NCBI GenBank assembly: GCA_964628295.1 | Contig: CAZVLS010000001.1 | Span: 10,250 to 74,249 of the forward strand | Source: an uncultured Acidobacterium sp. | Lineage (GTDB): Bacteria > Acidobacteriota > Vicinamibacteria > Vicinamibacterales > UBA2999 | Direction of reading: 5' to 3' | Length of the DNA stretch: 64,000 nt | Shown: piece by piece, positions 1 to 64,000 of the stretch | How positions within the stretch are numbered: position 1 is the stretch's first letter | Layout of the letters: the number at the start of each line of letters is the position of its first letter | Position numbers and translations under genes: made by a program | The notes under the pieces: model-generated | What the model saw: the letters and a program-made list of their open reading frames with translations, nothing else | What the model was told of the DNA's origin: nothing | The model's database searches: none

Positions 1-94
1 TCACGTCCATCACAAGCCGCTCTATCACGCCATCGGGGACCCGGAGAGTCGCTATCGTCGAGCAGTACCGGCACGCCGGGCGGCTGAGCGGCTG

Positions 95-862
95 ATGCGC
101 CTGGATGCCGCACTCTTGTGCCCTGATCTCGACTGGCTAACGACCCGACCGGAGAAGCTTACACACCTCGAAGCAACACTCGGGCAACCCTCGACGCAGC
201 CCGGCGCGGTTGCGACTGCCAAGGCGCGGACGGACCTCGTCGAGCGATTCCCCGGGACCTTCCCGATTGGCGTGGATTCGTCCGGTGGCCTGACGCTGAT
301 CTACGTCGCGACGGTGCCCTGGACCGATGATTTTCGGATATTCCTTCTGGGGCATGCGGCTCTGCTCTCGGCCAGCCCCGTCTGGACATTGCGCCTGGTA
401 TTCCCTCAGACGCTGCGGCGCGTGGTAGCCGCTTACGAGCAGGCGGTCCGTGAGGAGCTCGCCAGCCCGTTCGTCAGTGAGACCGCCAACGAGTTGAGCT
501 GGTACTTCTTTCACCGCCGCCGGAACACGGACTGGAGCCAGCATCCTAGCGGACCCGAGAGCGCGATCAGACTGCGGTTCAGTCGTTGTGCGAAGACGTT
601 CGTGGGACCGCGCTTTGCCCTCTTATATCGGCATTGGCTGATGGTGGAAGGGATCGCGTTGGCACCGATTCCGTCGGCGATCACTGAGGCCCTCGCATCG
701 GGGCGATCGACCGTGAAATCAGTCGTGCTGCCGCATACCTACGAACATCTGTCACCCCTGGTGAACCGTCGCCGTCCTAGCCGCAGACGACTTATTGCTG
801 ACGCCGACGAGGGGGAACGCGCATTGCGCGGCCTGAACCCGTCTCTTAACCCGGTCCCTTAA
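95..862 (+). CDS. hypothetical protein, possibly longer at the N-terminus
   Basis: 255-aa ORF from ATG 95. The same frame has no stop back to nt 2, so the gene may start upstream of the window. No motif recognised. Confidence 0.45.
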   Translation: MRLDAALLCPDLDWLTTRPEKLTHLEATLGQPSTQPGAVATAKARTDLVERFPGTFPIGVDSSGGLTLIYVATVPWTDDFRIFLLGHAALLSASPVWTLRLVFPQTLRRVVAAYEQAVREELASPFVSETANELSWYFFHRRRNTDWSQHPSGPESAIRLRFSRCAKTFVGPRFALLYRHWLMVEGIALAPIPSAITEALASGRSTVKSVVLPHTYEHLSPLVNRRRPSRRRLIADADEGERALRGLNPSLNPVP

Positions 863-1022
863 CCCCATTCACGGTCACTTCTACTATGCCTGGAGATGGC
901 TCGCGCCTGAGAACCGTCGGCAAGCAACCTCTCGGCGCACAGGGACTTGCGCGCTGGATGACACATCGCATGGGGGCGGCGTTCTCTGCCGCCCCCCGGG
1001 GGTGCGTCGGGATACTCACCGA

Positions 1023-1107
1023 CAGCGAGGAAGGCGTGAACGACCCCGGTCACGTTCCGGCTTCGCCGCTGACGCGTGGTGAAGGGTCGTTCACGCCTTC
1101 CTCGCTG
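1023..1107. repeat. perfect 24-bp inverted repeat with a 37-nt loop
   Basis: cagcgaggaaggcgtgaacgaccc at 1023-1046 is the exact reverse complement of gggtcgttcacgccttcctcgctg at 1084-1107. No T-run follows. Confidence 0.9.
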
Positions 1108-1897
1108 CTGCAGGGCCGACGCAGTACGAGGGCCGCCGGTTCGTGGAGAGAAACTTGGGCCGGTTACGAGATCCAGCCATGTCCCGGTTGCGGGCTCAGA
1201 ACAGGGCCTCGATGTGCGGTGGAAATGAGTCGCGCTATGCGAAGGACCTCGGGCCATCACGTCGAACAGGATGGCGCTGTGCTCGGCGCCGTCAATGCCT
1301 CGGCGCTTCGCGCCGCCCGCGCGGACCAGGAACGGACGCGGCTTCGGGCATTGACCGCGCCTCCGCGCAGCGCGGCCTTGGCACTTACGTGATGGCCCGG
1401 CGAATGGATGACTTTGACGTGGATCTTCAGACAGGCGTATCCTGCGAGCATCTCGTTGGTGTCGGCCACGACACCTCCTCCGCATTGCCCAATGCGGAGC
1501 GCGCGGCGGCGAGCGTCCCATCGACCCTCATCGCGCGCACCAGCTGACAGCTGTCGCCGGACCGATGTTCGACCCAAGTTCCAACATCGCGCTACCGGCA
1601 AATCGTTCCGCAGAACGCGCGTCACATCGACCCGCGTTTCTCCTGCGTAGCAGATCCTGTTCAGTCCGCAACCCAGGTTCCGGATCTTCGCAGGTTCGCT
1701 TTCAAGTTGAGGCTACCGGCGATTGTCCGTAGCCACCATACCGAAGCCACGTCGCTTCGGTGATCGGTGTCGGCTCACGGCCCACATCCGCGCGCGACCA
1801 AATCCAGCGCGTCGGCATCACGCCGGCGCGTTGGGCGCGCAACATCCGGCACAAATATATCGGAATGTTTCGGGCGCTGATGCTCGGGAGGTTGGTC

Positions 1898-2164
1898 ATG
1901 AGAGCTTGGTCAACACGTGGTGACGATGTCGAGAATGCGCGTGCGGGAACTCCGCTCACCGAAGTGCAGGTGGCGCAACGACTTGGACTTTCGGTTGCGA
2001 CCTTGCGTGCCTGGCGCCATCGCGGCACCGGTCCACGCTTCCTCCGCTTCGGGCGCGCGGTGCGGTACTTGCAATCGGATCTCGATGAGTTCATCCGCGC
2101 CAGCGCAGTTGACACACGGTCGGTTTCCTCGTCAGATGAAGAGACCGGGGAGTTACAAGCATGA
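1898..2164 (+). CDS. excisionase/AlpA-type helix-turn-helix DNA-binding protein
   Basis: Sequence LTEVQVAQRLGLSVATLRAWRHRGTGPRFLRFGRAVRYLQSDLDEFI is typical of the excisionase-family HTH. GGGAGG lies 6 nt before ATG 1898. The stop overlaps the int start (ATGA at 2161-2164). Confidence 0.75.
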   Translation: MRAWSTRGDDVENARAGTPLTEVQVAQRLGLSVATLRAWRHRGTGPRFLRFGRAVRYLQSDLDEFIRASAVDTRSVSSSDEETGELQA

Positions 2165-3522
2165 GTCTCTGGAAACGCGGCAATCAGTATTGGGCCGACT
2201 TCATGGTCGGTGGGAAGCGGTATCGCAAGCGCCTGGGCACGGGGAATCTCCAGGCCGCGAAGCGGCGCGAGCGCGAGCTGCTCGAAGCGGCCGGCCACGG
2301 AGCCCTTGCGGTCAGTGAAAAGGGACCCAAGCGGCTGTCGGAAGCAACCGAGGCGTACCTGGCCGCGAAGCGGATGCGATGCTCGCCCAGAACGTTGGAG
2401 TTCGAGCAAGAGCGACTGGTGTTCATCAAGCGCCATTTTGGCGACGTCCCGCTGTCGACGATTACGGCCGCGAAGATCGCCGAGTACCAGCGCACGCGAC
2501 ACGAAGCCGGGCGCGCGAACCGGACCATCAACATGGACGTCGGCGTGCTCTCGCGCCTGCTGAAGTTCTCGGGCCGTTGGCGACCGCTCGCAGACCATGT
2601 CCACAACCTCCCGGAGAACCAAGGCGGTATCGGCCGCGCCTTGACGACGGAGCAACGGCAGCGACTTTTCGAAACGGCGGCAGCGAATCCGGAATGGGAA
2701 CACGTCTGCTGCGCCGCGATCGTTGCGGCGAACACGTCGTTGCGTCCCGTCGAAGTGAAGCACCTACGACGGTGCGACGTGGACCTCATGAAGAAGGTGC
2801 TCTACGTGCGGCGCAGCAAGAATCAGACGAGCCACAGAGTGATCCCGCTCAACGCATCAGCGAGCAACGCGCTTAAGCGAATGGTCGAGCGTGCCGATCT
2901 GCTGGGCCACACCGAAACCGAGCACTATCTGTGGCCGGCTTGCCAGTGGGGCCGCTTTGATCCCACGAAACCGATGCTCAAGTGGGATACCGCGTGGCGG
3001 GCGCTCCGCGAGGCTGCGGGGTTGCCTGGCTTCAGGTTCCACGACCTCCGCCACACGATCATCACCGAGCTTGCGGAGATGGGTGTCGCCGATCACGTGC
3101 TGGAATCGATCACGGGCCACCTGACGCGCCGGATGCTTGAGCACTACTCGCACATTCGGATCGACGCGAAGCGGCAGGCGCTCGACGCCCTCGACGAGCA
3201 GCGGAAGAAGGATGCGCCCGAGCCGGAAAAGACCGAGAATGAACCTGCGATTGAGACGGTCGTAGAGGTCGACGAAGCCCTTACGTCACAGTCACGTCAC
3301 AGTTTGACATTGAGCGGCAATCCGCCTCACGGTAAGCTATTGATTCCGCTCGAACGGAGAGATGTCCGAGTGGTTGAAGGAGCACGCTTGGAAAGCGTGT
3401 GTACGGGAAACCGTACCAAGGGTTCGAATCCCTTTCTCTCCGCCATTCATTTCGGCTTCGCCTTCATTCCTGGCGTCACGAAAGGATTCAGCGGCGCGCC
3501 ATCGCCCTTCGGGCTCGGCTAA
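2161..3522 (+). CDS. tyrosine-type site-specific integrase
   Basis: C-terminal catalytic motifs HDLRHT ... [13 protein letters not shown] (R, HxxR, Y). The ORF has no stop until 3522, so its last ~55 codons run through the tRNA gene. The true C-terminus is uncertain. Confidence 0.85.
3356..3445 (+). tRNA. tRNA-Ser (anticodon GGA), CCA encoded
   Basis: Hand-folded cloverleaf: acceptor GGAGAGA/TCTCTCC, D arm TCC..GGA, anticodon stem CACGC/GCGTG with loop TTGGAAA, long variable arm TGTACGGGAAACCGTACC, T arm AAGGG-TTCGAATC-CCTTT. Confidence 0.9.
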
Positions 3523-3563
3523 CGGCGTCGAATCCCTTTCTCTCCGCCATTCATTTCGGCTTC
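3424..3563 (+). repeat. 36-bp direct repeat (att-like): tRNA 3' end plus 14 nt of flank, two copies
   Basis: tcgaatccctttctctccgccattcatttcggcttc occurs at 3424-3459 and 3528-3563. Similarity continues (ttcattcc.ggc) after a 6-nt indel. Confidence 0.9.
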
Positions 3564-3653
3564 ATTCCGGGCACATAGGTAACACTTTCCGCCAAAACGG
3601 ATTCTCCGTCGGTACTGAGACAGAGGTCGCCCGTTGAATATGATCTGCGGAGC

Positions 3654-4406
3654 GTGTCCATGACCAGGCCGGTACTCGGACTTCTCGCAGGCGGTGTGCT
3701 CGGGTTGATCGACGGAATGTCGGCGTGGTTCTACCCCGAGGCGCGCGCGATGATGGTGCCGATCGTGATCGGATCGACCATCAAGGGCCTGTTCACCGGA
3801 CTCGCCGTCGGACTCGTCGCACGGTGGAAGCAGTCGGCGCCGCTCGGCATGCTGACCGGGGCGGTCGTCGGATTCATCCTGAGCAGCCTGGCCGCCATCG
3901 GCCAGCCAGACCAGTACTGGGTTATCGTCCTCCCTGGCATGTTCGTCGGAATCATTGCGGGAGTCCTGGCGCAACGCGGCCGCAGCGCCGCGACGGCTCT
4001 CTGCTTTGCCGTGATGCTCCCCATCGGGCTCTCCGCTCAGCAAGCGGCCCCGCCGTCACCGCTGAGCGCGGTGCAGCCGTTCGTCGGCAAATGGGCGGGC
4101 ACATCGGAAGGCCAGCCGGGCACGGGCACGCTGACGCGTGAGTATCGGCTGATCCTGCGCGATCGCTTTCTCGAGGAAACCAATCGCAGCGTCTACCCCG
4201 CCCAGGACAAGAATCCCAAGGGCGAGACCCACGAGCACCGCAGCTTCTTCAGCTTCGATCGCGCGCGGAACATTCCGAACGGCTATCGCGCGCGCGAAAC
4301 CTACACCTTCATCAATCCGAACGAGTTCGAGGAAGTGTTCGAGATTGCCGAGCCCGGCAAGGAATTCGAGCTGTACTCGCGAGCCCGCCTGAGACGAGTT
4401 CCGTGA
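3654..4406 (+). CDS. hypothetical membrane protein with a C-terminal soluble (beta-barrel-like) domain
   Basis: The N-terminal ~110 aa form about 4 hydrophobic helices. An internal signal-peptide-like segment (ALCFAVMLPIGLSAQQ) follows, then a hydrophilic domain (FVGKWAGTSEG...). The family assignment is only a resemblance. Confidence 0.5.
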   Translation: MSMTRPVLGLLAGGVLGLIDGMSAWFYPEARAMMVPIVIGSTIKGLFTGLAVGLVARWKQSAPLGMLTGAVVGFILSSLAAIGQPDQYWVIVLPGMFVGIIAGVLAQRGRSAATALCFAVMLPIGLSAQQAAPPSPLSAVQPFVGKWAGTSEGQPGTGTLTREYRLILRDRFLEETNRSVYPAQDKNPKGETHEHRSFFSFDRARNIPNGYRARETYTFINPNEFEEVFEIAEPGKEFELYSRARLRRVP

Positions 4407-4418
4407 TCGCTGGACGAA

Positions 4419-4447
4419 CGCCCTCCCGACGTTGAATCGGGAGGGCG
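4419..4447. terminator. GC-rich hairpin between convergent genes
   Basis: cgccctcccg / cgggagggcg form a 10-bp stem with a 9-nt loop. No clear T-run. Confidence 0.4.
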
Positions 4448-4456
4448 AGCGAGGGC

Positions 4457-5608
4457 TTACTGCTGTGGCTTGCGGTACGTCGCGACGGGCGGCAGGTACG
4501 AACCCGTGCCTGCTGGCGGCGCGGGTGCGGCCTCGACCTTGTGCTTCAACGTGCCGATCTTGTCGATCGTGGCAGTGATCTCGTCGCCGGCGACGAGCCA
4601 CAACTGCGAGCCGCGCACCGATGTCCCCATGCCGACGCCGCCAGAGGTTCCGGCGCCGATGATGTCGCCCGGCTGCAGGGTCACGAGCGACGAGGCGTAC
4701 TCGATCACTTCCCACACCGAGTGGATCATGTCGGAGGAATCGGCGGCCTGCCGCTGATCGGTGCCGACATTGAGCGTCTGCTTCAACACCGCCATGGGAT
4801 CACCGTAAAATTCCTTCGGCACGATGTACGGGCCCATCGGTCCGAACGTGTCCTGCCCCTTCTGGATGAACCAGTCGCTGCCGCTGCTAAATCCGCCTGG
4901 CGGCCGGCCGCCGCGATCGGAGATATCGATCATCACGGTGTAGCCAAACACGTGCTCCTGCGCCTTCGGCGCCGCGACGTAGCGCGCGCGGCGGCCGATG
5001 ACGGTGCCCAACTCCACCTCCCAATCGAGCTCGGTACGGCCGTAGGGCATGACCACGGTTTCACCCGTCCCGATAATGGACGAGGTCGCCTTCAGCCATA
5101 GATACGGGGTGCCGCGATTCGCTTTACGCGCGGCCACCGCCTTCGCGCGCACTTCGGGCGGCGCGTTCTCGGAGATGTGGCTGTAGAAATTCACCGCGGT
5201 CATCATGATCTGCCGCGGCCGCGGAATCGGCGCGAGCGTGGTGACTTCCTTCAGCTCTTTCACGTACGCCGGCCGCTTCCCGTCGAGCGCCTTGCTGGCC
5301 ACGAGCTCATTGACGATCGCGTAGATGCGGCCTTTGAGGCCGTTCTCGTATTCGCCGATCAGGTCGATCATGTCCGACGGCATCGGCCGGGCCGGGAACG
5401 CGCGCGTCTTCTGCAACGCGGCGTTGGCCTGGACGAGATCGATCACCAGCGAATCACGCAGCACGGCGCCGACCGTGGTGACGCCGCCGATGCGGAATGT
5501 TCCAACCTTGAATGGTTCAGCGCTGGTGGCAGCGCTTCCCACCTGCGCATAGGCGGCTATCGGGGACAGTACGAGCAGGGCAAGTAGGGCAACGACACGT
5601 CGCGGCAT
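4457..5608 (-). CDS. fumarylacetoacetate hydrolase (FAH) family protein with signal peptide
   Basis: FAH-fold motifs DWEVELGTVIG, GYTVMIDISDR and LQPGDIIGAGT. N-terminal signal peptide LLALLVLSPIAAYAQ. Confidence 0.85.
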   Translation of the reverse strand: MPRRVVALLALLVLSPIAAYAQVGSAATSAEPFKVGTFRIGGVTTVGAVLRDSLVIDLVQANAALQKTRAFPARPMPSDMIDLIGEYENGLKGRIYAIVNELVASKALDGKRPAYVKELKEVTTLAPIPRPRQIMMTAVNFYSHISENAPPEVRAKAVAARKANRGTPYLWLKATSSIIGTGETVVMPYGRTELDWEVELGTVIGRRARYVAAPKAQEHVFGYTVMIDISDRGGRPPGGFSSGSDWFIQKGQDTFGPMGPYIVPKEFYGDPMAVLKQTLNVGTDQRQAADSSDMIHSVWEVIEYASSLVTLQPGDIIGAGTSGGVGMGTSVRGSQLWLVAGDEITATIDKIGTLKHKVEAAPAPPAGTGSYLPPVATYRKPQQ

Positions 5609-5631
5609 GGCTCCTCCGTTGAGCCGATAAC

Positions 5632-6837
5632 TTACTCCCTTCCGGCGCGAAATGCTGCCGCGACCTTCAGGGCCACATCATAGGTTTTTGCATACGACAT
5701 GTTCGAGATAACCGATATGACGATGTCACTGTCGGGGAAGGTGACCAGTGACGAGACCTGGCCGGCGAGCTGATCACCGTCGTGACCGATGGTCTGGGTG
5801 TCGTGTCCATCGAGCGTCGCCGTCTCCAGGTCCCAGCCGAGCGCGTAACCCGTGTCTTTTCCCGCCGATGTCTTCTGCGGCGTTTGCAGCGTCGCCAGCG
5901 TCTCGGGCTTCAGCAATTTGCGCTTCACGCCTTGCGCGAAGCGCACCATGTCTGACGCGGTCGAGAGAAACACGCTCGCGCCCGAGTAACACGTGTAGTT
6001 CACCTCGCGCATGACGTCGGGACCGTAGCGCGGATCGGCGGCGAACCCTGGGAAATAGAAGGTCGCCTGCTCGGGCAACGGGCCGGTCGTGGAATCGGGC
6101 ACGGTGCTCTCCATTCCGAGCGGCTCGAACACTTTCTTGCGCATGAAGTTCAGAAAGGGTTCCTCGGCAGCCGCTTCGACCGCGGCGCTAACGACGATCC
6201 AGCCGTAGCTCGAATAGCGGTACTCGGTGCCGGGCTCGAACAGCAGGTCGCTCTCCGCAAACTCCTTGAAAGCCTCGACCGGGCGGTCGCAATGCATGCC
6301 GAACAGCGGACCTTCATCGCCGCCGTCGTTGCGCAGGCCGGAGGTGTGCGCCATCAGGTGGCGCAACGTGATGGGCCACTTCTTCTCCGGAAACTCCGGC
6401 ACGCGTTTGTGAATGACCTCGTCGAGACTGAGCTTGCCTTGCTCGAGCAACAGTCCCACCCCCGCGGAGGTGAGCACCTTCGACGCGGTGCCGATGCGCA
6501 GGATCGTCTGCGGCGTCATCGGCGATTTTTTTTCGATGTCTGCGTAGCCGAATCCTTCGGCCCACACGATGTCGCCGGCGGCGCCGACCGCGACCGAGAA
6601 GCCAGGGACGTTCTGTTCGGCGAGCGCGGCTCGAACAATCTGCCGGGCGCGTTCCGCAGAGTCGCTCCATTGCCGTGCGGGGATGGCCCCAGGCGCGGCG
6701 GGCACCGTCTGCGCGTCCGGATGCAGCACGGGCGCCATGGCGCTGGCGTACATGAACAACCCGAGTACGGCGATGGGAATGAAGCCGGCCACCAGGGCTA
6801 CGGCGATGAGGATCTTCTGCGTGCGGCTTTTGGGCAT
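5632..6837 (-). CDS. serine hydrolase / beta-lactamase (class C-like, EstB-type) family protein
   Basis: N-terminal TM helix, then LRIGTASKVLTSAG (SxxK-box region), YRYSSYGW (YxN-box region) and GHDG. Confidence 0.8.
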   Translation of the reverse strand: MPKSRTQKILIAVALVAGFIPIAVLGLFMYASAMAPVLHPDAQTVPAAPGAIPARQWSDSAERARQIVRAALAEQNVPGFSVAVGAAGDIVWAEGFGYADIEKKSPMTPQTILRIGTASKVLTSAGVGLLLEQGKLSLDEVIHKRVPEFPEKKWPITLRHLMAHTSGLRNDGGDEGPLFGMHCDRPVEAFKEFAESDLLFEPGTEYRYSSYGWIVVSAAVEAAAEEPFLNFMRKKVFEPLGMESTVPDSTTGPLPEQATFYFPGFAADPRYGPDVMREVNYTCYSGASVFLSTASDMVRFAQGVKRKLLKPETLATLQTPQKTSAGKDTGYALGWDLETATLDGHDTQTIGHDGDQLAGQVSSLVTFPDSDIVISVISNMSYAKTYDVALKVAAAFRAGRE

Positions 6838-6929
6838 GTCTACGCTTTATTATACAAAGTTCTCTGCGCATTGCAGCCTCGCGAACAACGCGACGATTGC
6901 CGCGCGACGAGACGCCGCGCCGTCCGTGA

Positions 6930-7319
6930 TCACTCGCTCGAGATCGTCAGCTTGAAGCCGGTCGGATCGGTGAGCTCGAACTGCCGCGTCTTCCATGGCG
7001 TGTCGAACGGCTCGACATCCAGCGCGACGCCCGCGGCTTTCACGCGACCCGCGAGTTGATCGATGTCGAGCGGCGTCGCGATGTGGATGCGGCTGCCGAT
7101 GCCCTTCTTGCGATCGCGGCCTTTCTTCCAGTCGTCCTGCATCAGGCCGAGTTCCTGGTCGCCGGCGTGCATCATCACGCCCATCAGCGCGCCGTTGTCT
7201 TCCCACTTCTCGCCAACAACGAAGCCAAGCGCCTCGTAGAACGCGATGCTCTTCGCAATGTCGTCGACCGTGAACCCGGGCGTGATCGCGGCGATTCTCA
7301 AGGATGAGTCAGTAGACAT
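6930..7319 (-). CDS. VOC (glyoxalase/bleomycin-resistance) family protein
   Basis: 129 aa. Has the typical AFYEALGF motif and the paired beta-alpha-beta-beta-beta module layout. Confidence 0.8.
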   Translation of the reverse strand: MSTDSSLRIAAITPGFTVDDIAKSIAFYEALGFVVGEKWEDNGALMGVMMHAGDQELGLMQDDWKKGRDRKKGIGSRIHIATPLDIDQLAGRVKAAGVALDVEPFDTPWKTRQFELTDPTGFKLTISSE

Positions 7320-7404
7320 AGAGGTGTTCCTTGATCCGGATGTATAGCATGACCGTCCGCCCGAGGCGGACGCGGCAGAGAGGTCAAACGGACGCGTCAG
7401 GAGG

Positions 7405-8487
7405 TCAAGAGTCGCGGCGGTCGGACAGCCACGACATCAGCCGGTCGAGCTCCCAGCAATTGACGATGCGGTGTGGAGGAATGCCGGCGAGGCGCGCGTG
7501 CGCGATTGCCGTCTCGGCATATGACAGTTGGCCGGCGCTGTGCGCGTCACTGTCGAGCGCGAAGAGACAGCCTGCCTCCAACGCTTGAGCCGCCAGCGTG
7601 TGGTCGAGGTCCTGTCTCGACGGATCGCCGTCGATCTCAACCGCAACGCCGAGCCTCGCCGCTTCCGCAAACACGTCCGGCCACTTTGCGATCACTCCGG
7701 CCCGCGATCCACTCATGCGACCGCGCGGGTGCGCGAGGATCCGCACGCGCGGATTGCGAACCGCGGCCAGCATCCGTTCGGTTTGATCATGAGCTTTGCG
7801 GAGGGCTGAATGCGGCGCCGCAAGCACCAGCTCGAATTGCTGAGACTCGTCGTCAGAGAGATCGAGCCGGCCCTCGGTCGTGATGTTGGCTTCAATGCCC
7901 TGCAACAGCCGAAAACCGCTGGTGCGCGCGTTGAGCGCCTCGATCGCGCGTCGCTGGTCCGCGGCGTCCTCCATCGACATGCCGCCGGCGATCTTCAACC
8001 CATGCGAATGATCGGTCACTGCCGAGCACACGTAGCCGCGCGACTGGCACGCCTCCACGATCTCCGCCAGAGTCGTCACGCCATCGCTCCACTCGGAGTG
8101 CATCTGGAAGTCACCGCGGTAGTCTTCGAGCTGCGGACCAGCGAGTGACTGATCGGCCAGGACGCGCAGCACCTCGGCACGGCTGAGGAAATGCCGGCGC
8201 AAGGCGCGCCGCTTCTCGATCTCAGCGCGCTTCCCGCTCTCGTCGATCGCGTTCTCAACCGTCGCAGATACACCACTGTCCATGACCTCGCGGATGACAC
8301 GCGCGGATGCGGGACCGATCCCGGAGATCTTTACAAGAGAGCCCGAAACGTCCTTCAGCTGGGTGAGCTGCCGCTCGAGCCGCATGATCGAAGACGAGGC
8401 GCGCTTATAGCCCCACATCTTCTGCTGCGAGGTTTGCACGAATGACAGATCGCGCAGGAAGCCGGCCACCAGGGCATTGACGTCCAC
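7405..8487 (-). CDS. PHP-domain phosphoesterase with N-terminal helix-hairpin-helix (PolX-related, no polymerase core)
   Basis: GTG start. HhH motif ISGIGPASARVI. PHP motifs DFQMHSEWSDG, AVTDHSHG and ALDSDAHS. Confidence 0.75.
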   Translation of the reverse strand: MDVNALVAGFLRDLSFVQTSQQKMWGYKRASSSIMRLERQLTQLKDVSGSLVKISGIGPASARVIREVMDSGVSATVENAIDESGKRAEIEKRRALRRHFLSRAEVLRVLADQSLAGPQLEDYRGDFQMHSEWSDGVTTLAEIVEACQSRGYVCSAVTDHSHGLKIAGGMSMEDAADQRRAIEALNARTSGFRLLQGIEANITTEGRLDLSDDESQQFELVLAAPHSALRKAHDQTERMLAAVRNPRVRILAHPRGRMSGSRAGVIAKWPDVFAEAARLGVAVEIDGDPSRQDLDHTLAAQALEAGCLFALDSDAHSAGQLSYAETAIAHARLAGIPPHRIVNCWELDRLMSWLSDRRDS

Positions 8488-8523
8488 GCCCGGTGTCTAT
8501 GCAACTTCGCCACCAAAACGAAA

Positions 8524-8543
8524 GGCCGGACATATGTCCGGCC
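8524..8543 (-). terminator. rho-independent terminator of the 8612..8962 gene
   Basis: Perfect 20-bp palindrome ggccggacatatgtccggcc, followed on the minus strand by TTTCGTTTTGG. Confidence 0.75.
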
Positions 8544-8544
8544 T

Positions 8545-8609
8545 CCCTGCTAGCCCGCTGGCCCGCTGGCCCGCTAGCCCGCTGGCCCGCTAGCCCGCTA
8601 GCCCGCTGT
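8545..8609. repeat. tandem 8-mer array CCCGCTRG, about 8 units
   Basis: cccgctgg/cccgctag units with period 8, read directly. The array starts 3 nt after the stop codon of the minus-strand gene. Confidence 0.9.
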
Positions 8610-8611
8610 CC

Positions 8612-8962
8612 TTAAGGACAAGTCGCAGAAACCATCTTCACCGCGCTGACCTTCATGTAATGGTCGGCCTTCGGCGGAGTCGGCTTCATCGCTTCAGCTT
8701 CAGCGGCCGGCACGTTCACGCCGGTGATGTCGACCTTGTGGCCGACGTGCGGCGCGAGCGTGGCCTTCGATTCGACGATGGTGATCGTCTTGGGGCCCTT
8801 CTCGGCCGTGTTCTGAATCACACCGGCGGTCGCCGTGGCGCCCTTCTGCACACAGCCCGACATGGTGTGTTCAGCCGGCATCTTCTGCGCCGGTTCCTGC
8901 GCCAACACGGTTGCTGAGAGCGCAAAGGCGCCGGCAGCAGCAATTGTAAATACGCGGTTCAT
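8612..8962 (-). CDS. small secreted hypothetical protein
   Basis: ATG 8962 is preceded by GGAGGG. Signal peptide MNRVFTIAAAGAFALSATVLAQE. Cys residues near both ends. Confidence 0.6.
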   Translation of the reverse strand: MNRVFTIAAAGAFALSATVLAQEPAQKMPAEHTMSGCVQKGATATAGVIQNTAEKGPKTITIVESKATLAPHVGHKVDITGVNVPAAEAEAMKPTPPKADHYMKVSAVKMVSATCP

Positions 8963-9043
8963 AACTACCCTCCAAGAAGTCCAAACACCCACCCCAGCCG
9001 CGATATTCCCGGCGGGATGTGGATTCTACTCCCCGCGCGGCCG

Positions 9044-9072
9044 GCGGGCTATCAGGCTAGCGGGCTGACAGG
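9044..9072. repeat. short 8-mer array (GCGGGCTA family), about 3.5 units
   Basis: gcgggcta tcaggcta gcgggctg acagg, located just downstream of the regulator's stop codon. Confidence 0.7.
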
Positions 9073-9078
9073 ATGAGC

Positions 9079-9453
9079 TTAAGGTTTGCGCGCGGCTTTG
9101 ATCAGCGCGTCCATATGGTCGAGGTACTTCTCGAATGCGCGGCGGCCCGAAGCGGTGAGCTTGTAGTCGGTGCGTGGTGTGCGACCGGCGAAGGTCTTTG
9201 TGCACGACACGTAGCCGGCTTCCTCCAGCTTGCGCGCATGCACGCTGAGGTTGCCGTCGGTCGCGTTCAGCGCCGCCTTGAGATCGGTGAACGACAGTTC
9301 GTCACCGGCCGCGAGCGCGCTCACGATGCCGAGGCGCATGCGATCGTGCAACAGGCGATCGAGATTGGCGGCGATCTCGCCGCTCCTGGGCTCGAGCTGG
9401 ATTCTTGGGCGCGTGTCGGGTGGTAGCTTTCGCGCCGCGCTGGATTTGGTCAC
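9079..9453 (-). CDS. winged-helix transcriptional regulator (ArsR/MarR-like)
   Basis: RLGIVSALAAGDELSFTDLKAALNATDGNLSVHARKLEEAGYV matches the wHTH pattern. Confidence 0.7.
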   Translation of the reverse strand: MTKSSAARKLPPDTRPRIQLEPRSGEIAANLDRLLHDRMRLGIVSALAAGDELSFTDLKAALNATDGNLSVHARKLEEAGYVSCTKTFAGRTPRTDYKLTASGRRAFEKYLDHMDALIKAARKP

Positions 9454-9471
9454 GTTCGAGTCCTTTGCACC

Positions 9472-10056
9472 CTAGCCGCCGTAGTTCCGTGCGATGTAGA
9501 TACCGAATCCGACGTGCAGCCCGCCGAAGCCGATGGCGAGCCACACATTTGCCCACTCTGACGGCGAGACAATCGCCGCAATGCCGAGCGTCATAAAGCA
9601 CACGCCGATGGCGCGCACGACCGGCACACTGAAAATACCGCCGGTGAGAACACCCGCGCCGTAGAGCAGCAACCACGCCGGCGCCATGACGGTAAAACTC
9701 CGCACCGTCCACAACTCGTAGGTGATCGCGGCTCCGGCCACGAAGGGCGCGATCATGCCCATCGCAAAGCGCCGCGCGTTGGCGCCGGTCAGAGGCGCAC
9801 CGCCGCGGCGGGCCTTGCGCACCATTCCGACCAGGCCGACGACCGCGGCCAGTGCCGCCGCGGCCAGCCATGTGGCCAGCCATCGATCATCGGTCGGCTG
9901 ATTCGCGGCCACGGCCGAGGCGACCAGGGCAATCACCCCCATCACCGCGCCGCCGATGCCCGGAATCGACGTAAACGTGGCGCTCCGTTCCATCGCCTGC
10001 CGGATGAAGTGGAGATTGTCTGCCGCTCGTCCAGACAGCGGTTCCGGCGCGCTCAC
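9472..10056 (-). CDS. hypothetical integral membrane protein (about 5-6 TM helices)
   Basis: Hydrophobic helices throughout. Likely co-transcribed with the wHTH regulator. Confidence 0.6.
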   Translation of the reverse strand: MSAPEPLSGRAADNLHFIRQAMERSATFTSIPGIGGAVMGVIALVASAVAANQPTDDRWLATWLAAAALAAVVGLVGMVRKARRGGAPLTGANARRFAMGMIAPFVAGAAITYELWTVRSFTVMAPAWLLLYGAGVLTGGIFSVPVVRAIGVCFMTLGIAAIVSPSEWANVWLAIGFGGLHVGFGIYIARNYGG

Positions 10057-10181
10057 CAGTCCATGATAGCGCGCTGACTTTGAAATGCAAAGTGAGGGTT
10101 ACTTGGAGTACTCTTGCGGCGTTTGCTCTCGTCCTCCGTAGCGGTCTGCGCGATGGAGGATCTTCATTTTCTGGAGGCTTC

Positions 10182-11384
10182 ATGATCGTCAGGCAACCGC
10201 TGTCCCGCCGCCGGTTCTTCGGTGGCGTCGCCGCCACTTTCGGCGCCATGACTTTGCACAACTCAGAGCTGTTCGCGCAGCAGGCGCCGGCGCCCGGCAC
10301 CGCAGCGACCGCCACGACCCAGCGTTTCGGTGGTTCGGACGCCGACTACGACAAGATGGTCAAGATCGCCAGCAACGAGAACAACTGGGGTCCGCCCGAG
10401 CAGGTCATGAAGGCGATGAACGGCGCGTGGAAGTACGCCAACCGTTACGGCTACCCGGACGGCAACGTCGTTGAAGCCATTGCCGCGCACCACGGCGTCA
10501 AGCCGGAGAACGTGCTCCTGACCGCCGGTTCCGGTGAAGTGCTCCAGGTCGTCGGCACCACCTACCTCCAGGGCGGCAAGAAGGTGGTCGGCGCCGACCC
10601 GTCATACGGCTCGGTCTACTCGCACGCCACCAACATCAAGGCCGAAGCGATCAAGATCCCGCTGAACAAGGACTACACGCAGAACATCCCGGCGATGATC
10701 AAGGCCGCCAACGACAACGCGGCGCAGGTCGGCTTCTTCTATCTCTGCAACCCCAACAACCCGACCGGCGTCATGGTCAGCAAGCAGGACGTCGACGCGG
10801 TGGTGAAGGGCCTGCCGAAGAACATGCCGATCCTGATCGACGAGGCATACCACCACTTCGTGGATGACGCGAGCTACTCCACGGCCACGCCGTACGTGAT
10901 CGAAGGCCGCCCGGTGATCATCGCGCGCACCTTCTCGAAGATCGCGGCGCTCGCCGCCATGCGCATCGGCTACGCGATCGCCCCGGCGGAAATGATCCGC
11001 CAGATGCGTCCCTACTCGATGCAGAGCGTCAACGCCCTCGCCAAGTGGGGCGCCGTTGCGTCGCTGAAGGACACCGCCGGCCAGGCCGAGGTCCGCAAGA
11101 AGATCATCGACATCCGCACCAAGACCTCGCGCGAGCTCGAGGCCCATGGCTACCCGGTCATCCCGTCGCAGACCAACTTCTTCATGGTCAGCCTCGAGGG
11201 CCGTACCGTGCAGCCGGTGATCTCCGAATTCCGCGACAAGGGCATCCTCGTCGGCCGTCCGTTCCCGCCGATGCTGAACCACCTGCGCGTCTCAGTCGGC
11301 ACGCAGGAAGACATGGACAAGTTCCTCAAGGCCTTCAAGGAAATCTTCCCGAAGAAGGCCGCGACGACGATGGCTCGGGGATAG
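10182..11384 (+). CDS. class I/II PLP-dependent aminotransferase (HisC-like) with twin-arginine signal
   Basis: GGAGG precedes ATG 10182. Tat motif SRRRFFGG. Aminotransferase motifs NENNWGPP, YLCNPNNPTG and RTFSKIAALAAMRIGY. Confidence 0.85.
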   Translation: MIVRQPLSRRRFFGGVAATFGAMTLHNSELFAQQAPAPGTAATATTQRFGGSDADYDKMVKIASNENNWGPPEQVMKAMNGAWKYANRYGYPDGNVVEAIAAHHGVKPENVLLTAGSGEVLQVVGTTYLQGGKKVVGADPSYGSVYSHATNIKAEAIKIPLNKDYTQNIPAMIKAANDNAAQVGFFYLCNPNNPTGVMVSKQDVDAVVKGLPKNMPILIDEAYHHFVDDASYSTATPYVIEGRPVIIARTFSKIAALAAMRIGYAIAPAEMIRQMRPYSMQSVNALAKWGAVASLKDTAGQAEVRKKIIDIRTKTSRELEAHGYPVIPSQTNFFMVSLEGRTVQPVISEFRDKGILVGRPFPPMLNHLRVSVGTQEDMDKFLKAFKEIFPKKAATTMARG

Positions 11385-11390
11385 AACAGA

Positions 11391-11523
11391 GGGTTCCAAG
11401 GGTTCCAAGCGTTCCAGTGGTTCCAAAGGCAGCGTTCTATCGGGGTTCCAGGGTCTCAGAACCTGAGGAACAGCGACAGAACGATGCCATTGGAACCGCT
11501 GGAACCTTTGGAACCCTGGAACC
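11391..11523. repeat. inverted 9-mer arrays (GGTTCCAAG family) forming a ~130-nt imperfect hairpin
   Basis: Left arm gggttccaagggttccaagcgttccagtggttccaaagg. Right arm ccattggaaccgctggaacctttggaaccctggaacc. A T-rich tract follows, then ATG 11533. Confidence 0.9.
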
Positions 11524-11532
11524 TTTTCTTTC

Positions 11533-13074
11533 ATGCAGTCGATCCCGAACGCATCCGACATTCTCCAGGCGGTGATCGACGCCACGCCCGACGCGATCTT
11601 CGTCAAGGATCTCGAAGGCCGCTATGTGCTCGCCAACCAGGCCGCCGCGCGGTTCGTCGGGCGAACCCCGGCGGACGTGGTCGGCAAACACGACCTCGAG
11701 CTGTACCCCGAAGAAACCGCCCGCCGCTTCATGCAGGACGACAAGGCCGTCCTCGAGAGCGGCAAGGCCATGTCGTTTGAAGGCGTCGCGTCGAGCGCGT
11801 CGGGCACGCAGGCCTACCTGGTCACCAAGGGCGCCTATCGAGACAAGAACGGCACCATCCTCGGCATCTACGGCATCTCGCACGACATCACCGAGCTGCG
11901 TTCCGCGCAGGACTCCCTCGAACAAACGCGGCAGGCGCTGTTTCGCTCGCAGAAGATGGAAGCGGTTGGCCAGCTCACCGGCGGCATCGCGCACGACTTC
12001 AACAACATCCTGATGGTGATCCTCGGCAACCTCGAGCTGTTGCGGATGAAGCTGCCGGACGTGGATGACGCGACGACGGAATTGATCGATGAGACGTTGC
12101 GGGCCACGCGGCACGGGCAGGACCTGACCGGCGATCTGCTGGCGTTCTCGCGCCGGCGGCAATTGAATCCGCAACCGGTGGCGATCAACGCGCTCGTCGA
12201 AGGCGTGGTCCGGATGCTGACACGCACGCTGGGGGCCAGCATCAAGGTCACCACCACCGCGAGCCGCGATGCCGGCGTGGCGATGGTGGATCCGGCGGCC
12301 CTCGAAGCGGCGATCCTCAACGTGTCGCTCAACGCGCGCGATGCGATGCCCAACGGCGGCACGCTGACGATCCGCACGTCGAAGGCCGACATTAACCAGG
12401 CGCCGCGCACCGAAGACGACCTGCCGATCGGCCAATACGCGATGCTCGCGATTCAGGACACCGGCACCGGCATGCCGCCGGAAGTCGTGTCGCGGGTCTT
12501 CGAACCGTTCTTCACCACCAAGACCGGCGGCACGGGCAGCGGCCTCGGGTTGAGCATGGTCTACGGCTTCGCCAAGCAATCCGGCGGCACCGTCTCGATC
12601 GCCTCCGAGCCAGGGCGCGGCACCACGGTGATCATTTACCTGCCGCTGACCAAGAACAAGCCGGTCGCGCCGGATACACCGGCCTTCCTGCAATCACCGC
12701 CGGTGGTGTCGTTGACGATCCTGGTGGTGGAAGACGAGGCGTCGGTACGCAGCACCGTGCGCCGCCAGCTCGAAACGCTCGGACACACCGTGCTGCTTGC
12801 GGAAACGGCGGTGGCGGCGCTGCCAATCCTGAATAGCGATCAGGCGGTTGATGTGTTGTTGTCAGACGTGGTGCTGGGCAGCGGCATGAACGGCATCGAC
12901 CTCGCCGATGCCGCCCGCGTGATGCGGCCGGCGCTGCCGCTGATCTTCATGTCCGGGTTCACTGCGGTGCCCGAAGCGGCACAGCGGATCCAGGAAAGCG
13001 GCGCGCCCTTGCTCACCAAGCCAGCAACGCTGGTGCAGCTCGAACGCGCGCTGAGTGCGGCCTGTCCGCCGTAG
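11533..13074 (+). CDS. PAS-domain hybrid sensor histidine kinase (HisKA, HATPase_c, receiver)
   Basis: H-box GGIAHDFNNIL, N/G boxes NARDAMP and GTGMPPE..GGTGSGLGLS, and a C-terminal REC domain (ILVVEDE...). Confidence 0.9.
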   Translation: MQSIPNASDILQAVIDATPDAIFVKDLEGRYVLANQAAARFVGRTPADVVGKHDLELYPEETARRFMQDDKAVLESGKAMSFEGVASSASGTQAYLVTKGAYRDKNGTILGIYGISHDITELRSAQDSLEQTRQALFRSQKMEAVGQLTGGIAHDFNNILMVILGNLELLRMKLPDVDDATTELIDETLRATRHGQDLTGDLLAFSRRRQLNPQPVAINALVEGVVRMLTRTLGASIKVTTTASRDAGVAMVDPAALEAAILNVSLNARDAMPNGGTLTIRTSKADINQAPRTEDDLPIGQYAMLAIQDTGTGMPPEVVSRVFEPFFTTKTGGTGSGLGLSMVYGFAKQSGGTVSIASEPGRGTTVIIYLPLTKNKPVAPDTPAFLQSPPVVSLTILVVEDEASVRSTVRRQLETLGHTVLLAETAVAALPILNSDQAVDVLLSDVVLGSGMNGIDLADAARVMRPALPLIFMSGFTAVPEAAQRIQESGAPLLTKPATLVQLERALSAACPP

Positions 13075-13096
13075 CGCTCTGCGCGAAGGCGGACGA

Positions 13097-13777
13097 CTAG
13101 CGGCAGTTCCCGAGGAACTTCGACGACTTGAGCCACTCGGCATCCGGGTAGTAGGCAAACACCAGCCCGCCACCCTTGAGGCGGTCGATCATCTGGCGGG
13201 CGACCAGCTCGCTGACGGCCGGGCATCCCCAGCTGCGCCCGAGACGACCGGTCGACTTCACGAAACCATCACTGACATAAGGAGCGCCATGCATCACGAT
13301 CGCCCGCTCACGCGCGCGGTCGTTGAATCCGCGATCCAGCCCATCGAGCCGCAGCGAGTAGCCGTTCTTGCCAACGTAGGTGGTATCGGTGACGAACAGA
13401 CCCAGGCTCGTCTGGTGCGTGTCCGGCTTGTTCGAGAATTGCGTGGCCACGCCGGCCCCGCTCCCCTGCCCGTGCGCGACGAGTTCTTCGTAAATGAGCT
13501 CCCGCGATTTCAAGTCGAATACCCACAAGCGTTTCTCGCTCGACGGCCTGGAGTAATCGATCACCGTAAGCGTCGGCGGATTCTGCACGGCCCCTGACTT
13601 CACGGCACAGCTGAGTGCGCCGAGGGCGAGGTCGAACACGTCAGTTTCGATGGAGCCGATCGCCGACAGGTCAAAATCGGTGCGTGTGAGGTTGGCTGCG
13701 GTCGCAGCATCCAGGGAGCCTGGAATCAGCAGTGAAAAGACGGATAGTGCAAGGACGAGTATTTTCATTCGCTGCAT
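13097..13777 (-). CDS. L,D-transpeptidase catalytic-domain family protein (YkuD_2-like)
   Basis: Signal peptide. Motifs HGQGSG, IVMHGAPYV and the catalytic GRSWGCPAV. Confidence 0.75.
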   Translation of the reverse strand: MQRMKILVLALSVFSLLIPGSLDAATAANLTRTDFDLSAIGSIETDVFDLALGALSCAVKSGAVQNPPTLTVIDYSRPSSEKRLWVFDLKSRELIYEELVAHGQGSGAGVATQFSNKPDTHQTSLGLFVTDTTYVGKNGYSLRLDGLDRGFNDRARERAIVMHGAPYVSDGFVKSTGRLGRSWGCPAVSELVARQMIDRLKGGGLVFAYYPDAEWLKSSKFLGNCR

Positions 13778-13851
13778 TTACCTGAGATGCCGTTACCGAG
13801 CGGGGAATTTCATTCTACCCCGGCCCGGAGGCAAATGCAGCTCAGCGAAAG

Positions 13852-15426
13852 CTAGTTTCCGGCTTCGCGATCGTAGCCGTAGATGTCGGGCTGGAAATGC
13901 AGCCCGCCATTCTCGTCAACCCAGGACGTGAAGTAGGCAATGTGCACGGGAATCGTCTGCTTCAACTTCACGTGCTTTTCGACACCCGAGCGCATCGACG
14001 CGAAGATCGCCTCGTCGGTCCAGTCGGAATAGCCCTTCAGCACGTACTTGGCGAGCATCTCGGGTTCCTCGACGCGCACGCAGCCGTGACTGAACGCGCG
14101 GCCGGGCTTCGCGAACAACGAATCCGCCGGCGTGTCGTGCAAGTAGACGTTGTGCTTGTTGGGGAACAGGAACTTCACGTGTCCCAGGGCGTTGCCGTCG
14201 CCAGGGCGCTGGCGAAACGCCAGGCCCTTGAGCGACGCAGGGTTATCCCAATCCACGTCAGAGGCATCGAGCGTCTGGGTGCCGGAAGACGACACGCGCA
14301 AGATCTCGATGCCCTGCCTGGCGAGATAACCGGGATCACGCGCAACTGCCGGTGCCGTCTCGTTCTCCGCGATCGTGTCGGGAATGTTCCAATACGGGCT
14401 GAACACCACGGTCTCCATGTCCTCGCTGAAGATCGGCGTGTTATTCCCTGGCTTCCCTACCACGACGCGGATGTCCATGACCGGCTTGCCGGCTTCGCGC
14501 GCGACCAAGTGAAAGTACGGAATGTTGACGAGAAAGTGGCGCTCGCCGAGCTCGTCCGGCATCCAACGCCACCGTTGCAGGTTGATCGCCACCTGTTGAA
14601 TGCGCCAGTCGAGCGGCACGTTAAACGCCGCCAGCGTCTTGTCATCAACCACGCCGGTGGCCGGAAGTGAATGCAACTCTTGAAACGACTTCACTGCCGC
14701 GGCCAGATCCCCTGATCCCTGGTCCCCGCTCCCTGATCCCTTCAAGTGCCCGCTGACCTGCAGGCGTTGACGCAGCTCGTTGTCCGAACGGGCGGTGGGC
14801 ACCTTCACCCACCCGCCCTTCTCGCGCTGGCCAATAAGATCGTCGAGTGCTTTCTGAAGCGCCGCGTATTCGGGGTGCGGCGGGCGTACGGCGTCGACGA
14901 ACGTGGTGGGATCATCGGTCGCCGCGGTGAGCGCGGCGATGAGATCCGGCATCTTGCGGCGTGCCTGGAAGTTGGCGTCCGGCGCCTGGCGCCCGATCGC
15001 GACATCGCGTCCGAACGCGAGCATTCCAGCGGTCAGCCGCGCATCAAATTCCGCGAGCTTCTCGAGACGCTCCGGCGACGCCTTGTCGATCTTCTCGATC
15101 GCCTGGCTCATCTCGAGCAATTCCGGCGCGCTGTAGTCCGACGCCTCGAATCCGTGCTGGCGCGCGGTGTTCAACACCATCAGTGCGGCCGCGCCCTTGT
15201 CAGTGGGTCGCCGGTGATTGACCCAGGCCGGCGCATGCTCGCGCTGTGTGTAGAACGCGCGCACATCTGTCCAGATGGCTGACTCAACTTTTGCAAGCCG
15301 GTCGCCTGCCACCACCTGCTGCAACGCAGGCGTGACTTCATGCGGGGCCGGTTTGCTGGCACAGGCGGCCAGCGCGATGAGCAACGAGGCGATGAGAGCA
15401 CGCACGTTGCTTCCAAAAAGCAACAA
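13852..15426 (-). CDS. murein L,D-transpeptidase (YcbB/LdtD-like)
   Basis: Peptidoglycan-binding-like repeat (AVKSFQELHSLPATGVVD) and YkuD catalytic motif VYLHDTP...SHGCVRV. TTG start in the ORF track. Confidence 0.85.
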   Translation of the reverse strand: MLLFGSNVRALIASLLIALAACASKPAPHEVTPALQQVVAGDRLAKVESAIWTDVRAFYTQREHAPAWVNHRRPTDKGAAALMVLNTARQHGFEASDYSAPELLEMSQAIEKIDKASPERLEKLAEFDARLTAGMLAFGRDVAIGRQAPDANFQARRKMPDLIAALTAATDDPTTFVDAVRPPHPEYAALQKALDDLIGQREKGGWVKVPTARSDNELRQRLQVSGHLKGSGSGDQGSGDLAAAVKSFQELHSLPATGVVDDKTLAAFNVPLDWRIQQVAINLQRWRWMPDELGERHFLVNIPYFHLVAREAGKPVMDIRVVVGKPGNNTPIFSEDMETVVFSPYWNIPDTIAENETAPAVARDPGYLARQGIEILRVSSSGTQTLDASDVDWDNPASLKGLAFRQRPGDGNALGHVKFLFPNKHNVYLHDTPADSLFAKPGRAFSHGCVRVEEPEMLAKYVLKGYSDWTDEAIFASMRSGVEKHVKLKQTIPVHIAYFTSWVDENGGLHFQPDIYGYDREAGN

Positions 15427-15428
15427 TC

Positions 15429-15488
15429 GGGCCAGCGGGCCAGCGGGCTAGCGGGCTAGCGGGCTAGCGGGCTAGCGGGCTAGCGGGC
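15429..15488. repeat. tandem 8-mer array GGGCYAGC, about 7.5 units (reverse complement of the 8545 array)
   Basis: gggccagc x2 then gggctagc x5, period 8. Fills the whole spacer between two minus-strand genes. Confidence 0.9.
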
Positions 15489-15490
15489 AA

Positions 15491-16162
15491 TCAGGAAAGG
15501 GTGAATTCGAGTGTGAGGCCGCTGACGTCGATCCGATCGCCGCTCAGAAGATCGCGCCGGCCGGTGACTTTCTCGCCGTTCACCATCACGGTGGCGCTCA
15601 TCGGCGTAATGGAAAAGCCTTCGCCCTTGCGCGCGATGGCGGCGGCCACCTTCGGCTTGAACCAACCCTTCAGGCGAATCTGCGCGTTGTCCGCAGTGCC
15701 AATCATCGTCGTGACGGCGGCGAGGATGTATTCGCTTTGCCCGGTGCTGCCCGAGACGACCTTGATCGTCCCGATCCGTCCCTGCGCGGTGGGAATGGCC
15801 GTCTTTGGCACCACCGGTTCGTAGACCTGCGACGGCCGGCCCTGCGGAAGACCCGTGAGCACGGGGTCCTGCACGCCCCGGTCGGTGAACACCATCGTGT
15901 GCTTGCCGACCAGCACCACGTCGCCTTCGAGCAGGGTGTGGCGGGCGATGGGCTTGTCGTTGACGAAAGTGCCGTTGGTGCTCTTCAGGTCTTCGAGCAC
16001 GAAGTGATTGCCCTCGCGATAGACACGGGCGTGTCGTCCAGACACCGCCGGGTTGTCGATGACGACGTCGTTGTCCGGCAGGCGGCCGATCGACACCGGG
16101 ACCGAACCGACGACGCAGTCCTTCAGCTCGCGCTCCTCGAACTTGAGGGTCAGTTTCGCCAT
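15491..16162 (-). CDS. FHA-domain protein (N-terminal FHA plus second FHA-like module)
   Basis: ATG 16162. Motifs GRLPDNDVVIDNPAVSGRHARV and STNGTFVN. Its start lies 1 nt after the PP2C stop. Confidence 0.85.
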   Translation of the reverse strand: MAKLTLKFEERELKDCVVGSVPVSIGRLPDNDVVIDNPAVSGRHARVYREGNHFVLEDLKSTNGTFVNDKPIARHTLLEGDVVLVGKHTMVFTDRGVQDPVLTGLPQGRPSQVYEPVVPKTAIPTAQGRIGTIKVVSGSTGQSEYILAAVTTMIGTADNAQIRLKGWFKPKVAAAIARKGEGFSITPMSATVMVNGEKVTGRRDLLSGDRIDVSGLTLEFTLS

Positions 16163-16163
16163 A

Positions 16164-16949
16164 TCAGAATCCCACGATGTTCCGCGCGACGTCGCGCCAC
16201 CCGGATGCCCGGACTTCGACGACCACCACGGTGATGTTGTCGGGGCCGCCCGCCTCATTTGCGGCGTCGACCAGGTAATCGCAACACGCCTGGGGCGCAC
16301 CCGCAAAGCGCTTCAACGCCGCCGCCAGCCGATCGTCGCTGACCATTCGCGTCAGCCCGTCGGTGCAGAGCAGCAAGCGATCACCTGCAGCAACTACGGA
16401 TTCGCTCAACTCCACCTGCACGTCCGGATCGCGTCCGAGCGCGCGCAGCAAGATGTTCTGCTGCGCCGACTTGAGACTCTGCTCCCGATCGATCAGCCCG
16501 GCCTGGACCTGTGCTTCGACAAGAGAGTGATCGGTGGTCAGCGCCTCGAAACCGGTGCCGTCACACAAATAGACGCGGCTGTCACCAACGTGCGCGATGC
16601 TGGCCAGGCCGTCGGCGAGCCAGACCCCCACCACCGTCGTCCCCATACCCGCATGCTCGGGGTCGCTCTTGGCGCGATCGATGATCGCGAGATTGGCTTC
16701 CTCCAGCGCTCGACCCAGCAGCGCGGTCCGAGGCTGGAAGCCTCGCTCCGTCGATCCGTTCCGCGGACCGTGCGTGACAAACGCGCCAATGGTCTCGACC
16801 GCCAGCTGGCTGGCCACTTCGCCCGCGGCGGCGCCACCCATGCCGTCGCAGACCACGAACACTCCGCGGTCGGCGTGCGCGAGGTATGCATCCTCGTTGA
16901 TGGGGCGGACCCGTCCAATGCTGGTCGCCGCACCAACCTTCAGCCGCAT
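16164..16949 (-). CDS. PP2C-family Ser/Thr protein phosphatase (Stp1-like)
   Basis: Motifs NEDAY, VCDGMGG, HVGDSR and CTDGL. Confidence 0.9.
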   Translation of the reverse strand: MRLKVGAATSIGRVRPINEDAYLAHADRGVFVVCDGMGGAAAGEVASQLAVETIGAFVTHGPRNGSTERGFQPRTALLGRALEEANLAIIDRAKSDPEHAGMGTTVVGVWLADGLASIAHVGDSRVYLCDGTGFEALTTDHSLVEAQVQAGLIDREQSLKSAQQNILLRALGRDPDVQVELSESVVAAGDRLLLCTDGLTRMVSDDRLAAALKRFAGAPQACCDYLVDAANEAGGPDNITVVVVEVRASGWRDVARNIVGF

Positions 16950-16967
16950 TGGAGGTATTCTCTCCGG

Positions 16968-17372
16968 ATGAATTGGCTGGTCAAGGAAGAACCGGAGAAC
17001 TATTCCTACTCACAGTTTGCGTCGGACAAGACCACCGTCTGGGCCGGCGTGAAGAATCCCGTGGCACAGCGCAACCTGCGCGAGATGAAGAAAGGCGACC
17101 GCGTCTTCTTCTACCACACGGGCAAAGACAAGGCGATCGTCGGTACTGCCACCGTGGCGAAGACTGCGTACGAGGATCCCAAGGACAAGACCGGCAAGCT
17201 GGTCGTCGTGGAACTCGCGGTGGGCAAGGCCCTGAAGCGCCCCGTGACGCTCGCCGAGATCAAGGCGGACAAGCGTTTTGCGACCATGCCGCTGGTGCGC
17301 ATTGCGCGGCTGTCAGTGCAGCCGGTGACGGACGAACAGTGGGAGTGGATCGAAGGAATCAGCAAGCACTAG
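16968..17372 (+). CDS. EVE (PUA-like) domain protein
   Basis: MNWLVKEEPENYSY...WAGVKNPVAQRNLREMKKGDRVFFYHTG is typical of the EVE/thymocyte-nuclear-protein fold. Confidence 0.8.
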   Translation: MNWLVKEEPENYSYSQFASDKTTVWAGVKNPVAQRNLREMKKGDRVFFYHTGKDKAIVGTATVAKTAYEDPKDKTGKLVVVELAVGKALKRPVTLAEIKADKRFATMPLVRIARLSVQPVTDEQWEWIEGISKH

Positions 17373-19222
17373 GACTTCCCGATCGAATCGAGGACGTCCC
17401 AACGCTCCATCGCCGCCAGTAGTTCCTCGTCGATCTTCGCCACACGATCCACGGTGGCTTTGATGTCGGAGCCGGGCTTCGTATAGAAGCCCGGATCTGC
17501 GAGCGATGCATTCAGCTGCTTCTGCTCTTCTTCCAGCGCGGCGATGCGACCGGGGAGCTCTGCGTACTCACGCTCTTCTTTGAACGAGCGCTTCTTCTTG
17601 CTCTTCCCGCTGCCCGTGGCGTCTTTTGTGAGCCCGGTCGTGTCTTTGGCGTTCCCCGGCGCGTTCCTGGTGTTCCCCGGCCCGCCCTTCGCTCCCCCCG
17701 CGGCCTTCTGCCGGAGGTAATCTTCATACCCGCCGACGTACTCCTCCACTCGTCCGCCGCCTTCAAACGCGATCGTGCTCGTGACCACGTTGTCGAGGAA
17801 GCGGCGATCGTGGCTCACCAGCAGCAACGTGCCGGGCCATTCCACGAGCTGCTGCTCCAGCAACTCCAGCGTTTCGAGATCGAGATCGTTGGTCGGCTCG
17901 TCGAGGACCAGCGTGTTGGCGGGACGCGTCAACAATCTCGCCAGGAGCAGGCGATTGCGCTCGCCGCCCGACAAGGCGCGCACGGGCGACCGCGCGCGTT
18001 CGGGTGAAAACAGGAAATCCTGCAGGTAGCCCATCACGTGGCGCGGCTGGCCGTTGATGGTGACGGTATCGCTGCCGTCGCCGATCGTGTCGACAACGGT
18101 GCGATCGGGATCGAGCTGCTCGCGCTGCTGATCGTAATAAGCGATCTGCACGTTCGCGCCGCGGCGCACGTTCCCGCTCGTCGGCGCCAACTCGCCCAGC
18201 AGCAATCGCAACAGCGTCGTCTTGCCGGCGCCATTGGGGCCGATCAGCCCGATGCGGTCGCCGCGCATGATGCGGGTGGAAAAATTGGCAACTGTCCATC
18301 CCTGTGGCGACGAGCCTTCAGGCTCGCTGACGCCATAGCCGAAGCTCACATTCTCCGCTTCGAACACCATCTTCCCGGATGAGTCCGCCGAATCCATCGA
18401 CAGCTTCACCTGGCCGGCGCGTGACCGGCGCTCCAATCGTTCGGCGCGCATCTGCATCAGCGCCTTGACGCGGCCTTCGTCGCGTGTGCGGCGAGCTTTC
18501 ACGCCGCGGCGCAACCAGACTTCTTCCTGCGCCATCTTCTTGTCGAAGCGGGCGTTCTGCAGTTCTTCGTTCGCCAGCCATTCCTCTTTCTTGCGCTCGA
18601 ACGTTGCGTAGTCACCCGGCCACGACGTCAGCCGGCCGCGATCGAGTTCGACGATGCGAGTGGCGAGGCGCTCGAGGAAGGCGCGGTCGTGGGTCACGAA
18701 TACCACGGCGCCGCGGTACTCCGCGAGGAACGACTCGAGCCAGGCGATGGCCTCGATATCGAGGTGGTTGGTGGGCTCGTCAAGCAGCAGTAGATCCGGC
18801 GCGCCCACCAGCGCGCGCGCCAGCAGCACGCGGCGCTTCCAGCCGCCAGACAGCGAGTCGACAATCGCCTCGGGGGGCAGCGAGAGCCGGGTCATCACCA
18901 TGTCCGCCTGGTGGTGCCGCTGCCATTCGTCGTGCGGATCGAGTTCGCCAAGTCCCTCACCGACAACCGTGGCGACGGTCCGGTCCGCCGACAGCGGCAC
19001 GTCCTGCACGAGCCGCGCGACCCGCACACCAGGCTGGCGAAGCACCACACCGGAGTCTGGTGGGAGGTCCCCTGACAGGATCTGCAACATCGTGGACTTA
19101 CCTGTGCCGTTGCGTCCAATCACGGCAACCCGTTCGCCGGGTTCAATTTGAAAGGCGGCGTTATCGAGCAGCGGGAGGTGTCCGAAAGCGATGGACACCT
19201 GGTCGAGCGTCACGAGCGGCAT
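17369..19222 (-). CDS. uup: ABC-F family ATPase, Uup-like
   Basis: Two ABC cassettes ([18 protein letters not shown]; LSGG signatures), an inter-domain linker and a C-terminal coiled-coil DNA-binding-type tail. Confidence 0.85.
   Translation of the reverse strand: MPLVTLDQVSIAFGHLPLLDNAAFQIEPGERVAVIGRNGTGKSTMLQILSGDLPPDSGVVLRQPGVRVARLVQDVPLSADRTVATVVGEGLGELDPHDEWQRHHQADMVMTRLSLPPEAIVDSLSGGWKRRVLLARALVGAPDLLLLDEPTNHLDIEAIAWLESFLAEYRGAVVFVTHDRAFLERLATRIVELDRGRLTSWPGDYATFERKKEEWLANEELQNARFDKKMAQEEVWLRRGVKARRTRDEGRVKALMQMRAERLERRSRAGQVKLSMDSADSSGKMVFEAENVSFGYGVSEPEGSSPQGWTVANFSTRIMRGDRIGLIGPNGAGKTTLLRLLLGELAPTSGNVRRGANVQIAYYDQQREQLDPDRTVVDTIGDGSDTVTINGQPRHVMGYLQDFLFSPERARSPVRALSGGERNRLLLARLLTRPANTLVLDEPTNDLDLETLELLEQQLVEWPGTLLLVSHDRRFLDNVVTSTIAFEGGGRVEEYVGGYEDYLRQKAAGGAKGGPGNTRNAPGNAKDTTGLTKDATGSGKSKKKRSFKEEREYAELPGRIAALEEEQKQLNASLADPGFYTKPGSDIKATVDRVAKIDEELLAAMERWDVLDSIGKS
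17597..17680 (-). repeat. four in-frame tandem 21-nt units inside uup
   Basis: Minus-strand units ccggggaacaccaggaacgcg / ccggggaacgccaaagacacg / accgggctcacaaaagacgcc / acgggcagcgggaagagcaag encode PGNTRNA PGNAKDT TGLTKDA TGSGKSK. Confidence 0.75.
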
Positions 19223-19230
19223 GAGCCCTT

Positions 19231-19282
19231 CAGGCTATCAGGCTTTCAGGCCCACAGGCGAATAGGCCAACAGGCCAACAGG
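19231..19282. repeat. tandem 8-mer array CAGGCNNN, about 6.5 units
   Basis: caggctat caggcttt caggccca caggcgaa taggccaa caggccaa cagg, located between divergent start codons. Confidence 0.85.
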
Positions 19283-19303
19283 ATTTGGTATTCTGCGGGC
19301 CTT

Positions 19304-20713
19304 ATGAAACTCGCCGCACGCGCAACGCTCGCCCTGCTCGTCATTTCCCTCACCGAAGTCACCGGCGCGCAACAGGCCGGCAATGCGGCCATCGAGGCGG
19401 AGACGATCCAGCATTTCCAGGCGCTGTTGAGGCTCGATACCAGCAGCCCTCCGGGCAACGAGACCCGCGCCGTCGAATACCTGAAGCAGGTGTTCGACAA
19501 GGAAGGCATTGCCAACCAGGTGTTCGCGAAGGACAAGACGCGCGCCAACTTCGTCGCCCGCATCAAGGGCAACGGCAAGAAGCGCCCGATCCTGATCATG
19601 GGCCACACCGACGTCGTCACGGTCGATCCGGCGAAGTGGACGCATCCCCCGTTCGGCGCGGTGCGTGACGGCGGCTACGTGTATGGACGCGGCGCGGTCG
19701 ACGACAAGGACAACCTCGTTGCCGGCGTGATGCTGATGCTGATGCTGAAGCGTCAGAACGTGCCGCTCGATCGCGACGTGATCCTGCTGGCCGAGGCCGG
19801 CGAAGAAGGCGCGCCTGATGTGGGCGCGCAGTTCATGGCCGACAATCATCTCGACGCCATCAACGCGGAGTACTGCCTCGCCGAAGGCGGCGGCGTGGTG
19901 CGTCAAGGTGGGCAGGTGCGCCAGGCGAACATCGGCACGACCGAGAAGGAGCCGCGCTTCGTCGAGATCATCGCGCGCGGTCCGGCGGGTCACGGTTCGG
20001 TGCCCTCGCGCAACAATGCGGTCACCAAGCTGTCGGCGGCCGTCGGGAAGATCGCGACCTGGACGCCGCCGCTTCGCATCAACGAAACGACCGGCGCGTA
20101 CTTCAAGAAGCTCGCGACGATGGTGCCGGCTGATGTCGCCAGGATGTACCGCGACATCCTGAGCCCCGATCCGAAGGTCAACAAGGCGGCAGCGGATTGG
20201 CTGCTCGAGAACCAGCCGAATCACTGGTCGATGGTGCACACCTCGCTCGTGCCGACGATCATCGACGGCGGCTTCCGCTATAACGTGATCCCGTCCGAGG
20301 CCAAGGCGACGGTCGATGTGCGCCTGCATCCGGATGAGGATCAGAACGCATTCCTCGACCTGGTCCGCAAGGTCGTCAACGATCCGTCGGTGGAAGTACG
20401 CTGGGGCCGCGAGCGCTACCGGCCGGCCGGTGGCGCGAAGATCGACACCGAGGCATTCGCGGTCCTCGAGGCGCAGACGAAGAAGCACTACAACACGGTG
20501 GTGCTGCCCACCATGGGCACGGGTGCGACGGACATGTCGAACCTGCGCGCGAAGGGCATCCAGTGCTACGGCATTGGGCCGGCGCTTGATTCGGAAGACA
20601 GCGGCAAGGGCTTCGGCGCGCACAGCGACCAGGAGCGCATTCTCGAGTCCGAGCTGCACCGTTTCGTCCGGTTTCAATACGACGTAGTGGTCGAGCTGGC
20701 TCGCGCGAAGTAA
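19304..20713 (+). CDS. M20/M25/M40 family metallopeptidase with signal peptide
   Basis: Motifs MGHTDVV, GRGAVDDKD and LAEAGEEG, plus a signal peptide ending AQQ. Confidence 0.85.
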   Translation: MKLAARATLALLVISLTEVTGAQQAGNAAIEAETIQHFQALLRLDTSSPPGNETRAVEYLKQVFDKEGIANQVFAKDKTRANFVARIKGNGKKRPILIMGHTDVVTVDPAKWTHPPFGAVRDGGYVYGRGAVDDKDNLVAGVMLMLMLKRQNVPLDRDVILLAEAGEEGAPDVGAQFMADNHLDAINAEYCLAEGGGVVRQGGQVRQANIGTTEKEPRFVEIIARGPAGHGSVPSRNNAVTKLSAAVGKIATWTPPLRINETTGAYFKKLATMVPADVARMYRDILSPDPKVNKAAADWLLENQPNHWSMVHTSLVPTIIDGGFRYNVIPSEAKATVDVRLHPDEDQNAFLDLVRKVVNDPSVEVRWGRERYRPAGGAKIDTEAFAVLEAQTKKHYNTVVLPTMGTGATDMSNLRAKGIQCYGIGPALDSEDSGKGFGAHSDQERILESELHRFVRFQYDVVVELARAK

Positions 20714-20767
20714 AGTCGGCTACGGAAGAGCTTAAGGGAGGCGGCGGCGGAGCTATCATTCTTCGCC

Positions 20768-21697
20768 GTGCCTCTTAACCGCGGGTGGTCGTATCGCGAA
20801 CAGGTCGGGCCTGACAGCGCAGGCCAGACCGTGTTGTCCTACCTCACCGCCACCCGCCTGCATTCCACGGAAACAGAATGGGCCGCGCGCATCGAGCGCG
20901 GCGAGGTCGAAGTCGAGAACACGCGCGTGCGTGGCGACTTCGTGCTGCACGCGGGACAGACCGTCGTCTGGAACCGTCCCCCCTGGGACGAGCCGTCGGC
21001 GCCGGCGCACTTCGACATCATTCACGAAGACGACGACATCCTCGTCGTCAACAAGCCGAGCGGCCTCCCGACGATGCCGGCGGGCGGCTATCTGGATCAG
21101 ACGTTGCTGGCGCTGGTACGGCAGCAGTACACCGGCGCGAGCCCGCTGCATCGGCTGGGTCGTCACACCTCAGGACTGGTCCTGTTCGCACGTACACCTG
21201 ACGCCGCGTCGCGGCTGGCGCGCGCGTGGCGCGAACACCGTGTCAAGAAGACCTATCGCACCATCGGCCTCGGCTCGACGAGGGCGGAGATGTTCGTGAT
21301 CGACGTGCCGATCGGCCCGGTGGCGCATCCGCTGATCGGCACGGTGCAGGCGGCGTGCGAAGACGGCAAGCCGTCACACAGCGTCGCGATGGTGCTCGAG
21401 ACGCGGCACGACCAGACGCTGTTCAGCGTCGAGATTGCGACCGGCCGGCCGCATCAGATTCGTATTCACATGGCCTATGCCGGCCATCCGCTGGTTGGCG
21501 ATCCTATTTACGAAGCGGGCGGCGGATTGAAGCGGCACCCGGGACTACCGGGCGATGGCGGCTACCAACTGCACGCCGAGCGCCTGCAGTTCCTGCATCC
21601 GATCAGCGGCCAGCGCATGAGCGTGACCGCCACTCCTCCGCCCGAGTTACAGACGCACAAGGAGCTCGTCGCCGCCGGCAGCGCGATGACGCGCTGA
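20768..21697 (+). CDS. RluA-family pseudouridine synthase
   Basis: GTG start. Motifs VVNKPSGLP, HRLGRHTSGLVLFA and the C-terminal HQIRIHMA. Confidence 0.9.
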   Translation: MPLNRGWSYREQVGPDSAGQTVLSYLTATRLHSTETEWAARIERGEVEVENTRVRGDFVLHAGQTVVWNRPPWDEPSAPAHFDIIHEDDDILVVNKPSGLPTMPAGGYLDQTLLALVRQQYTGASPLHRLGRHTSGLVLFARTPDAASRLARAWREHRVKKTYRTIGLGSTRAEMFVIDVPIGPVAHPLIGTVQAACEDGKPSHSVAMVLETRHDQTLFSVEIATGRPHQIRIHMAYAGHPLVGDPIYEAGGGLKRHPGLPGDGGYQLHAERLQFLHPISGQRMSVTATPPPELQTHKELVAAGSAMTR

Positions 21698-21700
21698 GTA

Positions 21701-21945
21701 GTCCACAGAATCAATCCACGGATTACACGGATTGCGCGGATAAGAATTCTGCCACCGAGGCACAGAGACTCAGAGCTGCGACGGCGCTGGGCGGCGTAGC
21801 CGCCGGCAGCGTCGATGAGCCCGGAATCACAAGCCTGGAAGACTCTCGGCTGGCTTGTGATCCCTGGCTCATCGACGCTGCGAGCGCGCGAGCAACGCTC
21901 GCGCTGCGCCGTCCACCATCCGTGTCATCCGTGTAATCCGTGGAC
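21701..21945. repeat. composite nested palindromic element, copy E1 (~245 bp)
   Basis: Outer 9-mer arms (cacggatta family), a cacagagg module, a GC stem and a central hairpin gatgagcccggaatcacaagcc/ggcttgtgatccctggctcatc. It is the reverse complement of the copy at 24411-24647. Confidence 0.9.
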
Positions 21946-21952
21946 CAAGTCC

Positions 21953-23179
21953 TTACTGTGAGTGACCGCGCGCTGTGATCTCCCACACGGCTTCGACGCG
22001 ATCGTTGCGAATCGCATACATGTAGTCGTAGAGATTCACGGCCGGATCGCAGTGCGGGACGATCAGCTCCATGCGGTCGCCCATCTTCCACTCCTTGCGG
22101 GCTTCCTTGAAGGTGATCGAGCCGAATTCGTCCGAGCCGGCGTTGTAGTCGAACCCCGGCTCGCCAATCACGCCGGCGCGCGGGACGTTGATCGTTAAGG
22201 CTTTTGCGCCGGCATCAGTCGTCAGTCGACCGGGGAATCGATTGTTCACAACGGTGGCGAGCACCGTCAGCGACGGCTCGAAGTCGTCATACACCGGCTG
22301 CCCGTCGGCGTTGCCGATCGCGATGTACTGCATGTCCATGAAGATGTAGCTGCCGGCCTGCACGTCGGTGAAGCCAGGGACCAGGTGATAGATGTTGTAG
22401 GTCCCGGTGCCGCCGCCGCTGAAGATCTCGGTGTTGAGACCGCTCTGCTTCATCTTCTGCTGCGTGCGCGCGTTCTCTTCGATCGCGGCGAGCGCACGCT
22501 CCTTTCGCGTCGCGAACCCAGCGATGTGCTGCGCCCCGCCGTCGTAGGACAGCATGCCGCGCAATTTCAGGTTCGGCTGCTTGTCGACGAGCTGCGCGAG
22601 CTTGATGGCCTCCTCGCCCGGAGGAATGCCGCTGCGCGTGCCGACCGCCACGTCAATCACCACGTCGGCAATCACGCCGGCTTCTTTCGCCGCGGCATCC
22701 AGGTCGAGCGCGTTCTGGTCGTAGTCAACGGCCTGCACGAATCCCGGGAAACGCTTCTTCAGCTGCATGGCCCGGCGGATCTTCACCGGCGGCAGGTTGC
22801 TCGTCGTCATCAGCATCTTCTCGATGCCGGCCTCGAGCAGCGCCTCGGCCTCGCTCAGCTTCGCGGCGCACAGACCGAGCGCACCGGCCGCCATTTGCAG
22901 CTTGCCGATGGCGGCGCATTTATGGGTCTTGGCGTGCGGGCGCACGCCGATCTTGTTGGCGTTTGCGGTGCGCTGCATCTTGGCGATGTTGCGCTCCAAC
23001 TTATCGAGGTCGACACACAGAGCCGGCGTCTCGAGTTCCGCCTTCGAGATGCCGGCCTTGTGCGGCGTGACCGGCCCCAAGATCTCTTCAGCGGTGTAGC
23101 CCTTCACCGGCTTGGGAATCCACACATGGGCGGCTGCTGCAGCTGACGCTCCGACGAACGCGCGACGGGTTGGCTTCAT
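21953..23179 (-). CDS. DSD1/D-threonine-aldolase-like PLP enzyme (alanine-racemase-fold) with Tat signal
   Basis: PLP-lysine box RPHAKTHK. Tat motif TRRAFVGAS from ATG 23179. The ORF-track start 23236 is a GTG lying inside repeat E3. Confidence 0.8.
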   Translation of the reverse strand: MKPTRRAFVGASAAAAAHVWIPKPVKGYTAEEILGPVTPHKAGISKAELETPALCVDLDKLERNIAKMQRTANANKIGVRPHAKTHKCAAIGKLQMAAGALGLCAAKLSEAEALLEAGIEKMLMTTSNLPPVKIRRAMQLKKRFPGFVQAVDYDQNALDLDAAAKEAGVIADVVIDVAVGTRSGIPPGEEAIKLAQLVDKQPNLKLRGMLSYDGGAQHIAGFATRKERALAAIEENARTQQKMKQSGLNTEIFSGGGTGTYNIYHLVPGFTDVQAGSYIFMDMQYIAIGNADGQPVYDDFEPSLTVLATVVNNRFPGRLTTDAGAKALTINVPRAGVIGEPGFDYNAGSDEFGSITFKEARKEWKMGDRMELIVPHCDPAVNLYDYMYAIRNDRVEAVWEITARGHSQ

Positions 23180-23216
23180 GCGGCGCAGTATATCGCCGCA
23201 GGGCTTAGAGGGTTCG

Positions 23217-23311
23217 CCACCGAGACACAGAGGCACGGAGACAAGGGCGACGGCGGCTGCGCCGCCTGGCGCCGTCTGACTGCATTTCTCTATGTCTCTG
23301 TGCCTCTGTGG
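23217..23311. repeat. mini palindromic element E3 (cacagagg arms plus GC stem)
   Basis: Left arm ccaccgagacacagaggcacggagacaaggg, stem cgacggcggctgcgccgcctggcgccgtc, right arm ...tctctatgtctctgtgcctctgtgg. Matches an internal module of E1 and E2. Confidence 0.85.
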
Positions 23312-23327
23312 CCAATAAACTTTAGAG

Positions 23328-24410
23328 ATGGCCTTAACGAACTACATCACTCTTGGGCGGTCCGGGCTGCGCGTCAGCCCGTTCTGCCTCGGCACCATGA
23401 CCTTCGGCGAGGACTGGGGATGGGGATCAACAGTCGCCGAATCCGAATCGATCCTCCGGCACTTCCTCGAACGCGGCGGCAACTTCATTGACACTGCGAA
23501 CGGCTACACGAAAGGTCACTCCGAAGTGATCATCGGTGACTACTTCGCGCGCGAGAAGAACCGCGACCGCATGGTCCTCGCAACCAAGTTCAGCACCAAC
23601 CTTTACCTGGGCGATCCGAATGGCGGCGGAGCCAGCCGGAAGACGATCGTCGAGTCATGCGAGCAGTCGTTGCGGCGGCTGAAGACGGATTACATCGACC
23701 TCTACTGGATGCATTTCTGGGATCCGCATACGCCCATCGACGAGACGATGCGCGCCCTTGATGATCTGGTGCGGGCCGGCAAGGTGCGCTACATCGGCGC
23801 GTCGGACACGCCGGCCTGGAAAGTGACGCAAGGCAACATGCTCGCGCAGTTCCAGGGCTGGACGCCGTTTGTCGGCCTGCAGATCGAATACTCGCTGATC
23901 GAGCGCACGGTCGAGGGCGAGCTGATGCCAATGGCGCGCGAACTGGGTCTGGGCGTCACGCCGTGGTCACCACTGCGAGGCGGCGTGTTGTCGGGTAAGT
24001 ACACGCGCGCCAACGCTGCCGAGGCGAAGCCCGATCGCGGCGAACGCGTGAAGACGTTCCTCAATGAACGCAACCTGACGATCATCGACGAGCTGATCCG
24101 CATCGGCGACGAGCTCAACGCCTCGCCGGCAAGCATCGCGCTGGCGTGGGTGCAGTCGCGGCCCGGCGTGACGTCCACGATCATCGGCGCGCGCCGGCTG
24201 GATCAACTCGAGCAGAATCTCGCCGCGCTCGATGTGGCGCTGAGGCCCGACGACGTCGAGAAACTCAACAAGCTGTCGGAGCCCGCGCTGAACTTCCCGG
24301 CGCCGTTCTTCCGCATGATCCCGATGTTTGCCAACGGCGGCACGACCATCAATGGCGCAACGTCGGCGCCGTGGCCGTTGATGCCGAAGACTGACGCCGA
24401 GAGGTATTAG
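23328..24410 (+). CDS. aldo/keto reductase
   Basis: Motifs GLRVSPFCLGTMTFG, FIDTANGY, DLYWMH and YIGASD. Confidence 0.9.
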   Translation: MALTNYITLGRSGLRVSPFCLGTMTFGEDWGWGSTVAESESILRHFLERGGNFIDTANGYTKGHSEVIIGDYFAREKNRDRMVLATKFSTNLYLGDPNGGGASRKTIVESCEQSLRRLKTDYIDLYWMHFWDPHTPIDETMRALDDLVRAGKVRYIGASDTPAWKVTQGNMLAQFQGWTPFVGLQIEYSLIERTVEGELMPMARELGLGVTPWSPLRGGVLSGKYTRANAAEAKPDRGERVKTFLNERNLTIIDELIRIGDELNASPASIALAWVQSRPGVTSTIIGARRLDQLEQNLAALDVALRPDDVEKLNKLSEPALNFPAPFFRMIPMFANGGTTINGATSAPWPLMPKTDAERY

Positions 24411-24647
24411 GTCCACGGATTACACCGATTGCACGGAATGAGCGACGGCGCCAGCGCGAGCTGCGCTCGCGCGCTCGCGGCGCCGATGAGACCGGAATCG
24501 CAAGCCGTCGAGATACTGCATCGGCTTGTGATTCCGGTCTCATCGGCGCTGCAGGCGGCTCCGCCGCCTGCGCCGTCTTGCCGTTTTCTCTGTGCCTCTG
24601 TGCCTCTGCGGCCAATCCAATCCGTGGAATCCGCGTAATCCGTGGAT
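24411..24647. repeat. composite nested palindromic element, copy E2 (~237 bp, inverted relative to E1)
   Basis: Starts the base after the stop codon. Aligns along its whole length with the reverse complement of 21701-21945, roughly three quarters identical by eye. Confidence 0.9.
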
Positions 24648-24671
24648 GAAATGTTACGCTTGTAGGTTCCC

Positions 24672-26309
24672 ATGATCGCGTTCGCCAACGTCAACAAGCA
24701 GTACGGCAAGCAAATCCTCTTCGTCGATGCCTCCTTCCAGCTCAATCCTGGTGAGAAGGCCGGGCTCGTCGGTCCCAACGGCGCCGGCAAGACCACCGTG
24801 TTCCGAATGATCACCGGCGAGGAAGCCCCGGATGACGGCGAGGTCACGGTGCCGAAGAAGCTGACGGTTGGCTACTTCCGGCAGGACGTGGAAGAGATGT
24901 CTGGCCGCTCGGTTCTCGATGAGGCGATCGCCGGCAGCGGCCGCGTGGGCGACCTGCATCATGAACTCGAAGAGTTGAACCAGGCGATGTCGGATCCGGC
25001 GCAGGCCGACGACATGGACAAGATCCTCGCGCGGTTTGGCGAGGTGCAGGAAGAGTACGACCACCTCGGTGGCTACGCGCTCGAAAGCCAGGCGCGCGAA
25101 GTGCTCCACGGGCTCGGGTTTGACGACGAGCGGATCGATGGTGATGTCGGCGCGCTGTCAGGCGGCTGGAAGATGCGCGTGGCGATGGCCCGCGTGCTGC
25201 TCGGCAAGCCCGACGTCCTGCTGATGGACGAACCGACCAACCACCTCGACATCGAATCGATCATCTGGCTCGAGAGCTTCCTCAAGCAGCACGACGGCGC
25301 GCTGCTGATGACGTCACACGACCGCGAGTTCATGAATCGCATCGTGTCGAAGATCTGCGAGATCGACGGCGGCGAGATCACCGTCTACTCGGGCAACTAC
25401 GACTTCTACGAGCGCGAACGCGCCACGCGCGAAGCGAATCGCGAGGCCGCTTACGCGCGCCAGCAGGCGATGCTCGCCAAGGAACAGCGCTTCATCGAGC
25501 GCTTCAAGACCCACGCCGCCAAGGCCGCGCAGGTGCAGAGCCGCATCAAGGCGCTCGACAAGATCGAGAAGATCGAACTGCCGAAGCGCCGCACGGTCGT
25601 GAAGTTCGACTTCCGGGACCCGCCGCGCTCGGGCGACCAGGTCGCCGTGATCGAGAACCTGTCGAAGGCCTACGGCAAGCGCGTGATCTACGACGACTTC
25701 AGCCTGACGATTCGCCGCGGCGAACGCTGGGCCGTGATGGGCCGCAACGGCGCCGGCAAGACAACGCTGCTGAAGATCCTGTCAGGCAACCTCAAACCGG
25801 ATGCGGGCGACGTGCGCTTGGGCGCGAGCTTGAAGATGGGCTACTTCGCGCAGCAGTCGCTCGACACGATGGACGCCGACCTCACCATCATCGACCAGCT
25901 GCAGAACGACTTCCCGCGCGAGGGGCTCGGCGCGCTGCGCTCGTTGGCCGGCGCGTTCCAGTTTTCCGGCGAAGACATCGACAAGAAGATTCGTTCGCTC
26001 TCAGGCGGCGAGAAGTCGCGTCTCGCCATGGCGCGCATGCTGTTCGATCCGCCGAACTTCCTCGTGCTCGACGAGCCGACCAACCACCTCGATCTGGCGA
26101 CCAAGGAGATGCTCGTCGATTCGCTGAAGGCGTTCGAAGGCACGATGATCTTCGTGTCGCACGATCGCGCGTTCCTGCGCGGGCTGAGCAATCGTGTGCT
26201 TGAACTCGGTGGTGAGAGCGGCACCGATTCGACGCCGAACGCCTACCCGGGGACCTACATCGAGTACGTGGATCGCACGGGGCACGAGGCGCCGGGAATT
26301 CATTCGTAG
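24672..26309 (+). CDS. ABC-F family ATPase (YbiT/EttA-size class)
   Basis: Two cassettes ([18 protein letters not shown]), LSGG signatures and no TM domain. Confidence 0.9.
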
Positions 26310-26329
26310 CGAGTGAGGGGCGCCCCTCC

Positions 26330-27583
26330 TCAGGCTGGGCGCTGCTGCGCAGTCTGCTTGCGCATCACCAGCACCTTGTCGATGCGGCGGCCGTCCATGT
26401 CCATGACCTCGAAGCGCATGCCGCCCCACTCGAAGACGTCGGCGGCCTTTGGCACCCGGCCGAGGCGCGCCATCACGAAGCCACCGATGGTGTGGTACGC
26501 GCCGGCTTCATCTTCGGGCAACGCATCCATCCCGAAATGCGTCGTCACATCCTCCATCGGCGCGGAGCCATCGACCAGCCACGATCCGTCCGCGCGGGAC
26601 ACGAACGCGCCGATCGCTTCGCTCGCGTCGGCGGGCAGGTCGCCGACGATCGCGGTCAGCAAGTCCGTCACCGTCACCAGGCCTTCGACCGCGCCGTACT
26701 CATCCATGACCAGCGCGACGTGCTTGTGCGAGCCACGGAATGACTCGAGCAGTTGCACCGCCGGCATTGAGTCGGGCACGAACAGCGCTTCCTTCACCAG
26801 AGCACGGAGATCGATCCGCGCGCCCTTGAATGCCAGCGGCAGCAGGTCCGCGGAACGGACGATGCCGAGCACTTCATCGAGGCCGCCGTGGCACACCACG
26901 AACTGCGTGTGGGAATGCGACGCGAGGAACTCGCGCAACTCTTCTTCCGACGCGTCGACGTCGATCCATTCGATGTCTGGGCGCGGCGTCATGATCGCGG
27001 CCACGCGCTGGTCGCCCAACTGGAACACGCGCTGCACGATGTTCTCTTCGGTGGCGCCGACGGCGCCGGTCTCCGCCCCCTGGCTGATGAGCGCCTTGAT
27101 TTCGTCTTCCGTCAGGTTCGGTTCGGCGTCGCCCTTGATGCCGAACAAGTGCATCACGACGTTGGTGGATGAGGTCAGTAGCGCAACGATCGGGCCGCCG
27201 ATCCGCGCGAGCGCCATCATCGGCCTGGCGACCCACGACGCGATCGCTTCGGGGCTGTTCAGGCCGATGCGCTTTGGCACCAGTTCGCCAAAGATCAGCG
27301 AGGCGACAGTAATGCCGGTGACCACCAGGCCAAACGCGATGCCCTCTGCGTAGGGCGCCAGCACCGCGATGCGCGCGATCGGTTCGGCAAGCGGTTCCGC
27401 GAGCCGGGAACCGCCATACGCGCCGGCCAGCACGCCGACCAGCGTGATGCCGAACTGCACGGTCGACAGGAACCGGTTGGGATCATGCGCCAGCGCCAGC
27501 GCCGCCTTCGCCCGGGTGTCACCCTCTTCGGCGCGCTGCTGCAGCCGCACCTTCCGGGCGGCGACCACGGCGATCTCCGACAT
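26330..27583 (-). CDS. CNNM/TlyC-family protein (DUF21, CBS pair, CorC_HlyC); 5' end unresolved
   Basis: Domain order can be read from the translation. 22 further in-frame hydrophobic codons lie upstream of ATG 27583 without a canonical start (see findings). Confidence 0.85.
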   Translation of the reverse strand: MSEIAVVAARKVRLQQRAEEGDTRAKAALALAHDPNRFLSTVQFGITLVGVLAGAYGGSRLAEPLAEPIARIAVLAPYAEGIAFGLVVTGITVASLIFGELVPKRIGLNSPEAIASWVARPMMALARIGGPIVALLTSSTNVVMHLFGIKGDAEPNLTEDEIKALISQGAETGAVGATEENIVQRVFQLGDQRVAAIMTPRPDIEWIDVDASEEELREFLASHSHTQFVVCHGGLDEVLGIVRSADLLPLAFKGARIDLRALVKEALFVPDSMPAVQLLESFRGSHKHVALVMDEYGAVEGLVTVTDLLTAIVGDLPADASEAIGAFVSRADGSWLVDGSAPMEDVTTHFGMDALPEDEAGAYHTIGGFVMARLGRVPKAADVFEWGGMRFEVMDMDGRRIDKVLVMRKQTAQQRPA

Positions 27584-27750
27584 CGCGAAGACACCGTTTG
27601 CAAGAATGAGCAGGAATATGACGAGGAGTTCGGTGCCGATACCGCCATTTTACCCCTTGGCGCCGTCCCGCCGCTCGACGGTCAAAACCCGCCATTCGAC
27701 GCGTCAACACGAACGGGACCCACCTCAGCCCGTATAGTCAGGTAACCCAA

Positions 27751-28596
27751 ATGTTGACCCTCTCGAACGTCCGGAAAACATTCGGCCGCATCGTGGCCGT
27801 TGACGGTCTTTCGCTCTCGGTTCGCAAAGGCGAACTGTTCGGCCTGCTGGGGCCAAACGGCGCCGGCAAGAGCACTTCCGTGAGCATGGCGGTCGGGATG
27901 CTGACGCCGGACTCGGGCACCGTCAGCATCGAGGGTCACGGCGATCCCGGTTCGCCCGACGTGCGCAAGGTGATCGGCGTGGCACCGCAGGCTCTGGCGC
28001 TGTATGACCTGCTGACCGCCGAAGAGAACCTGCGCTTCTTCGGCGAAGTCTACGGGCTGAGCGGCGCGGTGCTGAATGAGCGCGTCACGTGGTGCCTCGA
28101 CTTCGTGGGTCTGACTGAGCGCAAGGGCGATCGTGTTGGCGGGTACTCCGGCGGCATGAAGCGGCGGCTCAACCTCGCGGCCGCGGTGATCCACGATCCG
28201 CAGTTGCTGCTGCTCGACGAGCCGACGGTCGGTGTCGATCCGCAATCACGCAACAAGATCTTCGACAGCATCGAGGCGCTGCATCGTGACGGCCGCACCA
28301 TCATCTACACCACGCACTACATGGAGGAAGCCGAGCGGCTCTGCCAACGCATTGCGATCGTCGATGCGGGCAAGCTCCTCGCCCTGGGGACGCTGAGCGA
28401 ATTGCTCAAGGAACACGGTGGACCGCCGACGCTGATCGTGCGGAGCCACGACACCGAGCAGCGATACCAGGTGGCTGATCCGCTGGCTGAGCTCAATCGC
28501 ATTGCGGCGCAGACGCCGATTGACGAATTCCAGATGGAACGCCCCACGCTCGAGCAAGTGTTCCTGCGTCTGACGGGGCGGAGCATCAGGGACTAG
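27751..28596 (+). CDS. ABC transporter ATP-binding protein (ABC-2/DrrA type)
   Basis: Walker A GPNGAGKST, signature YSGGMKRRL, Walker B LLLLDEP. Confidence 0.9.
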   Translation: MLTLSNVRKTFGRIVAVDGLSLSVRKGELFGLLGPNGAGKSTSVSMAVGMLTPDSGTVSIEGHGDPGSPDVRKVIGVAPQALALYDLLTAEENLRFFGEVYGLSGAVLNERVTWCLDFVGLTERKGDRVGGYSGGMKRRLNLAAAVIHDPQLLLLDEPTVGVDPQSRNKIFDSIEALHRDGRTIIYTTHYMEEAERLCQRIAIVDAGKLLALGTLSELLKEHGGPPTLIVRSHDTEQRYQVADPLAELNRIAAQTPIDEFQMERPTLEQVFLRLTGRSIRD

Positions 28597-28628
28597 ACGG
28601 GCCTACGGGCCTACAGGCGAACAGGCGA
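28597..28628. repeat. 8-mer array (acgggcct x2, acaggcga x2) forming the whole ATPase-permease spacer
   Basis: Begins the base after the stop codon (TAG 28594-28596) and ends 6 nt before ATG 28635. Confidence 0.85.
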
Positions 28629-28634
28629 ATACAC

Positions 28635-29885
28635 ATGAAACAAGTCATCGCGCTCGCGCTCAAGGATCTGCGGCTGATGCCGCGCAACAAGGGCGGCATG
28701 TTCTTTACGTTTGCCTGGCCGATCATTGTCACCGTGCTGTTCGGGTTTGCCTTTGGCGGCAACACTCGCGATGGCGAGCAGGGCAAGGTGCAGATTGCGC
28801 TCGTTGACGAAGACAACACCGACGGTTCGCGCGCGTTTGCGAAGAAGCTCGAGGAGTCATTCGAGCTGACGCCGATGGCGCGCGAGGATGCGGCCAACGC
28901 CGTGCGTCGCGGCAATCGTACCGGCTACATCGTGCTGACGAAGGGATTTGGCGCCGCGTCGGACCGGATGTTCTACGGCGATTCGCGCCAGGTGGAGGTC
29001 GGCGTCGATCCGGCGCGTCGGGCCGAGGCGGCGATGATCGAAGGAATGCTGATGAAGCACGCCTCGTCTGACATGCAGAAGATGTTCACCGATCCGCAGG
29101 CGTCATCGCGCATGGTGGACAAGGCGCTCGGTGACATGCAGGGGGCCGGGCCCGAAGTCGCACCCGTGCAGCGTTTCCTGGGCGAACTGAAGACGTTCAC
29201 GTCCACGCCTCAGTCGCCGGGCGCTCCGGCGCAGAACGGCCAGTGGCAGCCGTTGAAGATCGTGACCAACGACGTGCGACGCGTGTGGAATGGTCCGGCC
29301 AACGCATTCGACATCACGTTTCCGCAGGGCGTGATCTGGGGATTGATCGGCTGCATGATGACCTTCGGCATCAGCATGGTCACCGAACGCACCCACGGCA
29401 CGCTCGTGCGGCTGCGGATGGCGCCGCTGACGCGCGCGCAGATCCTGGGCGGCAAGGCGCTGTCGTGTTTCCTGTCGATCATGCTGGTCGAACTGGTGCT
29501 GCTCGGCGTGGCGTTCAGTCTCGGCGTGCGTCCGGTCTCGATGCCGATCCTGGCACTGGCCGGCGTCTCCGCCGCGATCTGCTTCGTGGGCTTCATGATG
29601 CTGGTGGCGAGCCTCGGCAGGACCGAACAGACCGCATCCGGCGCGGCGTGGGCGATCCTGATGCCGCTGTCGATGTTCGGCGGCGCGATGGTGCCCACGT
29701 TCGTGATGCCGGCCTGGATGCAGTCGATCGGCCAGATCAGCCCGATCCGCTGGGCGATGCTCGCGATCGAAGGTGGCGTGTGGCGCGACTTCTCGATCGC
29801 TGAAATGGCGCTCCCCTGCAGCATCCTGATCAGCGTCGGCCTCATCTGCTTCGCGCTGGGGACGAGGGGATTGAAGGAAGCGTGA
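28635..29885 (+). CDS. ABC-2 type transporter permease
   Basis: N-terminal TM helix, a large extracytoplasmic loop and a C-terminal bundle of 5 TM helices. Adjacent to the ATPase. Confidence 0.8.
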   Translation: MKQVIALALKDLRLMPRNKGGMFFTFAWPIIVTVLFGFAFGGNTRDGEQGKVQIALVDEDNTDGSRAFAKKLEESFELTPMAREDAANAVRRGNRTGYIVLTKGFGAASDRMFYGDSRQVEVGVDPARRAEAAMIEGMLMKHASSDMQKMFTDPQASSRMVDKALGDMQGAGPEVAPVQRFLGELKTFTSTPQSPGAPAQNGQWQPLKIVTNDVRRVWNGPANAFDITFPQGVIWGLIGCMMTFGISMVTERTHGTLVRLRMAPLTRAQILGGKALSCFLSIMLVELVLLGVAFSLGVRPVSMPILALAGVSAAICFVGFMMLVASLGRTEQTASGAAWAILMPLSMFGGAMVPTFVMPAWMQSIGQISPIRWAMLAIEGGVWRDFSIAEMALPCSILISVGLICFALGTRGLKEA

Positions 29886-29954
29886 AGTAGCAAGATGCAA
29901 GTAGCAGGTGGCAGGAAAAGCACTTCTTGATACTTGCTACTTGCTACTTGATAC
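29886..29954. repeat. inverted heptamer arrays (AGTAGCA / TTGCTAC) forming a hairpin
   Basis: agtagca agatgca agtagca ggtggca ... ttgatac ttgctac ttgctac ttgatac. Starts the base after the stop codon. Confidence 0.9.
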
Positions 29955-29963
29955 TGTCTGGGC

Positions 29964-30791
29964 GTGTTCGGACGAAAAACAGAAGGCTCAGTCATTTGCG
30001 CCTCGTGCGGCGTGCTGGTGGGCGTCAATGATCCCACCTGCTACAACTGCGGCCGGCGCAACCCGGGCATGTGGGGGTTCGCGCCTGCGCTGCGGAGGCT
30101 CGGCACCGATCTCGGCTTCATCCCGTTCGTCACCGGCTTCACCGTCGTCATGTACGTGCTGTCGCTGGTGATGTCGCGCGACGGCGCGTCGATCGGCCTT
30201 TCACCCAGCAACTACGCGCTGCGCATCCTCGGCGCCAGCGGCGCCTCGCCCGTCTTCGAGTTCGGCTGGTGGTGGACGGTCATCACCGCCAGCTGGCTGC
30301 ACGGCGGCATCCTCCACATCTTCTTCAACGTGTTGTGGATTCGCCAGCTGGGTCCGGAGATCGCGAACATGTACGGCGCGGGCCGCATGGTCATCATCTT
30401 CACGGTGGCCGGCGTGGCCGGCTTCACGCTCAGCTCCGTGATGGGCCTGTTCGCGATTCCGTTCTTTGGCGCGGGCGTGACCGTGGGCGCGTCGGCGTCG
30501 ATCTTCGGATTTCTCGGCGCGCTCGTGCACTACGGACGCCGCACCGGCAGCAGTCACGCCAGGCAGGCGGGCCTGCAGTACGCGCTGTTCATGGGGATCA
30601 TGGGCTTCATCTTTCCCGGCGTCGACAACGCCGCGCACCTTGGCGGCTTCGCCGGCGGCTATCTCGCCTCGCTGATCCTCGATCCCCTGAAACCCGAACG
30701 TGTCGATCACATCGCGATCGCCGTCGGCTGCCTCGTCGTGACGCTCGCCGCGGTGGTTTACACCGTCCTCAGCGCCCTTCCGTACCTCTAA
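29964..30791 (+). CDS. rhomboid-family intramembrane serine protease with N-terminal zinc ribbon
   Basis: GTG start. Zinc ribbon CASCG...CYNCG. Catalytic motifs GASASIFG and AHLGGFAGG. Confidence 0.85.
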   Translation: MFGRKTEGSVICASCGVLVGVNDPTCYNCGRRNPGMWGFAPALRRLGTDLGFIPFVTGFTVVMYVLSLVMSRDGASIGLSPSNYALRILGASGASPVFEFGWWWTVITASWLHGGILHIFFNVLWIRQLGPEIANMYGAGRMVIIFTVAGVAGFTLSSVMGLFAIPFFGAGVTVGASASIFGFLGALVHYGRRTGSSHARQAGLQYALFMGIMGFIFPGVDNAAHLGGFAGGYLASLILDPLKPERVDHIAIAVGCLVVTLAAVVYTVLSALPYL

Positions 30792-31019
30792 TACCGACGC
30801 CGGCCCGTTCAGCGGCCATTCAGGCGATTGGATTCAGCCTCCGTGCGATTGAAGCGCGGTACGAAATGGGCGGGGAACTTTTTCTGTCGGGTGTGACCGG
30901 CGACATGACGCGGGGACGAACCGCACGTCGCCGGGTTCGCGGCCGTCGACGGTCGATCGGTTCGTCCCGATGCCACTGGGCACCTCCTTTGCTCTTTGCA
31001 GCACCCGGAGGTTTCCAAG

Positions 31020-33923
31020 ATGAAAGGTTGGAGAAATATCGCGTGGGCTATCGCAGCCACGCTATTGATGGCGACGCCGGCGCTGGTGTCGCCGGCATTC
31101 GCACAGGGCGGCGGCGCGTCGTCGACCGGCAGTATCAGCGGTGAAATCAAGGATGCGCAGGGCGGCGTGCTGCCCGGCGTGACCGTGACGGCGACGAGCC
31201 CGGCGCAGATCGGACAGCTCTCGGCCGTCAGCAATGAGGCGGGCATCTACCGCTTCCCCGCCGTGCCGCCGGGAGAATACCGGCTCTCGTTCGAGCTGGC
31301 CGGATTCCAGACCAGCGTGCGCGAAGGCATCCGCATCACCCTGGGCTTCAACGCGCAGGTGAATGCGAGCCTCAACGTCGCGACGCTGCAGGAAACCGTG
31401 ACGGTCAGCGGCGCCTCGCCGGTGATCGACACCACGGCTACGCGCATCCAGACCAACTACGACCAGCAGATGCTGTCGTCGATCCCGAACGCGCGCGACA
31501 TGTGGTCGTTGTTGTCGACGACGCCGTCGGTGACGCTGAACCGCATCGACGTCGGTGGCGCCACGGCCGGCACGCAGACGACCTACTTCGCCTACGGCTA
31601 CTCGGGCCAGAACCGTCCGTTGATCGAAGGCATCAACACCACGGAAGGCACCGCGGCCGCGGGCTTCTATCTCGACTACGGTTCATTCGAAGAGGTTTTC
31701 ATCGGCGCAGCCGGCAACTCGGCCGAGATGAACAGCCCCGGCGTGCTGACGCAGTTCGTCGGCAAGAGCGGCGGCAACCGTCCGTCGGTGAGCGTCTACT
31801 ACGACTACGAGAACGAGGACCTGCAGGGCCGGAACCTCACGTCGGAACAGGCCTTCGCCACCGGCGAAGCGCCCAACGGCCGCAGCATTCGCCAGGACGG
31901 CAACCGCCTCTCGAGCTACAAGAACCTGAACCTCGGCATCGGCGGTCCGATCATCAAGGACCGCATCTGGGGCCACTTCTCGTACCTGAACCAGCAGACG
32001 TCAGTGGCGGCACCGGCCGGCGGCAGCTTCCTCGACGGTACGCCGTTCAACACCAAGCTGTACAACTACACCGGCAAGGTCACCTACCAGGTGAACCAGT
32101 CGAACAAGTTCATCGCCTATCTCCAGCACGGCACGAAGGAACAGCCGAATCGCACCGACTCGACGCGCGTGGCGTCGCCGGTGCACATCACCGCCGATTC
32201 GACGGTGTTGCAGGCCTCACCGAGCTGGGTCTACAAGGGTGAATGGAACGGCACGCTGAACCAGAACACCTTTGCCGAGATCCGCGCCGGCCAGTTCGGC
32301 TACAACTTCGGCCTCGACAGCAATAACAACAACACCCGCTACGAATCGCTGACGACGCGCGAAGTGCTCGGCGGCGGTCGCGACTGGGAACTCCGTCGTC
32401 GCCGCAACCAGGTGACCGGCGCGCTCAGCTTCTTCAAGGATCGCTTCGCCGGCGGCTCGCACAACCTCAAGGTCGGCGGCGAGTGGATGGACGAAAAGGG
32501 CGAGACGCTGTGGAACTCGTACTACAAGGACAACGTCGTGCACTTCGTCAACGGCTCGCTGCAGGGTCCCCTGTCGGCGACGACGCCCGTTGAAGTGCGC
32601 CTGACGACCAACGGCGACAGCTGGAGCGCGCTTGGCACCATGAGCGCGTTTGTCACCGACACCTGGACGATCGACAAGCTGACGCTCAACATCGGCGCCC
32701 GCTACGACCGCTACCGCGTGTATCTGCCGGAACAGAGCGTCGCTGCCGGTCGCTTTGCGCAGGCGGCGTCCTATCCCGCCATCGACAGCATTGTCACCTT
32801 CAACCACATCGTGCCGCGCATCGGCGCGACCTACGATCTCACCGGCGACGGCAAGACCGTGCTGAAGGCGAACTGGGGCCGCTTCTACTTCAATCCCGGC
32901 ATCGCGCTGGCCGACGCGGTCAACGTCAATACCGCCAACCAGTACGCCGATCACGTGTGGAACGATGTCAACGGCGACCGGATCTTCCAGGAAGGCGAGG
33001 CCGGCACGCAGGTGCAGAAGTTCGGCGGCACCGCCGGCGCCTCGATCGATCCCAACATCCGCAACTCATATGGCGATGAAACGTCGTTCTTCGTCGAGCG
33101 CGCGGTCGTGGCCGACCTCGGCGTCCGCGCCGGCTTCGTCTACAAGACGGACCGCGACGGCTGGCAGCAGGTGAACGCCTCCCGCCCGTACAGCAACTTC
33201 AACATCCCGGTGACCGTCGTCGATCCGGGCGTAGACGGCACGTACGGGAATGCGGACGACCGCAACGTCCCGGCGTTCAACCTGAGCGACACGACGACGC
33301 CGGCGAGCAACACCACGCGCAACATCGACGGCTACGAGAACGACTTCAAGACGGTGGAGTTCGCGGTCAACAAGCGCTACTCGAACCGCTGGTCGATGAA
33401 CGCCTCGTTCTCGCACACCTGGACGCACCAGTTCGGCAACCTGTATTTCACCAACCGCTTCGGCACACAGGTCGCCAACTTCTCGCTGTTCGGCAGCTAT
33501 CCGTCGAACCCGAACGAGAAGACGCGGAACAAGTACACCGACTGGAACGCCAAGATCAGCGGCACGGTTGACGCCGGCTGGGGCATCCGCGTGACGCCGG
33601 TGATCAAGATGCAGAGCGGCGCGCCCTACGGCCGCTTCTTCACGACGCGCGTCGGTGAACTGAACTACGGCACGCAGAACATCCTCGCAGAGCCGATCGG
33701 CACGCGCCGCCAGGACAACGTCGCCGTGATCGACTTCCGCGTCGAGAAGCAGCTGAAGTTCGCGGCCGACCGCGCGAAGCTCGGGTTGTTCTTCGACCTG
33801 TTCAACGCGACCAACAGCAACACCGCGGTGAACATCAACTGGCTGTCGGGCTCCACGTTCCAGAAGGCGACGACGGTCCTCGGACCGCGCATTGCCAAGT
33901 TCGGCGTGAAGTTCGACTGGTAA
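31020..33923 (+). CDS. TonB-dependent-receptor-like outer membrane protein with carboxypeptidase-regulatory-like N-domain
   Basis: GGAGG lies 8 nt before ATG 31020. Signal peptide, then GVLPGVTVTATS...GIYRFPAVPPGEYRLSFELAGF, a plug-like segment and a C-terminal beta-barrel ending KFGVKFDW. Confidence 0.8.
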   Translation: MKGWRNIAWAIAATLLMATPALVSPAFAQGGGASSTGSISGEIKDAQGGVLPGVTVTATSPAQIGQLSAVSNEAGIYRFPAVPPGEYRLSFELAGFQTSVREGIRITLGFNAQVNASLNVATLQETVTVSGASPVIDTTATRIQTNYDQQMLSSIPNARDMWSLLSTTPSVTLNRIDVGGATAGTQTTYFAYGYSGQNRPLIEGINTTEGTAAAGFYLDYGSFEEVFIGAAGNSAEMNSPGVLTQFVGKSGGNRPSVSVYYDYENEDLQGRNLTSEQAFATGEAPNGRSIRQDGNRLSSYKNLNLGIGGPIIKDRIWGHFSYLNQQTSVAAPAGGSFLDGTPFNTKLYNYTGKVTYQVNQSNKFIAYLQHGTKEQPNRTDSTRVASPVHITADSTVLQASPSWVYKGEWNGTLNQNTFAEIRAGQFGYNFGLDSNNNNTRYESLTTREVLGGGRDWELRRRRNQVTGALSFFKDRFAGGSHNLKVGGEWMDEKGETLWNSYYKDNVVHFVNGSLQGPLSATTPVEVRLTTNGDSWSALGTMSAFVTDTWTIDKLTLNIGARYDRYRVYLPEQSVAAGRFAQAASYPAIDSIVTFNHIVPRIGATYDLTGDGKTVLKANWGRFYFNPGIALADAVNVNTANQYADHVWNDVNGDRIFQEGEAGTQVQKFGGTAGASIDPNIRNSYGDETSFFVERAVVADLGVRAGFVYKTDRDGWQQVNASRPYSNFNIPVTVVDPGVDGTYGNADDRNVPAFNLSDTTTPASNTTRNIDGYENDFKTVEFAVNKRYSNRWSMNASFSHTWTHQFGNLYFTNRFGTQVANFSLFGSYPSNPNEKTRNKYTDWNAKISGTVDAGWGIRVTPVIKMQSGAPYGRFFTTRVGELNYGTQNILAEPIGTRRQDNVAVIDFRVEKQLKFAADRAKLGLFFDLFNATNSNTAVNINWLSGSTFQKATTVLGPRIAKFGVKFDW

Positions 33924-34035
33924 GAGGGTAATAAAGGTTATAAAAAGTTATAAAGGGTTACAGAGGTTACGCGATTCAACCCCTGTAACCCTTGTAACCC
34001 TTGTAACCCTTGTAACCCTTGTAACCGTTGTAACC
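33924..34035. repeat. inverted 9-mer arrays (GGTTAYAAA / CCCTTGTAA) forming a ~110-nt hairpin
   Basis: The right arm is cccttgtaa x4-6 with exact period 9. The left arm is a degenerate complement. Starts the base after the stop codon and ends 7 nt before GTG 34043. Confidence 0.9.
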
Positions 34036-34042
34036 TTCCTCG

Positions 34043-35275
34043 GTGTCAGTCCTCGACCGCTTCCTTCGTAACGTCACCTACGACACGCAATCCTCTGAGA
34101 ATTCGGATACGTATCCGAGCACGCCGGGACAACTGACGCTGCTGCGTGACCTGGTCCAGGAACTTCGGGACATGGGTGTCGCGGATGCCGCGATCGACGA
34201 GCACGGCTACGTGATGGCCACCGTCCCGGCCTCTACCGCCAAGCAACACGTGCCGGTGATCGGCTTCATTGCCCACGTCGACACGTCTCCCGAAATGAGC
34301 GGCGCCGGCGTCAAGCCGATCGTGCATCGCGACTACGACGGGCGGGACATCACCCTGCCCGACGACCCTGCTGCGGTGTTGCGCGTCGCCGACATGCCCT
34401 ACCTCGGTGAGTGCCTCGGCCACGACATCGTCACGGCGTCGGGCACGACGCTGCTCGGCGCGGACAACAAGGCCGGCGTCGCCGCCATCATGGCGGCCAC
34501 GGAGCGGTTGCTGCGTACCGAGGCGCCGCACGGACCGATTCGCATCGCGTTCACGCCGGACGAAGAAGTCGGCGAAGGCACGAAGTATTTCGATGTTGCC
34601 CGCTTCGGCGCGGCGTGCGCGTACACGATGGACGGCGGCGCGCGCGGTGAACTCGAGTACGAGAGCTTCTCCGCCGATGCGATCACGTTCACGTTCCGTG
34701 GCTTCAACACCCATCCCGGTTATGCGAAGGGCCGCATGATCAACGCCATCAAGCTGGCGGCGCGCTTTATCGATCGGCTGCCGGCGGATCGGCTGTCGCC
34801 GGAAACCACCGATGGCCGCGACGGGTTCGTGCATCCCTATGTGGTCGATGCGGGCGTTGATCAGACCCGCGTGAAGTTGCTGGTGCGCGACTTCTCGACG
34901 CGGGGATTACTGGAAAAGGAAGACTGGCTGCGCGCTCTTGCCGCCGATACGGTACGTGGGGTGGATGGTGCGTCGGTTGAGGCGACGGTCGAAGAGTCGT
35001 ACCGAAACATGCGCGAGGTCCTCGACCGGCATCCGCAGGTGGTGGATCACGCGCGCACGGCCATCGCGCGCGCCGGCGTCGCAGTGCGCGAGCGGCCGAT
35101 TCGCGGCGGCACGGACGGATCGCGCCTGTCGTTCATGGGGCTGCCGACACCGAACATCTTCGCGGGCGAACAGAACTTCCACTCACGGCTCGAGTGGGTC
35201 TCGGTGCAAGACATGGAAAAGGCGGTCGATGTGATCGTCGAGCTCGCGAAAGTGTGGGAGGAGCAGGCGCCGTAG
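34043..35275 (+). CDS. pepT: peptidase T (tripeptide aminopeptidase, M20B)
   Basis: Collinear by eye with E. coli PepT: IGFIAHVDTSPE, LLGADNKAG, FTPDEEVG, IRGGTDGSRLSFMGLP. Confidence 0.9.
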   Translation: MSVLDRFLRNVTYDTQSSENSDTYPSTPGQLTLLRDLVQELRDMGVADAAIDEHGYVMATVPASTAKQHVPVIGFIAHVDTSPEMSGAGVKPIVHRDYDGRDITLPDDPAAVLRVADMPYLGECLGHDIVTASGTTLLGADNKAGVAAIMAATERLLRTEAPHGPIRIAFTPDEEVGEGTKYFDVARFGAACAYTMDGGARGELEYESFSADAITFTFRGFNTHPGYAKGRMINAIKLAARFIDRLPADRLSPETTDGRDGFVHPYVVDAGVDQTRVKLLVRDFSTRGLLEKEDWLRALAADTVRGVDGASVEATVEESYRNMREVLDRHPQVVDHARTAIARAGVAVRERPIRGGTDGSRLSFMGLPTPNIFAGEQNFHSRLEWVSVQDMEKAVDVIVELAKVWEEQAP

Positions 35276-35304
35276 GCGGCGGCCGCTCCTCTCCTCGATC
35301 GCCG

Positions 35305-37944
35305 CTAGTCGGCTCGCAGCGCGATGACCGGATCGATCCGCGACGCTCGCCATGCCGGAATCGCGGTGGCAACGAGTGCGATCCCCGTAAGCAGGCCGGT
35401 CACCACCCACAGGCTCGTCGGATCCGCCGGTGACAACCCGTTGAGCAGGCTGCCCATCGCACTGCCGACGGCCACTCCGCCCCCCAGCCCGATGACCAGT
35501 CCAAGCGCAACCAGTGACAGCGACTGGGAGGACACGAGTCGAATCACGTCCCACGCACTCGCGCCAAGCGCCATGCGCGTGCCGAATTCCGCGGTCCGCA
35601 AACCGGCGGAGTACGAGACGAGGCCGAACAGGCCTGCGCAGGCGAGCATCAGCGCCACGCCGGCAAACCCGGCGAGCACTGCGATGATGACGTCGTCACT
35701 CGAGCGGGCGCGAGCGAAGCCCTGTGAGAACGTTTCCATGCCCTCGATGGGAATGGCGGGAACGGTCGCCGCCATCGCCGTCCGGACCGCGCTCATGATC
35801 GCGGCGGCATCGCCCACGGACCGCAGCAAGTAGGTGACGCGGCGCGGTGGCTGCGCCATCGCCACCCAGATCCGGACCCCTGGCCGCGTGAAATCCATGA
35901 ACAGCACGTCGCTGCTGACACCGATCACGCGCACGGAATGCCGGTTGGCTCCGATCGAGTACGACACGCTGCGTCCGACTGCAGCCTCGACGCCGCCGAA
36001 ATAACGGACGGCCGCTTCGCGACTCACGACCGCGACGTCGCTCGCCGTGGATGGCCACCAGGTGCCGCTGAGGAGACGCAGTCCCATGGCTGCGGCGCCT
36101 TCGGCCGAAACGTGCGAGACAACCGCGGTCGGCGCGGACTCACCTGGCGCGACGGATTGGCCGTCGACGCTAAAGGGGGCGCTCTCTTCGCCTCCGAGAA
36201 TCGGCATCGCGGAAATCATCGCGGCAGTCTCGACACCGGCGGTGCGAGCCAGCGCCTCGCGCACGGCAGCCGCGGCGGCCGCGGCCTGCCGCGAATCCGG
36301 ATACAGCGCGTCGTTGAAGTCGAGGCTCAACGCCATCTTGTCTGCGCCATCAATCCCGGTTGGCTTGCCATAGATCGCGCCGACGCTGCGCGCCGCGAGC
36401 GAAGCGACCATCAACAGCACGACGGCAAGGGCCACCTGCGCCACCACCAGCCATCCACGGCCGCGCTGTGATGCCGTTGCCCCTCGAACACCACTGGCCG
36501 CCAGAAGCTGCCGCACATCGGTGCGAGCCACCGCGCGGGCGGGCGCAATCGAAAACAGGAGCGGGCAGACCAGCGCGAGCACGGCGACGAACGACAGTTC
36601 GTGCAGGTCGATCGCCACCTGCTTGATGATCGGTTCGGCGGCGAGCCACTGAATGATCTGCAGGCCGGCGTATGCCAATGGCATGGACAGCACGGCCCCG
36701 CCGATCGCGAGCGCCGCCCCTTCGACCACGAACTGGCGAATGACCCGAGCGCGTCTCGCGCCGAGCGCGGCGCGGACCGCGAGCTCTCGCTGCCGTGCCA
36801 TGGACCGAACCATGACAAGGTTGGACACATTGGCCGTGGCAATGGCCATGATCAACCCGACCGACAGCAGGAACAACGCGATCACGATCCACACGTTGTC
36901 GCCACCGGCGAGTTCCTGTACCGGGACGAGCCGCGCCTTCCAGCCCCCATTGGTGTCTGGATACTCGGTCGCCAGGGCGTCGCCGATCGTGGCGACCTCG
37001 GCGGCTGCACTCGCAAAGGTCGCGCCCGGCTTCAGGCGCGCCAGGATGCGAAGGTCGCGCACCGTGCTGGGAGAGTCGTCGTTGATGACCATCGGCAGCC
37101 AGATGTCGAACGCGGCCATGCTGCCAAACTCGAGCTCGGGCTTCATGACGCCGACAATGCTGTGAAACTCCCGGCCAATCTGCATCGTCTGGCCGATGAC
37201 GTCAGGACGTCCGGCGTATTCTTCCTGCCAGTATCGATGTGAAAGGACGACAACCTTGGACGACGCCGGGCCATCATCGCCGGGGGATACGGGACGACCA
37301 ATCAAGGCGGTCTGCCCCAGTGCTGCCATCGCATCGCCGGTCACAAGCGCCACGGACAGGGTGCGCGACTGACCATCCTTGATGAGCGCCGCGCGGGAGG
37401 GTGATGGTCGCATCACCGAGACCTTCTCGAGCGATGCGGCGCGATCGCGATAGGCCACGTAGTCGAGCGCTGAGACACGCATCCGGTTGTCCGAGCCCTT
37501 TGTGTCACTCGCAAATACGGAGACCACCACCTGCGGGTCATCAGCCGGGATGCCGCGAAACAGGATGAGATCGGCAAACGCAAACCCAATGGTGGCCGCA
37601 CCAATGGCCAGCGCCAGGGTGCCGACGATGATGCCGGACGTCCCGGGATTGCGGACGAACATGCGACCGGCGTGGCGAACGTCGCTGATGAAGTCATGCA
37701 TGAAAGGCGATCTCCTGAAATAGTGAAGACGCGGAGTGCGCGACGGTTCCGTCAAGTAGCGCGCGGTCAGCGTCAGGGTTTCCCGCCAGTACCACCACCC
37801 CGATGGGTGCTTGCGGTAGTCCTCGCGAAGGTCGCCGAGAATGCTCTCGCCGCGCTTGCCGAGAGGCAGTACCCGCTTCAAGATCCAGTCGGCAAACTGG
37901 GGAGGCCTTGCGGCTCCCGGTTCCCGGCTCCCCGCTCCCGTCAC
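35305..37944 (-). CDS. ADOP-family duplicated FtsX/MacB-like permease with permease-prefix domain
   Basis: The N-terminal prefix (ILGDLREDYR) is followed by two MacB-periplasmic-plus-FtsX modules. Overlaps padR by 4 nt. Confidence 0.85.
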   Translation of the reverse strand: MTGAGSREPGAARPPQFADWILKRVLPLGKRGESILGDLREDYRKHPSGWWYWRETLTLTARYLTEPSRTPRLHYFRRSPFMHDFISDVRHAGRMFVRNPGTSGIIVGTLALAIGAATIGFAFADLILFRGIPADDPQVVVSVFASDTKGSDNRMRVSALDYVAYRDRAASLEKVSVMRPSPSRAALIKDGQSRTLSVALVTGDAMAALGQTALIGRPVSPGDDGPASSKVVVLSHRYWQEEYAGRPDVIGQTMQIGREFHSIVGVMKPELEFGSMAAFDIWLPMVINDDSPSTVRDLRILARLKPGATFASAAAEVATIGDALATEYPDTNGGWKARLVPVQELAGGDNVWIVIALFLLSVGLIMAIATANVSNLVMVRSMARQRELAVRAALGARRARVIRQFVVEGAALAIGGAVLSMPLAYAGLQIIQWLAAEPIIKQVAIDLHELSFVAVLALVCPLLFSIAPARAVARTDVRQLLAASGVRGATASQRGRGWLVVAQVALAVVLLMVASLAARSVGAIYGKPTGIDGADKMALSLDFNDALYPDSRQAAAAAAAVREALARTAGVETAAMISAMPILGGEESAPFSVDGQSVAPGESAPTAVVSHVSAEGAAAMGLRLLSGTWWPSTASDVAVVSREAAVRYFGGVEAAVGRSVSYSIGANRHSVRVIGVSSDVLFMDFTRPGVRIWVAMAQPPRRVTYLLRSVGDAAAIMSAVRTAMAATVPAIPIEGMETFSQGFARARSSDDVIIAVLAGFAGVALMLACAGLFGLVSYSAGLRTAEFGTRMALGASAWDVIRLVSSQSLSLVALGLVIGLGGGVAVGSAMGSLLNGLSPADPTSLWVVTGLLTGIALVATAIPAWRASRIDPVIALRAD

Positions 37945-38273
37945 GATTCACCTAACACTTCATCCAGACCGCGCCAGAGCTCTAACAGCGTGCGGCGAGA
38001 GGCACGAAGAGCCTTCACCCCTTCCGGGGTCACCGTGAATCGCCGCTGCGGAAATCCGTCGCGGCCGGCGTCGCCGCCTTCAGCAGTCCAGCGCACCAGT
38101 TGCTTCGCTTCGAGTCGATCGAGGGTGGTGTAGAAGGCACCGCGCGACGGTTCGTGTCCCGACGCGCGCGTGACTTCTTTCCGGATCTCGATCGGATACG
38201 CCTTCGCATCGCAGCGCAGGATCGCGAGCAAGACACGCTGCTCGAACTCACCAAGAAAATTGCGACCACCCAT
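37941..38273 (-). CDS. PadR-family transcriptional regulator
   Basis: LGEFEQRVLLAILRC...AYPIEIRKEV...GAFYTTLDRLEAKQLV is the PadR wHTH signature. Confidence 0.9.
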   Translation of the reverse strand: MGGRNFLGEFEQRVLLAILRCDAKAYPIEIRKEVTRASGHEPSRGAFYTTLDRLEAKQLVRWTAEGGDAGRDGFPQRRFTVTPEGVKALRASRRTLLELWRGLDEVLGES

Positions 38274-38280
38274 ATTGAAT

Positions 38281-38328
38281 TTCCTGTTGGCCCGTTCGCC
38301 TGTAGGCCTGTTCGCCTGTTCGCCTGTT
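38281..38328. repeat. tandem 8-mer array NGCCTGTT, 6 units
   Basis: ttcctgtt ggcccgtt cgcctgta ggcctgtt cgcctgtt cgcctgtt. This is the complement of the ACAGGCGA family. Confidence 0.85.
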
Positions 38329-38329
38329 T

Positions 38330-38343
38330 GTAGACGAGTCTAC
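38330..38343. promoter_or_regulatory. candidate operator palindrome GTAGAC-GA-GTCTAC upstream of padR
   Basis: Perfect 6-2-6 inverted repeat, 57-70 nt upstream of the padR start, in the divergent region shared with the receptor gene. Confidence 0.25.
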
Positions 38344-38625
38344 TTTGTGAACGGTTCCCCAAAATGCGATGTTTGGGGTCAGGCCCCACTCGCACGGTCC
38401 GTCCCAGAGCTGGTCACGGATTTTGGTCGATTCGTCCCTCAAAATTGCTGTATTCGGGCCTGATTTCGTCACATTCGCCGTCACTTTCGCCACCGGTGCA
38501 GTGACAAAATATTTGCCGTTGGGTTCTACCCCTCTTTGTTCGGGCTGACCGGCGCCCACACGCTGTCAGCTGTTGTGTTCAAACCCTTGCCGGGAGGTAC
38601 CCCGGTTGTTTTGGAGGAGCAAGAA

Positions 38626-41600
38626 ATGACCTTTAGTAAGGCGACGCTGCGAAAGACGTTGATCGCGTCGGTGATGATGCTCGTGTTCGGCGTGACGAGC
38701 GCCGTCGCGCAGCAGCAGACCGGCGAGATCTTTGGAAGAGCGGCGGACACGTCGGGCGCGGTGTTGCCCGGTGCCACCGTGACGGTCGCCGGTCCCGCGC
38801 TGATCACTCCGCGCGTCGCCGTGACCTCGGAAAGCGGCACTTACCGCATCCCCGAACTGCCGATCGGCAGCTACTCGGTGACGTTCGAACTCGCGGGTTT
38901 CCGCACCACCGCGATCCAGGACATCCGCATCAACATCGGCTTCCGCGCGCAGGTCAACGCCGCGCTCGAACTGTCGACGGTGCAGGAAACCGTGACGGTC
39001 AGCGGCGCCAGCCCGCTCGTCGACACGCGTGAAACCGGCACCAAGGCCAGCTTCGACCTCGAGACGCTGCAGAACATCCCGTCGGCGCGCGACCCGTGGG
39101 TCATGCTCGAGCGCACGCCTGGCATCTTCATGGACCGCGCCAACGTGGGCGGCAACCAGTCGGGCCAGCAGTCGGGCTACATCTCACGCGGTTCATCGAC
39201 CGGCAACAACAAGTGGTCGATCGACGGCGTGGACGTGACCGACATGTCGGCGACCGGCTCGTCGCCGATCTACTACGACTTCGACATGCTCGAAGAAATG
39301 CAGGTCACCACTGGTGGCGCGGACGTCACGCAGCAGACCGGCGGCGTCGGCATCAACCTCGTGACCAAGAGCGGCACCGACCGCTTCAAGGGCAACGCCC
39401 GCTTCCTGCTGACCGACCAGAAGTTCCAGGGTGACAACATCACCGACGAACTGCGCGCGCAGGGCGCCGGCGCCGGCGCCCCCATCCAGAACATCAAGGA
39501 CTACGGCTTCGACATCGGCGGCCCGCTCGTCAAGGGCAAGCTGTGGTACTGGGGTTCGTACGGCACGCAGGACGTCAAGGTCGGCGTCGTCGGCTTCTAC
39601 AAGAACAACTCGACCTGCCGTCCGAACGGCGTCGCGATCAACCCGCGCACGACCAACACCGAGACGCTGCGCGATTGTCTCGAAACGGACCTGACGACGC
39701 TGAACAACTACAACGTGAAGCTGACCTGGGTGCCGTTCAAGAACAACCGCTTCAACTTCCAGAACACCTGGGCGGAAAAGGTCCGCAACGCGCGCGACGC
39801 GAGCGACCTGCGCCCGATCGAGACTGCGGTCCGCCAGAAGGCGGTCGACAGCCAGTTCGGCCAGTTCGGCTGGCTGACGGGCCCCGGCCCGTTCTGGAAG
39901 GCCGCCGATCAGCACGTCATCAGCGACAAGATGCTGGTCGACGTGATGTGGTCGCACATGGGCAACAACTTCGCGCTGGACTTCCAGGAGCCGGGTCTGG
40001 CCGACGTGCAGCCCGCGTTCGAAACGACCACCAGCGCCTGGGCGCGTTCGTTCAACGCGTCTTCGTTCATCCGCCCGACCAACAGCCTTGACGTGGTCAG
40101 CACCTACTTCGCGCCGGGCGTGCTCGGCGGCGACCACTCGTTCAAGTTCGGCTACCGGTGGCGCAGTGCGCACTCGACCAGCCTCAACCATCGCGGCGGC
40201 TTCATCGAAGCGCGCTTCACCAACGGTATCGCCAATTCCGCCGACATCTGGCGCGACAGCAACCAGATCCTGCACCTCGACACGCATGCGCTCTACGTGC
40301 AGGACACGTTCACGAAGAACCGCTTCACGCTGAACCTCGGCCTGCGTTTCGACCGCCAGGACGACAGCGCAGAGGCCGGCGAAGTGCCGCAGAACCCGCA
40401 CTTCCCGACGTTGATGCCCGCCGTGAACTTCCAGGGCGCCGACGCCGGCGTGGTGTGGAACGACCTTTCACCGCGCGTGGGCGCGACCTACGACCTCACC
40501 GGCGACGGCAAGACCGTGTTCTCGTCGTCATTCGCCGTCTACTACGGCCAGATGTCGCCCGGCCAGTTGTCTGGCCAGTTGGCGGCCACCAGCGCCGTGT
40601 TCGTCCGCTACCCGTGGACGGATACCAACGGTGACCGCTTCGTGCAACCCAACGAGGTGAACACCTCGGTGTCCTTCTTGAACAAGAGCACGGCGTACGA
40701 TCCGGCGAACCCCACCAACACCGCGTCGCCGACCCGTGTTGATCCCAACGTGAAGAACGACCGTACGAGGGAATTCATCGCCGGCTTCGATCGCCAGCTC
40801 GGATCGCAGATGGCGTTCGGCGCCAGCTACATCTGGCGCAAGTACGATCGCTTCCTCTGGAACGATCGCGACAACTTCACCAGCGCGAACTACCGCGCGG
40901 TGCAGTTCACGCCGACCTGCACGGTGGCCGGCGCGCGTTGCGAGACGGTGACCTACTACGAACCGACGGTGCTGCTGCCGTCGGCCAACACCTACACGAA
41001 CGTGCCGGACCGCTACCGTAATTTCAACGGTGTGGAGTTCACCGTCACCAAGCGCATGGCCAACCGCTGGTCCATGAACGGCAGCTTCGCCTACAACAAC
41101 GCGGTTGACGTGTGGGATTCGCCGAACGCGTACGAAGATCCGACGTGCACGGCCAGCACGGTCGCCGGCGCCAACCCGGTCATCGCCTGCCCGGGCGAAA
41201 TGATCTACGCGCCTGAATCGGCGGGCAGCGGCATCGGCAACGTGTTCCAGAACGCGAAGTGGCTCGTGAAGATGAACGGCCGCGTGCAGTTGCCCTGGGC
41301 GTTCAACCTCGCGGCGAACTATCTCGGCCGCCAGGGCTTCCCGTTCCCGCAGACGATCCAGTCGCCGGCGCGCGCCAACGGCGCGGGCCAGATTCACGTC
41401 CACATCGACACGTTGGGCGAGAACCGTTACGACAACCTGCACACGGTTGACCTGCGCCTCGATCGCAGCTTCCGTTTCGGCAACGTCTCGGTCGTCCCCG
41501 CGATCGACCTGTTCAACCTGACCAACACCAACACGGTGCAGGCCATGAACAAGAACCAGTCGGCCACCAACGCCAACCAGGTGTCAGGCATCCTGCCGCC

Positions 41601-41637
41601 GCGCATCGCGCGCTTCGGTGTGGCGGTTCGCTGGTAA
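38626..41637 (+). CDS. TonB-dependent-receptor-like outer membrane protein (CarboxypepD_reg N-domain), paralog A
   Basis: GGAGGA precedes ATG 38626. Signal peptide ends AVAQQ. Same architecture as 31020..33923. C-terminus RFGVAVRW. Confidence 0.8.
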   Translation: MTFSKATLRKTLIASVMMLVFGVTSAVAQQQTGEIFGRAADTSGAVLPGATVTVAGPALITPRVAVTSESGTYRIPELPIGSYSVTFELAGFRTTAIQDIRINIGFRAQVNAALELSTVQETVTVSGASPLVDTRETGTKASFDLETLQNIPSARDPWVMLERTPGIFMDRANVGGNQSGQQSGYISRGSSTGNNKWSIDGVDVTDMSATGSSPIYYDFDMLEEMQVTTGGADVTQQTGGVGINLVTKSGTDRFKGNARFLLTDQKFQGDNITDELRAQGAGAGAPIQNIKDYGFDIGGPLVKGKLWYWGSYGTQDVKVGVVGFYKNNSTCRPNGVAINPRTTNTETLRDCLETDLTTLNNYNVKLTWVPFKNNRFNFQNTWAEKVRNARDASDLRPIETAVRQKAVDSQFGQFGWLTGPGPFWKAADQHVISDKMLVDVMWSHMGNNFALDFQEPGLADVQPAFETTTSAWARSFNASSFIRPTNSLDVVSTYFAPGVLGGDHSFKFGYRWRSAHSTSLNHRGGFIEARFTNGIANSADIWRDSNQILHLDTHALYVQDTFTKNRFTLNLGLRFDRQDDSAEAGEVPQNPHFPTLMPAVNFQGADAGVVWNDLSPRVGATYDLTGDGKTVFSSSFAVYYGQMSPGQLSGQLAATSAVFVRYPWTDTNGDRFVQPNEVNTSVSFLNKSTAYDPANPTNTASPTRVDPNVKNDRTREFIAGFDRQLGSQMAFGASYIWRKYDRFLWNDRDNFTSANYRAVQFTPTCTVAGARCETVTYYEPTVLLPSANTYTNVPDRYRNFNGVEFTVTKRMANRWSMNGSFAYNNAVDVWDSPNAYEDPTCTASTVAGANPVIACPGEMIYAPESAGSGIGNVFQNAKWLVKMNGRVQLPWAFNLAANYLGRQGFPFPQTIQSPARANGAGQIHVHIDTLGENRYDNLHTVDLRLDRSFRFGNVSVVPAIDLFNLTNTNTVQAMNKNQSATNANQVSGILPPRIARFGVAVRW

Positions 41638-41685
41638 CAACAGGCCTAAGGGCCATCCGGCCACCAGGCCGTCGGCCAGGCCAGC
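41638..41685. repeat. degenerate 8-mer array CNNNNGGC, about 5 units
   Basis: caacaggc ctaagggc catccggc caccaggc ... begins the base after the stop codon. Confidence 0.7.
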
Positions 41686-41699
41686 TCGACACTACGGAA

Positions 41700-41730
41700 G
41701 GCCCGGGTTATCAAGCCCGGGCCTTTCGTT
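41700..41730 (+). terminator. rho-independent terminator
   Basis: ggcccggg / cccgggcc stem with an 8-nt loop, followed by TTTCGTTT. Confidence 0.7.
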
Positions 41731-41992
41731 TGTACGATCATTCAGTACGTTGAATCTCGACTATCCAATATCCTGAATTCGTCCCTGAATTCAGCCGTCC
41801 GGTCCCAGGCAACCCTGGGTTTATTGGCGCAATTAGACCCATTTTCCATCCCAATCCTTACCGCTTCCGGTGGCACAAATGCTGCTCCGTGGGACGTGCA
41901 CCTCTTTAGTTGGGCCGAACTGCCGATAAGGCGGGACGGCTTGTGCAATGACCTTCGCCGGGGATGGATTCCGGCGTATTGGAGGATGGGAA

Positions 41993-44965
41993 ATGACGTT
42001 GAGAAAGACGCTAATCGCATCAGTGATGATGCTTGTGTTCGGCGTGACGAGCGCCTTCGCACAGCAGAACACCGGTGAGATTTACGGAAGGGCGGCCGAT
42101 ACGTCGGGCGCTGTGTTGCCTGGCGCGACCGTGACGGTTGCTGGCCCCGCGCTGATTACCCCGCGCGTGTCCGTGACCTCGGAAACCGGCACCTACCGGA
42201 TTCCGGAACTGCCGATCGGCACCTACTCTGTGACCTTCGAACTCGCCGGCTTCAAGACCACGGCGATTCAGGACATCCGCGTGACCATCGGCTTCCGTGC
42301 CCAGGTCAACGGCTCCCTGGAGCTGTCGACGGTGCAGGAGACGGTGACGGTCACCGGCGCCAGCCCGCTCGTCGACACGCGCGAAACCGGCACCAAGGCG
42401 ACCTTCGACCTCGAGACGATGCAAAACATCCCGTCGGCTCGCGACCCCTGGGTCATGCTCGAGCGCACCCCCGGCATCATCATGGACCGCGCCAACGTCG
42501 GCGGTAACCAGTCGGGTCAGCAGTCAGGCTACATCTCGCGCGGCGCGAGCACCGGCAACAACAAGTGGTCCATCGACGGTGTCGACATCACCGACATGGC
42601 CGCCACCGGCGCTTCCCCGATCTACTACGACTTCGACATGCTCGAAGAAATGCAGGTCACCACGGGTGGCGCGGACGTCACCCAGCAGACCGGCGGCGTC
42701 GGCATCAACCTCGTCACCAAGAGCGGCACCGACCGCTTCAAGGGCAGCGCCCGCGCGCTCCTGACCGACGACAAGTTCGTTGACGACAACATCACCCCCG
42801 AACTGAAGGCGGCTGGCGCCGGCGCCGGCGCCCCCATCCAGAACATCAAGGACTACGGCTTCGACATCGGCGGCCCGCTCGTCAAGGGCAAGCTGTGGTA
42901 CTGGGGTTCGTACGGCACGCAGGACGTCAAGGTCGGCGTGGTTGGCTTCTACAAGAACGACTCCACCTGCCGCCCGAACGGCGTCGCCATCAACCCGCGT
43001 ACGGCCGACACCGACCTGCTGCGCAGCTGCTTGTCGACCGACCTTACGACGCTGAACAACTACAACGTCAAGCTGACCTACGTCCCCTTCAGCAACAACC
43101 GCCTGAACTTCCAGAACACCTGGGCGGAGAAGGTGCGTAACGCGCGCGACGCGGGCGACACCCGTCCGATCGAAACCACCTACCGCCAGCGCGCGGTCGA
43201 TGCCAAGGCCGCCGGCGTTGGCAAGTTCGGCTGGACGACCGGCCCGTCGCCCTTCTGGAAGATCGGCGACCAGCACGTGATCAGCGACCGCATGCTGATC
43301 GACATCACCTATGCCCACCTCGGCAACAACTTCGTGCTCGACTTCCACGAAGATGAACTCGCCAGCGTGCAGGCACGCCAGGAAACGACCACCGGCGCGT
43401 GGAGCCGTTCGTTCCAGGCATCCACGTTCCTCCGTCCCACCAACAGCGTGGACGTGGTCAGCAGCTACTTCGCTCCCGGTGTGCTCGGCGGCGATCACTC
43501 GTTCAAGTTCGGCTACCGCTGGCGCAGCGCGCACTCGGTGAGCCTGAACCACCACGGTGGTTTCATCGATGCGCTCTACACCAACGGCGTCGCGTCGCGC
43601 GCGCAGATCTGGCGCGACCAGAACTCGGTGTCGCACCTCAACACCAACGCGGTCTACCTCCAGGACACCTTCACCCGCAACCGCCTGACGGTGAACCTGG
43701 GCTTCCGCCTCGACATCCAGGACGACGCGGCGTTGGCCGCTGACGTGCCCCAGAACCCGACGTTCCCGCTGCTGATGCCCGCGATCAAGTTCTCGGGCGC
43801 CGACGCCGGCGTGGTGTGGAAGGACTTCTCGCCCCGCATCGGCTTCACCTACGACCTCACCGGCAACGGCAAGAACGTGTTCTCGTCGTCGTTCGCGACC
43901 TACTACGGCCAGATGGCGCCCGGCCAGCTCTCGAGCCAGCTCGCGGCGACCGGCGCGGTGCAGGTGCAGTACCCCTGGACCGACACCAACGGCGACGGCT
44001 TCGTGCAGTTCGGCGAAGTCAACACCACCGGCACCTTCCTCAGCAAGAGCGCCGCGTATGACCCGGCCAACCCGACGTCGACGACCTCGCCGACGCGCGT
44101 TGACCCGAACGTCAAGAACGACCGCACCCGCGAGTTCATCGTCGGCTTCGATCGCCAGCTCGGCAGCGTGATGGCCGTCGGCGCCAGCTACGTGTGGCGC
44201 AAGTACGATCAGTTCCTCTGGAACGATCGCGACAACTTCACCAGCGCCAACTATCGTGAAGTCGTGTTCCAGCCGACCTGCTCGGTGGCCGGTGCGCGCT
44301 GCAGCTCGGTGAGCTACTTCGAACCGACGACGGTCATCCCGTCGCCGAACGTCTACACCAACCAGCCGGATCGCTACCGCGATTTCAACGGTCTTGAGTT
44401 CACGTTCCAGAAGCGCATGGCCAACCGCTGGTCGGCGAACTTCAGCTACGCGTTCAACAACGCGATCGATCACTGGGATGGCCTCGCGGGCGTCGAAGAT
44501 CCGACCAACCTCGCGCAGACCAACGGCTTCCAGTACGCGCCGGAAGCAGCGGGTTCGGGCATCGGCAACGTGTTCCAGAACTCCAAGTGGGCCGTGAAGG
44601 CCAACGCCCGTGTGCAGCTGCCGTGGTCGATCAACTTCGCGGTCAACTACCTCGGACGCCAGGGCTTCCCGTTCCCGCAGGGCATCCTCTCGCCGTCGCG
44701 CGCCAATGGCGCCGGCACGGTGACGGTGCTGCTCGATCCGCTGGGCGATGTCCGCCTCGACAACCTGCACACGGTTGACGCGCGCATCGACAAGACCGTG
44801 CGCATCGGTTCGTTCACGATCGTCCCCGCGATCGATCTGTTCAACGCCACCAACACGAACACGATCCAGGCGATCAACCGCAACCAGGCGGCCACCAACG
44901 CGAACTCGGTGAGCGGCATCATCGCTCCGCGCGTGCTTCGCTTCGGCGTCAGCGCCCGCTGGTAA
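41993..44965 (+). CDS. TonB-dependent-receptor-like outer membrane protein (CarboxypepD_reg N-domain), paralog B
   Basis: GGAGGA precedes ATG 41993. The N-terminal ~330 aa are nearly identical to paralog A by eye. Confidence 0.8.
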   Translation: MTLRKTLIASVMMLVFGVTSAFAQQNTGEIYGRAADTSGAVLPGATVTVAGPALITPRVSVTSETGTYRIPELPIGTYSVTFELAGFKTTAIQDIRVTIGFRAQVNGSLELSTVQETVTVTGASPLVDTRETGTKATFDLETMQNIPSARDPWVMLERTPGIIMDRANVGGNQSGQQSGYISRGASTGNNKWSIDGVDITDMAATGASPIYYDFDMLEEMQVTTGGADVTQQTGGVGINLVTKSGTDRFKGSARALLTDDKFVDDNITPELKAAGAGAGAPIQNIKDYGFDIGGPLVKGKLWYWGSYGTQDVKVGVVGFYKNDSTCRPNGVAINPRTADTDLLRSCLSTDLTTLNNYNVKLTYVPFSNNRLNFQNTWAEKVRNARDAGDTRPIETTYRQRAVDAKAAGVGKFGWTTGPSPFWKIGDQHVISDRMLIDITYAHLGNNFVLDFHEDELASVQARQETTTGAWSRSFQASTFLRPTNSVDVVSSYFAPGVLGGDHSFKFGYRWRSAHSVSLNHHGGFIDALYTNGVASRAQIWRDQNSVSHLNTNAVYLQDTFTRNRLTVNLGFRLDIQDDAALAADVPQNPTFPLLMPAIKFSGADAGVVWKDFSPRIGFTYDLTGNGKNVFSSSFATYYGQMAPGQLSSQLAATGAVQVQYPWTDTNGDGFVQFGEVNTTGTFLSKSAAYDPANPTSTTSPTRVDPNVKNDRTREFIVGFDRQLGSVMAVGASYVWRKYDQFLWNDRDNFTSANYREVVFQPTCSVAGARCSSVSYFEPTTVIPSPNVYTNQPDRYRDFNGLEFTFQKRMANRWSANFSYAFNNAIDHWDGLAGVEDPTNLAQTNGFQYAPEAAGSGIGNVFQNSKWAVKANARVQLPWSINFAVNYLGRQGFPFPQGILSPSRANGAGTVTVLLDPLGDVRLDNLHTVDARIDKTVRIGSFTIVPAIDLFNATNTNTIQAINRNQAATNANSVSGIIAPRVLRFGVSARW

Positions 44966-44990
44966 AGACCGCGAGCGTCTGAAACAACCG

Positions 44991-45022
44991 GGCCCCGGGG
45001 AGAAATCCCCGGGGCCTTTTTT
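44991..45022 (+). terminator. strong rho-independent terminator
   Basis: ggccccgggg-agaaat-ccccggggcc followed by TTTTTT. Confidence 0.85.
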
Positions 45023-45036
45023 CTGTACGCTCGCGC

Positions 45037-45073
45037 GAAGGCCGACAGGCGGCCGGGCCTACGGGCCATCAGG
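45037..45073. repeat. short 8-mer array (ACAGGCGG/CCGGGCCT/ACGGGCCA)
   Basis: About 4 degenerate units directly after the terminator. Confidence 0.6.
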
Positions 45074-45120
45074 AACTGCTTCGTTTTGACGAAATCGTCC
45101 GGAGTTCGTAGCATCCGCAC

Positions 45121-45612
45121 ATGCCCGTCTCGAAGCACCACACTGGTGAAAGCCGCTCGGACTACGCAGGGAGATCGATCGTGAAGTGGATACTGTGGAT
45201 GGTGGTCTCGCTGGTGGCGGTGGTCGGAGTGACCGGGCTCATCGGCTTCTTCCTCCCCGTGGGACACGAAGCCTCACGGTCTGCCGAGATCAACGCGCCC
45301 CCCGAACGCGTTTTCGCGTTGTTGGCGGACGTGGATCGCTATCAACTCTGGTGGTCCGGTGCGACGGTGAGATCCGAGGTGGTCGAACGTGTGTCCCCGT
45401 CGAAGATCGTAACCCGTGTGATCGGCGAGACCCAGTTTGGCGGCACGTGGACCATCGACATTGCACCGTCCGGGACCGGCTCGCGCCTGACGATCACCGA
45501 GCGAGGCGAGGTCTACAACGTCGTGTTCAGGACGTTGTCGAAATACGTGTTCGGCCATACCGCGACGATGGAGGGGTGCCTGGCGGCCGCCCGGAATCGG
45601 CTGTCCGTATAG
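45121..45612 (+). CDS. SRPBCC (START/polyketide-cyclase-like) family protein with N-terminal TM helix
   Basis: INAPPERVFALLADVDRYQLWW is typical of the SRPBCC N-terminus. A hydrophobic helix precedes it. Confidence 0.65.
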   Translation: MPVSKHHTGESRSDYAGRSIVKWILWMVVSLVAVVGVTGLIGFFLPVGHEASRSAEINAPPERVFALLADVDRYQLWWSGATVRSEVVERVSPSKIVTRVIGETQFGGTWTIDIAPSGTGSRLTITERGEVYNVVFRTLSKYVFGHTATMEGCLAAARNRLSV

Positions 45613-45613
45613 A

Positions 45614-45635
45614 CGACGAGCCTGAAGGCTCGTCG
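45614..45635. terminator. hairpin between convergent genes
   Basis: cgacgagcc-tgaa-ggctcgtcg, a 9-bp stem. Confidence 0.5.
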
Positions 45636-45643
45636 CTACAGGT

Positions 45644-46003
45644 TTACTTCAGGCCGTCCAGCCACTGCGCAATCTGCTCCCGCGACCACTTGTGGTCGTC
45701 GTTGAGGTGCACCATGATCGCGGCGAGGCTGAGCGCCTTCTTGCAGCCGTCGCCACCCGGACACTTGCGGACCGATCCTTCGAGGCAGTCGAAGAACCAT
45801 TCCAGATCCTTCGTCGGGCGGATGTTGCCGGCCTGGTCGGGCAGCCGGTACATCGCTTCGTAGGCGGCGCCGAGCGCGCAGGACGCGCTCCGGCCGCTGT
45901 AGTAATCGCCGAATGCCTGGTCAGGCCGCCGCTTGGCGCCCTGGCGGATGAACTCCGCCAGCTCCTTCTCGCCGTGGTGCTGCTTGAGTTCTTCTTCGGT
46001 CAT
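45644..46003 (-). CDS. hypothetical protein
   Basis: 119-aa ORF with coding-like composition and four Cys. No family recognised. Confidence 0.5.
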   Translation of the reverse strand: MTEEELKQHHGEKELAEFIRQGAKRRPDQAFGDYYSGRSASCALGAAYEAMYRLPDQAGNIRPTKDLEWFFDCLEGSVRKCPGGDGCKKALSLAAIMVHLNDDHKWSREQIAQWLDGLK

Positions 46004-46028
46004 CGCGTCACCTCAGGCCATCGGGCTA

Positions 46029-46826
46029 TCAAAATCCCTTACCCAAGCGCTCCTGCAGCTTCTCACGGTAGCCGCGGCTCAGCGTCAGCCGGGTGCCGTT
46101 CTGCAGCACCACCACGTATTCACCGTTGAACCACGGCTGCATCTCCTTGATGCGGTCGGTGTTGACGATGCGCGAGCGGTGGATGCGGACGAAGCGCTGG
46201 GCGTCGAGGCGGCCTTCCATGTTGTTCATGGTCTCGCGGAACAGGTGCGAGTCCTCGCCGAGGTGCAGCCGCACGTAGTTGCCGGCCGCTTCGATCCAGT
46301 CGATCTCCTGCGTCCGCAGGAAGAACACGCGTCCGCCGGACTTGACGACCAGACGATCGAGCCGCTGCGGCTCGGGCTTGATGTCCTGCACCAGCGCCAT
46401 CAGCCGCTTGCCGAGGTCGCCGGCACGGCGCCGCTCGAGGTGCTCGCGGGCATGCTGCAGCGTCTGCGCAAAGCGATCGCGGCCGAAGGGCTTCAGCAGG
46501 TAGTCAATGGCGTGCACTTCGAACGCCTTGAGGGCGTATTCGTCGTACGCGGTCACGAATACCACTGCCGGCACCTGCTCGGCGCCGAGCTGCTGGATCA
46601 CCCCGAACCCGTCACACGCCGGCATCTGCACGTCGAGGAATACGAGATCGGGGTGCTGCTGTTGGATTGCCGAAACGGCCTGGGTGCCATCCGAATACTC
46701 ACCCACCATTTCGATATCTTTTTCCTGGCTCAGAAGACCGACAATGCGCTCGCGCGCCATCGGCTCGTCATCCACCACCATTGTGCGAATCTTAGTCACG
46801 CCACCCTCGATTGTTGAAGCTGACAA
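46029..46826 (-). CDS. LytTR-family two-component response regulator
   Basis: REC domain (VVDDEP...DLVFLDVQMP) plus a LytTR DNA-binding domain. The start is ambiguous: TTG 46826, GTG 46799 or ATG 46781. Confidence 0.9.
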   Translation of the reverse strand: MSASTIEGGVTKIRTMVVDDEPMARERIVGLLSQEKDIEMVGEYSDGTQAVSAIQQQHPDLVFLDVQMPACDGFGVIQQLGAEQVPAVVFVTAYDEYALKAFEVHAIDYLLKPFGRDRFAQTLQHAREHLERRRAGDLGKRLMALVQDIKPEPQRLDRLVVKSGGRVFFLRTQEIDWIEAAGNYVRLHLGEDSHLFRETMNNMEGRLDAQRFVRIHRSRIVNTDRIKEMQPWFNGEYVVVLQNGTRLTLSRGYREKLQERLGKGF

Positions 46827-46833
46827 GCCGTTG

Positions 46834-46870
46834 GCGTCATCGGCATCTGCGCCATCTGCGCCATCTGCGG
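46834..46870. repeat. 9-mer array GCCATCTGC, about 4 units, between kinase stop and regulator start
   Basis: gcgtcatcg gcatctgc gccatctgc gccatctgc gg, ending 2 nt before the kinase stop codon. Confidence 0.85.
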
Positions 46871-46871
46871 C

Positions 46872-48080
46872 CTAGGCAACAGCCTCGCCCTCACGCATCC
46901 CTGTCTCACTTGCAAGCTCCGCCATCGGAATGGCGATGCACACGAGCAACCCGCCCTCGGCGGGCTGCCGGAATTCAAACCGGTGCAGCGACCCGTATAA
47001 ATGATCGAGTCGCGACCGGGTGTTGCTAAGCCCGACGCCGCGATTGAAGTCAGTCAATCGCGCGGCTGAGAGCCCGACGCCGTTGTCCTGGACATCGAGC
47101 TCGAGTAACGCGCCGTTGCGGCGGGCCCGCACGGTGACCTGGCCAGGTGTGGGCCTGGGACCAAGGCCGTGCTTGATGGCGTTTTCGACGAGCGGCTGGA
47201 GCAAAAGGTTGGGGACCAACGCATCCAGCGTGTCCGCCTGGACGTCGAATACCACTGTCAGACGGTCGCGGAAGCGGGTTTGTTCGATCTCCAAGTACTT
47301 GGAGAGGAAATCGAGCTCCTCTTTCAACGACACTTCCTGGACGCCGACCCGCTGCAACGACATGCGCAGTAGGTCACTGAGCCGCGCGATCATCTCGTCC
47401 GCCGCTTCGACGTCGCGATGCATGAGCGCGGAAATCGTGTTCAGCGTGTTGAACAGGAAGTGCGGCTGCATCTGCCGCTGCAAGGTGTGCAGGCGCGCTT
47501 CAACGAGCCGTGTCTCGAGCTGCGCCGCATTCAGTTCGCGGGCGCGCGCCTCGTGGAGATACTTGAGCGCCGTGCCGACGCCGACGATCGTCCAGTAGGT
47601 CATCATCTCCCAGTCGAAGTTCAGGAACAGCATCTCCTGCGCTTCGTGGAGCCACGTATCGAGCGATTCTCCTATGAGCCAGTAGGTGCCCATGCGGAGC
47701 GCAACGGTGACGACGACGTGAATCGACGTGGCGATGATGACGCCCGCGATGTGCACCGGAATGGCCATCTTCCAGGTCGCGCGATCGAAAGGAAATCGAC
47801 GCGTGATCCAGAAGATCGCCGGCGCGACGGCCGCCCACGAATACCAGTACCCGAGATTCAGCGTCAGCAGCAGCCCGAAGGCCGCCGGCTTGTCGGTGAA
47901 CGTCGAGACGAAATAGAACGCGGCGAACGCTGAGAAGAACCCGAGAGCCGTCGCGACGCCGAAGATGACGCGGGTGGGAACGAGCCCGTGGGAGGGAGCC
48001 ATAGCGGCAATATCCGTCTGCCGCCACCTGCGGTCAACCGGAAAGGCATTCGTCCCAACACTCGTCCCATGACGAAGCAT
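46872..48080 (-). CDS. LytS-type sensor histidine kinase (His_kinase plus HATPase_c)
   Basis: Multi-TM N-terminus, motif QMQPHFLFNTLNTISAL, and a GHKL ATPase C-terminus. Confidence 0.9.
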   Translation of the reverse strand: MLRHGTSVGTNAFPVDRRWRQTDIAAMAPSHGLVPTRVIFGVATALGFFSAFAAFYFVSTFTDKPAAFGLLLTLNLGYWYSWAAVAPAIFWITRRFPFDRATWKMAIPVHIAGVIIATSIHVVVTVALRMGTYWLIGESLDTWLHEAQEMLFLNFDWEMMTYWTIVGVGTALKYLHEARARELNAAQLETRLVEARLHTLQRQMQPHFLFNTLNTISALMHRDVEAADEMIARLSDLLRMSLQRVGVQEVSLKEELDFLSKYLEIEQTRFRDRLTVVFDVQADTLDALVPNLLLQPLVENAIKHGLGPRPTPGQVTVRARRNGALLELDVQDNGVGLSAARLTDFNRGVGLSNTRSRLDHLYGSLHRFEFRQPAEGGLLVCIAIPMAELASETGMREGEAVA

Positions 48081-48108
48081 GCGCTGTCGCTATAGCGAAG
48101 AGCATGCC

Positions 48109-48166
48109 GAACGCAGAAGGCGCGGACAGAGCCGCAGAAAGCACAGAAAGCCCAGAGAATTCTGAA
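48109..48166. repeat. degenerate 9-mer array (GCACAGAAA family)
   Basis: gccgcagaa agcacagaa agcccagag aattctgaa, related to the cacagagg module of E1-E3. Confidence 0.6.
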
Positions 48167-48220
48167 ATGCGACAAGCGCGCCGGGTTCCCAAAATCCAGC
48201 GCGTTGAAGATCAGGCGGTT

Positions 48221-50161
<1,941 letters not shown>

Positions 50162-50234
50162 ATGCTCAGGCTAGCAGGCTATCGGGCTGGCGGGCTAGCA
50201 GTCTTGCTAGCCTCCTGACCCGCTGGCCTGATAG
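50162..50234. repeat. inverted 8-mer arrays (CAGGCTAG/GGGCTAGC family) forming a hairpin between divergent starts
   Basis: Left arm caggctagcaggctatcgggctggcgggctagca. Right arm tgctagcctcctgacccgctggcctgatagcc. Confidence 0.85.
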
Positions 50235-50245
50235 CCTTCACCCTC

Positions 50246-51949
50246 ATGAACCGACGCCGCTTCTTCTCGACCTTACTGGCCGCTGGCGCAGCTACGCCGG
50301 CGTTGGCCCAACAGGCCGCCGCTCCTCAACGGATCGACCGACTGCGCCTCGACGCCGCCGAGAGCATCTTCGGTGTCGATTTCACCGAGGCCGAGGAGCA
50401 GATGGCGCTCAACAGCGTCAATCGCAACCTCGCCAGCTTCGAGGAACTGCGCAAGCTCAACGTGCCGCTCGATACCGAGCCGGCGATCACATTCCGGCCA
50501 TACCTGCCTGGCAAGAAGCCGACCGGACGTTCGACGCCAGGCGCGAAGCTCAAGGTGAGTCGCCCGGTCGTGCCGAATAACCTGACGCCGGAGCAGATTG
50601 CGTTCCTGCCGGTGACGTCGCTCGCGGCGCTGATCGAGACGAAGCGCATCACCTCCACCGAACTCACGAAGATCTACCTCGATCGTCTGAAGAAATACGA
50701 CCCGGTCCTGCACTGTGTCGTCACGCTCACCGAAGAACTCGCGTTGAAACAGGCAGCCGCCGCGGACGCCGAGATCAAGGCCGGTAAGTATCGCGGGCCG
50801 CTGCATGGGATTCCGTGGGGCGCAAAGGACCTGCTCGCGACCAAGGGCATCAAGACGACGTGGGGGGCAACGCCTTATAAGGACCAGGTCATCGACATCG
50901 ACGCCACCGTCGTCGAACGCCTCAACGCGGCCGGCGCGGTGCTGGTCGCCAAGCTGTCGATGGGCGCGCTCGCGCAGGGCGGCGTGTGGTTCGGCGGCTC
51001 GACGCGCAATCCGTGGAACACCGAGCGGAGTTCGAGCGGATCGTCCGCGGGTCCTGGCTCCGCTACCGCGGCGGGGCTCGTCGGCTTCTCGATCGGCACC
51101 GAGACGCTCGGCTCGATCATCTCTCCTTCGGTGACCAACGGCGTCACCGGCTTGCGCCCCACATACGGCCGCGTCAGCCGTCATGGCGCCATGGCGCTCT
51201 CCTGGACGATGGACAAGATCGGTCCGATGTGCCGATCGGTCGAGGATTGCGTGCTGGTGCTGAATGCGATCTACGGCAGTGACGGCAAGGACGACACGTG
51301 CACGGATGCGCCGTTCGAGTGGAATCCTGACCGGCCGCTTGCGTCCATGCGTATCGGCTACATCCAGCGCGAATTCGAGAACGCGTCGAACGTCAACAAC
51401 CCGACCGAAGCGCAGAAGACCACGGCGACGAACCGGCAGGCGATGTATCGCGATGCGCTCGATCAGTTCCGCCAGCTAGGCGCAAAGCTCGAGCCGATCT
51501 CGATGCCGGACTTCCCCGCCGGTGCGATCGGTTTCGTGTTGAGCGCGGAAGCGGCGGCGGCGTTTGATGATCTGACAAGAGACAAGGAGAAGCTCGCGAC
51601 GCTGACCGGTCAGTCACCGGGTGACTGGCCGAACACTTTCCGCAGCTCCCGCTTCATTCCGGCGGTGGAATACATCCGCGCCATGCGCGCGCGCACGCTG
51701 CTGATGCGCGAGATGGACAAGGTAATGTCGCAGTACGACGCGTTCCTCAGCCTCGCGCCTGGAACGTCAAGCCTGCAGGTCACCAACCTGACCGGCCATC
51801 CCGCGATCGCGATGAAGTGCGGCTTCGTCGACAATATGCCGCAGTCGATCATGGTGACCGGCCGGCTCTACGACGAAGCCACGATTTGCCGCATCGCGCT
51901 GGCCTACGAACAGGCTACTGACTGGCACAAGAAACACCCGTCGCTATAG
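50246..51949 (+). CDS. amidase (amidase-signature family) with Tat signal
   Basis: Tat signal MNRRRFFSTLLAAGAATPALAQQ. AS motifs GIPWGAKD and SSSGSSAGPGSATAAG. Confidence 0.9.
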   Translation: MNRRRFFSTLLAAGAATPALAQQAAAPQRIDRLRLDAAESIFGVDFTEAEEQMALNSVNRNLASFEELRKLNVPLDTEPAITFRPYLPGKKPTGRSTPGAKLKVSRPVVPNNLTPEQIAFLPVTSLAALIETKRITSTELTKIYLDRLKKYDPVLHCVVTLTEELALKQAAAADAEIKAGKYRGPLHGIPWGAKDLLATKGIKTTWGATPYKDQVIDIDATVVERLNAAGAVLVAKLSMGALAQGGVWFGGSTRNPWNTERSSSGSSAGPGSATAAGLVGFSIGTETLGSIISPSVTNGVTGLRPTYGRVSRHGAMALSWTMDKIGPMCRSVEDCVLVLNAIYGSDGKDDTCTDAPFEWNPDRPLASMRIGYIQREFENASNVNNPTEAQKTTATNRQAMYRDALDQFRQLGAKLEPISMPDFPAGAIGFVLSAEAAAAFDDLTRDKEKLATLTGQSPGDWPNTFRSSRFIPAVEYIRAMRARTLLMREMDKVMSQYDAFLSLAPGTSSLQVTNLTGHPAIAMKCGFVDNMPQSIMVTGRLYDEATICRIALAYEQATDWHKKHPSL

Positions 51950-51951
51950 AC

Positions 51952-52068
51952 CGACGACAAACACGAAGGACACGAAGGACACGAAGGCTGCTTTGGAAAA
52001 TGTCAGTGCTGCTAAGCGGCACTTGTATTTTCCAGACTTGGCTTCGTGCCCTTCGTGTCCTTCGTGTT
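51952..52068. repeat. inverted 9-mer arrays (ACACGAAGG / CCTTCGTGN) forming a ~115-nt hairpin between convergent genes
   Basis: acacgaagg x3 on the left and cttcgtg x3 with period 9 on the right. The centre carries ggaaaatg.../...attttcc. Confidence 0.9.
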
Positions 52069-52073
52069 TATCC

Positions 52074-53027
52074 TCAGCCGCTGCAAACGAACAGATTCCC
52101 AAACTGCCGACACTGTGTCGTCGCTGCTAGTACTTGCTGGTAGTACGGGATTGCAGAAAAATCCGTCACCGCAACGACGTCCGTACCTCGCGCGACGGGG
52201 CTGACGCGAATCGACGCGTCGTAGCCTTCGGCCGGGCCGATCTTCCTGAACAGTGTGGCGCCGTAGTTGTCGCACGGCAGGACCAACCGCACTGGGCGCG
52301 GCAGCTCAGGGATCTGCCGTCTCACATAGCGAAGCTTCGCTTCGATCGTGCGTGCCTGCTGTTCTGATCGGCGGGCGCTGCTCGACTGATCCGCGTGCAC
52401 GCGATAGTCATAGAGACGATCGGGCAGCTTGGCGATCCCGTGATCGGGGAGCAATCGCAACCACAGGTCGTAGTCTTCCGCAGGAACGGTGGCCGGATTG
52501 TAGCCACCGGCGCGTAGCGCTACCGCCGTGCGCATCATCACCGAGCCGTGCGCGATGCAGCACGTGAGCGGCATCATCGCGAGGATCTGTTCAGGCGTCT
52601 GCGCCGGATCCTGCTGCTCGCGGACCGTCTGCGTCCATCCGTCAATCACCTCGATGCCATCGCCGTCGATGAAGCCGACGCACGTGCCGAGGACCGCGAT
52701 GCCCGGGTTGGCGTCCAGGAACTCGACCTGCCTCGCAAATCGATCCGGCGCCGACCGGTCGTCGGCATCGTGACGGGCCACGTATTGCCCTCTTGCCTGG
52801 GCGAGGCCGATGTTCAGTGAGCGCGCGAGGCCAATGCTGCCTGGCGACAACACGCGTAGGCGCGAATCAGCAACCGCCCGCAGGTAGTCGGCCGTGCCAT
52901 CGGTGCTGCCGTTGTTGATCACAAGCAGCTCGAAGTCGGTGAACGACTGCGTGAGGATGCTCTCCACCGCCTGCGGCAAGTACGGCATGCCGTTGCGAAC
53001 CGGCAGGAGGACGGAGAGGCGCGTCAT
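52074..53027 (-). CDS. family 2 glycosyltransferase
   Basis: LSVLLPVRNGMPYLPQAVESILTQSFTDFELLVINNGSTDGT, then the DADD motif. ATG 53027 overlaps the upstream stop (ATGA). Confidence 0.85.
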   Translation of the reverse strand: MTRLSVLLPVRNGMPYLPQAVESILTQSFTDFELLVINNGSTDGTADYLRAVADSRLRVLSPGSIGLARSLNIGLAQARGQYVARHDADDRSAPDRFARQVEFLDANPGIAVLGTCVGFIDGDGIEVIDGWTQTVREQQDPAQTPEQILAMMPLTCCIAHGSVMMRTAVALRAGGYNPATVPAEDYDLWLRLLPDHGIAKLPDRLYDYRVHADQSSSARRSEQQARTIEAKLRYVRRQIPELPRPVRLVLPCDNYGATLFRKIGPAEGYDASIRVSPVARGTDVVAVTDFSAIPYYQQVLAATTQCRQFGNLFVCSG

Positions 53028-53518
53028 GAGCGAATCCCCCTTGCGATTCGTGCGGGCACGAGCAAGAACGTCACGATGGCGGCGCCGATGCCGATTGACA
53101 CTGCGGCGCGAACGGTCTCGCGACACAGCGCCATGCCCGGCCACTGGTCGGCGAACGTTCCATCCGGCGTGATCGCCGTGAAGCCGAAAGGCGAGACGGT
53201 CAGCGCGGTGCGATCGACGTTCGACTGCCCGGTGCCGTCCTGGTCATTCCAGAGCACGCACACGCGATCGAACTTTCGCCGCCGCACTTCGGCGCCGGCG
53301 TCACTGCGAAGAAATGTCCACGGCGAAAAGAATGCCCCGTCTTCGAACACGATGCGATGCGCGGCGTCAATGCCGTATCCTTCGAGCGCAGCGACTGCGA
53401 ACGGCGTCGAGACCACCGTGATGTCGCAATCGGGATAGACGGCCTGGAGCCGCGTCAGCGCGGTGCCTAGATGACGGCCGGATCGGAACAACAAAATGCG
53501 CTCAGGCTGCCTTGGCAC
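53024..53518 (-). CDS. hypothetical protein with Rossmann-like half-domain and C-terminal TM helix
   Basis: ILLFRSGRHLGTALTRLQAVYPDCDITVV resembles the N-terminal half of GT9-type enzymes. Paralogous to the N-terminus of the 56768..58480 product. Confidence 0.5.
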   Translation of the reverse strand: MPRQPERILLFRSGRHLGTALTRLQAVYPDCDITVVSTPFAVAALEGYGIDAAHRIVFEDGAFFSPWTFLRSDAGAEVRRRKFDRVCVLWNDQDGTGQSNVDRTALTVSPFGFTAITPDGTFADQWPGMALCRETVRAAVSIGIGAAIVTFLLVPARIARGIRS

Positions 53519-55427
53519 GATCCGCTCCTCTCACGCCGGCGTCCAGCACCTGGGTCGCCCAGCCTTCCATCACGAACAACGTCCACACCTTCCGCCACGC
53601 ACCATCGTCACCGCCATAGAAGCGCGCGACGAGGCGGTCGACTTCCACCGGATCAAACAGGCCGCGGCGGCGGATACGGAATGGGTTCAGCAAATCGCGC
53701 ACCATCGGCTCGAGCGAGCGGCGCATCCACTGCGGATACGGGAGGCCGAAGCCCATCTTCGGGCGGAACAACACGTCTTCGGGCAGCAGCGGCCGGAGCG
53801 CTTCCTTCAGCACGGCCTTGCCGACGCCGTTCCCGAACTTCATTTCCCACGGGACCTGCGCGAGCGCAGCGCCGTACTCGGGATCCAGGAACGGGACCCG
53901 CACTTCGAGGGAGTGCGCCATCGACATCGCGTCGATGTCGCGCAGCAGCACGTACGAGAGGTAGGCGCGCTGTTCGAGACGCAGCAGCCAGTCACCCGGG
54001 CGATCCAGATCGGGATCGACATCGTCGCGGACGAAATCCACGGCCGACGGTCCAGCTTCGGCGAGGCCGCGCACGGACGAGGCCAGCAAGGATTGACTCT
54101 GGTCGCGGGTAAAGATGCCCATGATCGATGGCGTCACAAACTGCTCGTCGAGCAGCGCGTGCGCCTTGATGGCATCCACCCACTTGTCGACCGACGGCCA
54201 CAGCTTGCCTGGCGGCAATCGGCTCATGAGCTGCGCGATCTTGCGCAGGTAGCCGGCCGGCAGGCCTTCGATGGCCTTGCCATCAGCGAAGCGGCGTAGC
54301 AGGTGCGCGTCCCTCTGGTAGCCAAGCAGCAATTCATCACCACCGGTGCCGGAGAGAGCCACGGTCACGTGCTTTGCGGCGGCGTGTGAGACCCAGTAGG
54401 AGTTGATCCCGTCCGAGGTGGGCATGTCCATGGCCGCGAGCGTGTGCGGCATGGCATTGCGAAACATCGACTCTTCGAGCACGAACTCTTCGTGATCGGT
54501 GCCGTAGCGCTCAGCCACCTTGCGCGCCCATGGCCACTCGGTCAGCATCGCCTCGTCTGGACCGCCGACGAAGCCAACCGAGAACGTCTTCAGCGGATGG
54601 GACACGCAGTCCGACGCCAGCGCGACGAGCGCGCTTGAATCGACACCACCGGAGAGAAACACGCCGAGGGGCCGTTCGGACATCATCTGGCGCTTCACGG
54701 CCGCGCGCAGACCGCCGAGCGCGATCTCCTTCGCTTCGTCTAGCGAAGACACCGTCTCTCTGGCCTGCTTGACTGGTGTCCAGTACTGCTGGACGCGCAC
54801 ATCACCGCGGCGATGCACGAGCACACGGCCCGGCTGCAGCTGCTTCACGTCTTCGAGGATCGAGAGCGGCGCCGGCACAGCCTGGTATTGCAGGAACTGA
54901 TTCACGGCCTGCGCATCAATGGCGCGTGACACGCGGCCGCTCGCCAGCATCGACTTGATCTCGGACGCAAACGTCAGCCGCCCGGCGCGATTCGAGTAGT
55001 AGAGCGGCTTGACGCCGTGATGATCGCGCGCCAGCACCATCTGCTCTTCGCGCGGATTCCACAACGCGAACGCAAAGATGCCGTTGAGATCGTTGACGAG
55101 CGCCGCGCCCTTCTCTTCATACAGGTGAAGGATCACCTCACCGTCGGAGCTGGTGCGGAACTGGTGGCCGCGCGCTTGCAGGCCCTTGCGCAGCTCGGCG
55201 TGGTTGTAGATCTCGCCGTTGAACACCAGGTGGAGCGACTGATCTTCGTTGGTCAGCGGCTGATGCCCGCCGGCGACGTCGATGATCGACAGGCGTCGAA
55301 AGCCCAGACCGGCGGCATGATCAAGGAAGAACCCGTCGTCATCCGGCCCTCGATGCCACATGGCCGTGGCCATCCGGCCCAGGGCCGCACGGTCAGGCTG
55401 CCCCACCATTCCGCAGATCCCGCACAT
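53502..55427 (-). CDS. asnB: asparagine synthase (glutamine-hydrolysing) family amidotransferase
   Basis: N-terminal nucleophile MCGICG, and SGGVDSS PP-loop. Confidence 0.9.
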   Translation of the reverse strand: MCGICGMVGQPDRAALGRMATAMWHRGPDDDGFFLDHAAGLGFRRLSIIDVAGGHQPLTNEDQSLHLVFNGEIYNHAELRKGLQARGHQFRTSSDGEVILHLYEEKGAALVNDLNGIFAFALWNPREEQMVLARDHHGVKPLYYSNRAGRLTFASEIKSMLASGRVSRAIDAQAVNQFLQYQAVPAPLSILEDVKQLQPGRVLVHRRGDVRVQQYWTPVKQARETVSSLDEAKEIALGGLRAAVKRQMMSERPLGVFLSGGVDSSALVALASDCVSHPLKTFSVGFVGGPDEAMLTEWPWARKVAERYGTDHEEFVLEESMFRNAMPHTLAAMDMPTSDGINSYWVSHAAAKHVTVALSGTGGDELLLGYQRDAHLLRRFADGKAIEGLPAGYLRKIAQLMSRLPPGKLWPSVDKWVDAIKAHALLDEQFVTPSIMGIFTRDQSQSLLASSVRGLAEAGPSAVDFVRDDVDPDLDRPGDWLLRLEQRAYLSYVLLRDIDAMSMAHSLEVRVPFLDPEYGAALAQVPWEMKFGNGVGKAVLKEALRPLLPEDVLFRPKMGFGLPYPQWMRRSLEPMVRDLLNPFRIRRRGLFDPVEVDRLVARFYGGDDGAWRKVWTLFVMEGWATQVLDAGVRGADRAKAA

Positions 55428-55439
55428 GTCAGACCTTCC

Positions 55440-56771
55440 TTACGACTGCATTTGCGCCACAAGGCGCATCAACGGCGCGAGGGTTTCGACCGCCGCGAGC
55501 GACATGAAGTCCTGCCGTTCAACGAGGCCCTCCTCGGTCAATTGCTTCGAAATCGCGGGCAATCCAAATTGCGACGCGATAATCACGCGATCGTAGGTGC
55601 CGCGGTCCAGCGTGCTGAATGCGCGCACCTCGTGGCCCTCGAAGATCGTGCCGGCCTTGGCGGGATCGTTATCGACCACCGCGACGACCTGCGCGCGCAC
55701 ACCGAGCGTGTCCAACTGCTCAAAGGCGAGTCGGCCGGCGGCTGATGCGCCGAACACGACGAGGCGCTGTGCGCCGAGGTCCGGCAAGTGCTTCACGAGG
55801 GGGTACTGGCGGCCGTCGTCCTTGCGCGCTCGAATCGAAGTCGGGAAGCTGAGGATCTCGACGTTGCGGAGATCAGCGCTGTGGCACCAGCCAATCACGC
55901 GCTCCGGCGAGCAGTCCTTGTCCTGGTAGCGCGGCGAGATCCAGTCGAACGTGTCGAGCACGCGCCAGCTCCACTCGTTGTGCGTGTTGACCGGGAGGAT
56001 GCGGCGGAAGTGGCTCCACGGCTGCTTCTGCATGAACGACATGCGGAACAGGTCCGAGAACAGCGCCACGATCAGCCAACAGAACGCGTAGGTGACGCGA
56101 TGCGGCATGTGCCGGAACGTCCAGCGCCAGAAGTCGCTGGCGAGGTTATAGACGCGATCCGTGTAGTAGTAGAGCCACACGGCGATCTCACCGTCGGCCT
56201 TGAGATGACGCGGCAGCGACAGGAACGCCTCGCGCGTATCGCGCGTGTGGTGCAGCACGCCGAGCGAGAAGATCACGTCGAACACTTCGTCCTTGAACGG
56301 CAGGCGGAACACGTCCGCCTGGATGACATCCACGTTCGACCGGTCACCAACGTTGCGCTGTGACGCCTCAACCGCGAACGAGAAGTCGATGCCGATCGTG
56401 CGCGCACCCCAGCGTGACGCGACATCGAGGAAGCGGCCGGCGCCGCAGCCGACATCGAGCACGACCTTGCCGCCAAGGTCGGCCTGCGTGAAGCCGGTCT
56501 TCTCGATGAACGTATCCTCGGACTCGCGACCGCCGTTGGCGATGTCGAGTTGCACGCGATTCCACTTGTTCCATTCGTACGAAAAGCTGCCAACGTAGCC
56601 GTCGTTGCCGACAAACCGCGGCACGCCGCGCGTGATCGCGTAGCTCGCCGCGCATCCCTCGCAGGTCAGGCGGCCTTCGGTGACGACCGTGGCATCACCG
56701 AGGGTCGTGGTGAGGGTCAGGTCCTCACGGCAGGACGGGCAGCACAATAGCGGCAGCAGATCGGTCTTCAC
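55440..56771 (-). CDS. class I SAM-dependent methyltransferase with Trm112-like zinc ribbon and C-terminal Rossmann-like domain
   Basis: Zinc ribbon CCPSC...CEGC, motif I VLDVGCGAG, and a C-terminal LVVFGASAAG segment. The GTG start overlaps the upstream stop. Confidence 0.8.
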   Translation of the reverse strand: MKTDLLPLLCCPSCREDLTLTTTLGDATVVTEGRLTCEGCAASYAITRGVPRFVGNDGYVGSFSYEWNKWNRVQLDIANGGRESEDTFIEKTGFTQADLGGKVVLDVGCGAGRFLDVASRWGARTIGIDFSFAVEASQRNVGDRSNVDVIQADVFRLPFKDEVFDVIFSLGVLHHTRDTREAFLSLPRHLKADGEIAVWLYYYTDRVYNLASDFWRWTFRHMPHRVTYAFCWLIVALFSDLFRMSFMQKQPWSHFRRILPVNTHNEWSWRVLDTFDWISPRYQDKDCSPERVIGWCHSADLRNVEILSFPTSIRARKDDGRQYPLVKHLPDLGAQRLVVFGASAAGRLAFEQLDTLGVRAQVVAVVDNDPAKAGTIFEGHEVRAFSTLDRGTYDRVIIASQFGLPAISKQLTEEGLVERQDFMSLAAVETLAPLMRLVAQMQS

Positions 56772-58480
56772 GCAGCTTTCTCCTTTGAAACGGCTTGCGA
56801 ACCATAGAACGACATCCAGCGAGCCACCATGTGCTCGGCGGTAAAGTGGCCGTGGGCGCGGCGCATCAGTCGTGATGCTCGGGCGGCACGCTCGTAGGGG
56901 CTGGCCAGCATCGCGTCCAGCCCGTCAGCGACCGAGCGGGGGTCCTTGCAGGCACACAGCTCGCCGGCGTTGCCGACGACGTCGATGACGCCACCGGCGG
57001 CGGTGGACACCACCGGCACGCCGAGGAGCGCGGCCTCCAGCAACACGTTGGGAAAGCCTTCGATGCGCGAGGTCAGGGCGAGAACATCGAGGCCGGCCAT
57101 GATCCGGCGGGCGTCTTTACGGGCACCGAGAAAAGTCACGTCGTCCAGCAAGCCCAGCTCCCCCGCCAGCGCGGACAGCTCCGCTCGCATCGGACCGTCT
57201 CCGGCCAGCACCGCGCGAAACGGCACCCCTCGCCACTTGAGAAGCGCGAGCGCGCGAATCAACGTGGACTGGTCCTTCTCTTCCGACAGGCGCCCGATGC
57301 AGCCGACCAGCGGCAGATCATCAGGAACCGCGAGTTCTTCACGTAGCCAGGTGGTAGCAGCGCTGCGATCCTGCCGGATCGTGCTGACGTCCACGCCGTT
57401 GTGCACGATCTCGATGCAGCGCGCGTCCATCCGCGCCCATCGCGCGTGATCGGCGACCAGCGGGCTGGCGTTCACCGTCACGACGTCGGCTATGCGCGCC
57501 GACAACGTGTCCCCGATGCGGAACCACCATTGGCAGTCCGCAAAGTTGCCTGGGTTCATGCTGCGAATGGAAGTGACGATCCGGGGCACATCCGCAAGTC
57601 GGGCGGCGGCGGCGCCAATCATGTTGGCAACCGGTAGCCACGTATGCACCACGTCGTATCGATTCGCGCGGCAGAACGCCGCGATCGCGTCGATCGCGGT
57701 GCCAGGATGCCTGGTGCGAAGATCGCCGAGATACGTGACCGACAGGCCCGGACGCGTCAGCCGCGCGCGCATGATCTCGTCGTCATAGAACAGCAACAGG
57801 AGATCAATGCGGTGATCGGCCGGCGTGCGGTTAATCAGCTCGGCGAGCTGCGTTTGCGCGCCGCCAAGGCCAAGACTGTTGATGATGTGGAGCACGCGCA
57901 ACGATGCGGGATTGGTCGCGCGTGGCACACGGCGATGAAAGACGGCCCGCAGCATCTGCAGCAGGACCGAGAGGTCTTCGTTGAATGAGGCAGCGAGTGC
58001 GGCCTGCGGCAACTGGCCGCGCGTCCAGCTCTGGAGGTGGCCGCCGGCAGCCCATACCGAAGTCAGCTTCCCGCCCAGCACCACGGCCAGCCGCAGCAGG
58101 TTGCCTGCCGATTGCAGCGACGGTTCCATCAGCGGAATCACGATGCGATCGAACTGCATGCGGCGCAGCCGGTGCTGAAGCGCGATATTGAGTTGCGTGA
58201 TCGACAGCCTCTTCGCGGAGTGGATGATGGCTTCATTCGCGCCGGCGGCGAGAGTCGCATCTGCAAATGCGGCATTGGTCAGCGCATAGATCTGCGCGGA
58301 CGGATACTCTGCCCGCACGCGCGAGACCGCCGCCTCGAATTGAGGCATTCGGCAACTACGAAGCACCAGGACACGCACGACCGATCGACCCTCCATGAGT
58401 GTCGGCCCGGCGACACCGTTCGGTCGCCGCGTCGACTCTGCGACGGCGTTCTCCGCTGATTTCCGTGAGGAATTCGCCAT
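56768..58480 (-). CDS. GT4 (group 1) glycosyltransferase with extra N-terminal ~190-aa domain
   Basis: LRVLHIINSLGLGGAQTQ begins the GT4 part, and EGFPNVLLEAALLGVPVV is the EX7E region. The N-terminal domain is paralogous to 53024..53518. Confidence 0.8.
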   Translation of the reverse strand: MANSSRKSAENAVAESTRRPNGVAGPTLMEGRSVVRVLVLRSCRMPQFEAAVSRVRAEYPSAQIYALTNAAFADATLAAGANEAIIHSAKRLSITQLNIALQHRLRRMQFDRIVIPLMEPSLQSAGNLLRLAVVLGGKLTSVWAAGGHLQSWTRGQLPQAALAASFNEDLSVLLQMLRAVFHRRVPRATNPASLRVLHIINSLGLGGAQTQLAELINRTPADHRIDLLLLFYDDEIMRARLTRPGLSVTYLGDLRTRHPGTAIDAIAAFCRANRYDVVHTWLPVANMIGAAAARLADVPRIVTSIRSMNPGNFADCQWWFRIGDTLSARIADVVTVNASPLVADHARWARMDARCIEIVHNGVDVSTIRQDRSAATTWLREELAVPDDLPLVGCIGRLSEEKDQSTLIRALALLKWRGVPFRAVLAGDGPMRAELSALAGELGLLDDVTFLGARKDARRIMAGLDVLALTSRIEGFPNVLLEAALLGVPVVSTAAGGVIDVVGNAGELCACKDPRSVADGLDAMLASPYERAARASRLMRRAHGHFTAEHMVARWMSFYGSQAVSKEKAA

Positions 58481-58536
58481 TCGACGGCCAGTTGAGCAAG
58501 ACCGGGGCCAAGCTTGACTGGCCGTGCCTTTGCACC

Positions 58537-59856
58537 ATGAGCGGTATGCGCCCGCTTGTCATCATCGGAAACCCAAACACGGTGTTCATCCGCCGCATGG
58601 CGGCGCACTGGTTCGCTCGCGGCGTGAACGTCGTGATTGCCACCGCCAACCAGTGGACCAGCGGGTCGTGCAACGAGGACGGGGTGCCGGTTTACTGCGC
58701 GGAGCGCGCCATCGAACCGCAATCCAGGGCGTTGCTTGATGTGCTCGTGCCCACCATAGATTCGCTGGAACGCGAGTTACATGCGGCGCAACCACAACGG
58801 GTCGCGAACGCCCTGCGCTCCTGGGGCACCGGCGCGCCACCCCCGTCGCTGGTCCCGCCATTGATCGACGGCCTCGCTATCGCTGAGACCGTCAACAAGC
58901 TCCGTCCCGCAGCGGTGTTTGGCAATGAAGCCTTTGCGTACGGCCTCGCGACGGCCATGTGCACGGATACGCGGCGGACGATGTTCGTTTGGGGCGGCGA
59001 CGTGATGCAGTTCTGCGAGACGTCAGAGACGGCACTGCGATTGATGCGCTCGACGTTGAGAGCCATGCATTACATCGTCGCGGGCTCGGAACCGGTGCGG
59101 AGCCGCGTGGTGAATCGTCTTGGTGTATCCGACGACCGCGCGCTTCGCTTCTCACTTGGAGTGGACCGGGCGCTCTTCGCGCGCGCCAACGATCGGACGC
59201 GTGCCGCAACACTTCAGCGCTACGGCATCCCGGCGACCCGGCAACTCGTCTTGAACTCACGACGTCTCCGCGCGCATTGGGGAGGACCAGTCGCGGTCGA
59301 GGCCGGTCTGCGGGTCCTCGCCCGCTGCCCAGACACGCACTTGGTATGCCTGGGAGGCGACGGCACCCAAGCCGAGGTGGCCAGCGCCCGCGCCCGCGCG
59401 GCGGCATGCGGCGTGGCGGATCGATTTACGGCGATCGACGGGCATCTCGACGAGGTCAGCGTCGCCGATCTCATGGCAGCCGCGGACGTCTTTCTTTCAT
59501 TGACGCAAGACGACGAGCCGATGTCGGTCTCGGTCCTGCAAGGCAGCGCCGCCGGCGGCGCACCGGTGATTGGCGATCAGCGAACGTATCGAGAGGCGTG
59601 CGGCGAGGGATTGCATGCGTCGCTGGTGCCTCACGACTCACCCGCAGCGATCGCAGATGCCGTCATCCATCTACTCGCGAACCGCCAGCATCGGGACGCG
59701 ATGGCCGCCGCGAATCGGGACTACATCGAGCGCCACCACGATCTCGACCATCACATGGCCAGGCTGCTGCGGATCGTCCTCGGCAGCGAACTGGCGGCTA
59801 GCTTTCAGCGCGAACCACGTGCTCGGGAACTACAAGGCTGTAACGACGGCCGTTGA
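58537..59856 (+). CDS. group 1-like glycosyltransferase
   Basis: Start at ATG 58537 or 58546. The Rossmann N-terminus is RPLVIIGNPNTVFI. The C-terminal half (VFLSLTQDDEPMSVSVLQGSAAGGAPVIG) resembles the GT-B donor domain. Confidence 0.7.
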   Translation: MSGMRPLVIIGNPNTVFIRRMAAHWFARGVNVVIATANQWTSGSCNEDGVPVYCAERAIEPQSRALLDVLVPTIDSLERELHAAQPQRVANALRSWGTGAPPPSLVPPLIDGLAIAETVNKLRPAAVFGNEAFAYGLATAMCTDTRRTMFVWGGDVMQFCETSETALRLMRSTLRAMHYIVAGSEPVRSRVVNRLGVSDDRALRFSLGVDRALFARANDRTRAATLQRYGIPATRQLVLNSRRLRAHWGGPVAVEAGLRVLARCPDTHLVCLGGDGTQAEVASARARAAACGVADRFTAIDGHLDEVSVADLMAAADVFLSLTQDDEPMSVSVLQGSAAGGAPVIGDQRTYREACGEGLHASLVPHDSPAAIADAVIHLLANRQHRDAMAAANRDYIERHHDLDHHMARLLRIVLGSELAASFQREPRARELQGCNDGR

Positions 59857-62428
59857 CCCTGGGGTCGCTGCCGTCACTCGAAGAGAACGTCAGGTCGTCG
59901 CGCCAGCGCGTCCACGCCCGCAGCACCACGCCGTCTTCCAGCACCTGCAGCGCAGCGGCGTGGTGCGACAGATACCATCGAGCCGCATCGCTCCTGAAGC
60001 GGAACACGCGCTGGCCGTTCGGTGAGGGCAACAGCCTGGACACGGGCATCGTCCAGGCCGTCATTGGCGAACGCGGTGCTTCCTGCTTCACGAGCTCGCC
60101 TCGTACGTCGTAGGTTTGCATCAACCACCACGCGCGCTGCATCTGCAATTCGTACAGTCTCGCAGTCAACCCTGTCACCCACACCGAGAGCGCGGGATCC
60201 TGTGCCTGTGCGGGCGTAAAGAGGCGGCGGAAGACGAACAAGAAATCAAACGCGTTGCGAGGGAAGTCAAACTCGTGCTCGAGTGTTGGCCGAAGCGGGT
60301 CATCCACGACGTAGCCGTGCCGCCAGAACTTTTCAGCCCAATGCTGCAGGGGCCGCTCGAATGATGGTCCCGCCTGGCCGCCTGGAGGGCGCGACGAGAA
60401 CACCACGGTATCGCTCGCGCGCACACAGCGCTGGATCAGCGCGTCCTGCTCACTCCAGGGCACACCGTGCGCGACCTCGATGCACAGGCTGAGGTCGGAC
60501 CTGCGTTCATCACCGGGATCGAGAAACTCCTGATCGCGTGAGCTGACACCTCGCACGTCGTTTACGCCCAGCGCCTTGAACGCGGTTATCCAGTGCCCTG
60601 CGCCGCATCCGACATCGAGCACGCTACGGGGCCTGAAATGGCGATGAATCACGCTCGCCAGACTGTCCGCTGTCGCCTTGTGATCGAGAGACCACTTCGC
60701 GGCATCGGCAGCGTGACGCGGGGGCGCGGCCTCGAGTCCACGACGAATCACCGTCGTCCGTGATTGTCGATCGGTGAACCGCCGGTACTGGACCCAAAGG
60801 TCGCGCCGCTCGGCCAGCAACAGGTCGACCGCTTGTCGTACCTGGGCGCCGACGGAGCGAAACAGCTCGTCGACCACCACAATCGCTCCGCCGGAAGTGA
60901 GCGCTGCCGACGCATCCCTCAGCTCAGCCAGCAGATCCGTCGATGGATCGGTGACCCGAATCATGTGGAGATTCAACGACTGGCTCAACTCGTCGATGTG
61001 CCGCTCATCCCGCTGCTCTGGCGTCAAGGGGGCCACCGGAGCCGGCGGAATTGACGCGGAATCCGCGCCGCACGGCCGGGCCTGCCTCGTTTGATCGATC
61101 TGCGAATCCGACACGGCCGCGAATGATCGCCACGCGTGTCGCACGTCCTCCGTCGGCAGCGTCGGAGCGGGACCAGGCCTTGCGGACGCGCGATAGCTGT
61201 TGCCGATCGTCTCGCCAATCGATTCGATCGCCGGCAACGACGAGAACACCTCATCGAGTGACCGCTGAACGATTCCCGTGCCGTGGAGGATTCCGCCGCG
61301 CGTGGCGTTGATGGTCGGCCGGCCACTCGTCGCGGCAGACTCGACGATCCAGTCTCTGAACGATCGCAGGTGCGGCGCCGTGCGAACCGCGCGTCCGTCC
61401 ACTGCCGGTTCCGACGTCTCAGGCCATTGCGCAAGTTGCGTGGCCCACACGTCGGCGAGGCTTTCTCCCCAGGCTTCCGCTCGCCGCCACTCTTCGTCGT
61501 AGGTCGTGCCGCTCGCATAGGGGCGGCCGTCGCTGAATGCGAGATCGGCGCCGGCAAACACGATCGGACCGCAACCGATTCGCAAAGCAAAATCGTACGC
61601 GGTGGTCAGCACAGACCCCCAGGCCCTGAGCCTGCCGCGCGCCATCCCGGTGGTCTGCAGCCATGGCCACGGGTGATGATCGGCGACGGTGAACGTGAAC
61701 GTGCGCCCGCAGAAGTGCCGGAACGCCTCAGGGTCGATGCTGCCCTCAGCAACGAGATACGTCGAGGGGCACGAAGGCAGCTCCACAAGATGGCGGGCGT
61801 TGGCCTCGGTAGGATCCGCGGCGACGACGAAATCCGGATACACACTCGCAGACAGCAACGGACGGAGCGCGGTGTCGACCGCAATCACCAGTGCCTTGCC
61901 GCGATGGCGAACGATCTCGGTTAAGTTTCGATCGAGCGAGGGACCAGCCGCGACGACGATCGCGGGTGTGCCGCCAAACGCATCGAACAGCGACACGACA
62001 TCAGCCTCGGCTGCAATCGTGTCGAGATTGCGCAAGGTATTGAGCAGGTAACGGCCGGCGTTCTGGCGTCTTGCCTCCTGGTTGGCTCTGGCGCCGAACC
62101 AGGCCTTGCCGATCGCGCGCGCCGCCCGCTTCACCGCGTCGGTGTGTTGCCGGACGACGTCGGGCTCGAGAACGAGAACCGGCCGCTCCGCATCCGCGTC
62201 GAGAGACGTCGCTTCTCGGTCGAGGCCGCTGAACGCCGGTGGCGACAACTGGATGATACGCCCATGCCACGCGCGCGCCTGCAAGGCTGCACGCAACGCG
62301 CGCCGATCGGTGCCGACAAAGAAGAGCGTTTGCGATGTCTCGAGGGCGACACCGTTCAGCCATCGACTCGCGTTCAGGGTGGCGGCGCCGCTCAAGCAGC
62401 AACCTCCGCGCGCATGCGCCAGCCCCAA
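59798..62428 (-). CDS. multidomain protein: MptE-like/DUF115 (Maf-type) domain plus class I methyltransferase plus unknown C-terminus
   Basis: PAIVVAAGPSLDRNL...VIAVDTALRPLL...PDFVVAADP at aa ~155-205 is the DUF115 signature. VLDVGCGAGHW at aa ~603 is SAM motif I. The last ~130 aa are unassigned. Confidence 0.7.
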   Translation of the reverse strand: MGLAHARGGCCLSGAATLNASRWLNGVALETSQTLFFVGTDRRALRAALQARAWHGRIIQLSPPAFSGLDREATSLDADAERPVLVLEPDVVRQHTDAVKRAARAIGKAWFGARANQEARRQNAGRYLLNTLRNLDTIAAEADVVSLFDAFGGTPAIVVAAGPSLDRNLTEIVRHRGKALVIAVDTALRPLLSASVYPDFVVAADPTEANARHLVELPSCPSTYLVAEGSIDPEAFRHFCGRTFTFTVADHHPWPWLQTTGMARGRLRAWGSVLTTAYDFALRIGCGPIVFAGADLAFSDGRPYASGTTYDEEWRRAEAWGESLADVWATQLAQWPETSEPAVDGRAVRTAPHLRSFRDWIVESAATSGRPTINATRGGILHGTGIVQRSLDEVFSSLPAIESIGETIGNSYRASARPGPAPTLPTEDVRHAWRSFAAVSDSQIDQTRQARPCGADSASIPPAPVAPLTPEQRDERHIDELSQSLNLHMIRVTDPSTDLLAELRDASAALTSGGAIVVVDELFRSVGAQVRQAVDLLLAERRDLWVQYRRFTDRQSRTTVIRRGLEAAPPRHAADAAKWSLDHKATADSLASVIHRHFRPRSVLDVGCGAGHWITAFKALGVNDVRGVSSRDQEFLDPGDERRSDLSLCIEVAHGVPWSEQDALIQRCVRASDTVVFSSRPPGGQAGPSFERPLQHWAEKFWRHGYVVDDPLRPTLEHEFDFPRNAFDFLFVFRRLFTPAQAQDPALSVWVTGLTARLYELQMQRAWWLMQTYDVRGELVKQEAPRSPMTAWTMPVSRLLPSPNGQRVFRFRSDAARWYLSHHAAALQVLEDGVVLRAWTRWRDDLTFSSSDGSDPRVNGRRYSLVVPEHVVRAES

Positions 62429-63105
62429 ATGTGCCAGGCCGCAGCGGGACCGGTGTGAAACAACAGGTCAAGAATCGTGACGTGATGAGAGAAGGCACCA
62501 TGGAGCTGGGGATATTCCGGATAGCCTTCGTAGTTCTTCCACGTCACGTCGATCCCGGCTTCGGCAAACTGCTCGTCGTTGATGTAGGCACGCGCCGATG
62601 GACCGGACACGTAGCTGGTCGCGCCGCTGAGGCGCAAGAGCTCGCGGATTCGATCAGCCTTGCTGCCAGTCAGTGGATAGTTCAGGGAGTTCTCGAACTG
62701 CGTGGTAATGCCGAGCAGATCGCCCGAAATCCCCACGGCCACCGACTGGTTCATCTCTGAAAGGCTTGTCCACTCCCGACCGAGGTATATCGACTCGAAG
62801 TAGCCGCGGTACATCTCGAAGTACGGCGCAGGACGGTATGCGCGCACGATCTTTCGCCAGTGTTCGTCGGCCCATCCTCGATTCGACGGCATCGGCACAT
62901 CGCAGATCCGGCGGTTTCGATCGTCACCCACCGGCACACTCAACCACTGCAGCCCCGTCTCCGTCTTGATTCGATTGCGATTTCGCCAATCCCTGACCGT
63001 GTACTGCACGTCGTCGTAAAAGATGAACGTGTCGACGTCGTGGATGATGTCGAAATAGCCCTTCCATGGAATGTAGTTGGACTGGAGAATCGCAACGCGC
63101 TTCAC
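62392..63105 (-). CDS. WbqC-family protein
   Basis: VAILQSNYIPWKGYFDII...YDDVQYTVRDWRNRNRI is the WbqC signature. GTG 63105 overlaps the upstream stop (GTGA). Confidence 0.8.
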   Translation of the reverse strand: MKRVAILQSNYIPWKGYFDIIHDVDTFIFYDDVQYTVRDWRNRNRIKTETGLQWLSVPVGDDRNRRICDVPMPSNRGWADEHWRKIVRAYRPAPYFEMYRGYFESIYLGREWTSLSEMNQSVAVGISGDLLGITTQFENSLNYPLTGSKADRIRELLRLSGATSYVSGPSARAYINDEQFAEAGIDVTWKNYEGYPEYPQLHGAFSHHVTILDLLFHTGPAAAWHIWGWRMRAEVAA

Positions 63106-64000
63106 GCAGCGACTTCCTTTAGGCCCGCCACGAGCGTTGCATAGCTCGCACCTTCTCCAGGCCACCGCGTCTCCTGCCAGTCAGGACACTGACCGCAGAA
63201 GCTGTGCTGGCTGTACTCGTTCGTGAGGTGCGCGTGGCGAAGGGCGGCGTACTGGCGTCCGTGCCACAACTCGGCGATGGTCGTCGTGTTGTAGTCCACC
63301 AGTGAAGAACCACCGGTCCAGTCAGACGGGCAGAAGGCGAGTGTCGCTCGCGGCGTGACGACGACGCGCTCCCATGGGTAGACACACGGGCGGCGGGCCT
63401 GGACTGCCGCCTTCTTGCGCATGACCTCTGCGACGCTGATGACGGCGCCGGATGCCGAGTGAAGGCGCCGGATCGCCACTGAGTGCGCGCCCGCGTCATT
63501 CCAGTAGCGCTCGAAGTCGGCCGTTTCATGCGCGTTGTTCGGCTGCTCGATGTAGCTCACCGCGATACGCATGCGCGAACCCGACTCGCGGACGCGCCTG
63601 ATTAGCCGCTCGGTGTTCCCACGGGTGACGTGCAAGTCACCACGGACACGAATCGCGGCATACGTCTCCGGGGAGAACGCGTCGATGCTGATGTCGACCA
63701 TGTGGACACCGGTGGCGATCAGCTGTTCGATGCGCGCGTCGGTCAACAACGTGCCGTTGGTCGTGAGCGACACGAATGTCCTCGACCGGCGGACCGCGTC
63801 GTCCAGCATCGGGTAGATCGACCGGTTGAGCAGCGGTTCTCCGTCGCTCGCGAAGCGGACGTACTGAACGAGGCCCTCGCCGGACGTAGCCACTTCGGTC
63901 ACCGCCTTCGCGCTGAGTTCGAAGCTCAGCGATCGGCCTGAATAATGAGACGACTGCTTGAACGCCGGGTGCGGACAGTGCGTGCATGACAGGTTGCACA
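63102..64000 (-). CDS. radical SAM / SPASM-domain enzyme (5' end beyond the window)
   Basis: The frame stays open to nt 64000 and encodes CNLSCTHCP (CxxxCxxC) at about 63966-63992. The C-terminal Cys cluster (CVYPW...CPSDW...CGQCPDW) is SPASM/twitch-like. Confidence 0.8.
   Translation of the reverse strand, partial: CNLSCTHCPHPAFKQSSHYSGRSLSFELSAKAVTEVATSGEGLVQYVRFASDGEPLLNRSIYPMLDDAVRRSRTFVSLTTNGTLLTDARIEQLIATGVHMVDISIDAFSPETYAAIRVRGDLHVTRGNTERLIRRVRESGSRMRIAVSYIEQPNNAHETADFERYWNDAGAHSVAIRRLHSASGAVISVAEVMRKKAAVQARRPCVYPWERVVVTPRATLAFCPSDWTGGSSLVDYNTTTIAELWHGRQYAALRHAHLTNEYSQHSFCGQCPDWQETRWPGEGASYATLVAGLKEVAA

Follow-up and report, generated by a model that had tools for sequence, protein, structure and literature searches.

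Tandem arrays of 7-9 nt units between and within genes of a Vicinamibacterales genome

What are the short tandem oligomers that fill the gene spacers in a stretch of DNA from a soil-type acidobacterium, and how did they get there? The stretch, here called the window, comprises 64 kb and belongs to the Vicinamibacterales (Acidobacteriota), an order that is abundant in soil and freshwater and known mainly from metagenome bins. A preliminary description had proposed that tandem units of 7-9 nt occupy nearly all spacers, usually as inverted pairs and with no single consensus, and had named the heptameric STRR repeats of cyanobacteria as the closest analogue. Our best reading is that the arrays are the acidobacterial counterpart of the cyanobacterial STRR and the Xanthomonas GGGAATC repeats, and that they behave as fast-evolving, self-spreading DNA and not as gene-control signals. 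They take two forms: in one, 7-9 nt units make up a simple tandem array; in the other, such arrays are the arms of a palindrome.

Occurrence and sequence of the arrays

Direct reading and Tandem Repeats Finder (TRF) agreed on tandem 7-9 nt units at the positions first described. By our own gene calls, 18 of the 22 spacers that measure 38 nt or more in the region from 8.5 to 52 kb bear an array, and none of the window's spacers outside it does. Arrays of period 7-9 make up 606 of 4865 intergenic nt (12.5%) versus 298 of 59135 coding nt (0.5%). In 200 dinucleotide shuffles of the spacers a mean of 6.4 nt (maximum 69) fell into arrays versus the 606 observed, and 18 arrays were counted where 0.27 were expected, so that the proposed enrichment over shuffled sequence was borne out. 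Window positions 24768-29953, with the arrays at 28597 and 29886, recur at 100% identity in three Logan short-read contigs that stem from other runs, and similar arrays occur on long-read MAG contigs of relatives; the arrays are therefore not an assembly artefact. Short-read assemblies break exactly at arrays.

Within the window, octamers and nonamers predominate. The octamer arrays, and a terminator next to one of them, are as follows:

8520-8547, minus strand: canonical intrinsic terminator (12-bp stem and U-tract) adjoining the array at 8545-8609, which is therefore not itself the terminator
8545-8609 (TRF 8549-8608), minus strand: CGGGCYAG x7.4 (minus-strand reading), between the stop codon of the gene at 8612-8992 and the intrinsic terminator
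9044-9072 (TRF 9044-9066), plus strand: about 3 copies (TRF 2.9), CGGGCTAT CAGGCTAG CGGGCTGA, antisense to the flanking minus-strand genes
15428-15488, plus strand: CGGGCYAG x7.6, occupying an entire 64-nt spacer
19230-19282, plus strand: CAGGCNNN x6.5, in a divergent spacer
28597-28628 (also 28597-28629), plus strand: CGGGCCTA x2 and CAGGCGAA x2, at an ABC ATPase/permease gene junction
38281-38328 (TRF 38283-38328), minus strand: CAGGCGAA x5.8, 8 nt upstream of the padR start codon
41638-41685, plus strand: degenerate array with GGC spacings of 8, 8, 8, 7 and 5, between a stop codon and a canonical terminator
45037-45073, plus strand: degenerate array downstream of the canonical terminator 44990-45017
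50162-50234 (TRF 50167-50234): inverted pair of CRGGCTAG type, in the divergent amidase/glgB spacer

All nine octamer arrays of the window read C-R-G-G-C-Y-A-R at a strict 8-nt spacing, and the pattern RGGC-N4-RGGC-N4-RGGC occurs 25 times versus 0 times with N3, N5 or N6 spacing. The claim that there is no single consensus thus does not hold for the octamers. Over the 127 arrays of the clade, 89 distinct units were counted. The CRGGCYAR family is mostly limited to the closest clade. The terminal partial unit of the array upstream of padR, ACAGGA, resembles a Shine-Dalgarno sequence. The arrays at 41638-41685, 45037-45073 and 48109-48166 are weak or degenerate and were scored low or missed by TRF; in the first two the 8-nt GGC spacing is still discernible. 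The heptamer and nonamer arrays between genes are:

11388-11527 (TRF 11390-11426 and 11490-11526): inverted pair of about 9-nt units, GGGTTCCAA x4 and TGGAACC x4, followed by TTTTCTTTC
29886-29955: heptamer inverted pair, AGTAGCA / CTTGCTA (CTGGCTA / ..GCC in the orthologue of relative L004)
33924-34035 (TRF 33925-34035): inverted pair of 9-10-nt units, GGTTATAAA / AACCCTTGT x6.4
46834-46870 (TRF 46844-46869), minus strand: nonamer array, GCAGATGGC x3 (TRF 2.9 copies), in a histidine kinase/LytTR regulator spacer
48109-48166, minus strand: degenerate array of 9-10-nt units, GCTTTCTGY
51952-52068 (TRF 51961-51987 and 52042-52067): inverted pair of nonamers, ACACGAAGG x3 / CTTCGTGTC x3, between convergent genes

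Heptamers predominate in the clade, where they account for 55 of 100 arrays with period 7-9. The period peaks as sharply in 48 related loci (893 kb) as in the window: intergenic arrays of at least 3 copies numbered 0, 7, 55, 24, 21 and 3 for periods 5, 6, 7, 8, 9 and 10, respectively.

The location of the arrays is not purely intergenic, as had been assumed. Three arrays within coding sequence had been overlooked:

14710-14741, minus strand: heptamer-like array of GGGATCA type in an L,D-transpeptidase gene, encoding GSGSGDQGSGD within a variable linker
37911-37940, minus strand: heptamer array of GGGAGCC type, encoding the N-terminus of an ADOP-type permease
48455-48534, minus strand: heptamer inverted pair, AGAGTGC / GCACTCT, in frame within glgB

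The glgB array adds 18 amino acids to a loop of the C-terminal domain. At this loop the gene of L084 has nothing, that of L087 carries 19 in-frame octamers and that of L086 a heptamer palindrome of about 170 nt. The permease array is common to homologous, possibly paralogous, genes of L007, L008 and L015 (51-53% amino acid identity). In addition, a peptidase gene of L021 contains a 51-nt in-frame heptamer array that is missing from the gene of L026. Genes with such tracts (glgB, the permease) are ordinary metabolic genes, and a change of one unit in either tract would shift the reading frame. Phase-variable contingency repeats lie in promoters or 5' coding regions and turn genes, typically those for surface proteins, on and off as their unit number changes.

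Folding, strand symmetry and position

The inverted partners proposed earlier do exist but are not the usual arrangement: pairs or nested palindromes occupy 8 of the 18 array-bearing spacers of the window, and 54 of the 127 arrays in the clade (43%) have a partner. If transcribed, such pairs could act at the RNA level as 3'-UTR stem-loops that terminate transcription or shield mRNA 3' ends in the manner of REP/BIME, with single arrays serving as platforms for RNA-binding proteins. Paired arrays are indeed very stable when folded (z -4 to -13). The pair at 11388-11527 forms a 140-nt hairpin of -95.6 kcal/mol (z -12.9), the TTTTCTTTC downstream of it also fitting such a role, and that at 51952-52068 a hairpin of -75.6 kcal/mol (z -12.9). 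At the 33924 site, L004 has a plain terminator-like hairpin in place of the window's nonamer hairpin. The arrays at 24411, 28597, 29886, 33924 and 41638 were correctly described as starting directly after a stop codon, and in the related loci a stop codon lies no more than 5 nt away from 20 of 66 array ends versus 8 expected, a figure that is approximate because gene calls there are crude (GC3-based). The two arms of a palindrome may also change in concert, as at 29886, where the window (CTTGCTA/..GCA) and L004 (CTGGCTA/..GCC), the one orthologous pair examined, differ in 3-4 of the units on each side.

However, the partnerless arrays, which are more than half of the total, do not fold (z -0.2 to -3). 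Neither stability (sense above antisense in 16 spacers, below it in 14) nor G-U pairs (137 sense versus 142 antisense in 23 strong-hairpin spacers) are asymmetric between strands, and the octamer orientation of 9 sense to 4 antisense is not significant. Arrays also occur in divergent promoter spacers, at an operon junction and in in-frame coding loops. A U-rich tail (5 or more T among the next 10 nt) follows only 1 of 26 array hairpins, and some arrays are flanked by separate canonical terminators; array hairpins were therefore rejected as intrinsic (Rho-independent) terminators. We thus consider a function at the RNA level unlikely.

A function at the DNA level, in which the arrays would be periodic sites for a nucleoid-associated or sequence-specific protein, or would adopt non-B conformations (G-quadruplex, i-motif, cruciform) and so help to organise supercoiling, replication or recombination, also appears improbable. 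It would fit the invariant C-R-G-G-C at exact 8-nt spacing in nine arrays, the genome- or clade-specific unit families and the strand symmetry of the palindromes. Arrays of GGGCTAGC type match the G3N5 quadruplex pattern, GGG or CCC is found in 46 of 127 units (36%) versus about 25% expected, and formation of G4 structures in vitro has been shown for the GGGAATC repeats of Xanthomonas (Rehm et al. 2015, PMC4692102). Against it, 64% of the units have no G-run, unit diversity is high, arrays appear and vanish between close relatives without visible replacement, and a binding platform makes little sense in coding loops. To our knowledge, there is also no candidate protein that would bind the arrays.

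Gain, loss and recurrence among relatives

Comparison of orthologous spacers, which the preliminary description had suggested, revealed presence and absence of arrays as well as turnover of units. Between L040 and L044 (94% identity), six indels reach 4 nt or more, and five of these correspond exactly to a single 9-nt unit within an array. At the 48109-48166 site, the conserved flanks are the same in L084, L086 and L087, but the sequence that they enclose is non-repetitive. The nonamer array at 46834-46870 is not present in L086 and L087, and where the window has the pair at 50162-50234, L084 has one array, which belongs to the same family. In relatives the junction of the ABC ATPase and permease genes reads TGA-CCC-ATG, whereas a (ACAGGCGA)n array of 38-53 nt occupies it in the window and L004. 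Most relatives in which the orthologous pair is adjacent have a spacer of 1-14 nt without a seed of the unit; in L017 (77 nt) and L022 (133 nt) the spacer is longer, yet array-free. Some arrays persist, namely those at 29886 and 28597 in the window and L004 and the one that encodes the permease N-terminus, which homologues share at about 52% identity, and such persistence between species could reflect function.

In L045, L025, L018, L046, L022 and L028, an identical unit recurs at several unrelated spacers of the genome. Unit families are genome- or clade-specific, and arrays built of one unit have mutually unrelated flanks. The recurrence suggests that new arrays may be copied from existing ones; as no two arrays had their unit variants in identical order, as donor and recipient would, copying can only be inferred.

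The CRGGC core common to the octamers, the restriction of families to clades and the appearance of arrays at new sites without a seed could instead point to a dedicated system, either an insertion machinery that writes tandem units from a template without target duplication (for example of reverse transcriptase or Y1-transposase type) or a genome-wide periodic code for which an oligomeric nucleic-acid-binding protein would be the reader. The 5-base core is expected from a sequence-specific reader or writer and is not predicted by plain slippage. We regard such a system as distinctly unlikely; if templated insertion were true, the arrays would rank with the smallest known mobile elements. A Pfam scan of the 48 proteins of the 64-kb window detected neither a transposase nor a reverse transcriptase nor a Y1 (REP-associated) transposase.

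The largest palindromes of the window are three related elements:

E1, 21698-21952: 255-nt nested palindrome with an outer stem of CACGGATTA nonamers, filling a convergent spacer
E2, 23224-23312: short form with CACAGAGG / CTCTGTGC octamer arms and one small GC hairpin between them
E3, 24411-24660: the element of E1 in inverted order, beginning directly after a TAG stop codon

Inside the outer stem of E1, a long central hairpin with the conserved apex ACAAGCC...GGCTTGT is accompanied by two small GC hairpins. In six E copies from three genomes this core and the two small hairpins are conserved, the terminal units differ, and the arms match within each copy although units vary between copies. 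E1 is absent from L009, where the orthologous spacer is only 8 nt; E3 is found in L007 and L008 and is absent from L004 (spacer of 36 nt).

It is very unlikely that the palindromes, chiefly E1-E3, are transposable elements of a non-autonomous type (MITE, PATE or REP-like) that depend on a transposase whose gene lies elsewhere, with the tandem units as terminal repeats: the variable presence, the conserved core with differing terminal units, ends resembling terminal inverted repeats (GTCCACGGATTAC) and an in-frame gene insertion reminiscent of Rickettsia palindromic elements would agree with it, but terminal inverted repeats are confined to the palindromic forms (E1, E3, paired arrays) and lacking in single arrays, flanks of same-unit arrays are unrelated, the window holds no transposase gene, and the absence of a palindrome is equally explicable by deletion. 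The target-site duplication of MITEs was not observed at the filled versus empty sites 24411, 28597, 21698 and the L021 peptidase gene; IS200/IS605 and REP-associated Y1 transposases insert without one, which would match.

Proposed origin and relation to known repeats

We favour, with somewhat better than even confidence, the explanation that the arrays are slippage-prone, self-seeding repeats at the DNA level with fast turnover, which are typical of the Vicinamibacterales and are kept where selection tolerates them. The gain and loss of whole units seen among relatives would be caused by replication slippage. New arrays arise where relatives have neither an array nor a copy of the unit, including an operon junction of 1-3 nt and permissive protein loops, in-frame versions alone surviving in the latter. 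Rather than growing from local sequence, new arrays would be copied from existing ones, candidate routes being template switching during repair or replication and mobilisation in trans. The arms of palindromes would be homogenised at the DNA level, e.g., by intrastrand template switching in quasi-palindromes, and not by selection on an RNA fold, because arms co-change, match within copies and pair equally on either strand. Finally, selection would purge harmful arrays, and survivors would remain at stop codons, in spacers and in tolerant loops. The position of the arrays, near stop codons and rarer in divergent spacers (15% versus 19-26% of other spacers, approximate values given the crude gene calls), is consistent with tolerance. 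A dedicated cellular function is, we think, unnecessary to explain the arrays. Likely side effects are stem-loops at mRNA 3' ends, coding tracts prone to frameshift and Shine-Dalgarno-like ends (ACAGGA) before some start codons.

The STRR of heterocystous cyanobacteria are tandem heptamers of defined consensus. They proved a good analogue: both are short tandem units in spacers with several unit families per genome, and cyanobacterial outgroup loci fetched for comparison contain 1-5 heptamer arrays per 10 kb, a density similar to that of the present arrays. In contrast to STRR, the units here are 7-9 nt of other sequences in Acidobacteriota, none of which is known to be an STRR consensus, and inverted pairing is far more frequent. 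Rickettsia palindromic elements are about 100-150 nt long, have a family consensus and lie in frame in protein genes; an in-frame palindrome adding a peptide to a tolerant region, here the glgB loop, is a shared feature, but theirs are not known to be made of tandem 7-9 nt units.

The Xanthomonas GGGAATC and Nostoc GGGGA(C/T)T heptamers are tandem units of about 7 nt, overwhelmingly intergenic, often in convergent inverted pairs (70 cases in X. campestris), adjoining or overlapping the stop codon of the upstream gene, scarce between divergent genes, and different in sequence and length between close species (Rehm et al. 2015, PMC4692102). The present arrays resemble them in being intergenic, near upstream stop codons and commonly paired. 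The Xanthomonas and Nostoc repeats comprise one G-rich heptamer family per genome, whereas here, in a different phylum, there are many families of periods 7, 8 and 9, mostly without G-runs. Nested composite palindromes (E1-E3) and the repeated colonisation of coding loops in frame are further differences. Of the 79 arrays of at least 4 copies, 32 have a run of 3-4 G in each unit; the arrays at 8549 and 15428 show this feature, but it is not general among the arrays. Long simple sequence repeats with 5-11 nt units show an excess of the heptamer class in some non-pathogenic bacteria, for which polymerase slippage was proposed (Mrazek et al. 2007, as summarised in PMC4692102); as presented there, they form a general statistical class without Vicinamibacterales, CRGGCYAR or array-armed palindromes. 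A REP sequence is an imperfect palindrome of 20-40 nt that bears a GTAG or CGTC tag, each family having a consensus of its own (Di Nocera et al. 2013, PMC3733652). The arrays share with REP/BIME extragenic palindromes downstream of genes, high copy number and the lack of target-site duplication, but their arms are tandem oligomers of many sequences in hairpins of 70-255 nt, and identity with REP/BIME was rejected, in line with the preliminary description. That they are not CRISPR was also correct, the units being contiguous and 7-9 nt long versus repeats of 24-48 nt with unique spacers of similar length.

Thus, a class of repeats that occupies about one eighth of the spacer DNA breaks short-read assemblies and puts peptide repeats into enzymes, with consequences throughout the order for assembly, binning, gene calling and protein-family alignments. 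It also represents a second case of the unexplained heptamer repeats found in cyanobacteria and Xanthomonas, one that is richer and phylogenetically independent, with three unit lengths, a clear CRGGCYAR family, palindromes with concerted arms, and datable gains and losses. These features therefore open two old questions to comparative genomics, namely why the units are 7-9 nt long and how the arrays reach new sites.

Tandem arrays in the spacers of the window

Both Tandem Repeats Finder (TRF) and direct reading recovered tandem arrays with a period of 7, 8 or 9 nt, i.e., head-to-tail copies of a short unit, at nearly every locus named in the preliminary description, and the five arrays said there to start right behind a stop codon were found to do so on sequence reading. 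With genes called from third-position GC content and ORF length, most of them verified with Pfam, the stretch from 8.5 to 52 kb contains 22 spacers of 38 nt or longer; 18 of them carry an array, 15 clear and three degenerate.

Degenerate arrays (start coordinate) and array-free spacers (38 nt or longer) in the 8.5-52 kb stretch
41638, degenerate array
45037, degenerate array
48109, degenerate array
13778-13851, array-free spacer
20714-20767, array-free spacer
27584-27750, array-free spacer
30792-30995, array-free spacer

Of 4865 intergenic bases, 606 (12.5%) fall in arrays of period 7-9, compared with 298 (0.5%) of the 59135 bases that are coding. The 18 observed arrays compare with a mean of 0.27 in dinucleotide-preserving shuffles of the spacers, in which array bases averaged 6.4 and reached a maximum of 69. 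Periods 4-6 showed no excess over the shuffles in the window spacers, and only one array occurred there at periods 10-13. Spacers within the first 8.4 kb and the final 12 kb of the window are free of arrays. The latter is a densely packed glycosyltransferase/polysaccharide cluster, and within the former a tRNA-Ser(GGA) gene (3356-3445) lies inside a long spurious ORF (2161-3522).

The region 24768-29953 is 100% identical in three short-read contigs from separate sequencing runs; as these independent contigs carry two of the arrays unchanged, an assembly artefact is ruled out. All three contigs terminate within the hairpin at 29886, as expected of short reads meeting such repeats. The original observation was therefore confirmed, whereas the reading placed on it was supported in part only.

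Distribution, unit families and palindromic forms

The gene content of the window indicates Acidobacteriota, by three TonB-dependent receptors with a CarboxypepD_reg domain and by a duplicated FtsX/MacB permease adjoining a PadR gene. The leaders of these receptors contain blocks conserved in many genomes (GATTGGAT, GGTTGAAG, TTCGTCCC) and GGGCAC..(C/T)TTGCTC immediately ahead of the start, which, judged from sequence, may constitute a conserved promoter or 5' leader element.

Receptor leaders with conserved blocks
30792-30995
38340-38535
41760-41947
orthologous spacers in L004-L049 (loci from related genomes)

Relatives were gathered by scanning species-representative genomes with the CorC-like protein (26330-27583), which found 48 loci in Vicinamibacterales MAGs (amino-acid identity 54-90%; some of the records bear a wrong taxon label) and cyanobacterial and Chloroflexota outgroups at about 50%. 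TRF analysis of all these loci revealed like arrays across the order; copy numbers reach 18, and the units are highly varied. Within 893 kb, intergenic arrays of at least three copies numbered 0 at period 5, 7 at period 6, 55 at period 7, 24 at period 8, 21 at period 9, 3 at period 10 and 2 at period 11, and this narrow window of unit lengths is the most striking regularity of the arrays. By TRF, the cyanobacterial outgroup loci contain the known heptamer arrays at a density similar to that in Vicinamibacterales; no arrays were detected in three Chloroflexota loci. Units longer than 9 nt occur too, as seen at the spacer between the divergent CorC and ABC genes (27584-27750), where L017, L019, L021, L022 and L026 have tandem 13-mers (CACGGAGGTTCCT, CACGGGGGTGCTC) or 10-mers (GGGCAGGTGC). 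The same spacer holds heptamer inverted pairs in L033, L040 and L044 and is array-free in the window and in the related locus L004.

The preliminary description held that the unit differs from locus to locus. This is true in part, yet families recur at unrelated spacers of one genome, e.g., AAGAATC, the unit of six L045 arrays, and AAGGCAG, that of three L025 arrays, and the unit repertoire of each genome is limited. All nine octamer arrays of the window share one consensus, C-R-G-G-C-Y-A-R (48 units aligned). Positions 3-5 (GGC) are invariant because the alignment was anchored on them; outside this anchor, 43 of the 48 units have C at position 1 and 44 have a purine at position 2. RGGC-N4-RGGC-N4-RGGC occurs 25 times, the same motif with N3, N5 or N6 spacing never. 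The CRGGCYAR family is nearly confined to the closest relatives (L004, L005, L009, L016, L047, L084 and L087). A scan of viral contigs for (CAGGCGAA)n gave no match and one for (GGGCTAGC)n a single match in L088, an unrelated AT-rich IMG/VR contig with (GCTAGCGG)x10 followed by (AGGCG)x22 at 6276-6506, which was taken as coincidental. At the gathering threshold, Rfam returned only the tRNA-Ser for the whole window and no match to the arrays or the palindromic elements E1-E3.

An inverted partner, for which two or more reverse-complement units had to lie within 250 nt, accompanies 54 of the 127 clade arrays (43%); heptamers are paired most often (50%), followed by nonamers (41%) and octamers (27%). 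Paired loci form long hairpins (z-scores -4 to -13); single octamer arrays show no notable folding (-0.2 to -3).

Paired or palindromic loci of the window
11388-11527
29886-29955
33924-34035
50162-50234
51952-52068
21698-21952, E1
23224-23312, E2
24411-24660, E3
glgB-internal pair (48455-48534)

E1 and E3 are nested palindromes of 255-261 nt in mutually opposite orientation, with an outer stem of CACGGATTA nonamers, and with CACAGAGG-type octamers further inward. Enclosed by these are a pair of small GC hairpins and one long central hairpin whose apex is conserved; E2 represents an abbreviated version of the same type. Six copies with this apex were found in the window, L007 and L009, their terminal units varying (CACGAAGG, CACAGATG). 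The orthologous spacers lack E1 in L009 and E3 in L004.

Turnover of arrays in spacers and genes

Arrays change by whole units: L040 and L044, which share 94% identity, differ by six indels of 4 nt or more, and five of these correspond to precisely one 9-nt unit within an array. They also arise without a seed. At the ABC ATPase/permease junction, (ACAGGCGA)n spans 38 nt in the window and 53 nt in L004, whereas most relatives with the adjacent pair have 1-14 nt (e.g., TGA-CCC-ATG) with no copy of the unit, and two have a longer spacer without array. Behind the permease gene the window has AGTAGCA/CTTGCTA, L004 has CTGGCTA, L011, L014 and L015 have CACAGAGGA hairpins, and L019 has CTTCGTG. Here the arms of the window and L004 differ in concert: T is replaced by G in each of the four units of the right arm, and correspondingly A by C in three of the four left-arm units. 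At the 33924 site, L004 carries a plain terminator-like hairpin in place of the array hairpin. The 46834 array and the degenerate 48109 array are missing in L084, L086 and L087, where the flanks are conserved. A LytS-type histidine kinase, a single 402-aa gene in the window (46872-48080), appears as two ORFs (284 and 117 aa) at L084 11727-12953 (L084/L085), possibly by frameshift or as a pseudogene.

Arrays also enter genes in frame. The heptamer inverted pair in glgB encodes an insert of 18 residues (GVQSAEGVAGDHSALSTL), placed by comparison with a solved GlgB structure in a loop of the C-terminal domain. Among 83 Vicinamibacterales homologues, some lack an insert in this loop, and others have up to about 50 residues of 7- or 8-residue peptide repeats there. 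At the DNA level the loop contains 19 in-frame tandem CAGGCSAT octamers in L087 and, in L086, a palindrome (AGAGTGC)n/(GCACTCT)n some 170 nt long, likewise in frame; L084, at 89% identity, is insert-free. A peptidase gene of L021 likewise carries a 51-nt heptamer array in frame that is absent from its close relative L026. The N-terminus of a permease is encoded by a heptamer array (37911-37940) common to homologues in other genomes, some of which have a complementary array deeper in the gene. This array begins a few codons into the gene, where a one-unit change would shift the frame; at 37941-37944 the padR stop and the permease GTG start overlap (GTGA).

Origin of the arrays and relation to known repeats

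A process at the DNA level fits the evidence best. Slippage-prone arrays would be seeded at new sites from existing arrays, for which we infer a copying step and its enzyme; some mechanism would homogenise the arms of palindromic forms, and selection would act as a filter on arrays that presumably serve no required function. The observation least well explained by such slippage and seeding is the invariant CRGGC core, and because of it a sequence-specific writer or reader is kept in play. Directly downstream of the 8549 octamer array lies a gene (7405-8487, minus strand) for a protein of 360 aa whose HHH_8 and PHP domains are the ends of a PolX-type repair polymerase, the polymerase core apparently being absent; to connect it with repeat formation would be purely speculative. 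Between two inverted octamer arrays of one family (8549-8607 and 9044-9066), there is a 126-aa ORF (8612-8992, minus strand), an arrangement reminiscent of a gene cassette flanked by inverted repeats. The product of this ORF starts with what looks by eye like a signal peptide, had no Pfam match and no record in an exact-protein look-up, and nothing in it marks a transposase.

RNA-level selection on the hairpins should make G-U pairs favour the transcribed strand. Folding was strand-symmetric, with the sense strand better in 16 and worse in 14 of 30 co-directional spacers, and with 137 sense and 142 antisense G-U pairs in 23 spacers with strong hairpins, a negative outcome for this explanation. 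A bias of the CRGGC octamers to the transcription strand was not significant (9 vs. 4). Array hairpins also lack terminator features: a U-rich tail follows only one of 26, arguing against intrinsic terminators. A consensus scan of the window gave three strong intergenic terminator-like sites, and folding added a further candidate.

Terminators and terminator-like sites
8520-8547, minus strand, intrinsic terminator (consensus scan and fold), separate from arrays
44990-45017, intrinsic terminator (consensus scan and fold), separate from arrays
within the 33924 array hairpin, minus strand, terminator-like site (consensus scan)
about 41695-41735, intrinsic terminator (fold only), beside an array

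On gene calls that are crude for positional and strand counts, 20 of 66 array ends lie within 5 nt of a stop codon (8 expected), the median distance is 15 nt to the stop and 54 nt to the start, and arrays are somewhat rarer in divergent spacers (15% vs. 19-26%). Such a placement would result if arrays persisted in stretches that encode nothing else, and it has been reported for the Xanthomonas repeats too. In two arrays that adjoin a start codon (at 38281 in the window and at the site of 28597 in L004), the final incomplete unit, ACAGGA, stands at Shine-Dalgarno distance, which suggests how insertion between translationally coupled genes could be tolerated. G-runs are modestly enriched (36% of units vs. 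about 25% expected), too few for G-quadruplexes as a general explanation. The arrays fail one or more of the defining tests for each of REP/BIME, MITEs, CRISPR and terminators.

The cyanobacterial STRR repeats belong to the same class as the intergenic heptamers of Xanthomonas and Nostoc, as reportedly do the long simple sequence repeats of Mrazek. These Xanthomonas (GGGAATC) and Nostoc (GGGGAYT) heptamers are often inverted pairs, stop-proximal, variable among close species and of unknown function (Rehm et al., 2015; PMC4692102), and are the closest description found for the Vicinamibacterales arrays. The TAACTGA repeats of Beggiatoaceae lie upstream of start codons, the papers of Subirana and Messeguer treat repeats of at least 10 nt (20-21 and 52 nt), and the phylum Acidobacteriota goes unmentioned in a survey of short tandem repeats from 2025. 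The literature searched held no account of such a repeat class in Acidobacteria. New are the phylum, the three unit lengths within one sharp window, the defined octamer family, the nested composite palindromes and the repeated in-frame invasion of one protein loop. The arrays are a variety of a known but unexplained bacterial repeat, and they offer a good comparative system for how such repeats arise.

Follow-up and report, generated by a model that had tools for sequence, protein, structure and literature searches.

Extragenic palindromes of the REP, BIME, REPIN and MITE types are, to our knowledge, well studied in Proteobacteria and hardly in Acidobacteriota, Planctomycetota, Calditrichota, Spirochaetota or Bacteroidota. 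REP-type families normally stay within one lineage. REP, BIME and REPIN sequences are repetitive extragenic palindromes that occur in mosaic clusters, and REP doublets are mobilised by RAYT transposases (Bertels & Rainey 2011, PMC3116915; Di Nocera et al. 2013, PMC3733652). The GGGAATC and GGGGA(C/T)T repeats of Xanthomonas and Nostoc have been proposed to form G-quadruplexes (Rehm et al. 2015, PMC4692102).

Here we analyse three palindromic elements, E1, E2 and E3, of an uncultured Acidobacterium sp.; the window is the whole stretch of DNA that was analysed, 64 kb in length. A sequence-only reading had described E1 and E2 as inverted copies of a nested palindrome that bracket a two-gene module, with E3 as a smaller copy between the two genes, and had offered a MITE-like family, a structured RNA and a module bounded like a composite element as explanations.

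Results

E1 and E2 align as reverse complements over their whole length, and their likeness exceeds the roughly three quarters estimated by eye in the sequence-only reading: E1 and the reverse complement of E2 (E2 arms 24412-24646) agree at 197 of 237 aligned bases (83%), with a score of 269 against 26 +/- 7 for shuffles. Stems are 80-100% identical, loops and linkers only 43-60%. Because the 83% identity includes unpaired linkers, and because E3 is 82% identical to part of E2, the elements are copies of one another rather than products of convergence. The four parts that had been named, i.e. the 9-mer arms, the CACAGAGG 8-mer module, the GC stem GACGGCGC/GCGCCGTC and the central hairpin, all lie where they had been placed; two small GC hairpins beside the central one, A (GGCGGC..GCCGCC) and B (GCGAGCGCGCGAGC..GCTCGCGC), had been missed.

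From the outside inwards, an element consists of an outer stem of 9-mers (core CACGGAT), an optional shell of tandem 8-mers (core CACAGAG), and a GC stem closing a three-way junction, in which two short GC hairpins accompany a long one with the conserved apex CACAAGCC/GGCTTGTG (Table 1). The terminal inverted repeats are 27-nt arms that are 85-89% complementary, with variable unit number and linker bases; in E1 the arms span 21715-21944 while degenerate outer units begin at 21701. A full copy folds into a long stem of tandem 9-mers around the GC stem and the three hairpins at about -150 kcal/mol (E1, -149.5 kcal/mol, z = -10.6; E2, -158.3 kcal/mol, z = -12.2, against shuffles). No ORF lies within the 240-nt elements and no promoter-like site was found in them; on both strands, E1, E2 and E3 lack a U-tract and any terminator-like site. 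None of the motifs was found elsewhere in the window, which holds 2.5 copies in 64 kb.

Table 1. Positions of the elements, their parts and the flanked genes in the window
Feature	Position	Strand	Details
E1, full nested palindromic element	21701..21946	.	CM R1 core match 21776-21917, 136 bits
E1 left arm	21715..21741	+	three tandem 9-mers TCCACGGAT TACACGGAT TGCGCGGAT; partner 21918-21944, 89% complementary
E1 one-sided 8-mer-word module	21751..21775	+	GCCACCGAGGCACAGAGACTCAGAG; no partner arm within E1
E1 core	21780..21913	+	GC stem 21780-21787 / 21906-21913 around three hairpins
E1 hairpin A	21789-21804	+	inside GC stem
E1 central hairpin	21805-21835 / 21852-21881	+	apex CACAAGCC..GGCTTGTG
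E1 hairpin B	21882-21905	+	inside GC stem
E1 right arm	21918..21944	+	ATCCGTGTC ATCCGTGTA ATCCGTGGA; pairs with left arm
DSD1-like PLP enzyme gene	21953..23179	-	Ala_racemase_N + D-ser_dehydrat, Tat-like N-terminus; flanked gene, outside element
E3, partial element	23216..23312	.	8-mer-word arms 23216-23243 / 23287-23312, GC stem, hairpin A 23249-23276
Aldo/keto reductase (AKR) gene	23328..24410	+	flanked gene, outside element
E2, full element inverted relative to E1	24411..24647	.	CM R1, 137 bits
E2 left arm	24412..24438	+	tandem 9-mers; partner 24620-24646
E2 core	24444..24577	+	GC stem 24444-24451 / 24570-24577 around three hairpins
E2 hairpin B	24453-24476	+	inside GC stem
E2 central hairpin	24477-24506 / 24523-24552	+	inside GC stem
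E2 hairpin A	24554-24568	+	inside GC stem
E2 one-sided 8-mer-word module	24588..24612	+	CTCTGTGCCTCTGTGCCTCTGCGGC

E1 and E2 are located at putative 3' ends of transcription units. E1 fills the gap between the convergent stops of a pseudouridine synthase gene (21695-21697) and the DSD1-like gene (21953-21955), and E2 begins directly after the AKR stop (24408-24410), with its far end 25 nt upstream of an ABC-F start (24672). E3, with its 8-mer-word arms around the GC stem and hairpin A, was correctly recognised as lying between the divergent starts of the DSD1-like gene (ATG 23180, minus strand) and the AKR gene (ATG 23328), where it is bounded by -10-like hexamers of the former (23187-23192) and the latter (23316-23321); its right half repeats E2 24549-24616 directly at 82% identity. 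The DSD1-like and AKR genes are ordinary metabolic genes of a soil acidobacterium.

The family extends beyond this locus, contrary to the first condition (occurrence at these loci only) under which the sequence-only reading said that a MITE-like or functional view would fail. Homologous elements are present in the Vicinamibacteria relatives L131 (two copies), L137, L138, L144 (two copies) and L104, the last in a different gene context. In L144 the core sequence is entirely replaced while the architecture is retained, and the core is flipped between the GC-stem arms when E1 of the window is compared with L131. The homologues of L137 and L138, like E3, are located between divergent gene starts. 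No element at all is found in L132, L133 and L141-L143. The four genes keep their order in L141-L143, yet each of the three gaps is empty there: they measure 36 nt, 50 nt and a 9-nt overlap, where the window has 262, 147 and 255 nt. Other relatives have an element in only a single gap. Genes and elements thus do not travel together, and the idea of a module bounded like a composite element is not borne out.

These relatives also give the order of events. At the orthologous position immediately upstream of ABC-F, L129 (internally deleted), L137 and L138 carry a copy too, and in these and the window the copy has the same orientation relative to ABC-F. Comparison with relatives shows this ABC-F-upstream copy, i.e. 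E2 and its counterparts in L129, L137 and L138, to be old; L131 probably has a counterpart as well. L132 and L137 have a common sequence immediately after the DSD stop, from which it follows that E1 is derived, and by the same comparison E1 is shown as an insertion where the DSD1-like and pseudouridine-synthase genes formerly overlapped. L129 and L141 have an alignable 50-nt gap without E3, and set against these relatives E3 is shown as a recent insertion into the 50-nt divergent promoter gap. Because E1 and E3 are each most similar to E2, the copies have spread locally. Losses are seen in L129/L130, where E1 was lost between GTAA microhomologies, leaving its last 8 nt TCCGTGGA and outer degenerate units (the GTAA before TCCGTGGA is part of the microhomology junction), and in L129, where the E2 core is deleted. 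Turnover consists of copying without target-site duplication and of loss by microhomology deletion at the hairpin foot (L129/L130) or by internal deletion (L129).

Pairing is strongly kept by compensatory change. Of the cells, 91.4% are paired against 82.7% in shuffles, and 23 pairs have changed on both sides, compared with 11.1 in shuffles (none of 500 as high as 23) and 6-7 in slid controls, so the compensatory substitutions proposed as a check of the stems are indeed present. In the lower central stem, 12/16 pairs are compensated; in the 9-mer arms, 13/26 pairs are invariant and 0 have changed on both sides. The stems diverge at a rate no higher than that of the flanking gene (nucleotide identity of DSD about 85%), which together with the retained pairing would also fit a structural element selected purely by the host. 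No strand-specific selection on RNA was detected: G.U and A.C mismatches are about equally frequent and the folding energies of sense and antisense strands show no bias. E1 has the same orientation to DSD as E2 has to AKR, and in both the sense strand folds slightly better. Rfam 15 gave no family at or above its gathering score, only generic miRNA-precursor noise below threshold, and hairpins sharing the arms lie in 12 convergent, 19 tandem and 9 divergent contexts, a match to random intergenic placement. Of the suggested structured RNA, the conserved pairing thus stands, but neither strand is favoured, no Rfam family matches, and convergent, tandem and divergent gaps are occupied alike.

Target-site duplications were found neither at E2 nor in any of 44 hairpins with the same arms in other phyla (0/44 at k = 2-8), the flanks of which tend to continue the palindrome. 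Inspection by eye gave no conserved 5' target tetranucleotide of the IS200/IS605 kind; a GTAG tag lies only beside the left end of E1 (21697-21700) and is absent at E2 and the homologues. There is no recombinase near the locus, no transposase with such ends was seen in the loci examined, and tblastn with a RAYT sequence found no match in the window or the loci examined, which is a weak negative. The proposal of a MITE-like family accordingly holds as to a family beyond the locus and presence or absence among close relatives, whereas the missing target-site duplication, transposase and sharp ends argue that this is not a classical MITE. A metagenome scan with the exact central-hairpin arm returned 8 matches, all chance single arms in coding-looking DNA; because the source species is absent from that collection, the scan is silent on copy number.

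Whereas the element core is lineage-specific, hairpins with the terminal 18-mer occur in at least eight phylum-level groups, at a genome GC of 30-70%. We tested this cross-phylum vocabulary for every word of the window, and it held only for CACGGATTA and CACAGAGG; the remaining words were not found again in 800 kb of loci. On viral contigs, CACAGAGG hairpins occur at 4-10 times the rate of permuted controls, and ACACGAAGG is no commoner than its permuted control. A Calditrichia MAG carries two elements of 210 and 239 nt (L033, L091) that share the arms and have a conserved cargo. No description of these words or hairpins emerged from the literature, whether searched by sequence string or by concept.

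Discussion

On balance, we favour a model whereby E1, E2 and E3 are copies, two full and one partial, of nested extragenic palindromes of a REP/BIME/REPIN-like type, specific to one lineage (Vicinamibacteria, Acidobacteriota), that are copied on hairpin DNA and probably form a barrier at transcript ends. Copying would take place by template switching during replication or by a putative trans-acting HUH-type enzyme. A transcript leaving the DSD1-like or AKR gene would carry at its end a hairpin of about -150 kcal/mol, which probably serves as a barrier or insulator there and blocks 3' exonucleases; such a role would account for the elements being tolerated or retained by the host. We note that two observations count against a role at transcript ends, namely the lack of a U-tract and the location of E3 and the L137/L138 homologues between divergent starts. 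The locus preserves a clean natural history, with an old copy, two derived copies, empty sites in the same synteny, slippage deletions and heavy compensatory change.

The main competitor, to which we give a modest chance, is that the elements are RNA structures working for the host, as bidirectional terminator or insulator, mRNA 3' stabiliser or ABC-F upstream regulator, and were multiplied by ordinary duplication with no mobility of their own. E1 and E2 begin 1-5 nt past stop codons and fill their gaps, the copy upstream of ABC-F is kept in one orientation in four loci (the window, L129, L137, L138), the orientation to DSD and AKR is the same with a slightly better-folding sense strand, and compensatory pairing is kept at a rate not above the divergence of the flanking gene. 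Such a function is harder to reconcile with the missing U-tract, with mismatches that show no strand bias, with arm-sharing hairpins placed as if at random between genes, and with L132, L133 and L141-L143, which manage without the element; between the divergent starts of E3 and L137/L138 there is nothing to terminate. A discrete gene for a structured non-coding RNA would likewise account for the very stable folds and the covariation, but appears very unlikely, given that both strands fold about equally well, that Rfam yields only sub-threshold miRNA-precursor noise and no promoter-like site was found, and that the element is dispensable in close relatives and has had its core entirely replaced in L144 under an unchanged architecture. 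Selection could instead act on the words and not on the hairpin, with the tandem 8-9-nt words forming a DNA- or RNA-level binding array for a putative conserved protein. The 9-mer arms, conserved without compensatory change, the same 18-mer in distant phyla and the excess of CACAGAGG hairpins on viral contigs all speak for it; yet other words of the window are not recurrent, unit number and linker bases of the arms vary, and we know of no candidate binding protein, which leaves this array improbable.

Two further readings treat the elements as conventional mobile DNA. The 27-nt inverted arms, the variable presence among relatives and the two Calditrichia elements with common arms and conserved cargo would suit a classical MITE, i.e. 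a DDE-transposase insertion sequence reduced by deletion, whose terminal inverted repeats would be the 9-mer arms, but target-site duplications are absent at E2 and, at any length from 2 to 8 nt, from all 44 hairpins, flanks tend to extend the palindrome instead of ending it, and no transposase with such ends was seen, so that we hold this origin to be quite improbable. Least credible is that E1 and E2 bound a composite-transposon-like or invertible module and mobilise or flip the DSD1-like/AKR pair. The inverted 240-nt repeats around a 2.46-kb two-gene segment invite this view; however, relatives with no element or an element in one gap have the same genes in the same place and orientation, the elements lack an ORF and a recombinase nearby, and, because both promoters are internal, a flip of the segment would switch nothing. 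Among candidate motifs, the CsrA GGA motif, omega-repressor heptads and integron attC sites were dropped for partial or inconsistent likeness, the DnaA box because TTATCCACG matches at some ends only, and an ABC-F leader or attenuator because L132, L133 and L141 lack the element.

The REP/BIME/REPIN-like model that we favour concerns one lineage. A broader possibility, less likely than not, is that hairpins with arms of tandem 8-9-nt words (7-nt cores CACGGAT and CACAGAG) are a hitherto undescribed extragenic class present across many bacterial phyla and the viruses of these, of which E1-E3 are the Vicinamibacteria version with a lineage-specific three-hairpin core; the class may be characterised by onion-shell nesting, a lack of target-site duplications and a purine-rich arm that always comes first. 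A word shared by so many phylum-level groups, where REP-type families keep to their lineage, points to an unknown conserved reader protein or to mobile DNA between phyla. If the class is real, a conserved trans-acting factor would read the words, or a mobile hairpin element would be exchanged between phyla, perhaps by phages.

How, then, do the elements compare with known systems? A composite transposon has transposase-encoding copies, which are not seen here, and the same genes stand in L141-L143 without elements. Kelchner and Wendel reportedly described, in 1996, small inversions and concerted change in chloroplast non-coding hairpins, and Ripley is said to have described template-switch mutation at quasi-palindromes in 1982; both offer, as analogy only, a possible mechanism for the core flip between E1 and L131 and for joint change of the arms. 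The cyanobacterial STRR heptamers reportedly described by Mazel et al. in 1990 and the Xanthomonas and Nostoc repeats resemble the arms: all are 7-9-nt words in tandem that are concentrated in non-coding DNA, no more than about 50 nt from gene ends, with variable unit number and the same word in distant taxa. Those repeats are one-stranded direct arrays, while here an inverted partner array turns the words into a hairpin stem.

In contrast to an intrinsic terminator, the GC-rich hairpins have no U-tract directly following. Hairpin clusters proposed as intrinsic terminators (PMC8355165) are closer, with adjacent hairpins downstream of a stop and no canonical U-tract, but they are unrelated local hairpins, whereas E1-E3 belong to a copied sequence family that also occupies divergent-promoter gaps. 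Bacterial MITEs (Correia/NEMIS, ERIC, RUP) share a length of 100-300 bp, terminal inverted repeats, intergenic position, insertion polymorphism and long hairpins when transcribed; they differ from the present elements, which have no target-site duplication, no cognate insertion sequence and no sharp ends. Compared with REP sequences, the elements lack the GTAG/CGTC tag and units of 20-40 nt, their arms are tandem 8-9-nt words, their hairpins are nested in shells and not set side by side, no RAYT was found by tblastn in the window or the loci examined (a weak negative), and the outer word is shared across phyla where REP families are usually species- or genus-specific. With REP, BIME and REPIN they nevertheless have in common that they are extragenic and imperfectly palindromic, lie near or touch stop codons, form multi-hairpin mosaics in more than one copy, vary among relatives and leave no target-site duplication, and the roles proposed for REP, termination and mRNA stabilisation, fit the position of E1 and E2.

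Architecture of the elements

All three elements (E1, E2 and E3) are copies from a single family. The two full copies, E1 and E2, are reverse complements over their entire length, with 197 of 237 aligned positions identical (83%) and a score of 269 vs 26 ± 7 in shuffled sequence, and each is an imperfect palindrome that forms one long folded structure (-149.5 kcal/mol, z = -10.6 for E1; -158.3 kcal/mol, z = -12.2 for E2). Their outermost layer consists of arms of three tandem 9-mers each (TCCACGGAT TACACGGAT TGCGCGGAT); inside these lie a single-sided run of CACAGAGG-type 8-mers and then a GC stem (GACGGCGC/GCGCCGTC) enclosing three adjacent hairpins, namely the short GC hairpin A, a long central hairpin with the apex CACAAGCC/GGCTTGTG, and the short GC hairpin B. 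The stems of E1 and E2 are 80-100% identical, their loops and linkers only 43-60%. The right half of the partial copy, E3, is a direct repeat of E2 24549-24616 (82%). Direct reading, repeat computation, alignment and folding thus bear out the three elements and the parts named in the sequence-only reading, although GC hairpins A and B were missing from its list. Window 15459-26092, which contains the elements, is matched at 100% identity by a contig from an independent Logan assembly.

Elements, neighboring genes and other tandem-word hairpins in the window
Feature	Position	Strand	Description
RluA-type pseudouridine synthase	20768-21697	+	
E1	21701-21946		full element; direct reading and repeat computation
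DSD1-like PLP enzyme (DSD)	21953-23179	-	Tat-like N-terminus
E3	23216-23312		hairpin; 8-mer-word arms around GC stem and hairpin A
Aldo/keto reductase (AKR)	23328-24410	+	
E2	24411-24647		full element, reverse complement of E1; direct reading and repeat computation
ABC-F ATPase	24672-26309	+	
Other-word hairpin	11390-11522		arms of tandem 8-9-nt words
Other-word hairpin	29885-29955		arms of tandem 8-9-nt words
Other-word hairpin	33925-34030		arms of tandem 8-9-nt words
Other-word hairpin	48455-48534		arms of tandem 8-9-nt words
Other-word hairpin	51953-52075		arms of tandem 8-9-nt words

Motif searches and a covariance model of the core found element motifs nowhere else in the 64-kb window; a hairpin at 1023-1107, whose 24-nt arms (CAGCGAGGAAGGCGTGAACGACCC) pair perfectly around a 37-nt loop, is a weak core-model match (22.6 bits, E = 0.07). 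Five further hairpins have the same architecture as the arms of E1/E2 but different words (GGTTCCAAG, AAGTAGCA, AAGGGTTAC, GAGTGCAGA, ACACGAAGG). At least four of the five, not counting that at 48455-48534 with its ambiguous gene context, begin 0-6 nt after a stop codon, and three of these also extend through their gap as far as the next gene. In the comparison loci and viral contigs, their words did not recur above controls.

The hexamers TATACT (23187-23192), TAAACT (23316-23321) and TACGCT (about 24651-24656) resemble -10 elements, lie 6-11 nt 5' of the DSD, AKR and ABC-F start codons, respectively, and are kept in five comparison loci (L129, L131, L132, L138 and L141), suggesting that these mRNAs are leaderless or nearly so and placing E3 between two such putative promoters, those of DSD and AKR. 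Orthologues of the DSD1-like protein (76-98% identity) number in the hundreds, several labelled Vicinamibacterales. The N-terminus of the protein, MKPTRRAFVGASAAAAA, is a twin-arginine-like signal, which is unusual in a family generally regarded as cytoplasmic.

Pairing is maintained by compensatory change

The stems of the element are kept paired. Alignment of six full elements gave a consensus fold of 79-82 pairs in which 91.4% of cells are paired, vs 82.7% in column shuffles. Compensatory substitutions, proposed as a check by the sequence-only reading, are abundant: 23 pairs are changed on both sides vs 11.1 ± 2.2 in shuffles, a number reached in 0 of 500 shuffles, and 6-7 in slid controls. 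The lower stem of the central hairpin has 12 of its 16 pairs compensated. The sequence of this stem has essentially been rewritten from one locus to another, and the apex is constant. The 9-mer arm helix has the opposite pattern, with conserved sequence and no compensatory changes. The core model also detects the elements of L144 and L104 as well as the second copy in L131, all outside its training set. E1 and the L131 element at the same site have the 8-mer run on the same side and cores in opposite directions; hence, core orientation relative to the shells is not fixed.

Gain and loss in relatives

We retrieved orthologous loci and read their intergenic gaps directly. In L141-L143, where DSD has 86% nucleotide identity to the window, gene order is kept (ABC-F, AKR, DSD, pseudouridine synthase) and all three gaps are element-free (36 nt, 50 nt and a 9-nt gene overlap vs 262, 147 and 255 nt in the window). 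AKR is missing from L132, as is any element, and from L137 and L138, which carry a full homologous element directly 5' of ABC-F, in the gap where the starts of ABC-F and DSD diverge. The sequence immediately after the DSD stop is common to L132 and L137; hence, the gene overlap is ancestral and E1 an insertion. The closest relative, L129 (92% nucleotide identity), has an element with its core deleted at the E2 position, no E3 (its 50-nt gap is alignable to that of L141) and, at the E1 position, only the stump cagTAAtccgtggattgattctgcggac, left by a deletion between GTAA microhomologies at the foot of the hairpin. In L131, one copy lies 3' of DSD and another upstream; the latter is cut by the contig end and is the copy most similar to the E1/E2 type of the window. 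In L144, a pair of elements keeps the family architecture with an unrelated core sequence, the two resembling each other at 85-86%, and L104, from another Vicinamibacteria MAG, has a family member between unrelated genes. The family thus reaches relatives and another genomic context. From these comparisons, we read the copy upstream of ABC-F as old, the inverted E1 and the partial E3 as derived local copies, and the losses of elements as slippage deletions.

The ABC-F/DSD gap of L133 contains another small tandem-word hairpin (3937-3990; GCCAATGGGCCAATAGGC / GCCTATTGGCC..), and this gap thus carries different word hairpins per lineage. The metagenome contigs L133 and L134 are otherwise collinear and differ, at L133 6695-7810, by a DDE_3 (IS630-type) transposase gene inserted between genes for an M20 peptidase and an EVE-domain protein.

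Tandem words recur across phyla and in viral contigs

The sequence of the outer arms is conserved, and the word they use reappears in other phyla. The terminal 18-mer TCCACGGATTACRCSGAT, scanned in one genome per species, occurs in at least 119 stretches vs ~70 by uniform-composition chance over the whole collection. Among the matches listed, nearly all are non-coding, as tandem CACGGATT-type units; 57 of 119 have an inverted partner arm within 450 nt; single genomes hold many (12 in a Calditrichia MAG, ~10 each in a Phycisphaerae MAG and a Spirochaetia genome); and they spread over Calditrichota, Planctomycetota, Spirochaetota, Bacteroidota, Verrucomicrobiota/Kiritimatiellota, Acidobacteriota, Gemmatimonadota and others, all of which argues against chance. 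These loci range from 30% to 70% GC, and the hairpins occur in at least eight phylum-level groups (L002-L120; e.g. L007 3675-3743, L019 7464-7620, L117 5616-5778). Likeness to E1/E2 is limited to the arms, extending to the adjoining CACAGAG-type run in four listed loci and never to the core. In viral contigs, CACAGAGGCACAGAGGCA occurs in 39 stretches vs 4 and 10 for permuted tandem controls, and 20 of 42 matches are accompanied by an inverted partner and so form CCACAGAGG...CCTCTGTGG hairpins, some of which enclose an inner GC hairpin.

Other tandem words are often nested within the 18-mer hairpins (GGGTTGATG in L019; CACAGAG and GTCAGTT in L117). Two elements of 210 and 239 nt in one Calditrichia MAG (L033 5319-5528, L091 5970-6208) have CACGGATTA arms and a conserved cargo (..CCTCGGAATGAC..GTCATTTCGAACG..) in common, and look MITE-like without a target-site duplication. 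At L112 1704-2088 (134-nt units) and L101 482-1104 (units of about 215-230 nt), each unit of a tandem array has a CACGGATT-type arm pair, indicating that the hairpin elements themselves were amplified. The intergenic regions of viral L194, L197 and L212 (IMG/VR sample 3300037461) consist of single-sided direct runs in which several purine-rich words are used (CACGAAGG, CACAGATGG, CGCAGAGA, CAGTGA..), and an inverted partner is lacking.

Nature of the elements

Altogether, copies come and go in intergenic gaps of any type, without target-site duplication. The 40 clear contexts of arm-sharing hairpins (12 convergent, 19 tandem, 9 divergent) are near random intergenic placement and show no tie to gene 3' ends. 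We somewhat favor a REP/BIME/REPIN-like family, whose copies might arise by template switching on hairpin DNA or by a HUH-type enzyme as yet unseen. No transposase or recombinase genes were found near the elements, and an approximate RAYT query had no match in the window or the compared loci. For the host, a very stable hairpin ending the DSD and AKR transcripts could act as a barrier or insulator; a canonical U-tract terminator is absent.

That the elements are mainly a host-functional RNA structure seems rather unlikely to us, and a word array binding a protein distinctly so. The search for target-site duplications suggested by the sequence-only reading turned up none at E2 or in 44 same-arm hairpins from other phyla, whose flanks tend to extend the palindrome (purine at -1, pyrimidine at +1), making a classical MITE very unlikely. 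An RNA gene is highly improbable: an Rfam search gave only sub-threshold, generic miRNA-precursor matches, no sigma-70-like promoter was detected at the elements, and the folding energies of the two strands differ by 1-5 kcal/mol. Strand specificity is further contradicted by about equal frequencies of G.U and A.C mismatches; among 19 arm-sharing hairpins between co-directional genes, sense folds better in 8 and antisense in 11. Finally, we give almost no credence to a composite or invertible module; the bounded two-gene module of the sequence-only reading fails because L141-L143 have the same genes with empty gaps, and the gene pair is therefore not carried by the elements.

What might be genuinely novel is the cross-phylum sharing of the arm word, which we regard as less likely than not. 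We found no description of these elements or arm words in the searchable literature; the nearest published systems are REP/BIME/REPIN elements (PMC3733652, PMC3116915), intergenic 7-nt tandem repeats such as GGGAATC (PMC4692102), and hairpin clusters proposed as terminators (PMC8355165).
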